Source: Candidatus Dadabacteria bacterium
GTDB lineage: Bacteria > Desulfobacterota_D > UBA1144 > Nemesobacterales > Nemesobacteraceae
Length of the DNA: 59,092 bases
Reading direction: 5' to 3'
Assembly (NCBI GenBank): GCA_007571325.1
Contig: RKRQ01000072.1
Span: 1 to 59,092 of the forward strand
Positions 1 through 59,092 of this stretch are shown here, one piece after another. The translations under genes were made by a program, and so were the position numbers. The notes beneath the pieces were generated by a model, which saw only the letters and a program-made list of their open reading frames with translations, was not told where the DNA came from and did not search any database. Each line of letters opens with the position of its first letter. The stretch's first letter is position 1.

Positions 1-51
1 AGGTTATATCCTACAGATTAGGGGTCTTTTAGGAACCGGAAAAGACAAGGT

Positions 52-80
52 TTGCAATGAAGGACCGATTAACCTATAAT
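52..80 (+). promoter_or_regulatory. sigma70-type promoter of the acyl-CoA ligase gene
   Basis: TTGCAA(52-57), 17-nt spacer, TATAAT(75-80); AGGAGG RBS at 122-127 before ATG137. Confidence 0.6.
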
Positions 81-136
81 TACTCCGGGCGTTTTGATTT
101 TCAAGCGCTATAAGACTGTTCAGGAGGTTACAGTAA

Positions 137-1858
137 ATGCAATTATTATTCAAACCGCGCGAAGGTGCTTATATGGGAAGTGGAGATCTTCCCTTCGGTA
201 AATTTGAGGATACTTTGCTTTGGGAACCTATAACTAAAAATCTTGAAAAAGGTGCTGAGATGTTTCCAGAAAAAGCGATGTTCAAGGTCGGAGACCGGGA
301 TGGAAACATTGTCGAAAGCTACACTTACGCGGAAACCAACGCGTGGGCTAACAGGATGGCGAATGGCCTTTCCGAAGAATTCGGCATCAAGAAAGGGGAC
401 AAAGTAGGTATGTACATGCTCAATTGTTCTGAGTACGTAATATCGATTATAGCTATCCACAAGTGTGGTGCGGTTCAGGTTCCGATAAATAAGGACGAAA
501 AAGGGGAAAGGCTTGCATATGTGATTAACTATTCGGACATGAGAGCCCTAGTTATTGACGAGGGAAGCATACCCTTTATAGAAGAAATTGGTGGCAGTCT
601 AGATAATCTTGAAGTGATTTTCGTAACAGTTGACAATCCCCCTGAAAAAATCGGAGGGAAGGAAGCGCTTCCTTTTTCTGAATTCGATAGATATAACGAT
701 GCCAATCCTGATGTAGAGGTTACTGCCGCCGACATGGAGAGGTGTATGTTCACGTCCGGTACTACTGGAATGCCCAAAGGGGTAGCTAGGGATCACGGAG
801 GAGTGATCATGACGGTCCGTTCTTATCTTCAGCAACAGGGAATAAGAAGTGACGATGTACTTATGAGCATACTTTCCTTGGGCCATGCCAACGCTCAGGT
901 GATGTGTCTTTTCAGTTCCATGGCGGCTGGTGCTACTGCGGTGTTTTTCCCTAGGTTCTCCGCTTCTAATTTCTGGAAGTGGGCTGCCGGATGCGGCGCG
1001 ACATGTGTTAATATGCTTGGAGCGGTTGCCGAGTACCTTTGGGCGGCGCCAGAAAGCGATTGGGATCAGAAACACAGCGTGAGGATAATGCTCGGTTCTC
1101 CTGCTCCGAGGAACCTAAAAGAGTTCCAGGAAAGGTTCGGAGTCAGGGTAATAGACGGATACGGTTCTACCGAAATGGGTATGGTCCTTTGGAAAGATCC
1201 CGAGGATCACCGTCCCGGCTCCTCAGGTTTTCCCATGGAGGGATATTATGTCGAACTTAGAGATCCGCAAGATACAGATGCCGTTGTAAGAGCATTCTGG
1301 GACTCTACAGATGACATTACTCCTCCTGATGACGCAAAAGGACTTCTTTTCGTTAAACCACTTGTCCCCCATACGACCCTGAATGAATATTTTAAGGATG
1401 AAAGAAGAACCAGAGAAGCGTTTGATGATGATGGCTTTTTCAACTCAGACGATATCTTCGCGAAGGGAATAGACGGGAGATATTATTTTGTCGGAAGATT
1501 CAGCCGCATAAGAGTTTCGGGTGAAAATGTAGATCCGGTGGCAGTGGGAGACGAGTCTATGCTTTACCCTGCTATTCAGGAGGCCATAGCGGTTGGAGTA
1601 AGACTCCCGAACGTTTCGGATGATGAGATCAAGCTCTGCTTGACTCTCAAAGCTGGTGAGGAATTTGATCCGATTGAGTTCTCCAAGTGGATGGCCGAGA
1701 GGGTTATAGTCGCCATGGTACCCAGGTTCATAGAGGTTTACGAGGAAGGGTTCCCGGTAACCGCTACTCAGAAGGTCAAGATCGCTGAAATAAAGGAAAT
1801 TACAGATAAAACCTGGGACAGAAACAAAACGGGTCTCAAGTTCAGCGCTAGAAAGTAG
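137..1858 (+). CDS. AMP-dependent acyl-CoA synthetase, CaiC (crotonobetaine/carnitine-CoA ligase)-like
   Basis: ANL motifs MFTSGTTGMPKG, YGSTE, SDD..D..Y..GR and the C-terminal Lys in TATQKV; substrate not determinable. Confidence 0.85.
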   Translation: MQLLFKPREGAYMGSGDLPFGKFEDTLLWEPITKNLEKGAEMFPEKAMFKVGDRDGNIVESYTYAETNAWANRMANGLSEEFGIKKGDKVGMYMLNCSEYVISIIAIHKCGAVQVPINKDEKGERLAYVINYSDMRALVIDEGSIPFIEEIGGSLDNLEVIFVTVDNPPEKIGGKEALPFSEFDRYNDANPDVEVTAADMERCMFTSGTTGMPKGVARDHGGVIMTVRSYLQQQGIRSDDVLMSILSLGHANAQVMCLFSSMAAGATAVFFPRFSASNFWKWAAGCGATCVNMLGAVAEYLWAAPESDWDQKHSVRIMLGSPAPRNLKEFQERFGVRVIDGYGSTEMGMVLWKDPEDHRPGSSGFPMEGYYVELRDPQDTDAVVRAFWDSTDDITPPDDAKGLLFVKPLVPHTTLNEYFKDERRTREAFDDDGFFNSDDIFAKGIDGRYYFVGRFSRIRVSGENVDPVAVGDESMLYPAIQEAIAVGVRLPNVSDDEIKLCLTLKAGEEFDPIEFSKWMAERVIVAMVPRFIEVYEEGFPVTATQKVKIAEIKEITDKTWDRNKTGLKFSARK

Positions 1859-1873
1859 ATTTTCCGTTTATCC

Positions 1874-2338
1874 GTGGCGGGGCGTTCCGACGAAAGTATT
1901 ATGGCCCTAGCTATTAGGGAGGCTGAGTATGCCGCATCGGTAGGTGAGGTTCCCGTAGGTGCGGTTATTGTTGATGGAAATGGCGCTGTAATATCTGCGG
2001 CCCATAATCTTAGGGAATCTATTTCAGATGCGACCGCTCATGCCGAGATTTTGGCTATAAGACATGCGTGCGAAACTATCGGAAACTGGAGACTTTCTGA
2101 TACTTCTATTTACGTCACTCTTGAGCCATGTGCCATGTGCATGGGAGCTATAATTAACGCAAGAATGAGAAGGGTAGTATTCGGTGCTCATGATGCCAAG
2201 AGTGGCGCGCTCCTGAGCAATTTTGGGATCGGCACAGGAAAGAAACTAAACCACCGAGTGGAATTTTTAGGGGGAGTCTGCGGCGAACAGTGTGAAAAAA
2301 TCCTTGAAGATTTTTTCAGGGCGCTTAGAAACCGCTAA
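1874..2338 (+). CDS. tadA: tRNA adenosine(34) deaminase
   Basis: EVPVGAV, TAHAE and TLEPCAMC Zn-deaminase motifs; GTG start. Confidence 0.93.
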   Translation: MAGRSDESIMALAIREAEYAASVGEVPVGAVIVDGNGAVISAAHNLRESISDATAHAEILAIRHACETIGNWRLSDTSIYVTLEPCAMCMGAIINARMRRVVFGAHDAKSGALLSNFGIGTGKKLNHRVEFLGGVCGEQCEKILEDFFRALRNR

Positions 2339-2340
2339 TT

Positions 2341-2991
2341 TTATATCTGCGGACTTACGACAATTTTTTTCGAGTTGCCTTTGGTTGGAACAGTTTTGTA
2401 TTTTATGTCCTTCTGCTTGTTAAGCTCAGTGTAGGCTATTTTCCTTTCATAGGATGATAGGTGTTCAATTGAGTGGGAATTTCCACTCTGTTTTACCTTC
2501 TGTACTGTTTCAGCGACTTTTTTGGGTACGTCAGTGTCTTTTCTTTTGCCGTCATATCCAGCGATGTTTATGGCGACCCGCTTGCTCTTTCCCTCATTGC
2601 TACTTTTCGAAGCCATCTTCCCTACTATGTATTCAAGGGATTTTATTATTTCTCCATTCCTTCCTATGAGTGTTTTCTTGTCTTTAACAGACCATACTTC
2701 CAGTATTATCCTGTTTTCGGTCTCCTCCGCTTTTACACTCTGGGGAGTTGAGAACATAAAGCCTAGTATTGTTTCAAGAATCTTTTTCGCCCGAAATGCC
2801 TTTTCGCTCAAACCGCCTGTCTTTATTTCCACCCTTACTATGGCGTTTTTACTGCCTATGCCCAGAACCCCCTTGGAGTCTTCCCTGACAACTTCAATTT
2901 CCACTTCATCTTTTGAAACTCCAAGTTCCTCACAGGCATTCACTATGGCTTCGGAAATAGTTTTTCCTTCTTTTTCTATTAAATTAACCAC
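2341..2991 (-). CDS. jag: Jag/EloR (KhpB) RNA-binding protein (Jag_N, KH, R3H)
   Basis: N-terminal EGKTISEAI..A..ELG, KH LIGRNG, R3H-like LSSYERK; directly downstream of yidC. Confidence 0.88.
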   Translation of the reverse strand: MVNLIEKEGKTISEAIVNACEELGVSKDEVEIEVVREDSKGVLGIGSKNAIVRVEIKTGGLSEKAFRAKKILETILGFMFSTPQSVKAEETENRIILEVWSVKDKKTLIGRNGEIIKSLEYIVGKMASKSSNEGKSKRVAINIAGYDGKRKDTDVPKKVAETVQKVKQSGNSHSIEHLSSYERKIAYTELNKQKDIKYKTVPTKGNSKKIVVSPQI

Positions 2992-2993
2992 CG

Positions 2994-4664
2994 TTATCCT
3001 CCTTCTGGGTTCGGGACCTGTCTATTGATGTACAACTGCTGACCTATGGAGAGAATATTGCTCACAGTCCAGTAAAGTATCAAACCGGATGGCAGTCCCC
3101 AGAACATTACGGTAAAAATTATAGGCATAAATTGCATGAGTTTCATCTGCATTTCCATCGCTTCGCTCCCTGGAGACGTCATAGGGGTGAGTTTCTGCGA
3201 GAAAAACCATGAGATACCCATCAATAGGGGTAGTATACGGAATGGTATCCCTAGCACATCAAATAAATATTCGGGCTGAGATAGGTCATTTATCCAGAGA
3301 AACGAGCTGTGTCTTAAATCTATAGAATAAAGAAGGGCGAAGTAAAGGGCTATAAAAACGGGAAATTGTATCAGTAAAGGTAGACATCCCCCGAGACTGC
3401 TGAGGGGATTTATATTGTTGCTTGTGTAAAGCTTCATCATCTCGGCCTGCTGAGTAGACTTGTCGTTCTTATATTTTTCTTTCAGAGCATCGATTTCAGG
3501 TTTTAGCTTTTTCATCTTGTTCTGCACATCTTTCATCGATTTCATACTTTTCACTGTGAGGGGAAGGAATATGACTCTGAGTAGGATGGTAAGCACGACT
3601 ATTGAGATTCCATAGTTGCTGAAAAAATTATTGATGAACTTAAGAAGTACGATTGCAATCTTGGTAAGTCCCCCCACATAGCCGTAATCAATGGATTTTT
3701 CAAGCTTATATCCGGCCTCTTTGAGGTCCAGTTCGTTTCTCGGACCAAAATATGACTTCCATCCGACCTTATAGCTTTTCCCCGTGGCCGTTCTTTGCTC
3801 CGGGTAGGAGAAATCCGCTCCCGCCAGACCTTTTTCACCAACCGGTTGAAGGTACAATCCCTGATCTCCCCCTATCTCAGGCAAAAACGCACTGAGGAAA
3901 TACTTGTCGCCAAAGCCAAACCAGTTTATTTCTCCATTAAACGCTTTGGGTTCTTTTAAAGATTTCTTGGTTCGTTTGACCTCGCCTCCAACCATAGAGA
4001 CAAATTCATACAGACTGTTTGAACCACTCTCATATACAGAGTTCTCCCAGTCGATATGAACTTTCTGACTTACTTGTCGCTTTGTTCCGTTAAACACTTC
4101 AAGGTTTTCTCTGACAAAATATTTCCCAGGGTAAAAGGAGATAGTTTTGCGCACCGAAAGTCCGTTGGTTTTGTTCCAGACTAAGTTTATATTGAGGCCT
4201 TCAGGACCTACTAAAAGACTCGTATCACCATTGTAGGAGAACGGAATCTGCTCCGGCATTTTTTCGTTTTTAATTCTCAATACTGTGTTATATGAGTTTT
4301 TCCCTTCGGTTATTACCTCCATTGGCAAAGAACCTGTTTCGACCGTCTTTTTGTATTTATGAAGTCCCCAGCCAACCACTTTTCCTCCCAGAGTATCTAT
4401 CTCGGCAGTATACAGGTCAGATTTGATTCTTATTATTTGGGGAACATAAGAATCTTTTACAGGTTCAAATTCCGCAGGAAATTTCTGCAAAAAACCTGTT
4501 TCTTCAGAAAAATTTTCTTTGCCAGAAGGCGTCGATGTGGAGCGATCTATTTTTTCTTGCTTCCTTTCTTTCGGGGCTTCTGTAAAAATTGCCGAGTAAC
4601 CAACAATCACGAGTACCGACAACACCAAAAATAAAATATAGTTTTTCTTAAGATCGCTATTCAT
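2994..4664 (-). CDS. yidC: membrane protein insertase YidC
   Basis: N-terminal TM, large periplasmic domain, NYGISIVVLTILLR, GGCLPLLIQFPVF, PSGLILYW. Confidence 0.97.
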   Translation of the reverse strand: MNSDLKKNYILFLVLSVLVIVGYSAIFTEAPKERKQEKIDRSTSTPSGKENFSEETGFLQKFPAEFEPVKDSYVPQIIRIKSDLYTAEIDTLGGKVVGWGLHKYKKTVETGSLPMEVITEGKNSYNTVLRIKNEKMPEQIPFSYNGDTSLLVGPEGLNINLVWNKTNGLSVRKTISFYPGKYFVRENLEVFNGTKRQVSQKVHIDWENSVYESGSNSLYEFVSMVGGEVKRTKKSLKEPKAFNGEINWFGFGDKYFLSAFLPEIGGDQGLYLQPVGEKGLAGADFSYPEQRTATGKSYKVGWKSYFGPRNELDLKEAGYKLEKSIDYGYVGGLTKIAIVLLKFINNFFSNYGISIVVLTILLRVIFLPLTVKSMKSMKDVQNKMKKLKPEIDALKEKYKNDKSTQQAEMMKLYTSNNINPLSSLGGCLPLLIQFPVFIALYFALLYSIDLRHSSFLWINDLSQPEYLFDVLGIPFRILPLLMGISWFFSQKLTPMTSPGSEAMEMQMKLMQFMPIIFTVMFWGLPSGLILYWTVSNILSIGQQLYINRQVPNPEGG

Positions 4665-4856
4665 AATATTTTTCTTCGGGTTTTATCTAAATATGTGGAG
4701 TGCCATAATGATTTGCACAAAGCACTTGCAAAGCCGTTCCCGTTTTCTGTGCGTAACTTAGAATGTAGCAGGAAATTGAAGAGTAAGAATTCATCAGGCC
4801 AATAATACACGATAAGTTTAAATAGCAATAGACCGTTTTTTCGTTCCTAAGCGGAT

Positions 4857-5096
4857 TCATTCACCGTTTTTTTTCCTTACGGGATCATAGCCGCCCGCAC
4901 TTAGAGGGTGGCATCGTATTATTCTTACAAGAGTCATCCAAGTCCCTCTGAAAGCTCCGTGTTCACTGAGAGCTTCAATTGAATACGCGGAGCAACTGGG
5001 GAAAAACCTGCAAGTCCGGGGAAACAGAGGGGAAATGGTTTTCTGGTAAAGCATTACTAAGAAAACAAGGAATTTTACCGCAGGATTAGCTTTCAT
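4857..5096 (-). CDS. yidD: membrane protein insertion efficiency factor YidD
   Basis: YQKTISP..CRFFPSCSAY..RCHP..GGYDPV; between rnpA and yidC. Confidence 0.95.
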   Translation of the reverse strand: MKANPAVKFLVFLVMLYQKTISPLFPRTCRFFPSCSAYSIEALSEHGAFRGTWMTLVRIIRCHPLSAGGYDPVRKKNGE

Positions 5097-5452
5097 TTAA
5101 TGTGTTTCGTAAGTTTTTTTACTTCTAAGAGAAGTTCAGAAGATTTCTTATTCGATACATTGTTCTTTACTATGAATACCACGTCGTTTGAGAAAAACGC
5201 AAGCTTGTTTTTCCTGAAAAATTCTCTCAGCACCCTTTTTATTCTGTTTCTTTTCACGGAACTTGCCGACGCTTTTTTCCCTACAGACAATCCTAGGCGT
5301 GGGAAACCCAGAGAATTGGGTTTTGAGTAAAGGATAAAGTTTTCCGAATGAGTTTTAGCGCCTTCTGTCAGTATGTAGTGAAAGTCGCGGGACGTCTTTA
5401 TCTTGAATTTTGCGGGAAAAGAATTGTCGGACTCAATCGCTACTTTTTCCAT
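5093..5452 (-). CDS. rnpA: ribonuclease P protein component
   Basis: [10 protein letters not shown] and RNR motif [12 protein letters not shown]; synteny. Confidence 0.93.
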
Positions 5453-5589
5453 CTCCCAACCGTTAAAACGTACCTTCCCTTGGCAATTCTTCTCCTCAGT
5501 ACGCTTCTGCCTCCCCTAGTGCTGAGTCTTGCCCGGAAACCATGCGTTCTCAGCCTCTTTTTTACGTGCGGTTGATAGGTCCTTTTCAT
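5440..5589 (-). CDS. rpmH: 50S ribosomal protein L34 (49 aa; absent from the ORF track)
   Basis: Manual translation [49 protein letters not shown]. Confidence 0.97.
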
Positions 5590-5600
5590 AGCGAGGGGTC

Positions 5601-5629
5601 AGGATAACACGTAAGGATTTGAAGGTCAA
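5601..5629 (-). promoter_or_regulatory. sigma70-type promoter of the rpmH operon
   Basis: On the minus strand: TTGACC, 17 nt, TATCCT, with an extended -10 TG. Confidence 0.55.
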
Positions 5630-5691
5630 GGAGAAAAACTTAACTCAAAAATTCTTGATGTTCGCACGACGCTTCTGGATTCTGGTGCGAA

Positions 5692-5720
5692 TTGACAACA
5701 GACAAGTTGCCATAAATAAT
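5692..5720 (+). promoter_or_regulatory. possible sigma70 promoter of oadGAB
   Basis: TTGACA(5692-5697), 17 nt, AATAAT(5715-5720); the -10 lacks its first T. Confidence 0.35.
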
Positions 5721-5765
5721 AGATGGCTATCAAATTCAAACGGTTTCTAAGATTTTTCATTCACT

Positions 5766-5996
5766 ATGATTCTTGAAGGTGCAAAACTTATGGTTATTGG
5801 TATGGCCATAGTGTATGTTTTCCTGCTCGTCTTGATGCTGAGCGTAATGCTGTCCGCTAAACTATTTAAAGATAGTGGTACTGGCGTGCCTTTGGATGCT
5901 GGAGCGTCCAAAAAATCTCGCAGGAATGTTCTTCCGGTCATAGCTACCGCAGTTGCGGCATACAGGGCAAAACGTGCCAGCGATGACAGATCTTAA
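5766..5996 (+). CDS. oadG: Na+-translocating decarboxylase gamma subunit
   Basis: Small N-terminal TM (LMVIGMAIVYVFLLVL), C-terminal VIATAVAAY; first gene of the oad operon. Confidence 0.85.
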   Translation: MILEGAKLMVIGMAIVYVFLLVLMLSVMLSAKLFKDSGTGVPLDAGASKKSRRNVLPVIATAVAAYRAKRASDDRS

Positions 5997-6013
5997 AACC
6001 CTATGGTTCTATC

Positions 6014-7831
6014 ATGAAGAAAATTTTGTTTCAGGATACATCTTTTCGCGACGGGTTTCAGTCCGTTTTCGGCGCAAGGGTACTTACAGAAGATTTTATT
6101 CCCGCAGTTGAAGCTGCACGGGAAGCGGGAATAACCCACTTTGAGGCGGGTGGTGGAGCTAGGTTCCAGAGCCTGTTTCTTTACTGCGGAGAGTCGGCTT
6201 TTGATATGATGGACCGCTTCCGTGAAGCGGCGGGTCCAGATGCCAATCTGCAGACACTGGCAAGAGGGATCAATGTGGTTGCTCTATCCCAGCAACCCAA
6301 AGACATGATAGATCTTCATGCCAAGATGTTCAAAAAGCATGGCATAACGCACATAAGAAACTTTGACGCCTTAAATGATGTCAGAAACCTTGAGTACTCG
6401 GGTGAATGCATAAAAAACGCGGGTCTACATCACCAAGCTGTGGTGACCCTCATGGAGCTTCCTCCAAGTTGTGAGGGAGCCCACGACGTGGATTTCTATA
6501 TAGATAGATTAAAGAAAATACTCGACTCGGGACTTCCTTATGATTCCATATGTTTTAAGGACGCTTCAGGAACTTCAAATCCAAAAAAGATTTATGAAAC
6601 CCTTAAGGCCGCAAGAAACCTCGTTGGGGAGAATGTTATTCTCTGGGTACACACCCATGAGACGGCCGCTCAGGGAGTCAATCAGTACATGGCAGCCATA
6701 AACGGCGGATGCGACGGAATATGCGTCGCGAGAGCCCCGGTCTCCGGAGGAACGTCACAGCCTGATCTGATATCCATGTGGAATGCTCTTAAGGGAACAG
6801 AATACACTCTGGATGTAGACGTAAGCAAAATACTTGAAGCCAATGCGGTCTTCAAGGAATGTATGTCGGGTTATTATTTCCCTCCCGAAGCCCTTCGGGT
6901 CTCTTCTGAGGTTCTTCTCTCACCGATGCCTGGTGGAGCGCTTACAGCGAACACAATGATGATGAGAGATACCGGGACCCTTGATCTTTATCCGAAAGTT
7001 ATTGAGGCAATGAGTGAATGCGTTGCCAAAGGAGGGTTTGGAACCTCTGTTACACCGGTTTCCCAGTTTTATTTCCAGCAAGCTTATGCCAACGTCACTC
7101 AGGGACCTTGGAAAAAGATCACCGATGGTTACGGAAACATGGTACTTGGTTACTTCGGTCGCACCCCAGTCGAACCAGACTCAGAAGTTGTGTCTATAGC
7201 GGAAGAACAGATGGGCAAGCCACGTTTTGAAGGCAATCCGCTTGACATACTTGATCCCGGTATTCCCAAGGCTACCGAAATTCTTGAGAAAGAAGGGCTT
7301 GAAGTTACTGATGAAAATGTATTCATAGTTGGAGCACTTCAGACTCAGGGTGGAAACAAAGGCCTTGAATTCCTCAAGGGGAATTTCAGTGTCAACGTCA
7401 GAAAGCAGACATCTGAAGAAAAACCTTCTGAAGAACGCAGGCTCAGCACCAGCGTGGCATCAAAAGTGTCTGGTACAGGTGATAATTTCGTGATTACGGT
7501 CGACGGGAGAAGTTATAACGTAACAGTAAAGGAAGGAACTTCAGAAATTGCTTCAGTGACTGAAACTCCAGCAACGAAAACTTCTCCTGCAATGGATGAG
7601 GACTCTCCAGATGTAGTGGCTGTTACCGCGAGCGTTCCGGGCAACGTATACAAGATGATGGTTGGGTCGGGAGACAAGGTAAAGGAGAACCAAACATTGA
7701 TCATGCTTGAAGCCATGAAAATGGAGACTCCTGTCGCCTCTCCATGCGACGGGGAAGTGGTATCCGTGGAAGTTGAACAGGGACAGGTCGTCGAAGCGGG
7801 TCAGCTTATCCTCACAATTCTTCCCTCTTGA
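6014..7831 (+). CDS. oadA: oxaloacetate decarboxylase alpha subunit (carboxyltransferase + biotin carrier)
   Basis: RDGFQS, FKD, HTH metal motifs; C-terminal EAMKM biotinylation site. Confidence 0.88.
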   Translation: MKKILFQDTSFRDGFQSVFGARVLTEDFIPAVEAAREAGITHFEAGGGARFQSLFLYCGESAFDMMDRFREAAGPDANLQTLARGINVVALSQQPKDMIDLHAKMFKKHGITHIRNFDALNDVRNLEYSGECIKNAGLHHQAVVTLMELPPSCEGAHDVDFYIDRLKKILDSGLPYDSICFKDASGTSNPKKIYETLKAARNLVGENVILWVHTHETAAQGVNQYMAAINGGCDGICVARAPVSGGTSQPDLISMWNALKGTEYTLDVDVSKILEANAVFKECMSGYYFPPEALRVSSEVLLSPMPGGALTANTMMMRDTGTLDLYPKVIEAMSECVAKGGFGTSVTPVSQFYFQQAYANVTQGPWKKITDGYGNMVLGYFGRTPVEPDSEVVSIAEEQMGKPRFEGNPLDILDPGIPKATEILEKEGLEVTDENVFIVGALQTQGGNKGLEFLKGNFSVNVRKQTSEEKPSEERRLSTSVASKVSGTGDNFVITVDGRSYNVTVKEGTSEIASVTETPATKTSPAMDEDSPDVVAVTASVPGNVYKMMVGSGDKVKENQTLIMLEAMKMETPVASPCDGEVVSVEVEQGQVVEAGQLILTILPS

Positions 7832-7837
7832 ACACTG

Positions 7838-9136
7838 ATGAAAAGGCTTGTACTAATTTTCGCAGTTCTTGCGTTTTCCTTGGGAATATTAACTGGGACC
7901 CCTGATTCCTTCGGGGAAACGGTCGACCAGGGTGCCATCACCACGGAGAAAACAGAGGAACTTGCGTCTCTTCCGGTACTTCTAAAAAACATTGCTACCA
8001 GTACGGGTATCTACGGGTTTATTGCAGGCAACGCATCTTCATGGGTCTATGGATTCGGGATGTTTTTGATGATCATTGTAGGGTTTCTTCTTCTCTACCT
8101 TGGTATCGCAAAGAAATTTGAGCCACTACTCCTGGTTACAATAGCTTTCGGGTGCATATTATCCAATATTCCTCTTGCAGGAATAAATGACCCCGGTGGA
8201 ATAATTTACTATGTATATGATATCGGAATAAAAACGGGTGTTTTTCCGCTTCTTATATTTATGGGAGTCGGCGCACTTACCGACTTTGGACCACTGCTGG
8301 CCAATCCTAAAACCATTCTCTTGGGAGGCGCCGCGCAGTTCGGCATTTTCTCTACTATGATCGGAGCGCTGCTACTCACTCAGTATGTTCCCGGAATTGA
8401 TTTTTCCTTAAAAGATGCGGCATCGATAGGAATAATAGGGGGAGCGGACGGACCTACCGCCATTTATCTTTCTTCACAGCTTTCCCCAAGGCTTCTTGGA
8501 GCAATTTCTGTTGCCGCATATTCTTATATGGCTCTTGTACCTATAATTCAACCTCCGATAATGAGGGCTCTCACCTCTTCTGAGGAGAGAAAAATAAGGA
8601 TGAAGCAGCTTCGCCCTGTGGCAAAGAGAGAGAAAATAATGTTTCCGCTGATTGCTCTTACTCTCTGCTTTCTCCTTCTTCCTTCCGCGGCACCGTTAAT
8701 AGGCTTTTTTATGTTTGGCAACTTGATGAGGGAGTGTGGAGTGGTGGACCGCCTATCGGATACAACGAAAAACGCACTTATCAACATTGTTACAATATTT
8801 CTAGGTCTGGGAGTTGGGTCAAGGCTTTCAGCCTATGAATTTCTCTCAATAGAAACTCTCGGCATACTTGTTTTGGGGATAGTGGCTTTCTCAATAGGCA
8901 CTGCTTCTGGGGTACTGATGGCCAAGCTTATGAATGTTTTCTCCGAAACCAAAATCAACCCTCTTATCGGCTCAGCCGGAGTTTCAGCAGTTCCTATGGC
9001 CGCACGGGTTTCCCAAGATATGGGGTCTAAGGAAGACCCCCAGAATGTGCTTCTGATGCATGCCATGGGGCCGAACGTGGCGGGGGTCGTGGGTTCAGCT
9101 GTTGCTGCGGGGATGCTGCTTGCAGTTTTCCAATGA
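7838..9136 (+). CDS. oadB: Na+-translocating decarboxylase beta subunit
   Basis: [42 protein letters not shown]. Confidence 0.95.
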
Positions 9137-9260
9137 GTTTTTGATTTTTTAGAGAGAACATTTCCCAGAGGTGGACCCTTCAATGCCGGTATCATTTTTT
9201 CCTGTCCCTTTCACAACGTTAAGGAAGCGTTTATGATGTCCATATATCCTGAAAATTAGG

Positions 9261-9301
9261 GAAAGCGTCGAAGTTGATAGGTATGCGTGTTCGACGCTTT
9301 C
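9261..9301. repeat. perfect 12-bp inverted repeat (intergenic hairpin)
   Basis: GAAAGCGTCGAA (9261-9272) and TTCGACGCTTTC (9290-9301), 17-nt loop. Confidence 0.85.
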
Positions 9302-9627
9302 AAACGGCAAACTCGCAAGCCACTCGGTACTTTACAGAAAAAAATTCCTATGGTATAAAATACTTTTAATTTCAATATGCAAGAACAAGTTAAAGTCTTT
9401 CTGCAAAGCTCTCGTGGTAGGAACACATCGGGAATGAGCGTGGCCATGTCATAGCATTGGAGTGAGCGGTTCAAGCATGTGAAACAAACCTGTAGCCAAG
9501 CCGAACGGGCCTTTTGGAATCATTTTCTTGATTTTTTGGCAAATAACGTTATTAATATCCGCTTGAAAATGTTTATATGTTTTGACATACAAATTTAAGT
9601 CGTTATTTAGTGCAGGAGGTTTTAAAA

Positions 9628-11162
9628 TGGAGAGAGTTTTGAGATATCTTAAGGGGTTTTATTATATAAGGAAAAGTAATTGCTGCGGTACATCGCCAGA
9701 TGTAGGATCACCCTTTACATGGGTACGAAACATATCGACATGGCGTTACCGGTCACGCCGCCGGCTTTTTTCACCTGAATCCCGTCTCTCTATTATTTCA
9801 CTTACGATCTTAACTCTTGTCATTACCCTGATCTGTTTTCTTTCAGGCTCCCCAGCTCTCGCAGAAGAAGAGTGTGGTGAATACATAGAGCACGGTGGCG
9901 GAACCATCACCTGCGATGCAAGTACCTACAATGGTGATGGTGGCATTGAGTACGTCCTGGGCAACGGCGACTGGATCATCAACCTTGAGGACGATCTTAA
10001 CGTTAATACCGAAGCTACGGAAGACCACGCACTCCGTATATCTCAGGCCGGCGCCGGCAGTCTCACCATCAATATGTTAGGTGCCAGTCTCACCACCGAA
10101 GGCACTAGTGCCCATAGCATCAACGTTACTACCCAATACGGCGGCCTCGTCAAGATCAAAATGTCCGGCGGGGAAATAAAAACCAGCGGATCTAATGCCT
10201 ACGGTATTAGGGTAAAATCCTTCAATAATGAGAATATCAACATTGAAGTTGTGGACAACGACGAAAACTCCGAAACATCCATCACCACCTTGGGAATCAA
10301 CGCCCATGCAATCTACGCACGACACTACCTCTCAGGAAATATAAATATCGACCTAGACGGTGCCAATATCAAAGCCAGCGGCAACCAGTCTTATGCGGTT
10401 TATGCAGACCACGATGGGACCGGTGGTGTGACTATCGGAGTTGGCGGTCACTTAGTGTCAGGTGGAAACACACTGGTCATCTCCAACAGATCGACTTCAC
10501 CGGCCACAATCACGCTTGAGTCCGCAATCATCCAGGCGGGCGCTGACAGGAAGGCAATCATCACCGCCTCAAGCGACGATTCCCTGAAAGTGACAGGCGG
10601 TTCGAACAAAATAACCGGTGAAATAAATTTAGGTGCTGGTATGAACACCATGACCTTTGAGGCGGGTGATCTGTACCTGAACGGTCATCTTAATCTCGGC
10701 GGCTCCGGGGAGTTTACCATTAATGATGGTTCACGGCTGATCTTCGGGACCGCCGGCGACGAATACGGTCGTATCACCGCCAGCCAGATGAGCTTCAGCA
10801 CCCTGGACCGGGACCGGCAAAAGCTGTTCGTTGCGGATGGCTCCCTTACAGTGCTGGACGGCAAGGATGTACTGGTGAATGAGGATGGTAGATTCCAAGA
10901 CAATAACGGAAACACTGTCGAACCGAAGCTCTACAATGAGAACGAGGAAGAGGTCGGTTCCATAACCGAAAACGGCATAGTAAGTAGCAATCCCCCTGGT
11001 GACGGTGGTGACCCCCCTGGTGACGGTAGCGGTGGCTGCAGCATCGGCAGTGGCGACAGCGACAACGGCAGCATTGCCACGGTGGGCTTATTGTTGCTCC
11101 TGTGCGGTCTGATACTGTTCCTCAAGACTGAGAGGAAGATGAAGAGAGCAAGAGTGTCCTAA
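9628..11162 (+). CDS. secreted surface protein: signal peptide, autotransporter-passenger-like beta-helix repeats, Pro/Gly linker, C-terminal GGC-TM-basic (CTERM-like) anchor
   Basis: GGAGG RBS before ATG9628 (track start 9582 is TTG); hydrophobic segment ending SPALA-EE; five ~29-aa T.G..A(H/Y).I repeats; ends SGGCSIG..IATVGLLLLLCGLILFLKTERKMKR. Confidence 0.75.
10868..10984 (+). repeat. dispersed inverted repeat copy A (117 nt; partner 58976-59092)
   Basis: Manual alignment to the reverse complement of 58976-59092 gives 114/117 identical. Confidence 0.95.
10992..11027 (+). repeat. tandem direct repeat encoding PPGDG-GD-PPGDG linker
   Basis: CCCCCTGGTGACGGT at 10992-11006 and 11013-11027 (21-nt period). 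Confidence 0.9.
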
Positions 11163-11635
11163 GCAATGCAGTCATAGTTACTGTTCTTACTCTTGCTCGT
11201 ACCGTACCTGCCCGCCGCGGTGGGGTGAAAACCTGATTACCTACGTCGGGCGGGAAACCGCATCTAAAGGGCTTTAACTTTAGTGGTCTCTGAATCTCGC
11301 GGCTTTAATCATGACCGAGCGACGATGCATCGCTCCACAGCAGTCTGATCACAGCGAATGGGGGATGGGTGGCGAGACCGACATTTGATTAAGGTATTGC
11401 ATCACGATCCAGTGCAGAGCTAGATATAGGTTGTAAGTACTTGTAAGCATGAGACCCAACTTCACTGAAAAAATAAAAGTTGGTTTGGTTATCGCCCAAC
11501 TAATTGAAATGGCTGAATAATAGTTAACTGAACGAGTAATTCAACTTGTTCCCAGTGCAAAAGAGTTTTGAATCATCGAACTTACACTGGATCCGTCAGC
11601 GGAACTTGCTGTATTTGTTTTTTCAACATCAGACT

Positions 11636-13369
11636 TTAAGTGGTAAAAAACTGAGCGATCCTTGCAATGTTTGGTGCAACATTGGATGGAATCCCGATTC
11701 TTACGATTTCTCTTCCCTTATCATTGAGAGACTTGAAGTCGCCTTTTGCCTGTGCCATCTTGAGTATGCCGAAAGAAAATGATGAATCAGTGGAACCGAT
11801 TTCTTCAGGTATGTGAAGATCGTCTGCATTATCGCTTACGATTTGAATGAAAAATCCTTCTCCCGAGTCTCCTTTGTGAAGCTGACCGGTTGAGTGGAGA
11901 AATCTCGGTCCGAAACCCAGAGTTACGGGTACGGATGATATCTTCTCAATCTGCCTGCGAAGGGAAAGAAGTTCTTTTGAGTTTTTCTCTCCCGAGTCTA
12001 CGTATGCCTGAATCGATATATATCCTATTTGTTTTGAAGATATAATGCTTCTTAGATGCTCCGGGGATTGTATGTTATTGTTGCTTGAAAAAACAATTCC
12101 TTTTCTACGGAAATCGGGTTTTTCGGATTCAAATTTGCCGGTTTCTCCGTAAAGCTTGAGAAAACTTTTGGCAAAAGCTTTTGCGGATTCAACATCTGGT
12201 TGGTCAAAGGGATTTATTCCCATGATGCTTCCGGCAAGAGCGACTGCAAATTCAAATCGCAGAAACTCTTTTGCAATTGCATCTGGTGAGTCAACGATTA
12301 TTTGCACGAACGGAATCTCCGAGTCCACAAGACGTCTCTTTACTGCATCTATACTCTCGTCCCCTCTGAGGGAAAAAACAATATATGCCCTGTCGTCTCC
12401 AGCCCGTGGTGCATTAGCGGTTTCCTCGTCGAGTAACGGAAGCATTCCAACACCGTCTTTTCCTAAGCTCTCTGCAATTAGTTGTTCAACCCAGTAGCCG
12501 AAGTGGAAAAGCTTCTCCGAGAAGATAAAACCCAGTTTATCCCTTTTTTCCCCGGCCATTACTCCTAAAAAGGTTCCCAAACGGAAAGAAGAATTCTTGT
12601 TGAAGTCCTCCTTTACCGCATCTTTAAGTTCAAGTAGCACTGTAGCGGCTGATTGAAGTGTCTTACGTATGTCGACCCCCGCAAGGGATGCGGGAACAAG
12701 CCCAAAGTAGGAAAGTGCACTGAATCTTCCTCCAATATTCGGGTCATTTATGAATACCTTGTTAAAGTTGTGCTTGAGTGCCGTATCGATTAATTTTGAA
12801 CCTGGATCTGTAATGCAGATGAAATGTTCTCCTGCAGAATCGGTTTTTTTCGAAAGTTCGCCGTAGAAATATTTCATCAGAGAAACAGTTTCCACTGTGG
12901 AACCCGATTTTGAAGATACCACAAAGAGCGTTTTCAGAAGATCAATGCTTTGTTGGGTTTTTAGGATAAAATCGGGATCAGTTGTATCCAAGAGAGTAAG
13001 GTGCAAGAAGCCTTCTTGAAGAGTCAATATGTTTCTGAATACCTCGGAGGAAAGACTTGAACCTCCCATTCCCAGAACCACAGCATCTAAGAACCCTTTT
13101 TTTCTTACGGATTCTGAGAAGTCAGAAATTTCATCTGTAGACCCAAGCATCTCTTCGGGAAGATGTACCCAACCGAGGCGATTTGTGATTTCTGAAGGAT
13201 TATCTGCCCAAAGCAAATGATCGCAACAGAAAAATCTTTCGGCAAATTGGTTCCTCTCAAGTTCAAAAAGCTTGGATTCGATTAGGTTTCCGTAATCGCC
13301 TGCGTACTCCCTGTAGTTTACTGACTCGAAACTGGTTCTGTTTTCTTTGGGCACAGTACTACTTACCAA
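11636..13369 (-). CDS. pgi: glucose-6-phosphate isomerase (type found as the C-terminal domain of Tal/Pgi fusions)
   Basis: NRLGW, LGMGGSSL, SSKSGSTVET, IGGRFSALS, INPFDQPDVESAK, GPRFLHSTGQLHKG. Confidence 0.88.
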   Translation of the reverse strand: MVSSTVPKENRTSFESVNYREYAGDYGNLIESKLFELERNQFAERFFCCDHLLWADNPSEITNRLGWVHLPEEMLGSTDEISDFSESVRKKGFLDAVVLGMGGSSLSSEVFRNILTLQEGFLHLTLLDTTDPDFILKTQQSIDLLKTLFVVSSKSGSTVETVSLMKYFYGELSKKTDSAGEHFICITDPGSKLIDTALKHNFNKVFINDPNIGGRFSALSYFGLVPASLAGVDIRKTLQSAATVLLELKDAVKEDFNKNSSFRLGTFLGVMAGEKRDKLGFIFSEKLFHFGYWVEQLIAESLGKDGVGMLPLLDEETANAPRAGDDRAYIVFSLRGDESIDAVKRRLVDSEIPFVQIIVDSPDAIAKEFLRFEFAVALAGSIMGINPFDQPDVESAKAFAKSFLKLYGETGKFESEKPDFRRKGIVFSSNNNIQSPEHLRSIISSKQIGYISIQAYVDSGEKNSKELLSLRRQIEKISSVPVTLGFGPRFLHSTGQLHKGDSGEGFFIQIVSDNADDLHIPEEIGSTDSSFSFGILKMAQAKGDFKSLNDKGREIVRIGIPSNVAPNIARIAQFFTT

Positions 13370-15353
13370 GGAGCTTTATACATTCATTTAAGATAATTTC
13401 TGTATTAAAGCCGAAGTTGTTCATTACGTCTCGGTATGGTGCCGATTCTCCGAAACAGTCTATTCCATAGACTTTGGCTGTAGTACCCGATCCTGTGAAT
13501 CTCTCCCATCCGAATGTAGATCCAGCCTCAACGCTGATTCTCACACGGACAGAAGGCGGCAAGACTCTATCTTTGTATTCTTGGGGTTGTGCTTCAAAAA
13601 GACTCCAACACGGAAGACTTACCACTCTCGGGTTTGCTTTCATTTCCCGCAGTTTCTCATAGACTTCAAGGCAAATGTGAACCTCAGAACCCGTTGATAT
13701 GAGTATGATGTCAGGTGTACCGTCAGAGTCCGCTATTACGTAGCCACCCGCGAGAGCACCATCTGCTGCCCCGTAGCGGTCTCTGTCTATTATAGGAACA
13801 TTCTGTCTAGTAAGAATAAACGCGGTAGGGCGGTCAGAAAGCCCCATCACATATTTCCAAAGAACTGCAAGTTCGTTCGCGTCGCAGGGTCGGATGACGT
13901 TGATGTTGGGAGTTACTCTCAGGCTAGTAAGATGCTCTATTGGTTGATGTGTGGGTCCATCTTCACCAACCCCTATGCTATCATGAGTGAAAATATATAT
14001 TGTAGGCAGTTTCATCAGGGCCGCTAGCCTTATCGAAGGCTTCATGTAGTCAGAAAAGACAAAATAAGTTGAGCAATAAGCCCTAAGTCCGCTCAAGCAC
14101 ATCCCGCTTGCTATAGCAGCCATTGAATGTTCCCTGACTCCGAAATGAAAATTTCTGCCTTTTCGGTCTTCGGCGGAAAAACTGGTTGTACACTTAAGAT
14201 AGGTTTTTGTCGAAGAACCCACGTCTGCAGCACCTCCCATAAACCACGGCACTTTTTTCCCTATGTAATTAATTAAGCTTGAATTGGCGGAGCGCGTCGC
14301 TACGGGGTCGCCCGAGTAGGGGAAAAATGGCATATCATCGTCCCATCCTTCTGGTAGCTCTCTTTTTTTGAGAATCTCAAACTCGTGAGCAAGTTCAGGA
14401 TATTCGTTTGAATATTTTCTGAAGGTTTTTGTCCAAAGCGCTTCAATTTGATTTCCTTTGTCTATTGTTTCCTGTCTGTAAGCAAGAATCTCATCGGGAA
14501 CGTGAAAATCTCCCGGTGCATCCCATCCATAAAACTCCTTTGCTAGTTTTATTTCTTCTTTTCCCAGTGGTGCTCCGTGGGCCTCACAAGTGTTCTGTTT
14601 ATTGGGGCTTCCATATGCTATTTGGCTTTTCAGTATGACAATTGAAGGTCTTTCGGTCTCAGATCTTGCCCGTGCAAGGGCTTTCTCCATTTCCTCTAGA
14701 TTGTTTGCGTCCGCAACTTTTTCCACATGCCAATTATAGGAGCCAAAGCGCATTTCTGTGTTCTCGGAATACGCAAGCGATGTGTTGCCCTCAATAGTTA
14801 TGCTGTTGCTGTCATATATCCAAATGAGATTTCCAAGTCCAAGATGTCCCGCTATCGAGGCAGCTTCTGAAGAAATACCTTCCATCATGTCTCCGTCGCT
14901 GCATATTGAGTAGATATGGTGGTCTACAATATTGTAGCCAGGGCGATTGAAATAGGCTGAGAGCCATTTGCCTGCCATTGCCATTCCGACAGAATTCGAT
15001 ACTCCTTGGCCAAGAGGTCCAGTCGTGGTTTCGACTCCGGCGGTGACTCCAAGCTCTGGATGGCCGGGGCAGCGGCTGTGGAGGCTTCGGAATTTCTTTA
15101 TGTCGTCAATCGAGATATCGTAGCCGTTTACATAGAGAGTTGCATAGAGGAGCATGGAAGCATGACCAGCGGAAAGGACGAAACGGTCTCGGTTGAACCA
15201 GCTCGGATTTTCGGGATTATGTCTTAGAAACTTGTCGAAAAGCACAAAAGCTGCTGGAGCGAGAGCCATTGGAGTTCCAGGATGGCCGGACTTCGCTTTT
15301 TCCACCGCATCCATAGCTAGTGTTCTCATGAAGTTGATTACAAGTCTTTCCAA
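13359..15353 (-). CDS. tkt: transketolase
   Basis: SGHPG, RDRFVLSAGH, TTGPLGQG, GDMMEG TPP motif, GEDGPTHQP. Confidence 0.98.
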   Translation of the reverse strand: MERLVINFMRTLAMDAVEKAKSGHPGTPMALAPAAFVLFDKFLRHNPENPSWFNRDRFVLSAGHASMLLYATLYVNGYDISIDDIKKFRSLHSRCPGHPELGVTAGVETTTGPLGQGVSNSVGMAMAGKWLSAYFNRPGYNIVDHHIYSICSDGDMMEGISSEAASIAGHLGLGNLIWIYDSNSITIEGNTSLAYSENTEMRFGSYNWHVEKVADANNLEEMEKALARARSETERPSIVILKSQIAYGSPNKQNTCEAHGAPLGKEEIKLAKEFYGWDAPGDFHVPDEILAYRQETIDKGNQIEALWTKTFRKYSNEYPELAHEFEILKKRELPEGWDDDMPFFPYSGDPVATRSANSSLINYIGKKVPWFMGGAADVGSSTKTYLKCTTSFSAEDRKGRNFHFGVREHSMAAIASGMCLSGLRAYCSTYFVFSDYMKPSIRLAALMKLPTIYIFTHDSIGVGEDGPTHQPIEHLTSLRVTPNINVIRPCDANELAVLWKYVMGLSDRPTAFILTRQNVPIIDRDRYGAADGALAGGYVIADSDGTPDIILISTGSEVHICLEVYEKLREMKANPRVVSLPCWSLFEAQPQEYKDRVLPPSVRVRISVEAGSTFGWERFTGSGTTAKVYGIDCFGESAPYRDVMNNFGFNTEIILNECIKLLGK

Positions 15354-15572
15354 TTCTTCATCCTTGGGGAGAAATCCAAGCGGAAATGAAATACCAAAAA
15401 TGACTTGGCGCGCGTCGGATTCATTTAAAACAACGACCGGGATTTCGCTTGCGCGGACCGCTTTCTTTTAAGTTTACTTATATTAAACAATGGGAATAAT
15501 ATATCAACATATACCTGAAGGTGGTTTCACCCGGCATTTCTGCGGCATAAAAACCGCCTCTTCCCGTGCGAA

Positions 15573-16286
15573 ATGAAAAAAGTGGCTCTAGTTACAGGTG
15601 GGGCGGTGAGAATAGGCAAACAGATTTCTCTTAACCTCGCACAAAAGGGATATGACATTGCTCTTCATTACAATTCTTCGCGAAAAGAGGCTCTTGCGAC
15701 GAGGAAACAGATACTGAAAACCGGCTCGAGATGCGAGCTTTTCCATTGTGACCTCTCATCCACTGAGGATGCGAGAGAGCTTGTTCCGAAAGTAATGAAA
15801 AGCTTCAATGGGCTATGCGTTCTTGTTAATAACGCCTCAATCTTCGAGAACGTGAGGTTTGGTGACGTGACGCCCGAATTTCTGGAAAAGGATATGGCCA
15901 TAAATTTTAAAGCTCCTTTTTTTCTTTCCCAGTCTTTTTCCACAGCGGTAGACAAGGGGCTTATAATTAATTTTCTTGACACAAGAGTCAAAAAAAATTC
16001 CGTTGAGCACTTCTGCTACAATCTAAGCAAAAAGTCCCTTTATCACTTAACGAAAATGCTCGCAAGGGAACTCGCTCCCGATTTTCGGGTAAATGCCGTG
16101 TGTCCTGGACCCATTCTCGCTCCCCATGGATTTGGGGAAGATTACCTTTTAGAGATGGCAAGAAGAACTCCACTGAAGCAGCCGGGCTCTGTTGAGTATA
16201 TAATAAACGCGTTTAATTATTTTCTGGAAAACGATTACGTTACTGGAGAATGTCTTTTCGTTGACGGAGGCAAGAGTCTTACCTAG
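15573..16286 (+). CDS. pteridine reductase-type SDR (FolM/PTR1-like)
   Basis: TGGAVRIG, VNNAS, YNLSK catalytic motif; adjacent to folB/folK. Confidence 0.8.
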   Translation: MKKVALVTGGAVRIGKQISLNLAQKGYDIALHYNSSRKEALATRKQILKTGSRCELFHCDLSSTEDARELVPKVMKSFNGLCVLVNNASIFENVRFGDVTPEFLEKDMAINFKAPFFLSQSFSTAVDKGLIINFLDTRVKKNSVEHFCYNLSKKSLYHLTKMLARELAPDFRVNAVCPGPILAPHGFGEDYLLEMARRTPLKQPGSVEYIINAFNYFLENDYVTGECLFVDGGKSLT

Positions 16287-16290
16287 TTAG

Positions 16291-16638
16291 ATGATAATAA
16301 AAATCGAAAACCTGAGACTTCGTACAATAATAGGGATTTATGACTGGGAGAAGAAGAACCGTCAGGACCTAATTATAAATGTCACTGTTGATTTTGACGG
16401 GAGCAAAGCTGCCAAGAGCGACAATATAGAAGATACTTTTGACTATAAAGCGATAAACAAAAAAATCATCAGCTTTGTAGAGACAAACGATTTTAATCTG
16501 CTTGAGAGGGTTGCAGCCGGCATATGCGATATGGTTTTTGAGGAGCCTGCAGTCAGAGGAGCGTCTGTAAAGGTGGAAAAACCCGGAGCGCTTCGCTTTG
16601 CCGATTCCGTTTCAGTGACAGAAGTGAGAGATAGGTAG
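16291..16638 (+). CDS. folB: dihydroneopterin aldolase / dihydroneopterin triphosphate epimerase (FolB/FolX T-fold)
   Basis: IENLRLRTIIGIYDWE..RQ, DYK, LLE..A, VEKPGA; FolB versus FolX not resolved. Confidence 0.82.
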   Translation: MIIKIENLRLRTIIGIYDWEKKNRQDLIINVTVDFDGSKAAKSDNIEDTFDYKAINKKIISFVETNDFNLLERVAAGICDMVFEEPAVRGASVKVEKPGALRFADSVSVTEVRDR

Positions 16639-16839
16639 ATGAAACCAAGCTATTTTTGCACTCATCTTAAAAACAACTCTACTTAAAAAGCTTTTTCGCA
16701 ATTTTGAAACCGTACTTAAAATTCACCAGTCTATGTAAAATACGATCTTGATAAGAGAGTTCTTCAGGATTCTAATCCATTAGGAAGAGGCGAGGTTTTT
16801 GGACACGAACTGTTCTCAAAACAGAAAGAGTATCAGGGT

Positions 16840-17784
16840 ATGAATACGGTCATTATAGCAGTTGGTTCAAATATAGATGCCGAGAGCAACATAAACGTTG
16901 CAAAGCGAATGCTTAGTGAAAAACTCATCGTTTTAGCAGAGTCGAAATTCGTAAGAACTAAACCCATAGGGTATCAAGAGCAGCAGGATTTTTTAAATGG
17001 TTCCTTGCTGATAAAAACCCGTCTTGGCGCCAAGCGTCTGAAGAAACTGCTTAAAGGTGTGGAAATTTCTCTTGGAAGGGATATGGAGGAGGATCGTTAC
17101 GGACCGAGAAAAATGGACTTGGATATAGTTGTTTGGAATGGAGAGATAGTTGATTCTGACGTTTACAGAAGGGAATTTCTTCGCCGTTCCATTGTTGAAC
17201 TTTGTCCTGAACTTGAAAAAAAACTGAAAGATAAACAGGACTTCCCTGACGAAGCTGAAATCCCAGAAGAGATCGTGCTTACGAAGCTTTTCTCAAAGAA
17301 CGATATAAAAAACGCCATTAGCAAACTAGCCAAGCAAATTTCTATAGACTATGAAGGAAGAAATCCTGTTTTAGTCTGCGTTTTGCTGGGAGCACGACCA
17401 TTTTTTGAGGATCTCTCAGAGCATATAACCGTAAAGATAGAACAACGGTTCCTAAGAATTTCAAGTTATAAACATGCGACGCGCCCCGGACCCGCTGAGC
17501 TTTTAATGGACATTGAGTGCGAATTGGAAGGTAGGGATGTTGTAATCGTTGAGGATGTAATTGAAACTTCAAAGACGATGAAGTTTATCCTGCGGCAAAT
17601 GGAATCAAAGAACCCAAGCTCAGTTCGTGTATGCGCGCTTATAGATAAAAGGGGAAAAGATGCAACAGGTTTGGGACCTGATTACATGGGTTTTCAAGTG
17701 GATACAGGATTTCTTGTGGGTTACGGAATGGACTACATGGACAAGGGAAGAAACCTTGAGGACATATATTTGCTCCGGGGGTGA
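16840..17784 (+). CDS. fusion: HPPK (FolK, aa 1-~125) + hypoxanthine phosphoribosyltransferase-like domain (aa ~146-314)
   Basis: AVGSNI, QQDFLN, RYGPRKMDLDI (FolK); then VLVCVLLGA, ISSY, VIVEDVIETSKT, FLVGYGMDY (HPRT); one continuous ORF. Confidence 0.88.
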   Translation: MNTVIIAVGSNIDAESNINVAKRMLSEKLIVLAESKFVRTKPIGYQEQQDFLNGSLLIKTRLGAKRLKKLLKGVEISLGRDMEEDRYGPRKMDLDIVVWNGEIVDSDVYRREFLRRSIVELCPELEKKLKDKQDFPDEAEIPEEIVLTKLFSKNDIKNAISKLAKQISIDYEGRNPVLVCVLLGARPFFEDLSEHITVKIEQRFLRISSYKHATRPGPAELLMDIECELEGRDVVIVEDVIETSKTMKFILRQMESKNPSSVRVCALIDKRGKDATGLGPDYMGFQVDTGFLVGYGMDYMDKGRNLEDIYLLRG

Positions 17785-17815
17785 ATTTTGTAATTAACCT
17801 CGACGAATTGTAGAT

Positions 17816-19621
17816 GTGAATATGGAAAAAGCAGAAAATATTAAGTGGAATCTCGGAGACCTTTACGAAGGAACTTCAGATGTTCGCGTGGAAAAGGATT
17901 TAAAGAGAATATCAGCCAATGCCGATAGATTTGAGAAAAAATACAGGGGCAGGATAAAATCTCTTTCTCTTACAGCAACTGAGCTTGCCGGGTCTGTAAG
18001 GGAACTTGAGCGCTTATCGGAAGGAATTGGGAAAATCCTTTCCTTTGCATATCTTCTTTTTGCATCCGATACGCAGGACCCGGAAAACGGAGCCTTTCGT
18101 TCGTCGATGCAACAGAAATCAACTGAACTCGAGAAAAAACTTATCTTTTTTTACGTTGAATGGGTTTCAGTTCCAGAAAGAAGAGCTAAGAAGCTGATGA
18201 ACTCTCCGGAACTCTCTGAGTACAGGCATTTTCTAGAGCAGGAAAGGCAGTATAAAGACCACACTCTTTCAGAAGCTGAGGAGAAGATACTTCAGGAAAA
18301 ATCAAACACGGGGCAGGAAGCGTTTTCAAGGCTTTTCGATGAGGTTGTGAACAATATACAGTTTCGGGTGAGACTTTCTGGCAAGACCGAAAAACTTACG
18401 CAGTCCCATACCCTGTCGCTTCTTTATGACCCGGACAGAAAAAAAAGAAAGGCGGCATGGTCCGGTCTTAGCAGAGGACTTATGGACAATTCCCATGTTC
18501 TTACATACATATTCAATACGCTTGTGAATGACCATTCGATAAATGACAGGTTGAGGAGTTATGAGAATCCTATGTCAGCTCGACACCTTAGCAACGAGAT
18601 ATCCCAGAGAGCAGTTGAAACTCTTCTTGAATCTTGCGAGAGTAAATTTGGATTTGTAAGGCGTTACTACTTGATTAAAAGAAAACTTCTTGGATATCGA
18701 AAATTCTACGACTACGACCGCTACGTTCCGCTGGGCTCGGAAAGGGAGCAGGTGCCGTGGGAAAAAGCAAAGGAGATAGTTCTTTCTTCATTCGGAGGAT
18801 TTTCCTCTGAAATGGAAAAGACCGCATCTTTATTTTTTGAAAAAAACTGGATAGATGCCGAGCTTAGGCCTGGAAAAAGAGGAGGAGCTTTCAGCCACGG
18901 CACCGTTCCCGGAGTCCATCCTTACGTATTTATGAATTACACTGGAAAACCTAGAGACGTAATGGTTTTGGCCCACGAGCTCGGTCACGGGGTGCATCAA
19001 TATCTCTCAAAAGGCCAAGGTTATCTGCAGGCCCATACTCCTCTTACTACGGCCGAAACCGCAAGCGTTTTCGCGGAGATGCTAGTGTTTCATAGGTTAA
19101 AGGAGAAAGAAAAGGAGAAGGAAAAAAGACTCATTTTGGTGGCGGAAAAACTAGAGGACATAATGGCTACCGTTTTTAGACAGGTAGTACTTACGAGGTT
19201 TGAGCAGAACATTCATAATGAAAGAAGACGCAAAGGAGAACTCACAACTGCTAGGATCAACGAATTTTGGGTTGAAGCTAACAGGGAGATGTTCGGAGAT
19301 TCTGTCTTTCTTACCGAAAATTACTCCTACTGGTGGCTCTATATCCCCCATTTTATACACTCTCCCTTCTACTGCTACGCTTACTCTTTCGGGGAACTGC
19401 TCACCTTGGCTCTTTATGGAATTTTTCTTGAGCGGGGGAAATCTTTTGTTCCTGATTACATGAGGCTTCTTCGCTCGGGTGGTAGTGCCTCACCCGCCGA
19501 GCTTCTGTTAAGACTGGGGGTGGATATAAACGAACCAGATTTTTGGAGCTCTGGACTTGGTGTAATAGGTGCAATGGTAGACGAAGTGGAAGAACTGGCG
19601 GAGCAGTCCGGTTTTTTCTGA
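17816..19621 (+). CDS. pepF: oligoendopeptidase F (M3B)
   Basis: WNLGDLY, GKRGGAFS, LAHELGHGVH zincin motif, ETAS, PHFIHSPFYCYAY. Confidence 0.92.
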   Translation: MNMEKAENIKWNLGDLYEGTSDVRVEKDLKRISANADRFEKKYRGRIKSLSLTATELAGSVRELERLSEGIGKILSFAYLLFASDTQDPENGAFRSSMQQKSTELEKKLIFFYVEWVSVPERRAKKLMNSPELSEYRHFLEQERQYKDHTLSEAEEKILQEKSNTGQEAFSRLFDEVVNNIQFRVRLSGKTEKLTQSHTLSLLYDPDRKKRKAAWSGLSRGLMDNSHVLTYIFNTLVNDHSINDRLRSYENPMSARHLSNEISQRAVETLLESCESKFGFVRRYYLIKRKLLGYRKFYDYDRYVPLGSEREQVPWEKAKEIVLSSFGGFSSEMEKTASLFFEKNWIDAELRPGKRGGAFSHGTVPGVHPYVFMNYTGKPRDVMVLAHELGHGVHQYLSKGQGYLQAHTPLTTAETASVFAEMLVFHRLKEKEKEKEKRLILVAEKLEDIMATVFRQVVLTRFEQNIHNERRRKGELTTARINEFWVEANREMFGDSVFLTENYSYWWLYIPHFIHSPFYCYAYSFGELLTLALYGIFLERGKSFVPDYMRLLRSGGSASPAELLLRLGVDINEPDFWSSGLGVIGAMVDEVEELAEQSGFF

Positions 19622-19627
19622 GGGATT

Positions 19628-20470
19628 TTACTGCAAATGGGAATAGCTTTTCTCGTACTTACTCACAATCTTACTTACAACGGAATAATGAACGGACACT
19701 GCGGCTGCAACCTCTTTTAGGGTGTAGTTCCCTGTCAGGTAGGTTTTTGCTATTGCCTCATCCATTGAATGTCCGCTTTGGATTAAGCCGTTTATTATGC
19801 TTGATACAGGTTTTGTGATCTGATACTTGGGAATACCTTCTGACCACGAACCTTTTATTTTTTTCTGTACAAACTCTATGAATTTGTCGTCGCCTAGGTA
19901 TATCTGCTTTCGGACCTCAGAGAGTAAGTCACGCAAAAGATTTTTGTCTAAAAATTTATCAAATCTGTCTGTGTCAGAAGAGAAGCCTTTGGAGAACCAG
20001 TCAAGGTTTATGTAGCTAGGCCTTTCATTTTTTCCATAAAGGTATCTGCAGGTACTCCATTTGAACTGGTTCGGGAGTTTTACAAAACCGGCTCTAAGCG
20101 GGAGAAGAAAGATATGAGCCAGAAGAGGGAGAAGATATTTTTCCCTCTGAACAACTATAGATTTATATCTTCCCCGGAAAACATGTCCATCCGTGTGATG
20201 CAATCTGTTTGAACTTTGGGTGTAAACGCCGTTTAACTGACGTATAGATTTTGAGAGATTTGGTTTTGGGGTCTCTATGACAAGATGATATCCATCAGGC
20301 ATAAGGCAGTAGGCGAGGCAGTTACAGGTAAATCTTCTGCATACACCCTCAAGGATATCTATCCAAGCATTGCCGTCCGCAGAGTTTTGAAAAACGCTCT
20401 GTCCCCTGTTTCCTTTGGAAGAAATATAGTATACTGCCCCAGCATATTCTGGTCTTAAAGGTCTCGCCAT
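19628..20470 (-). CDS. REP-associated tyrosine transposase (RAYT, Y1_Tnp)-like protein with C-terminal HTH; catalytic residues degenerate
   Basis: MARPLRPEYAGAVYYISSKGN, YCLMPDGYHL, GHVFRGRYKS, C-terminal YTLKEVA..VHYSVVSKIV; ATG20470 preferred over the track start 20542. Confidence 0.85.
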   Translation of the reverse strand: MARPLRPEYAGAVYYISSKGNRGQSVFQNSADGNAWIDILEGVCRRFTCNCLAYCLMPDGYHLVIETPKPNLSKSIRQLNGVYTQSSNRLHHTDGHVFRGRYKSIVVQREKYLLPLLAHIFLLPLRAGFVKLPNQFKWSTCRYLYGKNERPSYINLDWFSKGFSSDTDRFDKFLDKNLLRDLLSEVRKQIYLGDDKFIEFVQKKIKGSWSEGIPKYQITKPVSSIINGLIQSGHSMDEAIAKTYLTGNYTLKEVAAAVSVHYSVVSKIVSKYEKSYSHLQ

Positions 20471-20881
20471 AAAAGGATTATAAAGAAATTGGGAAATTAT
20501 TTCAAGACCTGACCCTGACCCTTGTAATGTCTCAAAACTCAAGAGCCGTGATGATAAACGTCAAATTTTCTCTTGATGGTTTGTAGGGAAACACTGAAAC
20601 GGGAAGACAGAAAATATCTCTAACTGAGGTTTCTCACAAATCAGGTGTTTGCTAAGTATAGTATACTATTGACCAATTTATTATAGTCTGCCTAGCGCAT
20701 TTAGGTTAAGTGACTTAAAAAAATAATGAATACAATTGTGAAAATTAAAAAACTGTTTTAACTTTGGGGTCCACCTCTCTCCGTCTTTTTAAATGGAAGC
20801 AGGTCTCAAACAATTTTTGAGATTTATCTTCTTCCATTCCCTAACCCAGGAATTACTCAATTCTAAACTGCACTCAATGGC

Positions 20882-21583
20882 TTAACTCTTCTCCCCTACG
20901 ACAAAATGCTTTACTCCATCCAAAGAACTTATTATTACGTCGCTTACAGTTTCCAAGAAAAGACCGTGCTCAACTATACCGGCCCTTTTTGACAACTGGT
21001 CGGCAAGATAGAACGGGTCCTCTATCTCCCCGCAATACCAGTCAATGATAAGATTATTCTGATCGGTCAAAAAGGGAGAACCATCCCCCACGAGTCGTAA
21101 TCTCACTTCTCCGCCAAAACCCTCTAGATAGCTTTTTTGGGCTTCAAAAGCAAACTTAAATACCTCCACCGGAATTGGAAAACGGCTGCCAAGCCGCTGC
21201 GAGAGTTTAGAGTCATCGGCCACGATTATATTTCTTTCGCTGTTCTGAGCAAGCACTTTTTCTCTCAATAGAGCGCCTCCTCCCCCTTTTATAAGATTGA
21301 AATCAGAGTCAATCTCATCCGCCCCATCAATAGTCACATCGATTCTTCTTTCTGAGCTAAGCTCAACAATGTTGAGACCTAGACCCTCCGCAAACATCCT
21401 TGTTCTCTCCGAACTTGGGACACAGGATATTTCAGAGAGTCGACCGTCTTTTATGCGATTGTAAAGTTCTTCCACAGCAAACTCGGCAGTTGACCCAGTC
21501 CCCAGTCCGACCAGCATACCGGTGCAAACGAAGTCGATAGCTTCTATGCCTGCGGCTTTTTTAAGTTCTTCGGTTTTATTCAT
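20882..21583 (-). CDS. rpiA: ribose-5-phosphate isomerase A
   Basis: GLGTGSTA, IDGADE, IKGGGGALLREK, GIVEHGLF. Confidence 0.97.
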   Translation of the reverse strand: MNKTEELKKAAGIEAIDFVCTGMLVGLGTGSTAEFAVEELYNRIKDGRLSEISCVPSSERTRMFAEGLGLNIVELSSERRIDVTIDGADEIDSDFNLIKGGGGALLREKVLAQNSERNIIVADDSKLSQRLGSRFPIPVEVFKFAFEAQKSYLEGFGGEVRLRLVGDGSPFLTDQNNLIIDWYCGEIEDPFYLADQLSKRAGIVEHGLFLETVSDVIISSLDGVKHFVVGEKS

Positions 21584-21833
21584 TGCGAAATAAAGTAACA
21601 GAGAAGTTATTTCAGGTACCTAGATAATTAATATAATACTACCCGAGCACATAAGTGGAACAGGTAAATATTCTGAGAACTATTGCGAAAAACAATTACT
21701 GACTATAGAAATCCATCGTACTCTATCCACCTCCCCAGCGGATTTTACATGCATATCTTTTGTCTTGGGAGAAAAAATTATATACTTGGTATTAGGGTTA
21801 GGGGTTGCCAGACATAAAGATAGAGAGCAGGTT

Positions 21834-22268
21834 ATGGAAAATCTAAGGCATATACTTAAAGATAAAGGCAGTAGCGTATGGTCTATAGGGCCGAGTGAGA
21901 CAGTGTACAAAGCTCTTCAGATGATGGCGGAAAAAGAAATAGGGGCTTTGTTGGTGCTTGACGGAGAAAAGGTCGTCGGAATATTCTCCGAGCGAGACTA
22001 TGCGAGGAAAGTCATTCTCCAAGGAAGATCTTCGGCCAACACAAAAATAAGCGAACTTATGATCAGAAACGTAATTTACGCTTCCCCGGACGATTCAATT
22101 CAGGAAAGCATGGCCATCATGACGGAAAACAAGATAAGGCACCTTCCGGTAATAGAAGACGGGAAACTATGCGGGATGGTAACAAGCGGTGACATAATAA
22201 ATCACATTATCTCCCGGCAGAAATTCGAGATTGAAGTGCTTAAGAAATATATAACCGGAGGCTACTGA
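21834..22268 (+). CDS. CBS-pair domain protein
   Basis: M.EKEIGALLV, GIFSERDYARK, IRHLPV..GMVTSGD; ATG21834 is the likely start. Confidence 0.9.
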   Translation: MENLRHILKDKGSSVWSIGPSETVYKALQMMAEKEIGALLVLDGEKVVGIFSERDYARKVILQGRSSANTKISELMIRNVIYASPDDSIQESMAIMTENKIRHLPVIEDGKLCGMVTSGDIINHIISRQKFEIEVLKKYITGGY

Positions 22269-22271
22269 TCT

Positions 22272-22294
22272 TCTTACGCTATATCTGCGTAGGA
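22272..22294. terminator. possible hairpin between convergent genes
   Basis: TCTTACGC/GCGTAGGA 8-bp stem with one G-U; no strong U-tract. Confidence 0.3.
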
Positions 22295-22319
22295 GCGTTA
22301 TTAAAAAGGTCTATTGTTC

Positions 22320-24446
22320 TTATGCGGTGAGCTGTTCCTGAACTTTTTCGCAGGCAGAGTAAAAACTCTTAGCCACTTCAAGAAACTCTATGGCTTTTGA
22401 CGCTGAAGCTTCCCCGTCTCTGTAGTCACTTAATTTTCGCGTAACATCAAACCATTTCTGGTCGGTCTCTCCGGTTCTGACGATAAGATTCTCAAATTCC
22501 CATATCGTCTGCTCAGGCGTGAACGGATCAACAAGTTTTGTGTAGAGAGGAACATGAGCACTGTCTGAGCATGCCAAATAGAGTTCACTTATGCATGCTT
22601 CATAGTCACCGTGCAGAAAAAGGGCCTGGGCCTGTTCAAGACGCTTTTCAGCATTTGAGAAAACCGGTATTTTTTCCTCAACCGTAACTCCGGCACATTC
22701 TCCTCTAACTCCCTGCTGAACGGCGAATTTTTCTTCTTCATAGCCCCAGTCCGTATAAAAATTAGGATCTTCCTCATAGGAAGGAATTTCATTAAAATCA
22801 GAAACGGCTTCCTTTATATACTTCGCTCCGAGCCTTTTCATAGTAAGGTCAAAATGTTCCCCGTCTTCTTTTTCTCTCTCATATATCTCAAGCAGTCTTT
22901 GAACAACTTTAGGAGCGTTTCTGGTAGGAATTTTAGTGACCGGAAAGGCAAGGCGAGTATCATCTCCATAAAGTCCTCCGCCAAGAAAAAGCATTTCAGC
23001 CGGAACGCTTCTTCCTTCCTTGGTTATAGATGCTCCCTGGAATCCTATGTTGGAAGAAACATGTTGAGCACATGCGTTGGGACAACCCGATATCTTTATC
23101 CTAAGGTTTCCAAGAGTCTCCTTATATTTACCAAGACCGTTATCCATCATACTGGTCAGTTTTGTTGCAAGCCCCTTGGCTGAAGTGATTCCAAGACGGC
23201 ATGTATCGGCACCTGGACAGGCAGTTATATCTTCAAAAGTATCGGCACCTGAACCGGAAACGCCATTTTTTTTAAGCTCCGCGTAAAGCAAGCCAAGTGC
23301 TTGATCTGGAACCCACCTTATAACTAAATTCTGCTGGATCGTTATTCGTATTGAACCATCAGCAAAAGTATCTATCATGTCCGCAAGCGCCCTTGCAGTA
23401 TCAGATGGAACATCCCCCAAAAGCACCCTAACATTAACGATGGAGTATCCTTCCGCTCCGGCTGGAAAAACGTTTTTCTGCCTCCACTCCTGAAAATTTG
23501 AGTCATCCTCAATCCAGTCTGCGGCCTCAGAAAAACTATGTCCGTTCAGCTTTGAAGCTTCCTGCTCCTGGTCAATTTCCTTAAGATAATCATTCCATGA
23601 AGGATCAACTTCCAGCGAAGCTCGTTCCTCTTCAACTATTTCTCTGAATTTCTCAAAGCCCAGTTTTCTTACGAGGAACTTCATCCTAGCCTTCATCCGA
23701 ACTTTTCTCTCGCCATACCTGTCAAAAACTCTTACAACAGAGGCAGAAAACGGTATCATCTCCTCAACTGGCATGAATTCTGTCCAAAGATGTCCAAGAG
23801 AAGGTGAAGCACCAAGCCCGCCTCCTACATAAACCTGAAAACCTCGCCTTCCATCCTCTTCTCTGATCCTGGAGCGAAAACCGAGATCATGAATGCGTAC
23901 TCCCGCATTATCGACATCCGGATTACTCTCGAAGCAGACTTTGAACTTTCTTCCCATATTCTGACATATGGGATTTCGGAGCATAAATTCTTTAAAGGCT
24001 TCAGCGTAAGGAGTAACATCAAAAGTTTCCGTGGGCGAAGCCCCGGTTATAGGAGAAGCAGTAACATTTCTTACCGTATTGCCGCAAGCCTCTCGGGTAG
24101 TGATCCCCACGCTTGCAAGTTCCCTCATCATATTTGGAACGGTCTCAAGATTGACGTAGTAAAGCTGGACGTCCTGACGGGTTGTAAGGTGAAAAAATCC
24201 GCTTGCGTACTTGTCCGAAATGTCCGCAAGCTTTCTTAGTTGAACGGAACTTAGCTTCCCATAAGGAATCTTTATCCTCTGCATTTGGACTCCTTCCTGA
24301 CGTTGAGCGTATACTCCCAACTGGAGTCTTATTTTCTGGAATTTCACCTCACTTATTTTTCCGTTCCTGTATTCGGAGATCTGATGCTCAAATTCATCAA
24401 TCTCGTTCTTTACAAGTTCGGGCAGAGTGACTGCTTCTTCGTCCAT
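22320..24446 (-). CDS. ferredoxin-dependent nitrite/sulfite reductase (siroheme) with C-terminal extension
   Basis: HLTTRQ, RKFK, CPGADTC and SGCPNAC siroheme/4Fe-4S ligands; ~130-aa extra C-terminus. Confidence 0.9.
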   Translation of the reverse strand: MDEEAVTLPELVKNEIDEFEHQISEYRNGKISEVKFQKIRLQLGVYAQRQEGVQMQRIKIPYGKLSSVQLRKLADISDKYASGFFHLTTRQDVQLYYVNLETVPNMMRELASVGITTREACGNTVRNVTASPITGASPTETFDVTPYAEAFKEFMLRNPICQNMGRKFKVCFESNPDVDNAGVRIHDLGFRSRIREEDGRRGFQVYVGGGLGASPSLGHLWTEFMPVEEMIPFSASVVRVFDRYGERKVRMKARMKFLVRKLGFEKFREIVEEERASLEVDPSWNDYLKEIDQEQEASKLNGHSFSEAADWIEDDSNFQEWRQKNVFPAGAEGYSIVNVRVLLGDVPSDTARALADMIDTFADGSIRITIQQNLVIRWVPDQALGLLYAELKKNGVSGSGADTFEDITACPGADTCRLGITSAKGLATKLTSMMDNGLGKYKETLGNLRIKISGCPNACAQHVSSNIGFQGASITKEGRSVPAEMLFLGGGLYGDDTRLAFPVTKIPTRNAPKVVQRLLEIYEREKEDGEHFDLTMKRLGAKYIKEAVSDFNEIPSYEEDPNFYTDWGYEEEKFAVQQGVRGECAGVTVEEKIPVFSNAEKRLEQAQALFLHGDYEACISELYLACSDSAHVPLYTKLVDPFTPEQTIWEFENLIVRTGETDQKWFDVTRKLSDYRDGEASASKAIEFLEVAKSFYSACEKVQEQLTA

Positions 24447-24512
24447 CTATTCTGGCTCCCTAAATAAAGGTATTTTGCAACATTCTAACATAAAAACAAG
24501 AATTTTTTGTAA

Positions 24513-24884
24513 TTACTCCTGCGAATCATTCTGGGACAAAAGCCATCTCTCAATTACGCGAAGAATATAGTCAAGTTCTTCATCTGAAAGCTTTTTCTCT
24601 TTAGAAATCCCGTGCCACTTAAGAAGGCAGTTTCTGCAGCACGTAGCCGTGGCGTGTTGTGCCCGAAACACTGGATGTCCACCCCAGGGAGTCTGTTTAC
24701 CGTCGTTTGCGGGTAGAGCCGGAGCAAGTCTTTTTTGGAGAAAACCCCTTCCATGCTCAAGTATTGTCTGAAGCCCCTTTTGTCTAAGGTAACGCGCTTC
24801 TCTGTAATTAAGCTTAAAGTTTGATCGAAATCTGGATCCAGAAAGTTTTTTGAAAATATTTTCCAAGCGTTCTTCTTCGCCCAT
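24513..24884 (-). CDS. DUF4186 family protein
   Basis: SRFRS.F.L, NDGKQTPWGGHPVF.AQHATATCCR.CL.KWHGI. Confidence 0.85.
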   Translation of the reverse strand: MGEEERLENIFKKLSGSRFRSNFKLNYREARYLRQKGLQTILEHGRGFLQKRLAPALPANDGKQTPWGGHPVFRAQHATATCCRNCLLKWHGISKEKKLSDEELDYILRVIERWLLSQNDSQE

Positions 24885-24911
24885 TTTTACTTTATGGAAA
24901 AATTTAGTTCT

Positions 24912-27413
24912 TTATTTCTTGGAGAAAAAATTCCGCATCTTTTCAAGGACCTGTTCAGTCTTTCCACAGAAAAAATTGCTCCCGGCGACTGAGTTCACAA
25001 AGAACTTTCCGTAGTACTTCGAGACGATGCGCTTGTCAAGAACCATAACCACTCCACGGTCTGTCTTCGTGCGTATGAGTCTCCCGAAGCCTTGCTTGAA
25101 TCTTAAAACTGCGTGAGGAAGTATGTATTCGCGAAACGAATCGATGTCCTGTTTTTTCATATGCTCAATTTTTGCCTCCGTAACAGGGTCCGTCGGAACC
25201 TTGAAAGGAAGCCTGGATATGACCACCACACTAAGAGAATCTCCAGGAATATCGACTCCCTCCCAGAAGCTGTCGGTCGCGAAGAGTACTGAGTTCCCAA
25301 GCGTTTTGAATCTCTCAAGAAGTACACCCCTTGGCATCTCCCCCTGTTTAAAAAGGGAAACATGTGCAAAACCGTTTCCCTCAAGAATCTTTCCGGTCTT
25401 CTCATAGACCCTATTAAGTGAAGAATAAGATGTAAAAAGCACCAGCGCATTTCCGTTTGTTATGGAAATAGAATCGGAAAGCACTTGCGCAAGAGAATCT
25501 TCGTAGTCTTCGCGCCCAGGCTCCGGCATGTCTGTGGGGACTAACAGCATGGACTGCGTATGAAAATCAAATGGAGAATCTACGATCAGCCCTCTGAATC
25601 TTTCGTTATCCATAAGTCCGATGTTTTTTTTCTGAAAATCAAAACTCTTATCCACGGTCAAAGACGCAGAGGTCATAACAACGGTCTTGGTCTTTGAATA
25701 AAGTTTTTCCTCAAGTTCTTTGGATACATCAAGTGGAGAAAGATTAATAGAGCAGAAAATTGCTGCTCGCCTGCGGCTACCTTCAAACCACCTTATGTAA
25801 ATCTCATCCTGTTCGCTAAAAAATCTTCCTATGATTTCACGTGAGGCAGTGCATTTTTTAGCTACACCACTAAGCTCAGCTGTGAGCTTTATGTGGGAAT
25901 CTGCATGTGGTGAATCTTCTACTACTTTAATCAGGCGGGAAATTTCGTTTTCAAGTGAAAAAAGAGTCTTTTCAAGCGCCCCGAAACGCTCCTCCACGTT
26001 ACTCCATCTCTCATCACGAACAACATCTTCTGTAATTCTGAGGCTTATCGACGTTTCAACCGATATCTCTACCCCAAAACTGTAAAGCGAATTAAAAACA
26101 TCTTCACTTACGGACTCGGTTCGCTCAACCGCTCTCGCAAGTCTTTCACCCGAGCGTTCTAAAACTTTCTTCAAAGTAGAATCCTTTTCCTTCTGTGCAA
26201 GATTCAGGATGTAGGACACAAGTCCCTTGTCTCCCCCTTTGCTTTTTCGGGAACGAAGTCTCGATAGGGTTTTCATAAGCCCATGTTTACTCAGTTTAGA
26301 GCTGAAATGCGATGACGCCGCATCGGCAATATTATGCGCTTCATCGAAAACGATCTTCGAATAGCGGGGGATTATCCCAAAATCCGAATCAGGTCCCGCC
26401 GTTCCCTTTATAGCGATATCAGAGAAAAGCATGTGATGGTTTGCAACCAGTACCGAAGCTTTTGAGATTTCCCTTCGAGACTTAAAGAAAAAACAGCTTG
26501 AATAGTGGGGACATTTAGTTCCAGGGCAACTTTCGCTTTCAGCAGATACCCTATCCCAGATATCATCAGGAGGTGTGAAAGCAAGGTCAGAGAGTGAACC
26601 ATCCATAGTGACCTTCGCCCACTCGAGTATGTCTTTCATCGACCCTCTTTGCTCATCGTCTATAAAATCGAAAAGATCCTGCCCCACGGTTTCGCCACGC
26701 AGAAGGCAAAAATAGTTCCTCATTCCTTTAATTAGAGCGTAGTCAAACTTCTTTGGGAAAATATCTCGAAGAAGCGGAAGATCTTTGTTTATGAGTTGTT
26801 CTTGAAGATTGATTGTGTTAGTAGAAATCAAGACCCTTTCATTGTTTTTAATGCACCAGAGAATAGAGGGGATTAGGTAGGAAAGAGTTTTTCCTGTGCC
26901 CGTACCAGCTTCTACCATTGACAAATATTCATCGTTAAAAGCCTCGATTACGTTTGAGAGAACCTCAAGCTGCTCGTCTCTGTGTTCGTACTTCCCTTTC
27001 AGTACTCGGGCAACAGGACCTGCCGGCAAAAGATATTCTCTAGCGGACTCACTATCAATTCGTATAACCTCCCCCACAACAAAAGGTTCAACCACAACAT
27101 ATACCTTCTTGACTTCACTGTCTATTATGTAGAAACCAACCCCTTTATTTCCAAAAGCCGAAGCAATTGCTACATCTTGCGGTGAAGGTTCGATGTTACC
27201 AGAAGGATGGTTGTGTACAACTACGTTTCCTATTTTAGCTACGTCAAGGATCGCTGGAACCGACTGGCGATTACCACGGGCAAAAACCTTTATATCGCTT
27301 ACCAGAGAGCTTTCATTTATCTTCCCGACGAAAAAAACCTCGTTTCCATAAGCATCGATTATCTCTTTCCTGATGAAATCAGCAACTTCAGAGGTAAAAT
27401 AGTTTTCAATCAT
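24912..27413 (-). CDS. DinG/YoaA-family helicase with N-terminal JAB/MPN domain
   Basis: N-terminal HNHPSG..PS..D; Walker A EAGTGTGKT, DEAH, FWEGVD, KQGFGRLIR; Fe-S Cys in CLLR..CPGTKC..C. Confidence 0.9.
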   Translation of the reverse strand: MIENYFTSEVADFIRKEIIDAYGNEVFFVGKINESSLVSDIKVFARGNRQSVPAILDVAKIGNVVVHNHPSGNIEPSPQDVAIASAFGNKGVGFYIIDSEVKKVYVVVEPFVVGEVIRIDSESAREYLLPAGPVARVLKGKYEHRDEQLEVLSNVIEAFNDEYLSMVEAGTGTGKTLSYLIPSILWCIKNNERVLISTNTINLQEQLINKDLPLLRDIFPKKFDYALIKGMRNYFCLLRGETVGQDLFDFIDDEQRGSMKDILEWAKVTMDGSLSDLAFTPPDDIWDRVSAESESCPGTKCPHYSSCFFFKSRREISKASVLVANHHMLFSDIAIKGTAGPDSDFGIIPRYSKIVFDEAHNIADAASSHFSSKLSKHGLMKTLSRLRSRKSKGGDKGLVSYILNLAQKEKDSTLKKVLERSGERLARAVERTESVSEDVFNSLYSFGVEISVETSISLRITEDVVRDERWSNVEERFGALEKTLFSLENEISRLIKVVEDSPHADSHIKLTAELSGVAKKCTASREIIGRFFSEQDEIYIRWFEGSRRRAAIFCSINLSPLDVSKELEEKLYSKTKTVVMTSASLTVDKSFDFQKKNIGLMDNERFRGLIVDSPFDFHTQSMLLVPTDMPEPGREDYEDSLAQVLSDSISITNGNALVLFTSYSSLNRVYEKTGKILEGNGFAHVSLFKQGEMPRGVLLERFKTLGNSVLFATDSFWEGVDIPGDSLSVVVISRLPFKVPTDPVTEAKIEHMKKQDIDSFREYILPHAVLRFKQGFGRLIRTKTDRGVVMVLDKRIVSKYYGKFFVNSVAGSNFFCGKTEQVLEKMRNFFSKK

Positions 27414-27506
27414 ATCCGCTTAATTTTACACAGCGGGTTTAATAACAAAACTTCCCGCAAGATATTGCCTTGCCCCCAAGGCTTCGGTAGCCTGTTTTGC
27501 AAGTCA

Positions 27507-27597
27507 GGAGGGATGGCCGAGTGGTTTAAGGCGCTGGTCTCGAAAACCAGTGGGGTCTTTTTGGCCCTCGTGGGTTCGAATCCCACTCCCTCCGCCA
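27507..27597 (+). tRNA. tRNA-Ser(CGA)
   Basis: GGAGGGA acceptor stem, CTGGT-CT-CGA-AA-ACCAG anticodon arm, long variable arm, GTTCGAATC, encoded CCA. Confidence 0.97.
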
Positions 27598-27800
27598 GAG
27601 AGCGGGAAAATCAATCGAATTGTCGACTCTGGATTGGAAAACTGGACCGTTCAGGACCATTTACCCATCCCCATGCAAAAATTTTGACTTCTCATCCCCT
27701 CAATACCTTTCTCTGTGAGAAATGCAGGTTAGTATCAGCTACCTGTTGAATACTCTCTGGAATGTTCAGTACGATTTTAGGTTTTCTGTCTATTAAATTA

Positions 27801-28023
27801 TTAGATTTTTCCCTTTAGATTGAAACGGCGTTTTATATCTCCAAGTGTTCCCTTCCGAATTTCTGTATTTTCTCCATACACTTAACAGGATAAGATTCTG
27901 GCCTTCCATTAATATCGGAATGATAGATTATACGTTCACGCTTCCTTTGCCTCTTTTCTCATAGATAGAAAAACGTGAGTCGATTTTCCTAAGTTTTCTC
28001 TCGAGCGTACAAAAAGTGTACAT
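27801..28023 (-). pseudogene. HicA-like toxin pseudogene (two frameshifts)
   Basis: Three consecutive frames read MYTFCTLERKLRKIDSRFSIYEKRGKGS / ERIIYHSDINGRPESYPVKC / (H)GENTEIRKGTLGDIKRRFNLKGKI*; ATG abuts the upstream TAG. Confidence 0.7.
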
Positions 28024-28389
28024 CTAAGCTAGTTCTGTAAACTCTTTCCTTTTCTGGGCTATTACTTGAGGAGAAGGGTATGGCAAATTCTTAATATCAT
28101 ATTTACTGTAAGATGTTTCAATAACATTAAGTTGTCTAGATACTACATCTGTAAAATGCTGAAAATAAATAGGGTCAACATTACGCCAGATCATTTCTGG
28201 TTTTCCTTGGTAAATGGCAAAAGAGATTTGCATCAGAACTAAATCTTCCAATTCCTCATAGGCTTTTTGAAGAGTTTTACCACGTCCCCAAATGTCCATT
28301 TCCAGCGCTATAGCGTTCCACTCCCTTTCTTGCTCATCATAGAACCCGAGAACCTTAAAAGTAATATCTCTTGTTTCGGGCACTGACAT
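28024..28389 (-). CDS. HicB-like antitoxin (RNase H-like fold)
   Basis: W.A.ALEMDIWGRGKTLQKAYEELEDLV pattern; GGAGG RBS before ATG28389. Confidence 0.7.
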   Translation of the reverse strand: MSVPETRDITFKVLGFYDEQEREWNAIALEMDIWGRGKTLQKAYEELEDLVLMQISFAIYQGKPEMIWRNVDPIYFQHFTDVVSRQLNVIETSYSKYDIKNLPYPSPQVIAQKRKEFTELA

Positions 28390-28598
28390 TGAAACCTCCA
28401 AAAAACATTAGATATGTTACCTTGCCTTCCGTCAAAATGCCGTATGGCAATCATACATCTGCATGCATAGCTCTGCAACCACTATGGATTGCGCCAAAAA
28501 TTAATCTAGATTTCGTGTGAGCCTAGATAAAACCTAAAGAAACAAGAGCAAATCAAAATTAATACAGCACCAATTTTCTCACTGGATCAAAAAAATGG

Positions 28599-30551
28599 TC
28601 AATATACTAGGTCAAAAGTAAGCCTTCGCTTCTCTATGTCCGCCGACACAAGTTTCACGCGAACTTCTTCTCCGAGTTCAAACCACTTTCTCTTTTTTCC
28701 CCTGCTCTTGTAAAAATGTTCGGGGATTAATCCTTCTACGAAGTGTTCCTTTATTTCTATGAAAACTCCGAAGGGATGTATGCTGAGTATTTTACCGTGG
28801 AATATCTCATCTATGTTGGATTTCATGAAATTCGCTGTCTCAAGGTTCATGAACTGTCGCTCTGCATATTCAGCTGTTCTCTCAAGAATAGAGCAGCGCT
28901 CCGCTATTCTCTTGAGAAGAGTTGAGTTATAGAAAGGATCTTTTTTCTCCAGTATATTGTCAATAATCCTGTGAACAACAAGATCTGAATACCTTCTTAT
29001 GGGTGAAGTAAAGTGAGTGTAATCGTCTATCGCAAGACCAAAATGGGGAACATGCTTTGTTGAATAAACAGCTTTTTTGAGTGCGCGCAGTATCATAAAG
29101 TTTATTTGCTCCCAGTCTTTTCTTCCCGAAGCAGTTTTCATAATTTCCTGTATCTCCAACTGCTTAACATTTGCTCCAATATCCGCTTTGAGGCCTGTTT
29201 TGAGAAGGCTTTTGCGCAATTTTTCTATGGAATCCGGGTCGGGAGGTTCATGAATTCTGTAAATCGATTCAAAACCATTTTTGAAAATAAACTCCGCAAC
29301 TACGGAATTAGCCATGATCATGAATTCCTCTATTATTTCATGAGCAACGTTTCGCCTAAATCTATCTACGCCCGTTACATTTCCTGTGGAATCGCGAAGC
29401 AATACGGCCTCTGGGAAATCAAAGTCAAGTCCGCCCTTTTTGATCCTAATATCCTTGAGCTTGCCGTAGAGCTCTTTCATCAAAAACAGGGAGGAAATAA
29501 CCTTTTTGCCAAGGGAAGATGAGATGGTGCCGTTTGTTTTGAGAACAGACGCAACCTCTGAGTAGGTTAGCCTTACGCAGCTTTTTATAAAACTATTGTA
29601 TATCCTTGATTTTTTTAGATCCCCTGAAGAATCAAAATCCATCTCAACCGTTTTCGTAAGCCGTCTTTTTCTAGGACGCAGGCTACAAAGATCGTTTGAA
29701 AGCTTCTTTGGAAGCATAGGAACAACTCTGTCTGAGAGGTAGGTGCTGGTGGCCCTGCGTGTAGCTTCCTTATCACATGCACTTCCGTAAGCTACGTAAT
29801 GTGAAACGTCAGCGATATTTACCCAGAGTTTATACCCTTTGCGAATTTTTTTTATCCCCACCGCATCGTCAAAATCTTTGGCATCATCCCCGTCTATGGT
29901 GAAAATAGTTTCTTTTTCAAGATTCACTCTTGCCGGAAGATCAACGTCTGAAAACCCAGAACTTAGGCTCCTAACTTCTTCCCTTACCTCGCGTGAAAAA
30001 CCCTTTGAAAGACAATACTCTGAGATAATTCCCTTTTTTTCGGCTTCAACTTCTCCTGATATCCCAAGACGCTCAGCCACTTTTGCCGATGTTTTGCCCA
30101 ATTCAATTTTTATCACTACAAGTTCCCCATCGGAAAATCCTTTTCCCCTCCTTCCGTTTTCGATCTTATACTCGGGAATCTCTGTTCTTCTCGGACAGGC
30201 GACAAAACCTCTCGGGGTCTTTTTCAGGTCGGCAAGAATCCTAATAGACTTCCCATCAGAAAAATTGCTTTGATCGATATTCTTAGAGTTCCCATTTAAG
30301 TGGAAACCAGAAGAACTCTGATACCGTCGGTCTTTCCCAACATGCTTTTTTTCATGTCTTCTAAGACGGTAGCGACCTTTAGAGGTTTTTTTCACAGTTC
30401 CTTCAATAACCATACTCTCCAGAATCGTGTGGAGGCTTTGTCTTTTTCTGCCGGGCAGATTAAGCCCAAGGAGAATATTCTCCTTGGAAAGACTCTTTCC
30501 ATTTTTTTCACTCAGAAGTTTTAGAATCCGGGATTTCCTTTTGCTTGACAT
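28599..30551 (-). CDS. rnr: ribonuclease R / VacB family 3'-5' exoribonuclease
   Basis: FTIDGDDAKDFDDAV, RIHEPP, HFTSPIRRYSDL, N-terminal HTH, C-terminal S1. Confidence 0.93.
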   Translation of the reverse strand: MSSKRKSRILKLLSEKNGKSLSKENILLGLNLPGRKRQSLHTILESMVIEGTVKKTSKGRYRLRRHEKKHVGKDRRYQSSSGFHLNGNSKNIDQSNFSDGKSIRILADLKKTPRGFVACPRRTEIPEYKIENGRRGKGFSDGELVVIKIELGKTSAKVAERLGISGEVEAEKKGIISEYCLSKGFSREVREEVRSLSSGFSDVDLPARVNLEKETIFTIDGDDAKDFDDAVGIKKIRKGYKLWVNIADVSHYVAYGSACDKEATRRATSTYLSDRVVPMLPKKLSNDLCSLRPRKRRLTKTVEMDFDSSGDLKKSRIYNSFIKSCVRLTYSEVASVLKTNGTISSSLGKKVISSLFLMKELYGKLKDIRIKKGGLDFDFPEAVLLRDSTGNVTGVDRFRRNVAHEIIEEFMIMANSVVAEFIFKNGFESIYRIHEPPDPDSIEKLRKSLLKTGLKADIGANVKQLEIQEIMKTASGRKDWEQINFMILRALKKAVYSTKHVPHFGLAIDDYTHFTSPIRRYSDLVVHRIIDNILEKKDPFYNSTLLKRIAERCSILERTAEYAERQFMNLETANFMKSNIDEIFHGKILSIHPFGVFIEIKEHFVEGLIPEHFYKSRGKKRKWFELGEEVRVKLVSADIEKRRLTFDLVY

Positions 30552-30663
30552 AGTTTAAGCTCAGATATTCAGCCGTGGGAAATTTCTGTTTTAAGAATTG
30601 AAATTTACACGGTCTTGTATAAAATAGTGCCGTTTTTATTAATTCTGCTTTTTGGAGTTTCGT

Positions 30664-30846
30664 ATGCTTAGGACAAACATCCTCGGAGGAATTTTTATAA
30701 CCGCTCTTGTTCTTTCCATAATCGGTTTTGGAATTTCTCTCAAATTTTCACTCGATTGGTCTTTTTACTTTAAGGTTCTCGCTGTAGTTGGGACAGTAGC
30801 GCTTGCAGTTTCTTTGATAGTCCACTCAATACCTTCAAGAAACTGA
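30664..30846 (+). CDS. small two-TM hypothetical membrane protein (60 aa)
   Basis: GGAG RBS then ATG30664; two hydrophobic helices. Confidence 0.55.
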   Translation: MLRTNILGGIFITALVLSIIGFGISLKFSLDWSFYFKVLAVVGTVALAVSLIVHSIPSRN

Positions 30847-30883
30847 TCCGGTACGTGCAATTCCTTACCAGTTTTCCCCCTGT

Positions 30884-31891
30884 TCACAAATCCCTTAGCG
30901 CAAGACCTGCGGCAACCGCCATTTTTGGAGCCATATACTCAATGTATTTGGGATCAAAGCGCGAATCCGAAACATCTATATTCTGAAAAGGATTAAAAAG
31001 CTCAACCGAAACACCCGTGGTTTCTTCAACCATATCAACCATAGTTGGAATTGTTGAAGACCCTCCCGAAAGAATCACACGGGAGAACTCACCTTCGTAT
31101 TTGTCAAGAACAGAATTTATCTTATCTACAGCACGAACAACAAACTCATTGAAAACGGATGTTATTTCTTGATACCCTTCATAACCCCTTATGCTACGCT
31201 TTATTCTCTCAGCCTCCTCGTAGGTTATATTGAATTTCTCCATAAGGCAAAGCGTAATCCACTGCCCTCCGAACGGAATATCACTTAGCATAAAAGGAAT
31301 ACCATTGTCCAGAAGATTGAGATTGATCACCGATGCTCCGATGTTTACTAGGGCTACTTTTTCACCGGGGGCTGAGCAGAAAACCGCATAGGAATTTGAA
31401 AGTGCCATAGAGTCAATATCAATGATCTGGACTTTAAGGCCCAAAGGTAAAAACAAATTTTTATATCCTTCTATAGTTTTTTTTGAAACCGCCGTTATCA
31501 GCACTGGAACCTGCTCAGACCCTCTATTGCATCGCAAAAGCTGTATGTAGCTGTAATTAACCTCGTCAATATTTTCGTAAAGACTAGAACTTACAATATC
31601 CGGAACAAGTTTTTTTATGTCTTCTCCGGAGAAATTTCCGGAAACATTAATGATTTTCGAAACAACTGCTTCGCCGGAAATACCTATCACCACACTTTTG
31701 GGTTTTATGCCAAGTTGGGAAAGAAGACTTAAAAGAGCTCCAGAAACCACTTCGCTCCTTGAAATCAACTTACCGGTCACAGCACCGTTTGGAAGCAGGG
31801 CCTCCCCAATGTTCTCAAGTCGATAGTTTCCATCCCCAGAAGAAAATTCAATTACCTTAATTGAATTTGAACCTATATCTATTCCAACCAT
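30884..31891 (-). CDS. pilM: type IV pilus assembly protein PilM-like (actin fold)
   Basis: VGIDIGSNSIKV, VNIGASV, FGGQWIT, ILSGG, NPF, AVAAGLALR. Confidence 0.85.
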   Translation of the reverse strand: MVGIDIGSNSIKVIEFSSGDGNYRLENIGEALLPNGAVTGKLISRSEVVSGALLSLLSQLGIKPKSVVIGISGEAVVSKIINVSGNFSGEDIKKLVPDIVSSSLYENIDEVNYSYIQLLRCNRGSEQVPVLITAVSKKTIEGYKNLFLPLGLKVQIIDIDSMALSNSYAVFCSAPGEKVALVNIGASVINLNLLDNGIPFMLSDIPFGGQWITLCLMEKFNITYEEAERIKRSIRGYEGYQEITSVFNEFVVRAVDKINSVLDKYEGEFSRVILSGGSSTIPTMVDMVEETTGVSVELFNPFQNIDVSDSRFDPKYIEYMAPKMAVAAGLALRDL

Positions 31892-31980
31892 TACATCTCT
31901 CCCAGTAAGTAAATACTAGTAGTTAAGGTCGCTGAGAGTAGCTCTTTAAACGGAAAAACCAACAAAGCGGGGATAGATAA

Positions 31981-32346
31981 CTACTCTTCTACAAGGTCAT
32001 AGTATATCTGTACTTCTCGGGAATGAGTTCCAGGGGGAAGGCTATCGAAACTAGCCGTGAAGAAAGAACTTTCCTCTGGGTCGAGTATATCTCCCTCCCC
32101 AACAAGTACCGAGGTGGCGGCAAGAGCATTTCCATCCGAATCCTTCACAAATATAACAACGTAAACAGAGTGAACAGGGAAATCCGCCGTGTTTAGGATG
32201 GCACCGTTAAAATCTACACTCCCATTAGAATTTTCGGTCTGCAGAACAGGTCCATCAAGTTTAACAACGGATTCGTCTTCTGCAGCGCAAGACACAAGAA
32301 AAAAAACCGCTAAAGCAAATAATTTGATCTGAAAAGCCTTTTTCAT
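31981..32346 (-). CDS. lipoprotein, FxLYD/DUF3426-like Ig-type domain
   Basis: Lipobox LVSC; G..LNT..V.V..KDSDG..L..LDPEESSFF pattern. Confidence 0.6.
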   Translation of the reverse strand: MKKAFQIKLFALAVFFLVSCAAEDESVVKLDGPVLQTENSNGSVDFNGAILNTADFPVHSVYVVIFVKDSDGNALAATSVLVGEGDILDPEESSFFTASFDSLPPGTHSREVQIYYDLVEE

Positions 32347-33110
32347 TTCCCTAGCTTAGTTTCCGCGTTTGAAATTGAAATAACGTTCCCCGAATCCGCA
32401 GTCTTTTCCTCCGCAACTTTCTTGTCTTCCGAAGCGTGATCTTCTATTATGTCTCCAAGCACCTTGTGCATTAGTTTAAGTGCACTTATGGAATGTTCCT
32501 TCAGATAGCCTTCTCCTCCAACAAAAGGTATCTCCTCCTTTCTCCTTCTAGAAAACAGGTAAAGAATAAAAGCTTGGTTGTTAAGCACCACTAAAATTGC
32601 TACGTAAAGCAGGAAATTGTCTGCGAAAACCTTTTTCATTAGCGTCTTCGTATCGGAATCGATCTTAACGATTCCGAGAGGTCCTTCGGTCTGCGGAGCA
32701 AGAAATGGAACGGAAACGGAAATCTTCCCAGCGTATTTCTCAACTGAGTACCCTTCAGGTGGATAGGAATTTTCGAGAAAGTGTCCGGAGACCATTTCGT
32801 TTTCTTTCTGTTTCCTGAAAGTAACGCTGAAAAACTTGGGTGAAACTCCAAATGTGTTGAACAGTTTTTCTCTACCCAGCCTTTCGTCAAGAAAAAGATA
32901 GAATTCGTTGCTTGTAGAGCCCTCTCCACGGTCCTTATAGAAGCTAGTTGCCTGGTCTCCTATGGTTTCGGCAATAGCCCTAGTCCTGGTGACAAATTCT
33001 TTCTTGGCGTTGTCAAACTGAAAATAAAATACTACCCCTATCAAGGCTATAATGCCCAGTTCAACCATAAATATTTTGGATAAAAGACTAAGTTTCTGGT
33101 TCAGGCGCAT
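32343..33110 (-). CDS. hypothetical membrane protein, 2 TM flanking a ~140-aa periplasmic domain
   Basis: TM1 IFMVELGIIALIGVVFYF, TM2 LLYVAILVVLNNQAFILYLF followed by RRR; overlaps both neighbours. Confidence 0.7.
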   Translation of the reverse strand: MRLNQKLSLLSKIFMVELGIIALIGVVFYFQFDNAKKEFVTRTRAIAETIGDQATSFYKDRGEGSTSNEFYLFLDERLGREKLFNTFGVSPKFFSVTFRKQKENEMVSGHFLENSYPPEGYSVEKYAGKISVSVPFLAPQTEGPLGIVKIDSDTKTLMKKVFADNFLLYVAILVVLNNQAFILYLFSRRRKEEIPFVGGEGYLKEHSISALKLMHKVLGDIIEDHASEDKKVAEEKTADSGNVISISNAETKLGK

Positions 33111-33514
33111 TTCATAAACTCTTCAAGTATTTTGCGTAATTTTTTATCCTGGGAATGTCGAAGAAGCATAAATACCATTCCGGCGAAATCTTTTTTTATT
33201 TCTCCATCAAGACTTCTGTAAAGCTTAACAAGCATCTTTTCCTCATTCGTTAAAACTTCAAGCTCCTGCTCTGATATGGCCTCCTTTTTGATAAACCTCT
33301 TGAGTCTTTCGGCTCTTGAAACAGTCCAGATTTCTTCAACCTTGACTTCCAGAATTGAAGAAATCTGCTGGCAACGTTCAAAAGAGGGAGCATCTACCTT
33401 TCCCGTTTCAAGCTGATGTATATAAACGTTTGAAACTTCAAGATAACGAGCAAGATTCTCTTGCGTAATGTTTTTTCTCTTTCTTATTTTTTTCAGGTAA
33501 TCGCCAAATCTCAT
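33101..33514 (-). CDS. XRE-family HTH transcriptional regulator
   Basis: FGDYLKKIR..ITQENLA..VSNVYIHQLETGK; GGAGG RBS. Confidence 0.9.
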   Translation of the reverse strand: MRFGDYLKKIRKRKNITQENLARYLEVSNVYIHQLETGKVDAPSFERCQQISSILEVKVEEIWTVSRAERLKRFIKKEAISEQELEVLTNEEKMLVKLYRSLDGEIKKDFAGMVFMLLRHSQDKKLRKILEEFMKCA

Positions 33515-33967
33515 TTTTTAATACTCCTCCGAGGATAAAACAAACCTATACGAATGCTAAGTTTAACCTAATGTATATAACAAGACAATCTGCTAAAAAG
33601 CACTTGTTCCAAACACAGCTTACGACCCCAACGCAACGAGAATGATAAGCGCTTTATTTCATTTTTTACTACATTTCCGTCAAGTTCATTATACCGTCCA
33701 TAGTCTTCCAGATAAGAAAAACTTGAAGGAAATTCTAATGTTATAGTGTCTTCTAAAACTCTTTCAATCCTGGTAACTGATACTTGGAATTATCTCCATC
33801 CCCAAAAAAAGCTGTATTTTCCAGGGTGCTGTGCAATTAAGAAAATAGGTTTATACAGCCTCGTGAGGAACATGAATAAGGCACAGGACGAAAGCAGTCA
33901 AAAGTAGCAAGAGAGTCGGTCGTACTACTAAACAAGGCCCAAATACAACTTAGATAACTTAAGGATG

Positions 33968-34040
<73 letters not shown>

Positions 34041-34116
34041 AGAAATAAGCGGGCTTTAATTCTACCCGAAGAGAATATTTTGTTTCAAGAAAGATCCCTT
34101 CTTAATTAATAAGTAA

Positions 34117-34152
34117 AGGGCTTCGGCACTTTTTTAAAAGAACCGAAGCCCT
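34117..34152 (-). terminator. intrinsic terminator of the amtB-porin operon
   Basis: AGGGCTTCGG/CCGAAGCCCT 10-bp stem, followed on the minus strand by TTACTTATT. Confidence 0.7.
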
Positions 34153-34237
34153 CTGAACACAGAAAAAAGAGGTATAGGTATGGTATGGAGAGATGACGCG
34201 TTTTTTCTGCGTTTTATTTCTACTTTGTTTGTTCTAT

Positions 34238-35332
34238 TTATACGTCAAGCCAGTAAAGAAGCTGTACAGCAAATCCATGCTGTTTATCTTCACCAGCAAA
34301 ATACATGTCGTCGCCGTCTGCCTTGTCGTACCTGTACTCAAGCCTCGTTTCAAAATTCCCAACGGATTTGAAAGGACTTAATATGAGAGTCGAGGTGAAC
34401 TCATAGAGTTCAAGCCCCGGTGTATCAACCCTTTCTCCCTCATCGACATATTCACCCCTGAGAGCAATAGACATGGAGTCTACAAGACTCATTATTGCAT
34501 AACCAGCGAAACCCCACCGGTCTCCGCCGACATCATGCGACGTGTACTCAAAATCAGCGACCAACGTTAGTTTCTCCATAATAGACATGGTACCAACGAT
34601 GGTAAAAAGGGTTCTGGTATCACCATCGGTATCACCAAAATACACCGTAGCGCCAAGCCAGCCGTCGTTTGCAAAATTAAGCGCGACCTGTGATTCAAGC
34701 GTTTTACCATCATCCACATCATCAACCGCATCCCAGTCGTTGCTTAGACCAAACGCAAAATCAAGCGCTCCTGCACTGAAAGTAGCCCTTACACCACTGT
34801 GTGCAAACGGGATCCTATAAAAGAGCAGTGATCTGGTTATGTTGGTGTTATCTTTAGCTTCTATAAGCTCCCAACCAGCAAGCGTTGTAAACTGACCAGC
34901 ATAGATGTTAAGGCCCCCGGAAAATGAAGGAATAAGTACATTTATATAGGCTTGGTAAGGACTTATTGCGCCGTCGCCGTCAGAATTAAAACCAAAGCCG
35001 AGGCGTTCAGCTTGTTCGCCGAAAAGAACATCGGCCCTGAACCCCACCAAATCCATCACTCCTTTGTCAGCAGTAGGAACTTTTTCAAGTGAAAGAGTGA
35101 AAGCATCTATAGAAAAATCATTGTGCTCCGGATAAAGCCCCCTCTCACTTATAGGCATTCCAGCTGTCCCGTCTGAAACATACTGATAAGTAGTATCAAG
35201 TGAAAAACCGAGTCCGATCGACTCTAAATTTCCAATATCAAGGGCGTTTGCCCTCGGGGCCGCAAACTGGACCCCGAGTAGCAAAACTGCCGTGATTATC
35301 ATCAATGAAAGTTTGGAAACTATACTTCTCAT
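34238..35332 (-). CDS. outer-membrane beta-barrel porin (DUF1597/BBP2-like)
   Basis: Signal peptide ending ANA, GFRADVLFG, GQFTT.AGWELI..N.N.TRSLLF, alternating beta strands; AGGAGG RBS before ATG35332. Confidence 0.8.
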   Translation of the reverse strand: MRSIVSKLSLMIITAVLLLGVQFAAPRANALDIGNLESIGLGFSLDTTYQYVSDGTAGMPISERGLYPEHNDFSIDAFTLSLEKVPTADKGVMDLVGFRADVLFGEQAERLGFGFNSDGDGAISPYQAYINVLIPSFSGGLNIYAGQFTTLAGWELIEAKDNTNITRSLLFYRIPFAHSGVRATFSAGALDFAFGLSNDWDAVDDVDDGKTLESQVALNFANDGWLGATVYFGDTDGDTRTLFTIVGTMSIMEKLTLVADFEYTSHDVGGDRWGFAGYAIMSLVDSMSIALRGEYVDEGERVDTPGLELYEFTSTLILSPFKSVGNFETRLEYRYDKADGDDMYFAGEDKQHGFAVQLLYWLDV

Positions 35333-35390
35333 TTTTTCTCCTCCTTTAAAGTTATTATTTTCTCTCCGTTTTTTCTTTATTTTCATAGAA

Positions 35391-36743
35391 TTAAGCCTCT
35401 GATATGGCTTGGAAATCCGGATAGGCTTCCATTCCATGCTCGCTTATATCAAGTCCTCTTCTTTCTTCTTCCTCATTCACTCTTATTCCCATGATCATCT
35501 TTATGGCGTAAAAGATGATAAAGCTACAAACAACGGTGAAGATTCCATATGCGAGAACTCCGATAAACTGAGTTACAATGCTGAAATCTGGTCCTCCAAA
35601 AATTCCCACAGCTAACGTTCCCCATACACCGCAGACCAAGTGAACAGAAATCGCTCCCACAGGATCATCTATTCTTATTTTGTCAAAGAAGCCGACTGCA
35701 AAAACGATTATCACTCCTGCCACAAGCCCTATGATGACCGCCTCTGCGGGAGTAACCACGTCAGCTCCCGCCGTGATTCCCACAAGACCTGCAAGCACAC
35801 CGTTTAAGGCCATTGAAAGGTCAGGATATTTAAAAATCGCCCACGAAGTGAAAGTTGCTCCCAGTACACCAGCCGCAGCCGCAAGCGAAGTCGTTACTAT
35901 GACCAGCGAAATCAGTTCCGGATCCGCACTCAGAACCGAACCGCCGTTAAAACCGAACCACCCCATCCAGAGCAAAAAGACTCCGATGGCAAGAAGCGGG
36001 AGAGAGTGACCTGGAATCGGTCTCATCTTGCCTGAGGCAAGATATTTTCCGACACGTGGGCCAAGAAGATATGCTCCGACAAGTCCTCCCCATCCACCGA
36101 CGCTATGAACGAGCGTGGAACCAGCAAAATCGTAAAACCCCATCTGATCAAGCCATCCTCCGCCCCATTTCCAAGATCCTGCTATGGGATATACGATTGC
36201 GACGAATATTGTCGCGAAAATAAGGAAACTTGAAAGCTTTATACGTTCCGCAACTGCTCCGGAGACAATGGTAGCCGCAGTTGCAGCGAACATAGCCTGG
36301 AAAATGAAATCAGTGTAATAAGTGTAGCCACCGTCGGCATATTCTATGAGCCCCTCGGCTCCGGCCGGGGCTGAGAGACCAAAGCCCGCGAACCCAAAGA
36401 TCCCATGACCTATAAGGTTAAAATCCCCCGGATACATGAGGTTAAAACCCATAAAGGCGTAAGTGAGAATACCTGCCGAGATAATAAACGTGTTTTTAAA
36501 CAGTATGTTTACAGCGTTCTTTGATCTTGTAAGTCCGGTCTCAAGGGCAGCGAATCCAAGATGCATTATAAAGACAAGAAAAGTTGCCAACAGCATCCAT
36601 ATGTTGTTCGCCACGAAAACCGAGTGCGCCGAACCGTCTGACGCAAAAGCCGAGTAGCCCCCTAAAATAACAAAAGCGAAAACCGAGAAAAGAAGCACAC
36701 GGCCGCATCCGAAAGGTTTTCTCAAAACATCTGTTATATTCAT
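35391..36743 (-). CDS. amtB: ammonium transporter
   Basis: FIMHLGFAALETG, SGAVAER, DFAGSTLVH, GWFGFNGGS, DDPVGAISVH (both pore His); GGAGGAG RBS favours ATG36743. Confidence 0.97.
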   Translation of the reverse strand: MNITDVLRKPFGCGRVLLFSVFAFVILGGYSAFASDGSAHSVFVANNIWMLLATFLVFIMHLGFAALETGLTRSKNAVNILFKNTFIISAGILTYAFMGFNLMYPGDFNLIGHGIFGFAGFGLSAPAGAEGLIEYADGGYTYYTDFIFQAMFAATAATIVSGAVAERIKLSSFLIFATIFVAIVYPIAGSWKWGGGWLDQMGFYDFAGSTLVHSVGGWGGLVGAYLLGPRVGKYLASGKMRPIPGHSLPLLAIGVFLLWMGWFGFNGGSVLSADPELISLVIVTTSLAAAAGVLGATFTSWAIFKYPDLSMALNGVLAGLVGITAGADVVTPAEAVIIGLVAGVIIVFAVGFFDKIRIDDPVGAISVHLVCGVWGTLAVGIFGGPDFSIVTQFIGVLAYGIFTVVCSFIIFYAIKMIMGIRVNEEEERRGLDISEHGMEAYPDFQAISEA

Positions 36744-36781
36744 AACCAACTCCTCCATGTTTTTTCTTCTCTAGATATTGA

Positions 36782-36798
36782 TGCAATTAAGAGGCCAA
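36782..36798 (-). promoter_or_regulatory. sigma54 (-24/-12) promoter of amtB
   Basis: Minus strand TTGGCCTCTTAATTGCA: GG-N10-GC with TGGC and TTGC. Confidence 0.75.
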
Positions 36799-36905
36799 AA
36801 AGAAAGAAAGCATGGAAGATGTAACTTAATTCTCTGAAATAATTAGAAAAAAATAAATTCTCAACAGTTGCGGATTTTTAAGTAAACTTAGAATCTGAAA
36901 ACCAT

Positions 36906-36933
36906 TGCCTAAAAAATGTGCAGATTATGCACA
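36906..36933. promoter_or_regulatory. candidate NtrC-type upstream activator site(s)
   Basis: TGCCTAAAAAATGTGCA (36906-36922, 12/17 to TGCACCAAAATGGTGCA) overlapping palindrome TGTGCA-N5-TGCACA; ~110-135 bp upstream of the sigma54 site. Confidence 0.5.
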
Positions 36934-36975
36934 GAAGAAAAATGAGTTGAACAAAATCGCACGCAAGCACTGAGA

Positions 36976-37950
36976 GTGGAGACTGGAGCAATCGCTTCCC
37001 ATAAAAATACGGAAAAATTGAGGATTCTATTCGCCGGGACACCAGAATTCGCTGTACCGTCGCTTGTGAAGCTTTGCAACTCCGCTCACGAGATAGTTGC
37101 ACTTGTTTCAAGGCCGGACAGACCTAAGGGGAGAAGCCGAAAGCCCATATGGACGGAGACGAAAAAAATTGCCATGAAGCATGAAATACCCGTTTTTCAG
37201 CCTCAGGACTTAAAAACACCTGAATTCATGGAAACCCTAAAGACGCTTTCCCCAGATCTGATAGCGGTTGTAGCCTACGGGAGAATATTTCCTGCATATT
37301 TGCTAAATGCGCCACGGCTCGGCTGTATAAATCTTCACGCATCACTTCTCCCCGCTTACAGAGGTGCCGCTCCCATTAACTGGGCCATAGCAAACGGAGA
37401 GAAAAAAACGGGAGTTACAATCATGATGATGGATGAAGGCATGGACACGGGAGATATTCTTACCCAAAAAGAAACTCCCATAGGGAACGAGGAAAATGCC
37501 GAGGAACTTTCCAGAAGACTTTCCCTTGAGGGGGCAGGACTTCTCCTGGAAACAATCAACCGAATCGCAAAAAATGATATACATGCTGTAAAACAGGATT
37601 CAGATGCAGCCACCTACGCCCCCCTCATATCGAGGGAAAATGGCAAGGTGGATTGGGGACGAGGAGCAGAAGAGATAAAAAACTTGGTAAGAGCAATGAC
37701 TCCGTGGCCATGTGCTCATACCACTTTGGAAGGGAAAAATCTAAAGATATTTAAAGCACTCGCGGGTGAAGGGCGGGGAAAGCCGGGAGAGATAGTATCA
37801 ACAGGAGATAAAAGCTTAGACGTCGCAACGGGCAATGGAATTCTTAAGATACTTTCTCTTCAGATTGAAGGTGGGAGAAAGATGGATGCATCTGAATTCA
37901 AGCGAGGCAGAAAAAATCTTAAGAAAGGACAGTTTATGGGAATTTCTTAA
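36976..37950 (+). CDS. fmt: methionyl-tRNA formyltransferase
   Basis: FAGTPEFA, VVAYGRI, INLHASLLP.YRGAAPI, MDEGMDTG. Confidence 0.97.
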   Translation: METGAIASHKNTEKLRILFAGTPEFAVPSLVKLCNSAHEIVALVSRPDRPKGRSRKPIWTETKKIAMKHEIPVFQPQDLKTPEFMETLKTLSPDLIAVVAYGRIFPAYLLNAPRLGCINLHASLLPAYRGAAPINWAIANGEKKTGVTIMMMDEGMDTGDILTQKETPIGNEENAEELSRRLSLEGAGLLLETINRIAKNDIHAVKQDSDAATYAPLISRENGKVDWGRGAEEIKNLVRAMTPWPCAHTTLEGKNLKIFKALAGEGRGKPGEIVSTGDKSLDVATGNGILKILSLQIEGGRKMDASEFKRGRKNLKKGQFMGIS

Positions 37951-37956
37951 AGTTCC

Positions 37957-38334
37957 CTATATACGGATTGATATCTCGAAAGTTCCTATTTTCACTTTAC
38001 CGGCGAGTCCGCATTTCCAGCAAATATCGGTAACATGAGTTTTCGACTTCGATGGAACAAGTAAAATCAATTGAACGGAAAGCTCCGAGAGCTTTTTCCA
38101 GTATTCACTTCTTTTCTCATCAATAGTAGCTTCGGTCTCGACTTCAATAATCTGCACAACCTGTCCGTAGGAACCGAGGATTATATCGGGGAAAAAACCT
38201 TCAAACTCGTAAAGCTCCTCTTCCCAAGGGTTGGTATGGATCTCCTTATAAAGCGAGGAGTAGTTGTGTTCCACCTGCTTTATAACGCAGTCGTGCATGA
38301 ACTTCTGCTCACTCGTAATCTTCATATCTCCCAC
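37957..38334 (-). CDS. hypothetical protein with PD-(D/E)XK-like motif
   Basis: FPDIIL..IIEVET; overlaps the nadK 3' end; alternative ATG at 38325. Confidence 0.6.
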   Translation of the reverse strand: MGDMKITSEQKFMHDCVIKQVEHNYSSLYKEIHTNPWEEELYEFEGFFPDIILGSYGQVVQIIEVETEATIDEKRSEYWKKLSELSVQLILLVPSKSKTHVTDICWKCGLAGKVKIGTFEISIRI

Positions 38335-39175
38335 TCCACATAAGTTTTGTTTTCAAGATATCAAAATAATCTCTAAAAGGAGATTTTATAATATTTACGT
38401 AAAACTCAGAACTTTCGAGAACAATCTCATCACCAAGATAAAGAGGCATTCCAACCTGACCGTCAAGCGTAAGGTAGGTATTCTGTATATCTGTAAGCAC
38501 CTTTGTCTTTATCTTTTTAGTATTGGGGACTACAATAGGTCTGTTGGTAAGAATATGCGGACATATGGGAGTAACTGTTATCACGGGTAACGTGGGATAA
38601 ATTATAGGTCCACCTGCGGAAAGAGAGTAAGCAGTCGAACCCGTCGGAGTCGCAAATATAATTCCATCGGCCTTAAAAGTCGTTACGTATTCCTCATCTA
38701 TGTATATTGCAAGGTCAACAACCTTAGAAATGGGACCGTTGTTTATCACAATGTCGTTCAATACCATGAATTCTTCCCGGTTTTTATCCTTTCTCGCTAC
38801 GTAACCCGATATCATCTCCCTTTTCTCAATCTTGTAATCTCCGGCGATTACCCTTTCCATCATTGGAAAAAACTCATTCACGGTAAATTCCGTTAGAAAC
38901 CCAAGCCCACCTAGGTTACAACCAAGTATTGGAACATCGTATCCCCGCGCCATGCGGGAAGCCCAGATAAAGGAACCGTCACCGCCGAAAACGACTATTA
39001 CGTCAACGGCCGCTGCCAGGTCCCGCTCCGGGAGCACACTCTGCACATCTATGACACGGCCAAGCGTCTCCTCAACAAAAAACTCTATGTCTCTTTCGCC
39101 AAGCCATCCACAAAATCTTTTGGCAATCTCATAGACTTGCGCAGTATCTTTTTTCCCTGTTATACCAAACTTCAA
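38309..39175 (-). CDS. nadK: NAD(+) kinase
   Basis: GGDGS, GGLGFL, NDIV, DGIIFATPTGSTAYSLSAGGP; TTG start. Confidence 0.97.
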   Translation of the reverse strand: MKFGITGKKDTAQVYEIAKRFCGWLGERDIEFFVEETLGRVIDVQSVLPERDLAAAVDVIVVFGGDGSFIWASRMARGYDVPILGCNLGGLGFLTEFTVNEFFPMMERVIAGDYKIEKREMISGYVARKDKNREEFMVLNDIVINNGPISKVVDLAIYIDEEYVTTFKADGIIFATPTGSTAYSLSAGGPIIYPTLPVITVTPICPHILTNRPIVVPNTKKIKTKVLTDIQNTYLTLDGQVGMPLYLGDEIVLESSEFYVNIIKSPFRDYFDILKTKLMWSGRYEDYE

Positions 39176-40294
39176 TCTGGCCCCTCACTTAGATTTTCAG
39201 TCTCTTTATGCAAGAAATATGATTCTATGAAATCATCTATATGTCCATCAAGTACCGCGTCGACTCCCGAAGACTCAAAATCTGTTCGGTGGTCCTTAAC
39301 CATGCGGTAAGGATGCATAATGTACGATCTTATCTGACTTCCCCAACCAATGTTCTTTTTAGATGAATTGAGTTCCTCTTCTTTCTTCTTTTCTTCGGCT
39401 TTGCGGAATTCGTAAAGTCTTGCTTTGAGTATCCTCATCGCGCTTTCCTTATTCTGGCGTTGTGACCTTTCGTTCTGGCAGCTGACCACTACACCTGTGG
39501 GGAAGTGAGTAATCCGAACCGCAGAATCAGTCTTGTTAACATGCTGCCCGCCCTTTCCACTAGCACGGTAAGTGTCAATCCTTAGGTCTTTTTCTTCTAC
39601 GTTGATCTCTATTGAATCATCTATATCCGGAGAAACAAAAACCGAGGCAAATGATGTATGTCTCCTTTTGTTGGAATCAAACGGGGATATCCTTACGAGC
39701 CTGTGAACCCCAGTCTCCGCCTTTAGGTAACCGAAGGCGAATTTCCCTTCGGCCAAGATGGTAGCGCTTCTTATTCCCGCTTCCTCTCCATCCTGAGTTT
39801 CAAGCAGTTTGGCGGAAAACCCCTTTCTCTCCATATATCGAAGGTACATGCGAAGGAGCATCTCGGTCCAGTCCTGAGCCTCCGCTCCTCCAGCTCCAGA
39901 GTTTACCGATACAATGGCGTTTCGCGCATCATCTGGACCACCGAGGATACGGGCAAATTCAAGTTCGGTGAGCTTCGCGTCAACAGACGCAAGCATGCTG
40001 TGCGCCTCTTGAATAGAGTCTTGATCGTCTTCAGAAAAGGCAAGCTCGAAAAGGCAGGCCGCATCCTCCATATCTGAATGGAGTTTCTCAAATCCCAAAA
40101 CGCAATCTTTGATTTCCGATTGCTCCTGAAGCGTTTTGCGCGCTAGTTCGGAGTTATCCCAGAAGCCGGGGTCAACAGTAATTTCTTCAAGTTCTTTGAG
40201 TCTTTTTGTCTTGGAGGGCAGGTCAAAGACAGTCTCCCGTTCTGTGTATCCTGCTTCTCAGATCCTTTATGAAACTGCGCAGTTCTTCTTTCAT
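39172..40294 (-). CDS. prfB: peptide chain release factor 2 with programmed +1 frameshift (join 40294-40226, 40224-39172; 373 aa)
   Basis: ATG40294 with AGGAGG RBS, 23 codons ending CTT TGA C at 40228-40222; SPF and GGQ motifs in the downstream frame. Confidence 0.97.
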
Positions 40295-40444
40295 CTCAGA
40301 TACCTCCTTAAAACATTATGAAGCATAGTACGCAAATAACCTCCGAATTCAAAAAAAACGCCTCGAAAATCAATTGAAACGCCACACGTTAGTGGGTATT
40401 TTATGCCCTTTAATTTAACCCCTATAATCAGGCGAGGAAAAACA

Positions 40445-41584
40445 ATGAAAAAATTGCTGTTGACCCCCGGTCCCGTGGCGGTCTCAAGTGAAATAATGGT
40501 TGAGATGGCAAAACCGCTTATTCATCACAGAACCAAGGAGTTTGAAGCTATATTTGAACGGGCAAGAAACGGACTGAAACATATTTTCCAGACTGAAAAC
40601 GAAGTTTTCATACTGGCAGCCTCAGGAACCGGCGCCATGGAAGGAGCAATTGTAAACACTCTTTGTGCAGGCGATAAGGTGATCGCTGTAAACGGCGGAA
40701 AATTCGGAGAGAGATGGGGAAAGATAGCAAGGGCCTATAAACTTGAAGTAAATGAAATAGAAGTTACATGGGGCAAGGCGGTTTCACCTGAAATTATAGA
40801 AGAAAAACTTGACAGAGACCCATCTATAAAAGCGGTTTTAATGCAAGCAAGCGAAACCTCAACAGGTATAAAGCATCCTACTGAACAGATTGCGGCTATT
40901 ACTTCGAAAAGAGATGATGTTCTGCTCATAGTCGACGGCATAACGGCAGTTGGGGTATTTCCTCTTCCTTTTGATGAACTGGGAATTGACGTTCTTGTGG
41001 GCGGTTCGCAAAAGGCTTTTATGCTTCCACCGGGACTCTCATTCGCAACAATGAGCGAAAAAGCCTGGAAATTCAACAAAACCTCAAACCTTCCGAAATT
41101 CTATCTCAATTTTTCCGATTACCTAAAAAGTGCCAAGAAAAACACGACACCCTGGACTCCCGCGGTCACTCTTATAATCGGTCTCGGCAAAGTTATAGGG
41201 GACTTCTTAGAAGAGGGGATGGAAAACATTTACAGAAAACGCCAAGTAATGTCGCTTGCTACCCGCGAGGCTCTTGAAGCAATCGACATAGATCTTTTCA
41301 CCACAGACGAAGCAAGCCCTGCTCTTACCGTAGGAATAGCACCCGAAGAAATAGGGGCGGGGAAAATCATCTCTGATCTCCAGAACAAATACCAAATGAC
41401 CGTAGCCGGGGGGCAGGACGACGCCAAGGGAAAAATCTTCAGGGTATCTCACATAGGAGATATAGACAGAAACGATATGGTGGCATTTATCTCAGCCCTT
41501 GAATCCACTCTGGCATCCCTGGGACATAATTTTACAATTGGAGCTGGTGTCTCCAAAGTCTCAGAGGTATTGGCAACAGCTTAG
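40445..41584 (+). CDS. class V PLP aminotransferase (serine-pyruvate / alanine-glyoxylate type)
   Basis: LLTPGP, HHRT, SGTGAME, ETSTG, GSQKAFMLPPG; ATG40445 after GAGG. Confidence 0.9.
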   Translation: MKKLLLTPGPVAVSSEIMVEMAKPLIHHRTKEFEAIFERARNGLKHIFQTENEVFILAASGTGAMEGAIVNTLCAGDKVIAVNGGKFGERWGKIARAYKLEVNEIEVTWGKAVSPEIIEEKLDRDPSIKAVLMQASETSTGIKHPTEQIAAITSKRDDVLLIVDGITAVGVFPLPFDELGIDVLVGGSQKAFMLPPGLSFATMSEKAWKFNKTSNLPKFYLNFSDYLKSAKKNTTPWTPAVTLIIGLGKVIGDFLEEGMENIYRKRQVMSLATREALEAIDIDLFTTDEASPALTVGIAPEEIGAGKIISDLQNKYQMTVAGGQDDAKGKIFRVSHIGDIDRNDMVAFISALESTLASLGHNFTIGAGVSKVSEVLATA

Positions 41585-41649
41585 TTGTCTTTAATTAAGC
41601 AAAATCCGAGATCTGTTTGTGCAACCGGTTTCCCTCTGGGAGATCATAT

Positions 41650-41931
41650 TCAGGAAAAATGTTTTGAGACAAGCGGGTCGCTGTCTATTTCCGAGATAAG
41701 ATACCCCGTCCCGTAATAATCACCTGAGTTGTGGTAGAGCCTGATTCCTTGGGGAGTAGTAAGATAATTTCCCGTTTTTACGGTCTGTTCCGGAAGACCA
41801 ACCTCATACACACTGTATCCAATAGTTCCACTTCCTATGTTAACTTTTTTCCGCTCTTCCCTTAACTTCCTAACGCTTTTTGCTATATCCCAGGCTTTGG
41901 GATAAATGTGTCCTCTAACAAGAAATTTCAT
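41650..41931 (-). CDS. hypothetical protein (93 aa)
   Basis: Intact ORF co-oriented with aroC; no family recognised. Confidence 0.55.
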   Translation of the reverse strand: MKFLVRGHIYPKAWDIAKSVRKLREERKKVNIGSGTIGYSVYEVGLPEQTVKTGNYLTTPQGIRLYHNSGDYYGTGYLISEIDSDPLVSKHFS

Positions 41932-41946
41932 GACAATTAAAAGAAA

Positions 41947-42291
41947 CTAAGAAACCTCCATTTCCACACGGTCCACCAAACTTATGCACATCATTATCTT
42001 ATCTATCGCCGGATTTCTTTTATGGGTAAAAGTTTCTGAAATCTCCCCGCCGCAATCTCCACACATACCACCCTCATCAAACTTCTTTTCACAATCATCG
42101 CAGTAATATGTTTTGAGGTTGTACCAGTGTAAAGAAGAATAAAGAAGTTCCCTAAAACCGCTTTTGCTAAAACACTCCCCCCATTCGGAAATCGCTTCAA
42201 CTAGGTTACGACGGTAATAATCGGGTATTTCCTCAAGATGTCCCGAGTATATCTCTTCCTGTCCTATATAGATTCTAAATAGTTCCGACAT
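41947..42291 (-). CDS. hypothetical protein with Zn-ribbon (CDDC..CGDC)
   Basis: Two CxxC pairs; ATG42291 avoids overlap with aroC. Confidence 0.65.
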   Translation of the reverse strand: MSELFRIYIGQEEIYSGHLEEIPDYYRRNLVEAISEWGECFSKSGFRELLYSSLHWYNLKTYYCDDCEKKFDEGGMCGDCGGEISETFTHKRNPAIDKIMMCISLVDRVEMEVS

Positions 42292-42301
42292 TCCAGTAAA
42301 A

Positions 42302-43372
42302 TCAGATTTTTGACAGTTTTGAGACCAGAAGGTGATCAACCAAAACGAGATTAACCATGGCTTCCGCTATTGGAACCGCTCTGGGGCAAAGACACGGGTC
42401 GTGTCTCCCCTTTACCCGCAGTTCCCTTTTTTCTCCTTTTTTATCTACAGTATACTGAACTTGAGATATTGAAGAAGTCGGTTTTATAGCAATTCTCACA
42501 ACCAAGTCTTCCCCATTAGTTATTCCTCCTAGAAGACCACCAGAGTTGTTTGTTTTAAAACCGAGAGTCCCATCTTCCTTTTTATACATGAGATCGTTTA
42601 TCTGCGACCCTTTCTTCTCAACGACTCCAAACCCCATCCCAACTTCAAAACCCCTTATTCCTCCTATACTCATAAGCGCACTAGCAAGATCAGCATCAAG
42701 CTTGTTAAACACAGGCTCTCCGAGGCCCGAAGGAAGTCCTTGAGACACCACCTCAACAGTTCCTCCCACCGAATCTCCTTTCTTTCTTACCGATTCTATA
42801 AGATTGATCATACTCCGGGCAGCTTCAGGGTCGGGACAGCGGACTGGATTTTTCTCGACCTGGTCAAGATCAATGTCCTGAGCAATTATGTCTCCCACCT
42901 GTTTTACATATCCTATAGTAGTTACTCCGTGAGAGTTCAAAATTTTCTTAGCTATAGAAGCTGCAGCTACCCTGCCTACCGTTTCCCGAGCTGAAGAACG
43001 CCCTCCTCCGCGATGATCTCTGCGCCCATACTTTTCATCATAAGTGAAATCGGCGTGCCCGGGACGATATATATCTTTTATGTCTTCATAGGACTTTGAT
43101 ATGGCATCTGTGTTCTTCACCATCATGGATATTGGAGTCCCAAGAGTTTTTCCTTCAAAAACACCTGAAAGTATCTCGATTGCGTCGGCTTCCTTTCTCT
43201 GTGTGGTAATCCTGCTTTGCCCAGGACGCCTCCTGTCGAGTTCGTACTGTATGTCCTCTGGAGAAACCTCAAGTCCCGCGGGGCAGCCGTCAACTACAAC
43301 TCCCAATGCAGGTCCGTGGGATTCTCCCCAAGTGGTAATTCTGAAAAATCTTCCGAAACTGTTTCCCGCCAC
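42302..43372 (-). CDS. aroC: chorismate synthase
   Basis: GESHG, RRPGQS, RPGHAD, RSSARET, GRHDPC. Confidence 0.98.
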
Positions 43373-43387
43373 TTTACTCTCTTTTCT

Positions 43388-44374
43388 TTAGCTCAGATAG
43401 CCGTTTTCCCTGAACCACTCCACGGTTTTCCGTATAGTTTGCTCAATTGGAGTCACGGTGAACCCGAGTTCTCTTACGGCCTTTGAATTGTCAGCGTGCC
43501 AGTTGTACCTAGAAAGCTTTATAGAATCAATGTCGAGCGTGGAATAATTCGGAAATTTTAATCTCAAAACTCTTTCAAGAAGAAACGCGGTGGTGTAAGC
43601 AAACACATAGGGAATTTTGATCTTTGGGGATGAAATTCCAGTTACTTTCTCAAGAAGGGCGAAATAACTTTGCACATTGACGTTCTCATTGGCGAGTATA
43701 TAACGCTCTCCGGGCTTTCCATGCTTTTCCGCGAGCAGATGCCCATTCGCAACGTCCTCAACATCCACAACATTGAACGTGCCATCCATATAACCCGGGA
43801 ATTTTTTCTTGCAGAACCAGAGAACCGACCCCGAACTTGAAAGATAGATATCCCCGACACCAAGAACTACCGAAGGATTCAGTATGACCACGGGAAGACC
43901 TTTTTCGCTGAAGCTTTGTGCCTCCCTTTCCGCTAGATACTTGCAGTTCATATACCCTATTCCCTCGGAGTAAAGATCATATTGCGTGGATTCCGTGACG
44001 GGGGAGCCATCCCGCTCAACGCCTATTGCAGCCACACTGCTTGTGAAAAGCACTTTTGATATTCCAACATCCATAGCGGCGGAGAGAACATTTGAAGCTC
44101 CGCGCACATTTATATCCAGCATTTTCTGATGATCAGACTTTTTAAACGATACGAATCCTGCAGTGTGAAAGAGTGTGTCGCATCCAGAAAAAGCAGATTT
44201 AAGAGAATCAGGGTCTCCCACATCTCCGTAGACCTTCTCCACATCAAGGGAATCTATATTTTTTGTATTGCTCGTCTTTCTGATTAGAACCTTGACCCGG
44301 TCCCCCCTCTCAACCAGTTTTTTCGTTATGTGCGATCCTATAAAACCGGTCGCCCCAGTAACTATTGTCGCCAT
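43388..44374 (-). CDS. NAD-dependent epimerase/dehydratase (HpnA/DFR-like extended SDR)
   Basis: TGATGFIG, FHTAG, TSS, YMNCK, VDVEDVANGH. Confidence 0.88.
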   Translation of the reverse strand: MATIVTGATGFIGSHITKKLVERGDRVKVLIRKTSNTKNIDSLDVEKVYGDVGDPDSLKSAFSGCDTLFHTAGFVSFKKSDHQKMLDINVRGASNVLSAAMDVGISKVLFTSSVAAIGVERDGSPVTESTQYDLYSEGIGYMNCKYLAEREAQSFSEKGLPVVILNPSVVLGVGDIYLSSSGSVLWFCKKKFPGYMDGTFNVVDVEDVANGHLLAEKHGKPGERYILANENVNVQSYFALLEKVTGISSPKIKIPYVFAYTTAFLLERVLRLKFPNYSTLDIDSIKLSRYNWHADNSKAVRELGFTVTPIEQTIRKTVEWFRENGYLS

Positions 44375-44489
44375 CTATACTTTCCTCCCGAGAAATTAAT
44401 TGAATAAAAACCCCTGTTTCAGAGAGTATAACAATTCCACCCGATAATGTACAAAAACAAACACAGAACCACTCACCGTTAAAACCTCG

Positions 44490-45500
44490 TTACACTATCA
44501 TCATAGAATCGCCGTAACTCAAGAATCTGTAATCCCGTGATTTCGCCTCTTCGTAAGCAGCAAGAGCCAATTCCCTAGTACCGCAGAATGCGGAAACAAG
44601 CATAAGAAGAGTTGAACAAGGCATATGAAAATTGGTTATCAAAACATCGACGAATCCAAATTCGTAAGGAGGTTTTATGAAGAGATCGGTCCTACCAGAA
44701 AAAGGTTTTATACTGCCATCCTCCCTTTTTGCAGACTCAAGAGCCCTTGTAACCGTAGTCCCTACGGAAATAATTCTTCTTTTGTCCGCTTTCGCCTTGT
44801 TAACGGCTTCTGCGGTCTCCTGTGATACAAGAACACGCTCGGAATGCATTTCGTGGTTATTGATCAATTCTTCCTTTACCGGCCTGAAAGTACCCTCTCC
44901 AACATGAAGAGTTACATATTTGAACAGAATTCCCTTTTCGCAAAGGTCGGAGATAAGTTCCTCGTCCAGATGAAGACCGGCTGTTGGAGCGGCAATGGCT
45001 CCCTCCTCGGTTGCGTAAACAGTCTGATAGGTTTTCTTATCCTCAGGCTGAGGTTCTCTTTCTATGTATGGCGGAAGCGGCATCCGTCCCGCACTTCTAA
45101 TAACCTGTTCGACGGGTTCACTGAATCTTATAGTCCAGCTTTTGTCGGGTTCCCTCTCGAGGCTACCCGATATTCCTCCGTCCAGTTTGATCCGAATGCC
45201 ATCGGTCGGATTTTTAAAAAGTACTTTCCACCGAGTCTCATCTTTTTTTTCAGTAAGAAGAAATTCGACAGTTCCCCTGCGTTCTACATATCCAGAAAGC
45301 CTTGTGGGAATTACCTTGGTATTGTTTAAAACCACCAAGTCGCCCCATTGAAGCAGGTTCCTAAGATCAGAAAACTTAGCATGAGAGAAACGCTGTGTTT
45401 TCCTATCAACAACAAGGAGCCGGGATGAACTACGCTTGGAAAGAGGGTATTGTGCAATCAGCCTCTGGGGAAGATCATAGTTGAATTGATCCGTTCTCAT
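44490..45500 (-). CDS. queA: S-adenosylmethionine:tRNA ribosyltransferase-isomerase
   Basis: LIAQYP, MPLPPYI, YQTVYA, AAPTAGLH, TNFH.P, YRFLSYGD. Confidence 0.98.
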   Translation of the reverse strand: MRTDQFNYDLPQRLIAQYPLSKRSSSRLLVVDRKTQRFSHAKFSDLRNLLQWGDLVVLNNTKVIPTRLSGYVERRGTVEFLLTEKKDETRWKVLFKNPTDGIRIKLDGGISGSLEREPDKSWTIRFSEPVEQVIRSAGRMPLPPYIEREPQPEDKKTYQTVYATEEGAIAAPTAGLHLDEELISDLCEKGILFKYVTLHVGEGTFRPVKEELINNHEMHSERVLVSQETAEAVNKAKADKRRIISVGTTVTRALESAKREDGSIKPFSGRTDLFIKPPYEFGFVDVLITNFHMPCSTLLMLVSAFCGTRELALAAYEEAKSRDYRFLSYGDSMMIV

Positions 45501-45512
45501 CCGCGGAAAAAG

Positions 45513-46715
45513 CTATTTTCCCTCAAGGAGTTTTTTAACGGAAAGCCGAAGCGAGTTTAGTTTTATGAATCCTGTAGCGTCTGACTGGTCGTAAACCGAA
45601 TCTTCCTCGAAAGTAGCCAAATTCTCGCTGTAAAGGGAATTTGGAGACTTCCTTCCACAAACAACAACGTTTCCCTTATAAAGCTTAAGCCTTACTGTAC
45701 CGCTCACATCTTTCTGACTCTGCTTTACGGCGGCAGTCAGCATTTCCATTTCGGGAGAAAACCAGAAACCGTAATAAATAAGTTCTGATATCTTGGGAAC
45801 CAGGGAATCCCTAAGGCGCATTACCTCTCTGTCCATAGTAATTGACTCAATAGCTCTGTGCGCCGCGTGAAGAATCGTGCCGCCAGGGGTCTCGTACACA
45901 CCCCTTGATTTCATTCCGACAAACCTGTTTTCAACAATATCGACCCTTCCGATTCCATTTGCGCCGGCAACATCGTTAAGTCCGGCAAGAAGAGAAGAAG
46001 GAGAAAGTTTCTCTCCATCTACTGAAACCGGTATACCGCTCTCAAATCCAATTTCCACATAAACGGGTTTATCAGGAGCCACCTCAGGAGAAACTGTCAT
46101 CTCAAACATGTCTTCAGGAGGTTCTGCCCATGGGTCCTCCAAGATTCCGCCCTCATAACTGGTATGAAGAAGGTTGCGGTCACAGCTGTAAGGTTTTTGC
46201 TCTACCACTGTAACATCTATCCCGTTTTCCCTAGCGTAATTTACAAGGTCGGTTCTTGATTTGAAATTCCATTCCCGCCACGGAGCTATAATCTTTATAT
46301 TAGGGTGAAGTGCATGGAAAGTAAGCTCAAAACGAACTTGATCGTTCCCTTTGCCCGTAGCTCCGTGTGAAACGGCGAAAGCTCCCTCGCGGTTGGCTAT
46401 TTCGATCTGCCTTTTGGCTATAAGCGGTCTGGCTATAGATGTACCAAGAAGGTAAGTTCCTTCATAAATAGCGTTGGCACTTATTGAAGGAAAAACATAA
46501 TCCTCAACGAATTCATCCCTAAGGTCTTCAATGAATACCGCGTATGCTCCGGTTTCCCAAGCTTTCTGCTCCGCCTTCTCTAAGTCTTCTTTCTGTCCTA
46601 TATCCGCTATATAGGCTATAACATCGGAGTCGTACTCATTTACTAGCCACTTGAGAATCACCGAGGTATCAAGCCCCCCGGAATAGGCGAGAACTATTTT
46701 GTTTTTCTCAGACAT
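45513..46715 (-). CDS. argG: argininosuccinate synthase
   Basis: [33 protein letters not shown]. Confidence 0.98.
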
Positions 46716-46758
46716 TTCTACTGTCTACCCAAGATTTTTCCGCACACGGAAGACCTGA

Positions 46759-47187
46759 TCAAGGCTTATCCTGATTCTGTTCGGAAACGGGGCGAAGGTC
46801 AAGAAGATAAAATTTTATCCCCTTGTTCTGGTAGAACTTTTCAAGTGAGAGACCTGCATACTCTATTTTCTGGATATCGTCTCCGGTATAGTTGAGGTTT
46901 TTCACCTCACCCGAAAGCTTACAGGAAAACGGTACATCCTTATCCGGCCTTTCCTGACATATAAAACCCATGTCTATCGGCCCACTCAAATCCATGCTCA
47001 AAGGAACAATAAATCCCACCACCAGCTTCGCGCTCTGCAACTCAATCACCATGATCTTTACCCTGCTCGAATCTTCCTCATCTCCAACTTCCATCACGTA
47101 GCCGTAGTAGTTGATTTCCTTGTTCTGCTCGCTAAGAGAGTTCATGTACCAGTAATCCTCTGAATCTAGCCAGGACATTATTTTCAT
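46759..47187 (-). CDS. hypothetical acidic protein (142 aa)
   Basis: GGAGG RBS, intact ORF upstream of argG; no family recognised. Confidence 0.65.
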   Translation of the reverse strand: MKIMSWLDSEDYWYMNSLSEQNKEINYYGYVMEVGDEEDSSRVKIMVIELQSAKLVVGFIVPLSMDLSGPIDMGFICQERPDKDVPFSCKLSGEVKNLNYTGDDIQKIEYAGLSLEKFYQNKGIKFYLLDLRPVSEQNQDKP

Positions 47188-47476
47188 TGTTTTTTCCTCC
47201 GAGAATCTACATGGGTTTTCTAGGGAATTATATACTACTTTCTACGTGTAACAATACTGAATTATACACCTGTTGCCCATTGGGGTTGAATCTACTAATC
47301 AACTTTGTCAGGACAAAAAATGCTCCCAGCAGGGAGAATCTGTAAACTTATCTGTTTGTGCCTCTTAGATATAATTTCCAAATCCATTATATCTTCAGGT
47401 TTTATGTAGAGAACATGTTAATTTTTCGTAAAATCCTCTTCCAAAAACCTTTCAGCCTCTTTCTTATCCCACTAGG

Positions 47477-48154
47477 CTAGGGGGAGATTCCGATGAAACT
47501 GATCATCCTGTCCGCATTGTATCCATCCCTTCTATACGAAGGAAAACCTTGGCAGTAAGTGCACACGTTCATTGTCTCAATTTCCGAAACACCCGCATCA
47601 AAAAGCTCGATTCTGTTAAGTTCCACTAGATCAAGAAAGAACTTCCCATCGCCTTTTTCGCAAAGCCAGTGCGTAGAAACATCAGAGCTTGAGACAAATT
47701 GCGATGCCACATCATCTCGAACTTCATAGCAACATTTCCCTATAGACGGACCTATAGAGGCCACGGCGTCCTGCGGTCTCAAAGAATATTTCTTCCAAAC
47801 GGCTTCAAGGCAACTTCTGACCGCATGCAATGAGGTTCCTCGCCATCCTGCGTGCACAGCACAAATGCAACCAAAATTAGGGAAATACAAAAGAATTGGA
47901 ACGCAGTCGGCCGTTATAACCCCGATACCAACTCCTTTTTTGCACGTAACGACCGAGTCAGCTTTGGCAAATTCCTCGACTGCACGGTGTTCGGCGAAAA
48001 AAACGGAATTCCCATGAACCTGGTCCACGGTAAGAATATCTTCAAGTCCATGGTCAGAAGCGATTTTCAGAAGGTCTGGTCCTCCTGGGTCATGAACGAA
48101 ACCGTGAATCACGCCGGCATATTCCTCAAGAAGAGTAGAACGAAGAATTCTCAT
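47477..48154 (-). CDS. pgeF: YfiH/PgeF laccase-like purine nucleoside phosphorylase
   Basis: QVHG, TADCVPIL, HAGWRG, IGPSIG.CCYEV, SYRR. Confidence 0.93.
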   Translation of the reverse strand: MRILRSTLLEEYAGVIHGFVHDPGGPDLLKIASDHGLEDILTVDQVHGNSVFFAEHRAVEEFAKADSVVTCKKGVGIGVITADCVPILLYFPNFGCICAVHAGWRGTSLHAVRSCLEAVWKKYSLRPQDAVASIGPSIGKCCYEVRDDVASQFVSSSDVSTHWLCEKGDGKFFLDLVELNRIELFDAGVSEIETMNVCTYCQGFPSYRRDGYNADRMISFIGISP

Positions 48155-49107
48155 CCATCCGTCCTCCTCAAATAATTGATCAGGGAAACCAGCTCTTCTG
48201 GAATTTCTACCGAGAACTCAACTTGCCGCCCAGTCCCTGGATGGATAAATCCAAGTTTTTTAGCATGAAGAGCGTGTCTTTTTATTAACGTTCTACCGGC
48301 TTCGGAGCCTAGCGGGTGGCTTTTTTTTCCTCCGTAAACTTTATCGCCGAAAATAGGAAACCCGTTTTCAGAGAAATGAACCCTTATCTGGTGAGTTCTC
48401 CCAGTCTTTGGCCAAACGCTCACAAGCGTCGCGCCGCATAGTCTCTCAACAACTTCCCAATAGGTCTCTGCATACCTTGCGGTCCTGGAAAAAGAGCTCA
48501 TCTTTACCCTGTTTGAGGGACTTCTTCCTATAGGGGAACTGAAAATTCCAGAATTTTTTTTAATCTCCCCAGAAATAATGGCTACATATTCCTTTTTTAT
48601 TTCCCTGCTCTTGAATTGATTGGAAAGACTCCTGTGCGCTTGGTCGTTTTTGGCAACGACCATAATCCCCGAGGTCTCCTTATCAAGGCGGTGCACTATC
48701 CCGGGACGCAGCTTGCTTCCTATTCCCGAAATATTTTCACACATATAAACAAGAGCGTTTACGAGAGTTCCATGTTTTCTCCCCGCTCCGGGATGAACTA
48801 CCATGCCGGCAGGTTTGTTTATGACGATTATATCCCGGTCTTCGTAAACAACTTCAATTTCAATTTTCTCTCCAAGAATACCGGAAGGCTCAGGAGGTGG
48901 AATGTTCACACTCAGGCTCTCTCCACCATTTATTATTTTAGAGGGTTTAAACGTTTTGCGGTCAATAAGTATGTTTCCAAGCTCTATATGCCTTTTTATG
49001 CTTGAGCGGCTAATCCCGGTTAAAAAACCCGAGAGAAACACATCCGCCCTTCGTCCCGCAAATTGTCTGGGGATTTCAGTTACGGTTTTTCCTTCCGGAA
49101 TTCGCAT
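48151..49107 (-). CDS. rluD: RluA/RluD-family 23S rRNA pseudouridine synthase
   Basis: N-terminal S4, NKPAGMVVHP, VHRLDKETSG, TGRTHQIRVH. Confidence 0.9.
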   Translation of the reverse strand: MRIPEGKTVTEIPRQFAGRRADVFLSGFLTGISRSSIKRHIELGNILIDRKTFKPSKIINGGESLSVNIPPPEPSGILGEKIEIEVVYEDRDIIVINKPAGMVVHPGAGRKHGTLVNALVYMCENISGIGSKLRPGIVHRLDKETSGIMVVAKNDQAHRSLSNQFKSREIKKEYVAIISGEIKKNSGIFSSPIGRSPSNRVKMSSFSRTARYAETYWEVVERLCGATLVSVWPKTGRTHQIRVHFSENGFPIFGDKVYGGKKSHPLGSEAGRTLIKRHALHAKKLGFIHPGTGRQVEFSVEIPEELVSLINYLRRTDG

Positions 49108-49116
49108 GGGTCTTTT

Positions 49117-49893
49117 TCAGTTCCTCTCATTGATGATGACAATCTCTGGTGGAATTTCACCAAAAACATCAAGCGCTCGACCCTGGTTAACCGATATTTC
49201 AATATATCCATAGCTTCCTCGGACAGCAAGAATCTCTCCTGGTTTCACCGAAGAATATGATTCTGAAATTCCTGCAATATATTTCCCACCGATTTTCACC
49301 ACGGCTTGATCACCAACGGACTCCGTCGGTATGCTGGTTACAAAATTCCCGAACTTATCGGTGTAGACAATAGTTCCACAGATCTCGCTTCCGTTTATTG
49401 AGAATTCTTCCCGGGGAAAAATTTCAGGTCTTTTTATTTCCGGTCCAATTCCCGAGAAAGAAACCCCCAGCGAGAGATGCGCCGCGACCGGGGAAAATAT
49501 ATCCCTTCCATGAAAAGTGGAACTTGCGTTTTCAAGCAAATAGTCGCGGTTTTTTATTTCACGCGCACAAAAACCATTGCAGGAATGAATGACCGAGCTG
49601 AAAACCCCGTTATCGGGTCCTACGAAAAAATGACCGTTGGCGAAAATGGCCAACGGTCTTCGCTCACTTCCTACTCCAGGGTCAACCACGACCAAGTGTA
49701 CAGTTTTTTTCGGAAAATACCGATATGAACTGCCAATGACAAAAGATGCAGCGCGGACATCATGAGATTCAATGCAATGGGTTATATCAATCGGACATAC
49801 GTTTTCATTTATGCAAAGCATTACGCCTTTCATTACTCCCACGTAACAGTCTCTTAAGCCAAAATCGGTTGTGAGTGTTATAATGTTTTCCAT
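49117..49893 (-). CDS. SAM hydroxide adenosyltransferase (DUF62)
   Basis: TLTTDFG, VVDPGVGSERR, GPDNG, STFHGRDIF, DKFGN. Confidence 0.9.
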   Translation of the reverse strand: MENIITLTTDFGLRDCYVGVMKGVMLCINENVCPIDITHCIESHDVRAASFVIGSSYRYFPKKTVHLVVVDPGVGSERRPLAIFANGHFFVGPDNGVFSSVIHSCNGFCAREIKNRDYLLENASSTFHGRDIFSPVAAHLSLGVSFSGIGPEIKRPEIFPREEFSINGSEICGTIVYTDKFGNFVTSIPTESVGDQAVVKIGGKYIAGISESYSSVKPGEILAVRGSYGYIEISVNQGRALDVFGEIPPEIVIINERN

Positions 49894-49917
49894 TTAGATC
49901 ATTCCACAAGTAAAATT

Positions 49918-50706
49918 ATGGAGCGGGGAGAAATTATATCAAGTCAGGTGGTAAAACTTACTGTTTTGGGCTCGGGTACTTGCGTTCCTACAAAAAAAAG
50001 AGGTTCTTCTGGATATCTTCTGAGCACAGATACCAGTTCGGTCCTTTTTGACTGCGGCAACGGCACGGTATGGAAACTTGAGAAAATAGGAGTCGATTAT
50101 CTAAAGATTGACAATGTTTTCATAACTCATTTTCACCCCGATCACACTTCCGATCTAATTCCCCTTCTTTTCGCCACAAGGCATCCCTACGGGAAAAAAA
50201 GAGAGAAACCGCTTGGGATATGGGGACCAGAAGGGTTCTTTGAATTTATCGAAAAACTTAGAGAACCGTACGGCGAGTGGTTAAGGCCAGAGCTTGTGGA
50301 AATTCATGAAACGGGAAAAAAGAAACAAAACATTGGTGGTCTTGAGATAAAGACCTTCAAAACCCTTCATACAGAAAACAGCATCGGATACATGATATAT
50401 GTTTCGGGAAAGAAAATTGTCTATACGGGAGACACAGGGTATTTCCCCGGACTTCGGAAATTGGCCAAGCGAGCAGACATATTCGTTACGGAATGTGCGC
50501 TCCCGGATTCAGAAAAAATGACCGTTCACATGACTCCATCCGACATAGCGAATATAACTAAAAGAAATAACCCTTCAAAAATCGTTCTCTCGCATCTTTA
50601 TCCTTCAATGGACGGAAAAGATCTGCCGGAAGAGATAAAAACTATTTCGGGGAACGGCGAAACGGAAATAATAGTGGCTGAAGATCTAATGGAAATTGTA
50701 GTATAA
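49918..50706 (+). CDS. metallo-beta-lactamase fold hydrolase (RNase Z-like)
   Basis: LGSG, FDCG, HFHPDH, YTGDT, H..P, LSHLY. Confidence 0.88.
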   Translation: MERGEIISSQVVKLTVLGSGTCVPTKKRGSSGYLLSTDTSSVLFDCGNGTVWKLEKIGVDYLKIDNVFITHFHPDHTSDLIPLLFATRHPYGKKREKPLGIWGPEGFFEFIEKLREPYGEWLRPELVEIHETGKKKQNIGGLEIKTFKTLHTENSIGYMIYVSGKKIVYTGDTGYFPGLRKLAKRADIFVTECALPDSEKMTVHMTPSDIANITKRNNPSKIVLSHLYPSMDGKDLPEEIKTISGNGETEIIVAEDLMEIVV

Positions 50707-50760
50707 ACAGCAGAGAGATCGAAAAAATCCCGTCTTCCTTTACCGAACACAGTTAAGTTA

Positions 50761-51501
50761 TCAACCCCTGAGCGCCAAAGCCGCATTGGCTTCCCTGATT
50801 ATGTCGTCTGCAATCTCAAGACTGTTTTCCGCTTTGGTAACCGGGCGCCCCACAACCAGATAATCGGCTCCATATTCAATAGCCATAGTTGGAGTCAGTG
50901 CCCTTTTATGGTCGTTTCTGCTTTTTCCCTCGGGTCGTATCCCGGGGGCAACTATAACGACACGGGTTCCAAACTTCTGTCTGATTTTTCGTATTGAATC
51001 CCCAGAAGCCACGACCCCGTCACAACCAGCCTCAATTGACCTCCGCGTAAAAACCCTTATGTACTCATCAAGTTCTAGATCCTCATTCATCATAAGAGCT
51101 CTTAGATCATTCTGGTCAAGACTTGAAAGAAAAGTAAGGGAAAGAACAAGTGGCCGGTTTCTTTTGCCACGCCCCTGCTTTGCAGCGGCTACTGTAGCTT
51201 TTCCGCCATTTATGGTAACAAATTCAACCCCTTCGGGCACCGCCCGAAGAGCAGCTGCAATCGTCCGGTCTATATCCCCCATCTTAAGATCAAGAAAAAC
51301 CTTTTTCCCAAGTCCCACAAGTTCTTTTACAAAACTCATCCCTTCTCGCATAAAGAGCTGATATCCGACCTTGTAAATGCCTATTCTTTCTCCGAGAAGT
51401 TCCACCAGCGCAAGAGCTTGCTCTCTTGAGTCAAAATCAAGCGCTATTATGATTCTTTCACAACTCTGCACAACACTTTTTCCATCGTTTTCTTGCGCCA
51501 C
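50761..51501 (-). CDS. pyrF: orotidine 5'-phosphate decarboxylase
   Basis: IIALD, YKVG, FLDLKMGDI, APGIRP, VVGRP. Confidence 0.93.
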   Translation of the reverse strand: MAQENDGKSVVQSCERIIIALDFDSREQALALVELLGERIGIYKVGYQLFMREGMSFVKELVGLGKKVFLDLKMGDIDRTIAAALRAVPEGVEFVTINGGKATVAAAKQGRGKRNRPLVLSLTFLSSLDQNDLRALMMNEDLELDEYIRVFTRRSIEAGCDGVVASGDSIRKIRQKFGTRVVIVAPGIRPEGKSRNDHKRALTPTMAIEYGADYLVVGRPVTKAENSLEIADDIIREANAALALRG

Positions 51502-51741
51502 AGATTAAAAACTCCTTTTATCTTTTTTTCCGCCGCCTGTTCCTGCAATAGCTAAAAACACGTAAATATACCCGGCAACTTCATCAGCACACTCAGAAAC
51601 ATAATCTGATGCAACTATCCCCATATATAGATATTCAATATACAAGAATATAAGACCTACCTGACCAGTAGTAAACTCCGAACCACGCATGAGGCCGTTT
51701 TGCTTGACCTGCGTATCCATAGCGTTATCATCTACGGTTAT

Positions 51742-52683
51742 ATGCGAGTGGTAGTTGCCAAACCCAGAGGATTCTGCGCCGGAGTGGAAAGGGCGATTGA
51801 AATTGTTGAAAGAGCTCTAGAGATGTACGGCCCCCCCATTTACGTCCGCCACGCCATAGTACACAACAAAAGGGTTGTTGATTCTTTAAGGCAGAAAGGC
51901 GCAGTTTTTGTCGAGCAACTGGATGAAATAAAAGATCCGGCATCGCGAGTCATTTTCAGTGCTCATGGGGTAAGTCCCTCTGTCCTCGAAGAAGCCAAGC
52001 GGCGGGGTTTCCAGATAGTTGATGCTGTGTGTCCACTCGTTACCAAAGTTCACAGTGAAGTAAGACATTACTCCGAGATGGGGTATACGATAATACTCGT
52101 AGGCCACAGAGATCATGTTGAAGTGATAGGAACACAAGGTGAGGCACCCGAAAGCGTAGTGGTGGTAGAATCGGTAAGCGAAGCCCTTGCGGTTTATGTT
52201 TCGGACCCAGAAAAAGTAGCCTATGTAACGCAGACTACTCTCAGCGTTGATGATACCAAGGAAATAGTAACCACGCTTGAAAAACGCTTTCCAAAAATCG
52301 AAAAACCTTCTAAACTCGATATCTGTTACGCAACCCAAAACCGCCAGGATGCCGTAAAGGAACTAGCTGAGATCTCAGATGTCATATTCATCGTTGGGTC
52401 GCCCGAAAGCTCAAATTCAAACAGGCTGGTTGAAGTTGCAAAATCCTGCGGTATAAAAAAAGCCTACCTTATTGAGGATACAGAAGGGCTGGGACGTATA
52501 GGAACACTTGATCAGAATATAACCGTAGGCATAAGTTCTGGGGCATCGACGCCAGAAGTGATAATTAAAGAGCTGCTTTCGAAGCTAAAAGATCTGGGAG
52601 CCACTAACTTTGAAGAACTCAACTTAAAAGAAGAATCCACCAAGTTTCCCTTCCCCCACTCACTTGAGTTTTCAACCGGATGA
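51742..52683 (+). CDS. ispH: 4-hydroxy-3-methylbut-2-enyl diphosphate reductase
   Basis: PRGFCAGV, IVHN, FSAHG, DAVCPLV, H.EV, ICYATQNRQ, SSNS. Confidence 0.98.
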   Translation: MRVVVAKPRGFCAGVERAIEIVERALEMYGPPIYVRHAIVHNKRVVDSLRQKGAVFVEQLDEIKDPASRVIFSAHGVSPSVLEEAKRRGFQIVDAVCPLVTKVHSEVRHYSEMGYTIILVGHRDHVEVIGTQGEAPESVVVVESVSEALAVYVSDPEKVAYVTQTTLSVDDTKEIVTTLEKRFPKIEKPSKLDICYATQNRQDAVKELAEISDVIFIVGSPESSNSNRLVEVAKSCGIKKAYLIEDTEGLGRIGTLDQNITVGISSGASTPEVIIKELLSKLKDLGATNFEELNLKEESTKFPFPHSLEFSTG

Positions 52684-52991
52684 GCACACTTAAAATGCAG
52701 GAGAGGATATTAAGGTACGTAGCCGATATAGAAATCCCTGAAGGGATAGTGTCGATAGACTGCGAAGTAAGAAGTGGCGGGAAAACGGAAATCCTCTTTA
52801 TTCTTAACAACTCAACATATAAAGAGGGTAAGATCACAGGCACGGGAGGCTTTCGTAGCCACCTTGAGAACCACGGAGAAATGCTAGTTAAAACCGAAGC
52901 AGACGACACCGAAACCTTTATAAGAAAAACTCTCTTCGCCGCATACGGACCACTCGCGGATATAACACTTACAGATACAGATACCGACTAG
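52680..52991 (+). CDS. hypothetical protein (103 aa)
   Basis: ATGA overlap with the ispH stop; ends in TDTDTD. Confidence 0.55.
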   Translation: MSTLKMQERILRYVADIEIPEGIVSIDCEVRSGGKTEILFILNNSTYKEGKITGTGGFRSHLENHGEMLVKTEADDTETFIRKTLFAAYGPLADITLTDTDTD

Positions 52992-53010
52992 AGGATTCAG
53001 AGCCAAAACG

Positions 53011-53781
53011 CTAGTTAGCTATCCAACCACCATCAACGGAAAGTTCCGCCCCTGTCATATAAGCCACGTTTTCACTGTCGCATAGGAAAAGCACCGCGTG
53101 CGCTATTTCCTCGGGGGTAGCATAACGCCCCAAGTGCCCAGTTATCGGTTGAAGTCCCTTCAGGTATGCATCAAGCTCCGGTGGTGAATTTTCAAGAAAC
53201 GCCTCAACCATCGGAGTCACAGTAGTACCGGGACATATGGAATTTACCCTGATCCCGTTCGCTCCGTACTCAAGAGCCATGCTTCTTGTAAGCTGAGACA
53301 CCGCTCCTTTAGTGGAATTGTATGCTGCGGCACCTGGTATAGCCTTAATTCCCAGTATCGAGGAATTGTTGACTATGGTACCTCCTCCCTGTTCGATCAT
53401 ATGAGGAATGGAGAACTTGGACATCAAGAAAGTACCTCTTACGTTAATAGCAAATACCTTATCCCAGTCCTCAATAGAGGTTTCGTGAGTACTACCAAGA
53501 GGAAGCACCCCGGCATTATTAAACAGTATGTCGATTTTTCCGAAAAGCTCTATGGCCCGCTCGACAGTTCCCTTGCAATCTTGCTCTTTAGATACGTCAC
53601 TCAAAAAATACTCTATCCTGCCAGAAGTATCCTTGCCTTCTTCCACAGCTTCCACAAGAGTGCTTTCTGTTCTGCCGGTTATAAGAACATCTGCACCTTC
53701 GTTCGCAAAAAGAAGCGCCGTAACTTTGCCTATTCCCAGGCTACCACCTGTTATTATTGCGGATTTGCCTTTAAGTTTCAT
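53011..53781 (-). CDS. classical SDR oxidoreductase (FabG-like)
   Basis: TGGSLGIG, NNAG, NSS, YNSTK; AGGAGG RBS before ATG53781. Confidence 0.92.
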   Translation of the reverse strand: MKLKGKSAIITGGSLGIGKVTALLFANEGADVLITGRTESTLVEAVEEGKDTSGRIEYFLSDVSKEQDCKGTVERAIELFGKIDILFNNAGVLPLGSTHETSIEDWDKVFAINVRGTFLMSKFSIPHMIEQGGGTIVNNSSILGIKAIPGAAAYNSTKGAVSQLTRSMALEYGANGIRVNSICPGTTVTPMVEAFLENSPPELDAYLKGLQPITGHLGRYATPEEIAHAVLFLCDSENVAYMTGAELSVDGGWIAN

Positions 53782-53954
53782 TGTATACCTCCTTGGCACG
53801 TATTGTATTGATGCGGGTTGAAACAACCACCCACAATATGAGAGCTAGTTTAAACATTGAGTGCAGTTGCGTCAATTCCCACACGACTTTTTTTCACCGT
53901 CCGTGATACAAAAAGTACCAGAAAAAAACAGGCTATACTCAAAAGAGGAGAAAC

Positions 53955-54030
53955 TGGTAGCCCCAACGGGATTCGAACCCGTGTTTCAGCCTTGAGAGGG
54001 CTGCGTCCTAAACCCCTAGACGATGGGGCC
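53955..54030 (-). tRNA. tRNA-Glu(CTC)
   Basis: GGCCCCA acceptor, CAGCC-CT-CTC-AA-GGCTG, GGTTCGAATCC, encoded CCA. Confidence 0.97.
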
Positions 54031-54209
54031 AAACTCACAGTACGGGGTCATCAAATTATCATAAAAGAGGCGCGATTTCAAAAAAGGCACTCTGGAAATA
54101 CAAAATATCTGATACTGTTTCATTTGGTTTTTAGCCAAGAATATACTGTATAATTACCCTGTTATAAGAGACGACCTTACCAGAATTTCTGATCAGAACA
54201 AAAATTAAT

Positions 54210-54995
54210 ATGCAAATGAGCGTGACCAAGTTGACTATTGCGACCGGGAAAACAATTTTTTCAAAAAACACTTACGATACGGTGCTCTTTGATCTTGACG
54301 GAGTAATTACCTCGACGGAAAAAATCCACTGCGCTTGCTGGAAAAAGACATTTGATGAATTTCTCGCCGCCCGCACAAGAGAGCATGCTGAGAACTTCGT
54401 GCCCTTCAGTGAAACAAAAGACTACCTTCAGCATTTAGACGGCAAACCCCGCTATGAGGGGGTGCGCAGCTTTCTGCTCTCTCGCGGAATAGAACTTCCC
54501 GAAGGAACCAGAAACTCTAAACCGGATGAGCGGTCTATTTTCGGACTGGGCAACAGGAAAAACCAGTTATTTACAAAAATCCTTAAAAAAAAGCCTCCGG
54601 AAGTCTACAAAACATCCATTGCGCTTGCGCATCATCTTAAGGAAATCGGGTTTCGCTTGGCTGTCGTATCTTCAAGCAGAAACTGTCGAGCGGTGATGGC
54701 AGCCGCTGGAATAGAAGACCTTTTCGAAATCACGGTTGACGGGGTGATAGCAGCTGAAAAAAATCTTCGAGGAAAACCCGAACCTGATACGTTTATTGAG
54801 GCCTGTTTGACACTCGGAAGCGAACCCGCAAGAAGCATTATTATTGAAGACGCGGCTGCGGGAATTACAGCTGGGGTACGAGGAGGTTTTGGGCTTGTAA
54901 TTGGCGTCGCCAGAAAACATAACGAAAACGAATTACTTTTAAACGGAGCGAAAATAGTCGTCAGAGACCTTGGAGAATTTGTATTTGGAGAGTAA
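54210..54995 (+). CDS. beta-phosphoglucomutase-family HAD hydrolase
   Basis: FDLDGVIT, DGKPRYEGV, VSSSRN, GKPEPD, EDA..G. Confidence 0.88.
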   Translation: MQMSVTKLTIATGKTIFSKNTYDTVLFDLDGVITSTEKIHCACWKKTFDEFLAARTREHAENFVPFSETKDYLQHLDGKPRYEGVRSFLLSRGIELPEGTRNSKPDERSIFGLGNRKNQLFTKILKKKPPEVYKTSIALAHHLKEIGFRLAVVSSSRNCRAVMAAAGIEDLFEITVDGVIAAEKNLRGKPEPDTFIEACLTLGSEPARSIIIEDAAAGITAGVRGGFGLVIGVARKHNENELLLNGAKIVVRDLGEFVFGE

Positions 54996-55012
54996 TTCCT
55001 AGGAAAATACAA

Positions 55013-57406
55013 ATGATGAAGAGAGAGAGAAAAGGCATATACACAGCACGTCACATATATTCCCCTGATCCGTGGAGAATAACTGAAAAGCAATTTTATC
55101 CTGAACTTATGGGTCTTACGGAAACCATTTTCTGCACATCGAACGGCTACATAGGAATGCGCGGGGCTTTTGAGGAAGGAAAGCCCAGTTATCAGAATTT
55201 CACCATAGTGAATGGCTTCTACGAAACATGGCCCATAATATACGGAGAGGAAGCCTTCGGATTCACGAAGATGGGACAGACCATAGTGAATGTCCCCGAC
55301 TCAAAAATAATAAAGCTCTACGTGGATGACGAACCCTTTTACCTGCCGACCGCAACCCTTCTTCACTTTGAACGGTTCCTTGACATGAAAAACGGCGTGG
55401 TCGAGAGGAATCTGGTATGGGAGATGTTCTCAGGCAAACAGATATCGATAAGATCAAAAAGGCTGGTTTCCATGGAGCATCGACACCTAGCCTCCATATC
55501 TTATGAAGTAACGGTTCTTAACGACAGGGCTCCGGTAATAATATCTTCAGAAATAATCAATCATGAAAACTATGCAAGAGGGGATGAAAAACAGCAGACT
55601 CAAGGTAACGGAGGAGACCCGCGCAGGGCAAGCAGACTTGAACACCAAATTCTTCAACCATGCCTAAATGATGTGCAGGACACAAGTGTAATTCTCTGCC
55701 ACTCAACTTGCAACAGCAAGATGACTATTACCTCCGGGGTCGAGCATACGTTAGAAACAAACTGCGATTTTTCTTATACGAGCAAAACGGAAGATAATCG
55801 TGGAAAAGTAGTTTTTATGGTAGATGCCCGTAAGGGAAAACCCATAACCCTTACCAAATATATGACCTATCACACAACTAGGACCGCTCCACATACAAAC
55901 GAGGAATTGCGGGAGAGAGCAAAAAGAAGTCTCAAAAGAGCTAAGAAATTCGGGTTTTCAGACCTTCTTGAAGGGCAACGCAAGTACCTTGATGAATTCT
56001 GGGAAAGAAGCGACGTAAGAGTAGAGATAAACAGTTATGAACAGACCGTGTCTTTCCAGCAGGCAATAAGATTCAGCCTTTTCCAGATGTACCAGTCTTC
56101 AGTAAGAGTCGAGGGAGCTGGCGTGCCATCAAAAGGACTGACCGGAATTGGTTATGACGGTCATTACTTCTGGGACATGGAAATATACTTGATGCCTTTC
56201 CTTATCTATACTTCGCCTACTATCGCCGAGAATCTTCTAAAGTTTCGCTATAGGATGCTTGATGAAGCGAGGAAATACGCAAGAAGACTTAACCAAAAAG
56301 GGGCAATGTTTCCTTGGAGAACAATAAACGGAGAGGAAGCATCCGCTTACTACGCCGCCGGGACGGCCCAGTACCACATAAACGCCGACATAGTTTATGC
56401 GCTCAAGAAATACGTAAACGTTACAGGAGACCACGGTTTCATCTCCAAGTACGGGGCGGAAATTCTTATTGAAACAGCTAGGCTCTGGAGCGATTTAGGG
56501 TTTTACTCCAATTCTGGAGAAGAAAAATTCGAAATACACGGCGTCACGGGGCCAGATGAATATAACACTGTGGTAAATAACAATACTTATACGAATCTTA
56601 TGGCCCGCCAAAATCTAAAACTCGCCGCTTCCACAGTTGAAGAACTCAAGGAAACCGAGCCTGAAATTTTTAAAAGTCTTTCTCATAAAACCAACTTGCA
56701 CCTCTTAGAAATTAAGAACTGGGAAAAAGCCGCCCGTCATATGTACATACCATATGATAAAAAGCTGGGAATACATCCACAGGACAACTATTTTCTAGAA
56801 AAGAAAAAATGGGATTTTGAGAATGTGCCGGAAGATAAATATCCCATACTTCTTCATTACCACCCGCTGGTCATTTACCGCCATAAGGTAGTAAAGCAAC
56901 CTGACCTCGTTCTCGCTATGTTCCTTCTCGAAAAAGATTTTTCGCAGGAAGAGAAAAAACGGAACTTTGATTACTACGACCCTCTCACGACGGGGGATTC
57001 TTCACTTTCGGCCTGCATACAGGGGATAGTGGCCGCCAAGGTAGGGTACATGGACAAGGCGATGGAATACGCTGAAAATGCGATCTTCATGGATCTTGGA
57101 GACATGGGACAAAACACTGTCGACGGCTGCCATATAGCATCCATGGGAGGGACTTGGATGATGTTTGTATTTGGGTTCGCCGGACTTGCCGACACGGGAG
57201 AAAAACCCGAATTTTCTCCAAATTTACCCAAAGAAATACAGAGACTAAGTTTTTCCCTTACAATTCTAGGGAATATGATAGAGGTGGACCTAGACCACTC
57301 CGAAACCAAGTACACGCTCAAAAAGGGAGATGGGTTGGCTCTTTGCCATGAGGGAATCGATTTTGAACTTTCCTGGGATGACCCAATATTCGTAACGAAA
57401 ACCTAA
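55013..57406 (+). CDS. glycoside hydrolase family 65 (trehalose/maltose/kojibiose phosphorylase-like)
   Basis: NGYIGMRG, KGLTG.GYDGHYFWD, GPDEY catalytic Glu, KQPD, GDSSLS. Confidence 0.92.
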   Translation: MMKRERKGIYTARHIYSPDPWRITEKQFYPELMGLTETIFCTSNGYIGMRGAFEEGKPSYQNFTIVNGFYETWPIIYGEEAFGFTKMGQTIVNVPDSKIIKLYVDDEPFYLPTATLLHFERFLDMKNGVVERNLVWEMFSGKQISIRSKRLVSMEHRHLASISYEVTVLNDRAPVIISSEIINHENYARGDEKQQTQGNGGDPRRASRLEHQILQPCLNDVQDTSVILCHSTCNSKMTITSGVEHTLETNCDFSYTSKTEDNRGKVVFMVDARKGKPITLTKYMTYHTTRTAPHTNEELRERAKRSLKRAKKFGFSDLLEGQRKYLDEFWERSDVRVEINSYEQTVSFQQAIRFSLFQMYQSSVRVEGAGVPSKGLTGIGYDGHYFWDMEIYLMPFLIYTSPTIAENLLKFRYRMLDEARKYARRLNQKGAMFPWRTINGEEASAYYAAGTAQYHINADIVYALKKYVNVTGDHGFISKYGAEILIETARLWSDLGFYSNSGEEKFEIHGVTGPDEYNTVVNNNTYTNLMARQNLKLAASTVEELKETEPEIFKSLSHKTNLHLLEIKNWEKAARHMYIPYDKKLGIHPQDNYFLEKKKWDFENVPEDKYPILLHYHPLVIYRHKVVKQPDLVLAMFLLEKDFSQEEKKRNFDYYDPLTTGDSSLSACIQGIVAAKVGYMDKAMEYAENAIFMDLGDMGQNTVDGCHIASMGGTWMMFVFGFAGLADTGEKPEFSPNLPKEIQRLSFSLTILGNMIEVDLDHSETKYTLKKGDGLALCHEGIDFELSWDDPIFVTKT

Positions 57407-57448
57407 AATATCTCAGCAGTTCAGTTTTAGAAAAACAGTCTGATACAA

Positions 57449-58450
57449 ATGGGTTTTGAACTGGAAAAAAAGGTCGGGCTTGAGGCTGTAACAGAGGCAA
57501 CCAGGATTTGCATGCAGATGGGTGAAAAGCCCGAGTTCCGTGAAACACTTTATAAAACGGATGGTTCTCCGGTAACCATAGCGGATTTTTTCGTCCAAAC
57601 GTTAATAAATGAAAAACTTTCGTCCTCTTTTCCAGAAATTCCCATAGTTGCCGAGGAAAACTCGTTTTCCCTTGAAGGCAGCTGCGGGGAAAAAATCAGA
57701 AACTACCTTGGAGAACTTTTGCCTGGAAGAAACTTAGATGAAATACTCCGTACAATCGACAGAGGAAATCATGCGGGCGGAAGCCATGGAAGGTTTTGGA
57801 CACTTGATCCAATTGACGGAACAAGAGGGTTTCTCGCAAAACGCCAGTATGCAATCGCTCTAGCACTAATTGAATATGGAGAAGTTGTTCTCGGAATCTT
57901 GGGTTGCCCGGAGTTGGGACCAGATGTAAACAACTGCATAGAAAGAGAAAAAGGATTCATATTTTTCGCCGAAAAAGGACTAGGTTCCTACCAATTCGGA
58001 CTTTCAAAAAGTCTTTTGACACGTATTTCCGTATCGAACGTCAAAAAACCCTTAGAATCTACAATGTGCGAATCAGTCGAAGCGCCAGATTCCTCCTATG
58101 AATTCTCGGAGAAAGTTGCCCGGCATCTAGACATAAGAGCAAAACCGGTAAGAATGGACAGCCAGTGTAAATATGCTGTTTTAGCCAGAGGAAATACTTC
58201 CATTTACCTTCGGCTTCCCCCGCGAAAAAACTACAAAGAAAGTATATGGGACCATGCTGCAGGATACATAATTGTCAAGGAGGCCGGAGGAACAGTTACA
58301 GACTCATCCGGGAAAACCCTTGATTTCTCCATGGGTAAAAAGCTTCTTCATAACAAAGGGATCTTAGCAACAAATGGCATTATCCATCAAGAAATTCTCA
58401 AGGCAGTGAGAAAAACCGTAGAAGATAGGTTGTCAGACCAAGATTCATGA
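57449..58450 (+). CDS. 3'(2'),5'-bisphosphate nucleotidase, HAL2/Met22-like
   Basis: K.DGSPVTIADF, FWTLDPIDGTRGF, DSQCKYAVLARG, IWDHAAG. Confidence 0.9.
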   Translation: MGFELEKKVGLEAVTEATRICMQMGEKPEFRETLYKTDGSPVTIADFFVQTLINEKLSSSFPEIPIVAEENSFSLEGSCGEKIRNYLGELLPGRNLDEILRTIDRGNHAGGSHGRFWTLDPIDGTRGFLAKRQYAIALALIEYGEVVLGILGCPELGPDVNNCIEREKGFIFFAEKGLGSYQFGLSKSLLTRISVSNVKKPLESTMCESVEAPDSSYEFSEKVARHLDIRAKPVRMDSQCKYAVLARGNTSIYLRLPPRKNYKESIWDHAAGYIIVKEAGGTVTDSSGKTLDFSMGKKLLHNKGILATNGIIHQEILKAVRKTVEDRLSDQDS

Positions 58451-58755
58451 AAATGAAAAAATTATATTTCATGAATTAAAAGCATTCTGAAAAATCATTC
58501 TTTCGCTTCTGAATATTTAATCGGAACTTCAGGACACGTACCTCGGCCGAGTTCGTGATCAAAGAGTGTAAAGTTACAAGGTTCAGACGCCAGTCTTCAT
58601 CCAGTTAAGTGTCGATACCAGAGTCAAAGCTCTTCAAACGCGATTCCCCCCGCCACCGCCGGCAATCAGGGGTTGGTTTCCACTCCATCGGGGTGTATAT
58701 GAGTCAATAACAAGGACCGTGCATGACTGCGCTGCTTAAAACACTGTCGGTCTCT

Positions 58756-59092
58756 TTAGCTTTTTCCTCGTCTTTTCACCAGTCTTGAGGAAAGAAGCAG
58801 GACGCATAGGAACAGGAGCAAGCCCACAGTGGCAATGCTGCCGTTGCTGCTGTCGCCACCGCCAATGTTACAACCACCGCTGCCTGTGTTGCTTGGATCA
58901 GGATCGGGATCAGGGTCAGGATCGGGATCAGGATCAGGACCGGGGTCAGGATCAGGACCGGGGTCAGGATCGGCGCTTACTATGCCGTTTTCGGTTATGG
59001 AGCCGACCTCTTCCTCGTCCTCATTGTAGAGCTTCGGTTCGACAGTGTCTCCGTTATTGTCTTGGAATCTACCATCCTCATTCACCAGTACA
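58756..59092 (-). CDS. C-terminal part (5'-truncated by the window edge) of a paralog of the 9628-11162 surface protein
   Basis: Frame open to 59092; VLVNEDGRFQDNNGDTVEPKLYNE.., (D/G)P linker, GSGGCNIG..IATVGLLLFLCVLLL..KRRGKS. Confidence 0.9.
   Translation of the reverse strand, partial: VLVNEDGRFQDNNGDTVEPKLYNEDEEEVGSITENGIVSADPDPGPDPDPGPDPDPDPDPDPDPDPSNTGSGGCNIGGGDSSNGSIATVGLLLFLCVLLLSSRLVKRRGKS
58895..58972 (-). repeat. 13 x 6-nt tandem repeat encoding (D/G)P linker
   Basis: Units GGATCA/GGATCG/GGGTCA/GGACCG; exact 18-nt duplication at 58931-58948 and 58949-58966. Confidence 0.95.
58976..59092 (-). repeat. dispersed inverted repeat copy B (partner 10868-10984; may extend beyond the window)
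   Basis: 114/117 identical to 10868-10984 in reverse complement. Confidence 0.95.

Follow-up and report, generated by a model that had tools for sequence, protein, structure and literature searches.

A family of putative surface-protein genes with poly-G tracts and signs of recombination in an uncultured sponge-associated bacterium

Results

Two Convergent Genes and Their Parts

The window analyzed here, the whole of contig RKRQ01000072.1 (59,092 nt; C41), belongs to a metagenome-assembled genome (MAG) of 1.31 Mb in 105 contigs from a sponge metagenome. The MAG represents an uncultured bacterium that lives in association with a sponge and whose nearest genomes carry the label Thermodesulfobacteriota. 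It was compared with a sister assembly (GCA_007571035.1; L020, including contig RKSD01000171.1), a JGI contig and Logan contigs of the public runs X1, X3 and X4. The evidence base is a short-read MAG and contigs from a natural population, and the arrangement was read from contigs. Two related genes, copies A and B, converge on each other in the window (Table 1).

Table 1. Features of copies A and B in the window.
Feature	Position	Strand	Remarks
Promoter-like site of copy A	9528-9555	+	TTGATT 9528-9533, 16-nt spacer, TATTAA 9550-9555
RBS and start of copy A	9614-9629	+	AGGAGG 9614-9619, ATG 9627; aligned RBS and ATG common to other heads
Copy A, complete gene, 511 aa	9627-11162	+	Protein identity 48-52% to C18, C99 and C32
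Long signal peptide of copy A, 79 aa	9627-9863	+	Conserved GSPFxWVRNISTW..RSRRRLFSPE n-region, hydrophobic core, SPALA before EEECG
Diverged beta-solenoid passenger of copy A	9864-10789	+	Repeated xxAxGIxV/A..H.G.G.I.I units
Pre-linker module of copy A	10790-10984	+	Part common to copy B: 10868-10984
Pro/Gly/Asp low-complexity linker of copy A	10985-11027	+	NPPGDGGDPPGDG
Tripartite C-terminal tail of copy A	11028-11162	+	SGGCSIGSGDSDNGS, hydrophobic helix IATVGLLLLLCGLILFL, basic end KTERKMKRARVS, stop
Non-coding 3' flank of copy A	11163-11420	+	Homologous among most family copies
3' flank of copy B	58450-58755	-	Homologous to flanks of C84, C16, C18, C12, C53 and C69
Copy B ORF	58756-59092	-	Cut by window/contig end; convergent with copy A
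Tail of copy B	58756-58881	-	SGGCNIGGGDSSNGS, hydrophobic helix, RLVKRRGKS, stop
Linker of copy B	58882-58975	-	ADPDPGPDPDPGPDP...PSNTG; sequence unique
Module of copy B	58976-59092	-	Cut by contig end; a JGI contig also ends at this base

A TTGATT ... (A)TGTTA(T/C)C block was conserved in the DNA upstream of all seven family heads that were aligned. Since head C99 carries an in-frame 27-codon deletion downstream, an ATG of the copy A type is its sole plausible start. A Pfam search with copy A returned no family match. In its AlphaFold2 model, residues 85-373 form short regular strands (pLDDT ~70-89), and there is a single C-terminal helix. The Foldseek matches were all weak (E >= 0.1); almost every one is a right-handed beta-helix protein, and the passengers of Ag43 and Vag8 are among them. 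The copy A passenger shared 31-88% nucleotide identity with those of other copies in sliding windows, and linker type and length differed in every copy (PD, PPGDG and PPDK repeats). Homologues of the copy A 3' flank, for which an Rfam search returned no family match, were found only behind family tails (C84, C12, C16, C18, C53, C69 and B). In the tail of copy B, a 1-nt deletion near 58800 shifts the canonical ...FLKTGEKTRKKLKRPTV ending of the family to another frame (alignment gap; frame hit C41_58739_58867).

A Family of About Ten Copies

The sequence-only reading of this DNA had described two inverted paralogs. The inverted pair is real; however, a genome-wide count of family members yielded about ten copies, of which A and B are only two. 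Two genes are complete in the MAG, copy A and one on C18. In addition, six head fragments (C99, C32, C72, C23, C83 and C55) and eight tail fragments (B, C16, C81, C12, C84, C95, C53 and C69) were found, and all 14 are cut by contig ends. In run X1, Logan depth was ~40 over the module and ~10.8 over the flanks, i.e., ~4-fold that of a single copy. The copy number estimated from depth was ~4 at >=90% likeness and 6-9 at >=80% likeness. Since the module depth is ~4-fold, several near-identical module copies truly exist.

Promoter and leader are conserved among the copies. They are followed by a beta-solenoid passenger that has diverged, a module of ~65 aa that is again conserved, a Pro/Asp/Gly linker whose length varies and, at the C-terminus, a tail composed of a Cys motif, a membrane helix and a basic end. 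A 3' flank of ~250 nt is also homologous. A and B probably belong to a family of at least ten genes for putative secreted surface proteins (probability roughly 0.7, a joint figure for the whole of the best explanation). Homologues were found in none of 40 related genomes and nowhere in the species genome collection, and there were three protein matches among 5.8 billion proteins. By these searches, the family appears to be species-specific.

Copy B at the Contig End

The contig end at 59092 is a repeat-induced assembly break: short-read assemblies break exactly in the parts that are shared among copies, and copy B therefore stops there. The sequence-only reading had named a contig-end artefact at copy B as an outcome that would speak against its proposal. 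The unique linker, tail and flank of copy B were, however, contiguous with the neighbouring genes in the MAG, the JGI contig and a Logan contig. A 277-nt Logan contig from a different sample (run X4) carries the B module with one difference and runs 160 nt further upstream. Linker-length variants were present in Logan contigs as 36- and 42-nt skips, which probably represent other copies.

The module itself could still be foreign to locus B, i.e., a collapsed or shared de Bruijn graph node, or sequence of a co-occurring strain, joined to the unique tail of B. All fragments of the family end at contig ends, and the JGI contig ends at the last base of the window. C16 and C81 begin at one base and have an exact 99-nt prefix in common, resembling a graph overlap at k = 99. 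In its first ~140 nt, C16 also departs from the sister assembly. Since Logan contigs of X1, X3 and X4 join the sister-type tract to a C99-type passenger, these ~140 nt may be foreign to the C16 locus. Against a foreign module at locus B stands the finding that the 117 nt of B match no other MAG copy exactly, with 3 differences to A, 7 to C16 and 6 to C81. Moreover, the 93-nt linker of B with its unique PDPGP pattern is shorter than 99 nt, so that it is bridged by k-mers. The recurrence of the B-type module in run X4 and the ~4-fold module depth also argue against an artefact, which is considered rather unlikely. The linkage of module to tail is certain for A only and reasonably so for B owing to its unique linker; contig-end ambiguity weakens this linkage for some copies.

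Identity Changes from Segment to Segment

Positions 10868-10984 and the reverse complement of 58976-59092 were identical at 114 of 117 nt, in exact runs of 43, 29, 16 and 26 nt. For the anchor at the start of the tail (11028-11087 and the reverse complement of 58822-58881), 52 of 60 nt were identical. Both counts are exactly those of the sequence-only reading. Both matched stretches lie in frame in the convergent ORFs, and their likeness is far beyond chance. A and B were 97.4% identical over the module, 78.4% over the tail and 62% over the 3' flank. In comparison, A and C18 shared 72.6%, 81.5% and 69%, respectively. The A-B/A-C18 distance ratio varied with the segment (Fisher p = 1.1e-5 and 1.9e-6). 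The matched module recurs on C16 and C81 at 92-97% identity. Among A, B, C16 and C81, the modules were 94-97% identical, whereas their tails were alike at 78-88% only and their 3' flanks at 50-64%. Heterogeneity of the relative distances of A-B, A-C16 and A-C81 against A-C18 was found with p between 1e-3 and 3e-7.

It was considered whether A, B, C16 and C81 are simply young duplicates, with modules alike merely owing to stronger purifying selection. The module protein sequence is conserved across the family, and the comparable part of B comprises 117 nt only. However, relative to C18 the module is less conserved than the tail, and is therefore not intrinsically slower. In addition, 38 module codons of A and B differ by 1 synonymous and 2 non-synonymous changes, while the first 27 tail codons differ by 8 synonymous and 5 non-synonymous changes, and the non-coding flanks have diverged by 38%. 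Since the distance ratios vary by segment (p ~1e-5), a single tree or duplication history with segment-specific constraint was ruled out, and plain recent duplication is improbable. Nor was identity uniform at ~97% over the genes, the outcome that the sequence-only reading had set against its own proposal.

C53 is a mosaic of a C16-like tail (87%) and a C81-like flank (64%). L020 joins head C99 (99.7%) to tail C16 (99.1%). Relative to C16 of the MAG, L020 shows ~20 differences in the ~100-nt pre-module tract, its module differs by 4%, and the linker lengths are 72 nt apart. Of three PHI-type tests, the one that used the tail plus flank of seven copies was significant (p = 0.0005), and the other two were not. 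These comparisons support recombination or gene conversion among family copies. The proposal that gene conversion made the module younger than the anchor was thus borne out in substance by the segment identities and the Fisher tests; however, four copies rather than two have the homogenised tract in common. The module may have been homogenised by RecA-type non-reciprocal recombination among paralogs, and the conserved 5' and 3' ends would permit reshuffling of passengers, linkers and tails.

The 48-kb Interval

An inversion of the 48-kb interval between A and B had also been proposed. The geometry holds (convergent genes, an inverted repeat and RecA in the genome), but no supporting evidence was found. 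The longest exact A-B run is 43 nt, and none of the assemblies compared showed the alternative orientation. A reciprocal A-B crossover would invert the interval as an occasional by-product rather than as a designed switch, and the swap of tails would change little as these are functionally equivalent. That the inverted modules within convergent genes serve, with the encoded RecA, as a regular crossover site to exchange linker and tail ends between two passengers is highly improbable, since no tyrosine recombinase was found on C41 (the four of the genome lie on C34, C36, C79 and C4), the interval genes that were sampled have housekeeping roles (core metabolism, RNA/DNA enzymes) and are accompanied by three tRNAs, the exchanged parts are equivalent, at least two further module copies elsewhere speak against a dedicated pair, and a single arrangement was seen in all assemblies compared. 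A site-specific invertible switch of the Hin/Fim/Bacteroides type was disfavoured, as a search for tyrosine recombinases found none on C41 and the flanking genes scanned are metabolic.

Poly-G Tracts in the Heads

Four heads carry G9 or G10 at codons 13-16. In C23, C83 and C99 (G9) the reading frame is kept, while C32 (G10) is out of frame and runs into TAA. Copy A has AAGGAAAAG at this site. Head C99 has G9 in frame in the MAG and G8 in RKSD01000171.1 (99.7% identical), where the ATG frame ends in TAA; this length difference comes from one locus compared in two assemblies. Further tracts were found over the RBS of C83 (G9), ~130 nt upstream of the C18 start (G10) and ~40 nt upstream of the C55 start (C9). 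Genome-wide, G/C runs of 7, 8, 9 and 10 nt were observed 6, 0, 9 and 3 times, with 51, 10.2, 2.1 and 0.4 expected from order-3 Markov simulations, i.e., there are fewer runs than expected at 7-8 nt and more at 9-10 nt. Seven of the 12 long tracts occur at family heads. Indel variants at poly-G were not seen in Logan contigs, which mostly break at the tracts. Poly-G tracts appear abundant across the whole genus.

Features of contingency loci are thus present: tracts in the 5' coding region or promoter, a length difference that changes the frame and over-representation of long tracts. Slippage of the G9/G10 tracts, either at codons 13-16 or around the promoter and RBS, may turn individual genes on and off. 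Silent-cassette variation of the pilE/pilS, vlsE or msp2 type was rejected: each of the seven aligned heads comes with a promoter-like site, an RBS and an ATG of its own, and the fragments are genes cut by contig ends, not truncated genes. The suggestion of a variable surface-antigen family gained support from evidence new to it, namely ~10 promoter-bearing paralogs with diverged passengers, poly-G states and variable linkers.

The C-Terminal Tail and a Candidate Sorting Protease

A GGC motif, a hydrophobic helix and a K/R-rich end are found in all eight tails in which the motif region is present, and the tail Cys is invariant in an alignment of four proteins (C471). The motif reads SGGC(S/N)IGGGDSxNGS, with ~14 residues from Cys to helix and a Lys-rich basic cluster. 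Against MYXO-CTERM (TIGR03901, cut-off 20 bits), two tails scored 13.1 and 11.1 bits, below the cut-off, and a third gave no match. None of the other CTERM models (Synerg-, JDVT-, CGP-CTERM) was listed for the tails at E <= 10. An SGGC-helix-basic tail was also found at the end of a metalloprotease-like protein encoded on C88, which is unrelated to the family (NF038122, E = 6.6e-5, below cut-off), so that the tail is borne by unrelated passengers, of which two types were found.

A single CPBP protease is encoded in the genome (C62:2017-2715; 201 aa from the first ATG, open frame of 233 codons). Its best matches are of the myxosortase type, all below cut-off: MrtP with 73.6 bits (cut-off 250), Mrt_core with 71.3 (100) and MrtS with 61.1 (130). 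A secretin is also present. The tail may be cut by this sole myxosortase-like CPBP protease, which would leave the passenger attached to the cell surface. Export might follow a route other than a barrel, e.g., a T2SS-type secretin, as proposed for MYXO-CTERM proteins.

Discussion

In the bab/hop adhesin paralogs of Helicobacter pylori (babA/babB), the 5' and 3' ends are conserved while the middle has diverged. The bab loci undergo RecA-dependent gene conversion, and a simple repeat within the part that encodes the signal peptide turns them on or off depending on the frame. However, bab genes encode beta-barrel outer-membrane proteins, whereas the sponge family combines a beta-solenoid passenger with a putatively cleavable Cys-type C-terminal tail. 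The bab repeat consists of CT dinucleotides instead of poly-G, and H. pylori is a pathogen, while the host of this family is a sponge symbiont. Chlamydia Pmp and Neisseria Opa proteins are large species-specific families of surface adhesins, and the Pmps have beta-helix passengers. They are switched by slippage of 5' coding repeats, poly-G in some C. pneumoniae pmp genes and CTCTT in the opa leader. In contrast to this family, with no Pfam match and 45 aa after the linker, Pmps belong to the type V autotransporters and end in a beta-barrel at the C-terminus.

A repeat beta-solenoid passenger with Ag43 and Vag8 as weak Foldseek neighbours is shared with type Va autotransporters. The mature N-terminus, (D/E)NECG..GGGTIxC after SPALA, is common to the family and a metagenomic classical autotransporter (L119, 29% identity). 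A type Va autotransporter was nevertheless rejected, since the 45-aa tail without Pfam match and the model with its single C-terminal helix contain no 12-stranded beta-barrel translocator.

The tail resembles those of the MYXO-CTERM/myxosortase (MrtX, MrtC, MrtP), Synerg-CTERM, JDVT-CTERM and CGP-CTERM systems, which are tripartite with an invariant Cys, a TM helix and a basic cluster (10.1101/2023.06.07.544157, PMC11980579). The mechanism of MYXO-CTERM-like tails was described by Haft 2023 (10.1101/2023.06.07.544157) and Guo et al. 2025 (PMC11980579). The CPBP/Rce1-type intramembrane protease encoded in the genome has myxosortase models as its best matches, though below every curated cut-off. 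The tail differs from the known ones in that Lys instead of Arg predominates in its basic cluster and in that it scores below the TIGR03901 cut-off; two passenger types carry it here compared with dozens in Myxococcus.

Tentatively, a small-genome sponge symbiont may keep ~10 lineage-specific beta-solenoid adhesins, in which the barrel has been exchanged for a previously unmodelled Cys-type tail and which are varied by poly-G switching and end recombination. If true, this would be pathogen-style antigenic or phase variation in a mutualistic or commensal animal symbiosis, directed, e.g., against sponge phagocytosis or phage.

Family Size and Distribution

The MAG containing the window (G000; 1.31 Mb, 105 contigs, 92.7% complete) was searched as a whole, and its contigs are referred to by C-numbers, the window being C41. 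The window sequence was present in four public runs labelled sponge metagenome (X1–X4), as Logan contigs only. The transketolase of the closest genomes, which come from MAGs labelled Thermodesulfobacteriota, was 86–88% identical to that of the window.

The sequence-only reading had paired two paralogs, copies A and B, by a near-identical module preceding the linker and a less similar anchor. Both counts were exact: positions 10868–10984 matched the reverse complement of 58976–59092 at 114 of 117 nucleotides, and 11028–11087 matched the reverse complement of 58822–58881 at 52 of 60. All compared stretches were in frame, in convergent ORFs. DNA and protein searches across the whole MAG showed that the pair is real, but belongs to a larger family of about ten genes. 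Besides two complete genes, six 5' gene fragments (heads) running off contig ends and eight 3' gene fragments (tails) at contig ends were found, the head on C55 being longer and more diverged than the others. In the sister assembly GCA_007571035.1 (locus L020), head C99 (99.7% identity) was joined to tail C16 (99.1%); thus, heads and tails pair into about ten genes. Summed Logan depth in run X1 agreed with this number, the module being covered at ~40 vs. ~10.8 in unique flanks at a likeness of at least 90%, and at 63–92 vs. 9.8 at a likeness of at least 80%.

Outside the species, the family was almost absent, with three matches among 5.8 billion proteins, one of which was the C18 allele and one the sister assembly. 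Searches of 40 related genomes, with 24 congeneric species among them, and of the species genome collection found no member. A scan of the metagenome collection yielded one distant classical autotransporter and no close family member.

Coordinates of the family genes, G/C tracts and associated features
Feature	Location	Strand	Description
Copy A	C41:9627-11162	+	complete, 511 aa; likely start ATG 9627 behind AGGAGG, stop at 11162
Copy B	C41:58756-59092	-	cut by the window end, which is the end of contig C41
Second complete gene	C18:3780-5645		
Heads (n = 6)	C99, C32, C72, C23, C83, C55		running off contig ends
Tails (n = 8)	B, C16, C81, C12, C84, C95, C53, C69		at contig ends
3' flanks of A and B	C41:11163-11420, C41:58450-58755		non-coding
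G/C tracts at family heads	C23:8369-8377, C32:6617-6626, C83:13488-13496, C83:13536-13544, C99:1137-1145, C18:5774-5783, C55:48063-48071		
G/C tract	C22:8256-8265		start of GT2-like (glycosyltransferase-like) membrane protein
G/C tract	C104:1112-1120		upstream of collagen-like (GxP repeat) lipoprotein
G/C tract	C82:3932-3940		in family-leader-like remnant
Remaining two of twelve tracts	C3:2723-2731, C49:23997-24005		
MutL	C18:6659-7087		intact
CPBP/Rce1-like protease	C62:2017-2715	-	
Metalloprotease-like protein	C88:2-1483	+	5'-truncated, 493+ aa
L119 (Ga0308159_1000519)	2986-6579		classical high-GC autotransporter, 1198+ aa, beta-domain start visible

Gene Anatomy and the Predicted Sorting Tail

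A promoter-like site (TTGATT-16-TATTAA in copy A), the RBS and the ATG were conserved at the DNA level in seven of seven aligned heads. The signal peptide of 79 aa comprises a conserved n-region and then a cleavage-like site between SPALA and (E/D)NECG. In the AlphaFold2 model (pLDDT of about 70–89 for residues 90–370), the passenger is made up of short regular strands. Its Foldseek neighbours were weak (E ≥ 0.1) and nearly all right-handed beta-helices, including autotransporter passengers, and a structure search of the PDB gave no match with E < 0.09; the beta-helix is thus predicted from the strand pattern and from the class to which the weak matches belong. The family is not an autotransporter, since it is without a beta-barrel. 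The mature N-terminus SPALADNECG..GGGTVVC is common to the family and the classical autotransporter L119, which hints that the passenger may have been derived from type Va autotransporters.

The conserved pre-linker module is followed by a Pro/Asp/Gly linker that was different in every copy; the 93-nt linker of copy B was found in no other. Linker length was polymorphic, with 72 nt more PD repeat in C16 than in L020, and skips of 36, 42, 66 and 72 nt were seen within PD linkers (Logan contigs; C16 vs. L020, window 58906–58964). The tail of 45 aa consists of SGGC(S/N)IGGGDSxNGS, a hydrophobic helix and a K/R-rich end. In copy B, a deletion has cost the tail 1 nt that every other tail has (window 58795–58805), so that it ends in LLLSSRLVKRRGKS before its stop codon and the canonical FLKTGEKTRKKLKRPTV is shifted to another frame. 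The function of copy B may be kept because the helix and the basic end survive; the deletion itself could be an assembly error.

Behind the stop codon, a non-coding 3' flank of about 250 nt was homologous in most copies (A, B, C84, C16, C18, C12, C53 and C69). Two flank types were distinguished, type 1 in A, B, C16, C18, C12, C84 and C69 and type 2 in C81 and C53. C12 has lost its stop codon and some of the flank to a deletion. An Rfam scan of the whole window returned three tRNAs only, the conserved flanks being without a match. A dispersed REP-like element was rejected, since in the whole genome the flank is present only behind family tails.

In its tripartite design, the tail matches the Cys-containing sorting signals on which CPBP proteases of the myxosortase family act (10.1101/2023.06.07.544157), for which processing has been proven experimentally in the case of MrtX/TraA (PMC11980579). 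It scored 13.1 bits against TIGR03901 (cut-off 20), and none of the other CTERM models matched. An LPXTG anchor (17 bits) was rejected, the LPXTG motif being absent. The single CPBP/Rce1-like intramembrane protease of the MAG, on C62, best matched MrtP, Mrt_core, MrtS, MrtC and MrtX, all below the curated cut-offs, and is a candidate sorting enzyme for the tail. Exosortase and archaeosortase were not found in the genome; a secretin is present. An unrelated protein on C88, with a HEMIHGLG zinc-metalloprotease-like motif and a weak NF038122 match, ends in the same arrangement of SGGC, helix and basic end; the tail would therefore be a sorting tag that is portable between proteins. We infer that the tail works like a MYXO-CTERM-type signal. 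It was not filed as a member because both the tail and the C62 protease fall below the cut-offs.

Poly-G Tracts and Proposed Phase Variation

The earlier proposal of a variable surface-antigen family was strengthened by poly-G tracts at the heads, by their frame states and by a length difference between two assemblies. Four heads carried G9 or G10 at codons 13–16: C23, C83 and C99 had G9 and were in frame, and C32, with G10, ran into a TAA immediately behind the tract. The C99 tract was G9 in the MAG vs. G8 in the sister assembly, where G8 shuts the frame opened by the ATG and gene calling had placed the start at a TTG within the tract (MQGGVIG...). A second G9 spans the RBS of C83, and C18 has a G10 adjoining the promoter and C55 a C9 about 40 nt upstream of the start; copy A and C72 are without a tract. 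Within the sample, the X1 Logan contigs matched the tract lengths of the MAG, and the contigs of the other runs either did not cover the tracts or broke there.

In the whole MAG, G/C runs of 7, 8, 9 and 10 nt were observed 6, 0, 9 and 3 times vs. 51, 10.2, 2.1 and 0.4 times expected from order-3 Markov simulations. Thus, the genome avoids shorter runs (7–8 nt) and keeps long ones, a pattern that contingency loci would be expected to leave. Of the twelve long tracts, seven were located at family heads. Windows of G9 or longer also occurred in 25 of 25 congeners (G001–G024, G041), with a few to several hundred per genome (552 in G016) when counted as overlapping windows and with some contig-end runs included. 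Tracts of up to about 13 nt were present in closed congener genomes, and long poly-G tracts may be a feature of the whole genus.

MutS_V was present in 25 of 25 congeners and was not found in the MAG. Since MutL, which lies directly upstream of the family gene on C18, is intact, the absence of mutS is probably an assembly gap, and loss of mismatch repair as a driver was dropped.

Evidence for Recombination among the Paralogs

The sequence-only reading had attributed the near-identity of the module to recent gene conversion. Segment identities, distance ratios and synonymous changes supported a younger module, subject to the assembly caveats described below. Copies A, B, C16 and C81 were 94–97% identical to one another in the module, 78–88% in the tails and 50–64% in the flanks, and between A and C18 the corresponding values were 72.6%, 81.5% and 69%. 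Under a single tree for every segment, d(A,B)/d(A,C18) should stay roughly the same. The differences counted for A–B and A–C18 were 3 and 32 in the module, 29 and 25 in the tail, and 62 and 58 in the flank, so that the module ratio departs from those of tail and flank (Fisher p = 1.1e-5 and 1.9e-6, respectively). C16 and C81 showed the same pattern as B. Synonymous changes between A and B amounted to 1 in 38 module codons vs. 8 in 27 tail codons.

C53 grouped with C16 in the tail and with C81 in the flank, and a PHI-type permutation test of site compatibility was significant for tail plus flank of seven copies (p = 0.0005); it was not significant for module plus tail plus flank of five copies or for the tail alone of seven copies. 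Along the passenger, A and C99 were 31–60% identical in the middle and 78–88% from about 10320 onward. The pattern appears as graded mosaicism and not as one sharp block. Taken together, the segment-dependent distance ratios, the synonymous counts, the regrouping between tail and flank and the passenger profile argue well that the paralogs recombine, with gene conversion as the simplest form and at least four copies involved.

Contig ends bear on individual members of this comparison. C16 and C81 begin at the same homologous base and have an exact 99-nt prefix in common, as is characteristic of a graph overlap at k = 99. C16 differed from L020 at about 20 positions in its first ~100 nt, where it equalled C81 and nearly equalled A; next came a module with 4% difference and the linker with its length difference of 72 nt, and further downstream the two were 99.1% identical. 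A mis-attached end of C16 is at least as likely an explanation as conversion between strains, since, at single-copy depth, Logan contigs of X1, X3 and X4 join the sister-type tract to a passenger of the C99 type. A recent conversion event between strains was therefore downgraded to suggestive, both tract types being present in the X1 Logan contigs.

For copy B, the linkage of module to tail is better than for C16. Its linker is peculiar to it, the MAG and a JGI contig agreed in its neighbourhood, an X1 Logan contig ran along with them as far as 58927, within the linker, and a B-type module with one difference was found on a contig from another sample. Copy B could not be extended past 59092, as the JGI and Logan contigs with the neighbouring gene end at or before the same base. 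The window end is a repeat-induced break and not evidence of a truncated B. The family lies behind at least 14 contig ends of the MAG, and the practical lesson from prefixes such as that of C16 and C81 is that contig-end sequence in such repeats can mislead.

The Proposed 48-kb Inversion

The geometry of the inversion proposed earlier was correct: with the two copies convergent, a crossover between their modules would flip the interval 10985–58975, and it would exchange linker, tail and flank between the two passengers. RecA is present in the genome. As a switch mechanism, however, the inversion is unsupported. All assemblies examined showed one arrangement, the longest exact run between A and B was 43 nt, no tyrosine recombinase was found on C41, and the parts to be exchanged are functionally equivalent. 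The six interval genes scanned are core genes, encoding a phosphoglucose isomerase-like protein, transketolase, sulfite/nitrite reductase, a helicase, an RNB-domain RNase (RNase R/II type) and a GH65 enzyme; the interval also contains three tRNAs. Immediately beyond the two copies are the oxaloacetate decarboxylase genes and an inositol monophosphatase gene.

Significance for Sponge Symbionts

Paralogous, recombining, phase-variable surface proteins are of a known kind, exemplified by Helicobacter bab, Neisseria opa and Chlamydia pmp. What is new is the domain combination, the unmodelled tail and the sponge-symbiont host: the passenger is like that of autotransporters, and the tail attached to it is a sorting signal of the myxosortase type missed by current curated models. 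A full-text search found no relevant literature on phase variation in sponge symbionts, and, to our knowledge, little is known about how such symbionts persist in an animal feeding on bacteria by phagocytosis. If the reading holds, the family would provide a concrete example, open to testing, of pathogen-like surface variation in a symbiont, with homopolymer slippage and paralog recombination as the means of variation.

Follow-up and report, generated by a model that had tools for sequence, protein, structure and literature searches.

A 59,092-nt stretch of Candidatus Dadabacteria DNA derived from a sponge metagenome (the window) contains an open reading frame that joins an HPPK (FolK) domain to an Hpt domain. 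This locus raises the question of whether such a fusion is real and, if so, whether it links pterin synthesis to purine salvage or is simply the merger of two neighbouring genes. The original prediction considered the PRPP-binding loop of the Hpt half degenerate and proposed that this half has a changed substrate or senses nucleotides, PRPP or (p)ppGpp.

The 314-aa ORF (16840..17784, + strand) is confirmed in the window, and both Pfam and NCBIfam agree with the predicted succession of HPPK domain, charged linker and full HPRT domain. With Pfam, HPPK matches residues 5-123 at 75.8 bits, above the PF01288 cut-off of 25.7 bits, and Pribosyltran matches residues 154-299 at 84.6 bits. With NCBIfam, the folK model TIGR01498 scores 73.9 bits (cut-off 54.1), and the HGPRTase model TIGR01203 passes its cut-off of 150 by a narrow margin at 150.2 bits (152 bits for the fusion protein in the genome scan). 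Based on alignments to canonical FolK and to E. coli HPPK, residues 1-125 (16840..17214, + strand) form a short HPPK paralogue domain, hereafter HPPK'. It is followed by the charged, disordered linker EKKLKDKQDFPDEAEIPEE (residues 126-144; 17215..17271, + strand), delimited by pLDDT and comparison with congeners, and by the Hpt (6-oxopurine phosphoribosyltransferase) domain (17272..17781, + strand), assigned from TIGR01203, its PDB match and Foldseek. The motifs quoted in the prediction are all in place: the linker, the PRPP/5'-phosphate loop VEDVIETSKT (residues 237-246; 17548..17577, + strand), located by homologue tally and alignment, and LLG instead of LKG at residues 182-184.

The AF2 model of the fusion (mean pLDDT 86.7, pTM 0.54) has two confident folded domains, and linker residues 133-143 are predicted to be disordered (pLDDT <50). 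Nothing in this model points to a fixed interdomain interface. Foldseek aligns the Hpt domain to solved Hpt structures with TM scores of up to 0.93 (0.93 to 3o7m), and the structure search returned nothing beyond HPRT matches.

Because the linker DNA contains an A8 homopolymer (17216-17223), and an error of one nucleotide there would disrupt the reading frame, we checked for a sequencing or assembly artefact, in which a miscounted run falsely joins two genes. In favour of such an error, the junction lies in this run and single-base differences in A or G runs separate close relatives. We nevertheless consider it extremely unlikely. Independently assembled Logan contigs from three sponge-metagenome runs (X1, X2 and X3, from different samples) cross the junction with no indels and few SNPs, so neither a stop nor a frameshift separates the domains. 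P0001, a near-identical protein from another assembly, is also 314 aa long, and six other species of the genus carry in-frame orthologous fusions with different linkers, four of them in single-contig genomes.

The distribution of the fusion is narrow. A word-indexed search of 5.8 billion proteins recovered both domains in nine 90%-identity clusters, none of them below 55% identity to the query, and the next-best matches were stand-alone Hpt proteins of 172-200 aa, one of which is named Candidatus Dadabacteria. In an HMMER pass over 1.84 billion 50%-identity representatives, both domains were covered by a single representative (P0007); the other long matches are unrelated architectures, including TilS-Hpt-sized proteins of 463-496 aa with a C-terminal Hpt. 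We found no description of an HPPK-HPRT fusion in the literature, and nothing there on folate in sponge Dadabacteria. The HPPK'-Hpt architecture is thus undescribed, in line with the original prediction, which knew of no FolK-Hpt fusion, and appears only in one Dadabacteria genus. Among 120 genomes of the phylum, the in-frame fusion is found in 7 of the 36 species of the window's genus. Far from being widespread, the fusion is lineage-restricted, shallow and evolutionarily young.

In the remaining congeners, the HPPK-like ORF is directly followed by hpt in another frame, with the two genes overlapping. Outside the genus, the pair stays together in a few families of the order (G032, G018, G021, G020 and G078) and is unlinked in family f8. 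A maximum-likelihood tree of the concatenated domains needs at least three changes between fused and split states. For example, fused L012 is sister to split L021 (G5 in L012 versus G6 in L021), and split L029, with an A5 run, is nested among fused species with A6. These changes indicate that the fusion is recent and recurrent, and maybe reversible. The idea that the poly-A run alone toggles the fusion proved only partly right, as the indels that set most split species apart from fused ones are in the GGAGG/G-run region and not in the A-run.

The junction of the split species also bears on how Hpt is translated. In the split majority, the HPPK-like ORF ends with ...ELCPELEKTLKE(E/G)RG(P/T/S/A)(A/V/D), and its stop codon is TGA. 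Hpt is read in the +1 frame, which an in-frame TGA closes a short way upstream, leaving only 20 open codons ahead of the conserved core; ATG, GTG and TTG are missing from all 20 in at least 20 of the 23 split species. An invariant CTG (codon 6 of the open stretch) is located 5 nt before the HPPK' stop (CTGyCTGA) in split species, and AAGGAGG or a close variant is found 9 nt upstream of this conserved CTG. Since in most congeners Hpt overlaps the HPPK' end behind a perfect AAGGAGG and lacks a canonical start codon, we infer that its translation depends on the upstream gene, through Shine-Dalgarno-assisted CTG initiation or re-initiation coupled to HPPK' termination.

The lack of a canonical Hpt start in most split species could also reflect programmed +1 frameshifting at xCT-GyC-TGA, in which case all species would make the fusion and the fused genes would be hard-wired versions of it. 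The stop is always TGA and a purine-rich, Shine-Dalgarno-like sequence precedes it, which recalls prfB. Yet the codon before TGA varies (GCC, GTC, GCT or GAC) and cannot re-pair in the +1 frame, and split L029 needs a -1 shift and not a +1 shift, both of which speak against a prfB-like event. In addition, the G-rich element located 3 nt upstream shows no conservation, and the 9 nt between AAGGAGG and the conserved CTG is an initiation-like spacing. We therefore regard frameshifting as very improbable compared with coupled initiation at CTG.

The proposal that the Hpt half is unusual can be examined residue by residue. This domain is the only HPRT in the genome: a second canonical hpt, for which the original prediction advised a search, is absent, the next notable PRT match being PyrR beside pyrB. 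Its best PDB match is 4qri (E 6e-36). Measured against the PRPP loop pattern E-D-x-x-D-T/S-G-x-T, the domain retains the E-D pair as well as Thr, Lys and Thr, with Asp changed to Glu and Gly to Ser. Across 104 homologues, the loop reads DTG in 56, DTS in 30, DSG in 15, DTA in 2 and ETS in 1. Accordingly, one part of the predicted alteration stands: Glu242 replaces an otherwise invariant Asp and is unique to the window's species. The other part does not, as Ser244 in place of Gly (DTS) is common to the whole Dadabacteria clade, whether fused or not. In HGPRT, the equivalent Gly139 contacts the 5'-phosphate via its backbone amide (PMC2228302, Table 2), and the active Leishmania HGPRT has Ala at this position (PMC2228302). 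The lysine of LKG is variable too: homologues have K (47), N (21), L (12) or R (7), LNG is found in the solved Thermus enzyme, and LTG in the HGXPRT of entry 1hgx. Read against these homologues, the "degenerate PRPP loop" appears to reduce to one conservative substitution in one species.

The rest of the active site is intact. Hpt retains Glu238, Asp239, Thr243, Lys245, Thr246, Lys270, Phe291, Asp298, Arg304 and Ser209-Tyr210, and in the alignments Lys270 (cf. human K165), Phe291-Leu292, Asp298 (cf. Asp193) and the flexible-loop Ser209-Tyr210 are invariant or nearly so. As for the substitution itself, the PDB holds T. cruzi HPRT mutants of the "invariant aspartic acid", including the liganded Glu mutant 1I14, which is reportedly active; in the T. 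cruzi HPRT mutagenesis of Canyuk et al. in 2001, both Glu and Gln at this position are said to be still functional. The window's Hpt domain has diverged further than those of its congeners (mean identity 67.5% versus about 80%), and of the five population SNPs four are conservative but non-synonymous, a hint of relaxed or altered constraint.

We also considered whether purine auxotrophy makes Hpt essential. The purH gene is present in 35 of 35 congeners and missing only from the window's own 105-contig assembly. Its absence looks like an assembly gap, given the fragmented genome and the presence of purH in all 35 congeners, and auxotrophy was rejected. Salvage is therefore probably not essential, so that a slower Hpt would be tolerated.

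From these residues, Hpt is probably an ordinary 6-oxopurine phosphoribosyltransferase, active though perhaps slowed by the Asp to Glu change. The competing idea is that it is no normal HPRT and, as a PRPP, purine or (p)ppGpp sensor or with a changed substrate, controls the attached pterin enzyme. A Glu seen in 1 of 104 homologues, faster evolution in the window's lineage with mostly non-synonymous SNPs (4 of 5), and de novo purine synthesis in the genus, by which salvage may be dispensable, would all fit a sensor. We find this improbable all the same, because the other "degenerate" features either occur across the clade or vary among active enzymes, and because all remaining catalytic and binding residues are kept in a protein that is the sole HPRT of its genome and scores above the TIGR01203 cut-off. 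Moreover, a Glu mutant has been crystallised with ligand (1I14), and the predicted linker is disordered, without a fixed interface. Finally, the fused orthologues of six other species keep Asp, so the fusion is independent of the Asp to Glu change.

Judging from the alignments, HPPK' and not Hpt is the divergent half of the fusion. This aspect, together with the canonical FolK elsewhere in the genome and the separate genes of most congeners, was overlooked in the original prediction. The alignment of HPPK' to E. coli HPPK ends at residue 107. HPPK' keeps GSN, Thr40, Asn53, Glu75, Arg80, Arg90, Asp93, Asp95 and Phe113, and the pterin-pocket and Mg/phosphate residues (E. coli Thr42, Asn55, Glu77, Arg82, Arg92, Asp95, Asp97 and Phe123) are all invariant in the HPPK' alignment. 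All aligned HPPK' sequences lack an 8-residue stretch of the genome's canonical FolK, SLVIPHPK (the LxIPHP segment), and HPPK' also has no counterpart to the final ~30 residues of that protein. We take E. coli Arg110, Thr112 and His115 to lie in the deleted segment and to bind the ATP adenine and alpha-phosphate.

HPPK' is an accessory paralogue and not the organism's housekeeping FolK, being neither single copy nor linked to folP. The canonical FolK, encoded elsewhere in the genome next to folD and pterin carbinolamine dehydratase, scores 133 bits and has LVIPHP, compared with 78 bits for HPPK' in the same scan; folP is present away from HPPK'. Across the phylum, HPPK scores are bimodal, with HPPK' in families f1, f4, f7 and f8 and canonical proteins only in f2, f3, f5, f6 and f9. 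Within the phylum, nearly all genomes with HPPK' encode a canonical FolK too, and the few exceptions are incomplete assemblies.

This short form makes up a separate family and is widespread. A pattern scan with one genome per species detected 383 HPPK' loci, among them loci from Dadabacteria, Binatia, SAR324, Omnitrophota, Planctomycetes, Bacteroidales, Glassbacteria, KSB1 and the cyanobacterial sponge symbiont Hormoscilla, and canonical HPPK is present as well in 17 of 17 diverse HPPK' genomes tested. Outside the fusion described here, HPPK' has other fusion partners: a RAYT-like domain, GTP cyclohydrolase I (P0102 and P0172) and an unknown domain of 230 aa.

Given that the segment for ATP adenine and alpha-phosphate is lost and the pterin and Mg/phosphate residues are kept, HPPK' most likely still catalyses a pterin-dependent phosphoryl transfer, but from a different phosphate donor or on a different substrate. 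With the adenosine pocket lost and the pterin and Mg-polyphosphate sites kept, it could act on a pterin-triphosphate molecule. One candidate role is that of a non-Nudix dihydroneopterin (or dihydromonapterin) triphosphate pyrophosphatase; alternatively, it could pyrophosphorylate a pterin with a non-ATP donor. That HPPK' is the enzyme of a different pterin step, and not a redundant FolK, is a suggestion we put forward as unlikely. For the dihydroneopterin triphosphate pyrophosphatase step, we know of no assigned gene in most bacteria. If the suggestion is true, the fusions to Hpt in Dadabacteria and to GTP cyclohydrolase I elsewhere would tie HPPK' to the GTP end of the pathway. Whatever the reaction of HPPK' is, its elucidation could fill a long-standing gap in bacterial pterin metabolism.

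The genes upstream of the fusion belong to a conserved pterin module. The first is a FolM/PTR1-type short-chain reductase with a TGGAVRIG motif (15573..16286, + strand; Pfam adh_short_C2, 119.9 bits); in NCBIfam it scores 217.9 bits with PRK09134 and 194.5 bits with the pteridine reductase model PRK09135, both below the cut-offs. It is followed by a FolB-family gene (dihydroneopterin aldolase/epimerase; 16291..16638, + strand), which scores 112.2 bits with Pfam FolB, 83.3 bits with TIGR00525 folB (cut-off 72.15) and 134.4 bits with the FolX model NF008418 (cut-off 152). This gene is single-copy in the genome and adjoins HPPK' in the relatives whose coordinates were compared. When the neighbours of 56 diverse HPPK' loci are clustered, 39 loci have a FolM/PTR1-type reductase and 33 a FolB-family gene, and the conserved neighbourhood does not include hpt. 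HPPK' thus belongs to a widely conserved three-gene module of FolM-like reductase, FolB and HPPK', with the reductase as its first gene in the window.

Three further propositions on this module were rejected. FolB is not module-specific, since a single-copy FolB occurs in two families without HPPK'. A methanopterin branch finds no place, with methenyl-H4MPT cyclohydrolase (Mch) absent in 27 of 27 genomes tested, and the same holds for a tetrahydropterin cofactor of a PhhA-type hydroxylase, with Biopterin_H found in none of 120 genomes from the phylum.

Between the FolB-family gene and the fusion lies an intergenic spacer (16639..16839, + strand), in which comparison with congeners reveals partly conserved promoter-like and terminator-like sequence. 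The promoter-like site is located at 16695-16722, and congeners share the block TTGAAACC.TACTTAA.ATTCA...ATGTAAAATACG. One lineage, consisting of L012 and L021, has lost the spacer. No riboswitch was found, the 200-nt spacer having no Rfam match and the whole window only three, all of them tRNAs.

With both halves described, we return to the fusion itself, which is probably an essentially neutral merger of two neighbouring, translationally coupled genes that locks an active Hpt into 1:1 expression with HPPK'. In most relatives, HPPK' and hpt are adjacent and overlapping, and probably translationally coupled. Small indels in the A-runs and G-runs of the short junction would join the reading frames in certain species and later separate them. 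No internal Shine-Dalgarno sequence is found in the linker DNA of the window's fusion, in contrast to congeners; with the internal ribosome-binding site gone, the sole source of Hpt would be the fusion, in which it is the C-terminal domain. Each domain would fold and work independently on a floppy linker, and the two reactions are not consecutive, so the fusion would fix 1:1 co-expression and create no new mechanism.

Against neutrality, HPPK'-hpt adjacency recurs in other families of the order and fusion arose more than once, which could mean selection for a physical or regulatory link. The divergence of Hpt, the lone Glu at the catalytic Asp and the non-synonymous SNPs (4 of 5) were counted on the same side. 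The corresponding explanation is adaptive metabolic coupling, whereby HPPK' and Hpt would form a complex or co-regulate guanine salvage with GTP-derived pterins and the fusion would have been selected. The tight overlap of the pair in several families, at least two origins of the fusion, and the fusion of HPPK' to GTP cyclohydrolase I (P0102 and P0172), which consumes GTP in the first pterin step, all agree with such coupling. We still hold it to be rather unlikely: hpt is never part of the HPPK' module outside Dadabacteria in the 56 diverse loci, the genes are unlinked in family f8 and catalyse non-consecutive reactions, and most congeners are unfused, with one fused clade even containing a re-split member.

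Read as a near-neutral merger, the fusion is a small evolutionary curiosity, in which overlapping coupled genes merge and split via 1-nt indels in short homopolymers. It is also a warning for annotators, as a "bifunctional FolK/Hpt" label would here tell little about function. Automatic annotation names HPPK' FolK despite the missing ATP-adenine segment. More useful than the fusion is the definition of a widespread and unstudied FolK paralogue.

Compared with known systems, HPPK' resembles FolK/HPPK (PF01288, TIGR01498; E. coli 1hka and 1q0n) over its N-terminal ~107 residues, which align and keep the loop-1 GSN, the pterin ligands (Thr, Asn and Phe), the Glu, two catalytic Arg and two Mg-binding Asp. 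Unlike canonical FolK, it lacks LxIPHP and the C-terminal ~30 residues, and is found in a reductase-FolB-HPPK' operon, not with folP or pan genes. The closest precedents are in the work of de Crecy-Lagard et al. (2007), who described duplicated folK ('FolK1/FolK2') of untested function and folM-like reductases clustered with pterin-branch genes (PMC1971073). Our locus shares with these cases a second folK copy and a TGxxxRxG reductase beside folB/folK; that account, with FolK2 examples from Shewanella and Xylella, describes no short form, deletion or Hpt fusion.

The C-terminal domain resembles Hpt (TIGR01203; PDB 4qri, 1hgx, 3o7m and E. coli 1g9s) in its full-length type I PRT fold, and the PRPP loop, the flexible-loop Ser-Tyr, the purine-binding Lys and the Asp of the VGYG.DY motif are found in the fusion as well. 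It differs from known Hpt in being the C-terminal domain of a fusion and in having Glu for the catalytic Asp, Ser for Gly and Leu for the Lys of LKG. Both HPPK and Hpt are frequent fusion partners, as in the known FolB-FolK-FolP and TilS-Hpt fusions. Whereas the FolB/K/P fusions combine consecutive pathway steps, the HPPK'-Hpt protein joins non-consecutive reactions. In this protein, as in the TilS-Hpt fusions, Hpt is found at the C-terminus.

In most of the split congeners, i.e. species of the same genus in which HPPK' (the short FolK paralogue) and hpt are two overlapping genes, hpt lacks an ATG, GTG or TTG start (loci L016-L038). At this junction, the counterpart of window positions 17215-17290, we found an invariant CTG located 5 nt ahead of the TGA of the upstream gene (CTGyCTGA), with an AAGGAGG motif 9 nt upstream of the CTG. 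Judging from these sequence features, the arrangement looks like either CTG initiation or termination-reinitiation coupling of hpt.

The fused clade itself contains one split locus, L029 / L006, which comes from a closed genome (G063). Its linker carries A5, compared to A6 in the fused-clade loci L010, L013 and L014, and consequently reads ELEKH followed by a stop, with hpt as a separate gene. Either the two genes were split again very recently, or the A5 is a homopolymer error of long-read sequencing.

Within the fusion ORF (16840-17784, + strand), five population SNPs are found among sponge samples (window positions 17317, 17128, 17329, 17521 and 16933). One is synonymous and the other four (V97I, I160V, A164T and E228K) are non-synonymous, all of them conservative. 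The purH gene (AICARFT/IMPCH) was not found in the assembly of the window's own genome (1.3 Mb, 105 contigs) and is present in 35 of 35 congeners; its absence is most likely due to a gap in the assembly and not to purine auxotrophy.

Upstream, the spacer between folB and HPPK' (16639-16839) shares with congeners a conserved block, TTGAAACC.TACTTAA.ATTCA...ATGTAAAATACG, and several congeners have a terminator-like hairpin 3' of folB. In two congener loci (L012 and L021) the entire spacer is deleted and the GTG start of HPPK' directly follows folB. In another congener, a 663-aa ORF (L007, 2191-4182) for which no Pfam match was found is inserted between the two genes.

At a distance of 2 kb downstream of the fusion ORF is a RAYT/Y1_Tnp-like ORF (19628-20542, - strand; 32 bits in Pfam), with synteny kept in congener loci L006 and L007. 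In other taxa HPPK' is fused to a RAYT-like domain that this ORF weakly resembles (E 3e-5), and the twofold association with HPPK', fused elsewhere and nearby in the window, may be a coincidence. In other taxa the short HPPK' domain is promiscuous in its fusions (proteins P0048-P0105, P0102/P0172 and P0151): it occurs on the C-terminal side of a RAYT/HUH-transposase-like domain that bears an HFH motif, and on the N-terminal side of either GTP cyclohydrolase I (P0102/P0172) or an unknown domain of ~230 aa.

Follow-up and report, generated by a model that had tools for sequence, protein, structure and literature searches.

What keeps a transposase-like gene intact in a bacterial genome once its active site has been lost? 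This question is raised by a gene found in the window, the 59-kb stretch of DNA analysed here, which comes from a sponge-symbiont Dadabacteria bacterium. The uninterrupted 280-aa reading frame described in the original prediction was confirmed, from an ATG at 20468-20470 to a TAA at 19628-19630; it lies on the minus strand, which had been left unstated. As had been noted, the gene is located between pepF (oligopeptidase F, 17816-19621, plus strand), with which it is convergent, and rpiA (20882-21583, minus strand), which lies upstream of it on the same strand. A longer form of 304 aa, starting from a TTG at 20542, was rejected because the promoter and the repeat core described below would fall inside it and because no ortholog uses that start. 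The GC content of the gene (41.4%) is close to that of the window (43.9%), and the gene is therefore compositionally ameliorated. An Rfam scan of the window found three tRNAs only, none of them near this gene. The features of the locus are listed in Table 1.

Table 1. Coordinates of the TIRYT-like gene, its domains and motifs, and its upstream elements in the window.
Feature	Position	Strand	Remarks
CDS, catalytically degenerate TIRYT-like protein	19628..20470	-	All orthologs begin with MARPLR; length 279-282 aa
N-terminal Y1/HUH-fold domain, residues 1-140	20051..20470	-	Pfam, AlphaFold2/Foldseek; most constrained part
Middle helical region, residues 141-220	19811..20050	-	Holds the family-invariant Q189, L192, G193 and F197
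C-terminal four-helix HTH domain, residues 221-280	19631..19810	-	Probable recognition helix H261-Y-S-V-V-S-K-I-V
Beta-1 motif Y14-Y15-I-S-S-K19-G20-N21	20408..20431	-	Canonical Y-H-V-T-x-R-G-N/D; H15 and R19 both lost
Degenerate HUH motif G60-Y61-H62	20285..20293	-	Canonical H-Y-H; first metal-binding His lost
Ex-catalytic helix H119-I-F-L-L123-P124	20099..20116	-	Canonical Y-I/V-x-L-N-P; nucleophile Tyr and metal-ligand Asn lost
Sigma70-type promoter	20477..20505	-	-35 TTGAAA 20500-20505, 17-nt spacer, -10 TATAAT 20477-20482
Left terminal-inverted-repeat core GGGTCAGGTCTTG of the ancestral TIRtron	20503..20515	-	12-13 nt, just upstream of the gene; candidate binding site
Extra half-site GGGTCA	20516..20521	-	Tandem duplicate of the first half of the core; specific to the window's genome

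The protein belongs to the Y1 transposase superfamily, as had been predicted: residues 25-109 match Pfam PF01797 (Y1_Tnp) with 32.5 bits, for a gathering cutoff of 23. Sequence searches of the PDB gave either spurious matches only (single protein) or weak matches to HTH proteins and 4er8 (family profile), so that a structure-based search was needed. The AlphaFold2 model (mean pLDDT 84.8) retains an HUH-type alpha/beta fold whose best Foldseek match is the E. coli TnpA-REP 4er8_A (target-normalised TM 0.76, E 1.4e-7), and all of the top 30 matches are Y1 transposases. The C-terminal HTH that had also been proposed is supported by four helices of the model (222-231, 236-245, 251-258 and 262-279) and by Pfam matches in aligned family members, HTH_23 in 13 of 34 and HTH_28 in 10 of 34; the window's protein itself shows weak matches to HTH_23 and Sigma54_DBD. 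Within the probable recognition helix, H261 is invariant in the family alignment.

The assignment to the RAYT (REP-associated) type did not hold. The best structural match is indeed a RAYT (E. coli YafM, PDB 4ER8), and the housekeeping-style behaviour of the gene, with vertical inheritance and one copy seen per genome, recalls that described for RAYTs (PMC5581495), which have been labelled the “first domesticated bacterial transposase”. However, RAYTs have an intact active site (H59, H61, Y115, N119) with which they cleave REP hairpins, they lack the C-terminal extension of about 140 aa that carries the HTH, and they are flanked by REPs or REPINs, whereas no REP array, flanking hairpin or repeated palindrome is present in the 59 kb of the window, the absence of a REP array having already been reported. 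Furthermore, the score obtained with the NCBIfam model NF047646 (REP_Tyr_transpos), 53 bits, is below the equivalog cutoff of 80. The TnpA proteins of the IS200/IS605 family (IS608, ISDra2) share the Y1/HUH fold (Foldseek E 1e-5 to 1e-4), but they are active ssDNA transposases that work as obligate dimers, measure about 130-155 aa, lack an HTH and recognise subterminal hairpins; the corresponding NCBIfam model, transpos_IS200, gives 14 bits for a cutoff of 55.

The closest known proteins are instead the TIRYTs, the TIR-associated tyrosine transposases of elements called TIRtrons (Di Nocera et al. 2013, PMC3733652). They are equated here with subclass 2.1 of the TnpA-REP-like proteins, which have a C-terminal Bac_DnaA_C, HTH_23 or HTH_28 domain (Quentin et al. 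2018, PMC6006769) and no REPs nearby (PMC6006769). The full-length alignment and the model give the window's protein the organisation of this subclass, about 280 aa with a Y1 domain beginning with MARPLR, a helical middle and a C-terminal HTH extension. Its relatives with an intact active site (37-43% identity) are TIRtrons, i.e., TIRYT genes flanked by GGGGTCAGGTCTTG inverted repeats. About half of the canonical loci tested show such paired repeats, whose left arm precedes the ATG by 20-55 nt and whose right arm directly follows the stop codon, and several genomes carry two copies of the canonical gene. Canonical TIRYTs occur, for example, in TIRtrons of Marinobacter and Psychromonas. The repeats of these canonical relatives (GGGGTCAG) bear the GGGGWSAS motif published for TIRtrons (PMC3733652).

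The main difference from TIRYTs lies in the active site, since an HUH motif and a catalytic Tyr are reported in all members (PMC3733652, PMC6006769). The replacements listed in the original prediction, G60-Y61-H62, H119-I-F-L-L-P and KGN for RGN, were all confirmed codon by codon. Neither the two metal-binding histidines of HUH enzymes (equivalent to H59 and H61 of E. coli TnpA-REP; PMC3479197) nor the Tyr nucleophile of helix alpha-D with an Asn or Gln four residues further on are found: one His of the motif is left, positions 119 and 123 are His and Leu, and the family profile alignment places these two residues opposite Y115 and N119 of 4er8. H15, R19 and the further shell residues Q99 and R118 are lost as well. 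By comparison, H15, R19, H60, H62, Y119 and N123 are invariant in 108 canonical relatives. From these residues, the window's protein is most likely unable to cleave or join DNA.

These losses are not a peculiarity of one genome. The degenerate proteins of Dadabacteria-like genomes form a monophyletic group (SH-aLRT 99), hereafter the dead clade, in which the conservation of H15 and R19 is 0%, versus 100% in the 108 canonical relatives. Among its 43 non-redundant members, every former active-site position differs from one lineage to another; for example, position 60 is G, R, H, E, D or C and position 119 is H, Y, E, Q, F or D. The syntenic orthologs have G, R, E, D, C or S at position 60 and H, E, Q, D or Y at position 119. 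Basal members still have the HYH motif, the Tyr and the Asn, but F at position 15. It appears that immobilisation, together with the loss of H15 and of the right repeat (see below), came first and that the decay of the active site came later.

Could the protein nevertheless still be an enzyme, in which H119 and H62 or other residues form an altered site that works as a hydrolytic nuclease or with a His nucleophile? Such changed chemistry is a formal possibility, since H62 is retained and since the replacement of Tyr by His in proteins with an intact HUH is recurrent. The whole core Dadabacteria group has a fixed His in place of the Tyr. The same change occurs in 15 representatives of the family, mostly with intact HUH and Asn, and well-supported branches of the tree require at least six origins for it. 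Furthermore, no part of the protein is more constrained than the HUH domain. However, of the three metal ligands, two have been replaced (G60, L123), the shell residues H15, R19, Q99 and R118 have been lost as well, and the variability of positions 60 and 119 leaves no replacement catalytic residue conserved across the dead clade. To our knowledge, no HUH enzyme with a His nucleophile exists. An active enzyme is thus very improbable.

Absent or pseudogenised orthologs would have spoken against a selected role. They were looked for, and the gene was found intact and without stop codons in at least 15 species-level genomes. Among the carriers of orthologs are the complete Dadabacteria chromosomes OZ246948.1, OY763921.1, OZ242294.1, OZ220467.1 and OZ251569.1. 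It is also intact in four sponge metagenomes, with one synonymous SNP only. More than 20 loci, including homologs of 48-56% identity, share the neighbourhood of pepF and HPPK/PRT genes, which gives the orthologs the fixed chromosomal position expected of a domesticated transposase. This syntenic ortholog, seen once per genome, differs from TIRtrons, which are repeat-flanked and seen in more than one copy per genome. Single-copy status is here as seen by a pattern scan among the best 80 genome hits. Pairwise Nei-Gojobori (NG86) estimates indicate purifying selection, with a whole-gene dN/dS of about 0.07-0.2 at dS 0.15-0.6. The lowest values are those of residues 1-140 (0.04-0.15 in nearly all pairs, 0.23 in one pair), and the middle region (141-220) gives about 0.1-0.3; dS was undefined, being saturated, between the window and L004, L005 and L017, its three most divergent tested orthologs.

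It could be proposed that the gene is only an immobilised transposase in slow, neutral decay and without function, as the loss of catalytic residues and of one repeat might suggest. This is hardly credible for a gene that shows neither frameshifts nor stops in more than 20 orthologs spanning saturated synonymous divergence, that evolves at the dN/dS given above, that keeps its synteny down to 48% identity and whose promoter and upstream core are invariant. Intact syntenic orthologs, dN/dS and the retained fold, which are three of the checks suggested with the original prediction, all support its proposal that selection maintains a non-catalytic role, that of a domesticated and presumably DNA-binding protein.

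The region upstream of the gene suggests which DNA could be bound. Like a TIRtron, the gene keeps a left-repeat core, GGGTCAGGTCTTG, at the same place relative to its ATG. The published motif GGGGWSAS is too short to be informative (8 matches in the window for 10.6 expected) and was therefore replaced by a 12-13-nt core obtained from the canonical loci. In the 59-kb window, GGGTCAGGTCTTG has a sole match with up to two mismatches, the one upstream of the gene, a site that had escaped the original prediction. All dead-clade loci (the window, L001-L022 and L086-L089) have one core each, upstream and on the gene strand. None of the orthologs departs from the core GGGTCA[G/A]GTCTT, while flanking positions vary among the 20 aligned promoters, and the 12 columns of the core do not differ between dead and canonical loci.

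Unlike TIRtrons, which are bounded by a pair of repeats, the gene has no right repeat, either in the window or at any dead-clade locus. A candidate relic of the right arm, GGGGAAGGTCTT, matches with two mismatches about 180 nt downstream of the gene in L006, L011, L012 and L016, but it was treated as due to chance because it falls within the coding sequence of pepF and has no equivalent in the window. No further core site was found in the 59-kb window or in the flanks of about 12 kb of each ortholog, and no regulon is visible there.

The end of the core is overlapped by the -35 box of a promoter that matches 11 of the 12 consensus positions in a promoter scan and whose geometry is the same in all orthologs. 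Only 6 nt separate the -10 box from the ATG, with a single extra T between them in one population variant. The transcript would therefore probably be leaderless. No RNA run containing the gene was found.

The original prediction had suggested a hairpin or ssDNA as a target. According to this alternative, the dead HUH domain would act as a regulator on REP-like stem-loops, of DNA or RNA, located elsewhere in the genome. The HUH fold of TnpA-REP and of IS608 TnpA does bind hairpins (PMC3479197), and helix 72-91 and strand 95-101 are conserved, being kept in dead and canonical members alike. Nevertheless, such a target is unsupported, neither hairpins nor REPs being present: the 59 kb contain no REP-like repeated palindrome, no folding is indicated for the conserved core upstream of the gene (z-score +0.93), and proteins of subclass 2.1 are reported without nearby REPs (PMC6006769). 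A hairpin binder is thus quite improbable, and the obvious candidate target is the duplex core of the terminal repeat located at the promoter of the gene itself.

The explanation that we prefer, with a probability of roughly 0.7, is that the gene encodes an exapted, non-catalytic DNA-binding protein derived from a TIRtron of which half is left, and that this protein would still recognise the ancestral transposon end. An ancestor of the Dadabacteria-like lineages would have acquired a TIRYT element, made of a Y1/HUH gene with a C-terminal HTH and bounded by GGGGTCAGGTCTTG inverted repeats, and this element would have been fixed beside the pepF and HPPK/PRT genes. The right repeat would have been lost and then, lineage by lineage, the catalytic shell (H15, R19, the first His of the HUH motif, Q99, R118, Tyr119 and Asn123). 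Selection would have kept the HUH fold, the middle helices, the HTH with its recognition helix and the 12-nt left core that abuts and overlaps the -35 box.

In many IS elements, the promoter is located inside the left end, which permits autoregulation. In the same way, the dead protein would bind its own promoter near -40 and would probably regulate its own expression through the core. Self-regulation alone would not explain purifying selection. The benefit for the host would come from the same binding elsewhere, possibly at other core-like sites of the genome or at the ends of incoming TIRtrons.

A stronger version of this last role, already proposed in the original prediction, would make the protein a guardian against transposons. 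Dead protein bound to the ends of incoming active TIRtrons would block their transposition in a dominant-negative way, like the truncated or inactive inhibitors that derive from the transposases of other elements, and protect small symbiont genomes, and binding to its own promoter would be a regulatory loop only. The Dadabacteria core is identical to that of active-looking TIRtrons from Gamma- and Betaproteobacteria, Nitrospira and others, and the dead protein should therefore still recognise these foreign ends. Furthermore, the recognition-helix residues of the window's protein are shared with canonical members, and none of the dead-clade genomes shows a second, canonical copy among the best 80 genome hits. 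However, there is no sign of TIRtrons invading Dadabacteria-like lineages, and the conservation of the site may merely reflect a constrained protein-DNA interface, which makes such a dedicated defence rather unlikely.

Whichever sites are bound, the exapted half-TIRtron protein would have a counterpart in TldR, a nuclease-dead regulator that derives from TnpB (PMC10705468). In both cases, a transposon protein retained by the host has lost catalysis and kept target recognition, this last point being deduced here from the conserved core and recognition helix; transposase-derived inhibitors that bind IS ends follow the same concept. The differences are that TldR belongs to another protein family, that DNA recognition would here be guided by protein and not by RNA, and that the candidate target is the promoter of the gene itself only. 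Literature searches for a catalytically dead Y1 or TIRYT protein found none.

The Dadabacteria protein may not be isolated. Of the 150 closest family clusters at 50% identity, about 50 (about a third) have degenerate catalytic motifs, the family tree requires at least nine changes of state, and a second syntenic clade shows the Y-to-H change only. We would tentatively suggest that TIRYT-type transposases repeatedly gave rise to a large, unrecognised family of DNA-binding HUH pseudoenzymes, of which the Dadabacteria protein is one lineage-wide example, although this generalisation is itself doubtful. If it is true, these pseudoenzymes would be transcription factors or genome guardians reading GGGTCAGGTCTT-like transposon-end sites at their own and other promoters, and would correspond in bacteria, with guidance by protein, to TldR or to the eukaryotic transposase-derived factors that bind dispersed TIR relics.

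Few domesticated bacterial transposases are known, and RAYT, the Y1 case given in textbooks, retains its catalytic centre. The Y1/HUH transposase described here has been deprived of the residues required for catalysis as well as of its mobility, but purifying selection has maintained it in the Dadabacteria-like lineages that were sampled. The left transposon end is a molecular “fossil” that survives as promoter and probable operator; it hints at the mode of action and provides a testable protein-DNA pair, a 280-aa protein and a 12-nt core. As many family members are degenerate, the annotations “transposase”, “RayT” and even “RelE toxin” would seem to mislabel many host proteins that are not transposases. 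Such degenerate genes should be left out of the count of active transposases, both in annotation and in estimates of the load of mobile elements in streamlined symbionts.

The uninterrupted 280-aa ORF between pepF and rpiA is real and lies on the minus strand, and its altered active-site residues (Y14-Y15, K19-G20-N21, G60-Y61-H62 and H119-I-F-L-L123-P124) were borne out codon by codon. The neighbours are also those first named. Oligopeptidase F (pepF) is convergent with the gene, its last base lying 6 nt from the stop codon, and rpiA lies upstream on the same strand. The rpiA-to-promoter gap (20543-20881) is AT-rich and unusually long, about 340 nt versus only about 65 nt in most relatives; within it, another promoter-like site occurs at 20680-20709 (minus strand), but neither an ORF nor an Rfam match.

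The product matches Pfam Y1_Tnp (32.5 bits for a threshold of 23) and falls below the cutoff of NCBIfam REP_Tyr_transpos (53 versus 80 bits). An AlphaFold2 model computed from 34 homologs has high confidence (mean pLDDT 84.8) and most closely resembles 4er8_A, the E. coli TnpA-REP with a bound REP hairpin (TM 0.76 over the target); the remaining significant matches are all IS200/IS605 transposases. The active site of TnpA-REP comprises H59, H61, Y115 and N119, plus H123 and E161 (PMC3479197); in the profile alignment, Y115 and N119 correspond to positions 119 and 123 of the query. Proteins of this architecture, combining a Y1 domain with a C-terminal Bac_DnaA_C, HTH_23 or HTH_28 domain, form the TnpA-REP-like subclass 2.1, without REPs nearby (PMC6006769). 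Largely the same set was described as the TIRYTs of "TIRtrons", Y1 transposase genes bounded by terminal inverted repeats (TIRs) with a GGGGWSAS motif (PMC3733652), and both studies describe every member as retaining HUH and Tyr. The gene, originally classed as RAYT-type (REP-associated), is TIRYT-derived instead.

Homologs number in the thousands (21,707 clusters at 50% identity, E <=1e-3, in an exhaustive search). Among 194 aligned relatives, 108 with 36-45% identity to the query have invariant Y-H, R-G-N/D, H-Y-H, Y and N-P (hereafter canonical), and all those with at least about 46% identity are degenerate at these positions. All degenerate sequences near the query form one clade in a maximum-likelihood tree (SH-aLRT 99; 44 rows), the dead clade. 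Its basal members P0065 and P0068 keep HYH, Y and N, with F replacing H15, and each inner sub-lineage carries different residues at the former catalytic positions: G/R/E/D/C/S/K/Y/I at 60, H/M/E/L/Y/Q at 62, H/E/Q/D/Y/F at 119 and L/F/I/V/S/C/R/K/M at 123. Site by site, the canonical invariants released in this clade are H15, T17, R19, N59, H60, Q99, R118, Y119, V121 and N123. Six of these belong to the known catalytic motifs, and the remaining four are their direct neighbours in sequence. About 30 other invariants are common to both groups, including R77-Q78-L79-N80-G81, Q85, N88, G95-H96, G100-R101, W138, Q189, L192-G193, F197 and H261. Such a pattern would be expected if catalysis had been abandoned while the fold and other surfaces were still selected.

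A scan of one genome per species found intact orthologs (279-282 aa) in 15 or more Dadabacteria-type genomes, which carry the label Thermodesulfobacteriota or Ca. Dadabacteria; every genome is represented once among the best hits. Nearly all share the order acyl-CoA dehydrogenase <- luciferase-like monooxygenase -> gene -> <- pepF <- PRT <- HPPK; P0044, a 56% homolog, also lies between the monooxygenase and pepF-PRT-HPPK-FolB. In the window, the pepF and HPPK-PRT side is preserved, rpiA, a CBS-domain gene and sulfite reductase lie upstream, and the sir-CBS-gene-pepF-HPPK arrangement recurs at two homologs of only 48-50% identity (L020 and L022). Identities of the gene product and of PepF track each other across genomes (79/84, 66/77, 61/76, 63/74 and 48/59%), as expected under vertical descent. 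Pairs with dS 0.15-0.6 have a Nei-Gojobori dN/dS of 0.07-0.2. The dead HUH domain shows the smallest values, 0.04-0.15 for nearly every pair, against about 0.1-0.3 for the middle region and the HTH. Across four sponge metagenomes a single synonymous change is the only difference in the gene, and its GC content matches that of its surroundings. A recent insertion in decay is excluded.

Two further observations concern this neighbourhood. HPPK (FolK) and the phosphoribosyltransferase are fused in the window into one 314-aa ORF (16840-17784), apparently also in loci L010 and L015, and are two adjacent or overlapping genes in most relatives. In one Dadabacteria sub-lineage, a UvrD-type SF1 helicase gene follows the ortholog, before HPPK/PRT/pepF; since HUH proteins and helicases frequently act together, the pairing may merit attention.

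Inverted repeats starting GGGGTCAGGTCTTG bracket the gene in about half of the canonical loci with enough flank, with 20-55 nt separating the left arm from the ATG and the right arm just past the stop. Because of these paired repeats and of the two copies present in several genomes, the canonical relatives look like mobile TIRtrons. The TIR core usually occurs at least twice per canonical locus. At their left end, canonical TIRtrons (L033, L041, L045 and L080) often have the core as two or three direct copies with a spacing of about 23-25 nt, and additional solo or paired copies nearby (up to 13 matches with <=2 mismatches per 12-kb locus) suggest MITE-like derivatives.

Alignment of the upstream 110 nt of all orthologs reveals the core, GGGTCA[G/A]GTCTT, on the gene strand in every dead-clade locus, starting 44-51 nt before the ATG; 12 columns are identical throughout dead and canonical loci, and the flanks are variable. 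It occurs once per dead-clade locus, and an inverted downstream copy is absent from every such locus examined. Dead-clade loci are therefore half-TIRtrons whose right end is gone. In the window, the core overlaps a promoter with a perfect -10 box (table), and the mRNA is probably leaderless, since there is no room for a Shine-Dalgarno sequence between this box and the ATG. The left end is retained as the promoter and, very probably, as the site to which the protein binds. In one sponge metagenome, the T-run that separates the -10 box from the ATG has an extra T (window position 20472), which makes the spacing 7 versus 6 nt and could alter where transcription starts with respect to the start codon.

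Coordinates of the gene, its promoter elements and related loci
Feature	Location	Strand	Remark
Gene CDS, 280 aa	19628-20470 (ATG 20468-20470, TAA 19628-19630)	minus	ORF intact
TIR core in window	20503-20515	minus	upstream alignment
Duplicated half-site preceding core	20516-20521	minus	upstream alignment
-35 box TTGAAA	20500-20505	minus	overlaps 3' end of TIR core
-10 box TATAAT	20477-20482	minus	perfect; 17-nt spacer after -35; 6 nt to ATG
UvrD-type SF1 helicase	L004:6260-8116, L005:6262-8124, L019:7260-9113	same as ortholog	
Y-to-H-only clade genes	L090:4001-4831, L091:4001-4861		housekeeping neighbourhood conserved

The core at the gene is the sole match with <=2 mismatches in the 59-kb window. 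A long inverted repeat joins 10868-11145 to 58765-59092 (94% over 126 nt, 79% over 92 nt), its second copy running to the window end and adjoining a tandem GGATCAGG/GGGTCAGG repeat (58895-58973); both loci probably represent paralogous genes for surface proteins that carry a Gly/Ser-rich repeat. Any resemblance of the GGGTCAGG matches there to the TIR core is coincidental.

The catalytic shell and one transposon end have been lost, whereas fold, HTH and promoter are conserved together with the core of the left end. Intact orthologs, synteny, low dN/dS and the retained fold support the original prediction that active-site losses in an intact ORF reflect selection for a non-catalytic role. From sequence, we infer that the protein no longer cuts DNA, because it lacks the nucleophile as well as two of its three metal ligands, and syntenic orthologs share no conserved residue that could take their place; a changed chemistry through His119 is unlikely here. 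The protein would instead bind the TIR core, because canonical members have the same recognition helix H261-Y-S-x-V-S and the site does not differ between phyla. The hairpin or ssDNA target first suggested gives way to the duplex core at the gene's own promoter as the candidate, the upstream region having no hairpin potential. Binding centred near -40 would regulate the gene's own transcription. Autoregulation alone does not explain why hosts retain the gene; the protein could be a regulator acting at other core-like sites in the genome, or a dominant-negative guardian against incoming TIRtrons, two roles that are not exclusive.

The query and its 150 best 50%-identity representatives comprise 99 canonical and about 50 degenerate sequences, a degenerate share inflated by ranking with a dead query. 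At least nine changes of the active/inactive label are required on a tree of 140 representatives; a weakly supported group of 50 rows, including the window's clade, has 49 off the canonical six-residue signature. Y-to-H with intact HUH recurs in 15 representatives (family-wide, P0121-P0267), and this repeated change, with Asn also intact, means that an altered chemistry deserves consideration for the family. Source annotations of these family proteins range from "transposase" and "RayT" to "RelE toxin". A separate Y-to-H-only clade (P0073 and P0084; HUH and Asn intact) is syntenic in another lineage (Crp-like, small ORF, gene, RNase T, Rrf2 ... RecR, YbaB, DnaX), with no TIR core on either side at L090 and L091, and is apparently a second, independent domestication of the TIRYT family.

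Our literature searches found no published description of catalysis loss with protein retention in TIRYTs. Judged by the label changes, the degenerate share and the separate syntenic clade, such loss appears to have befallen these proteins recurrently. The window gene belongs with the known TIRtrons and domesticated Y1 transposases; the evolutionary evidence for it is strong, and its predicted mechanism, core binding, is directly testable.
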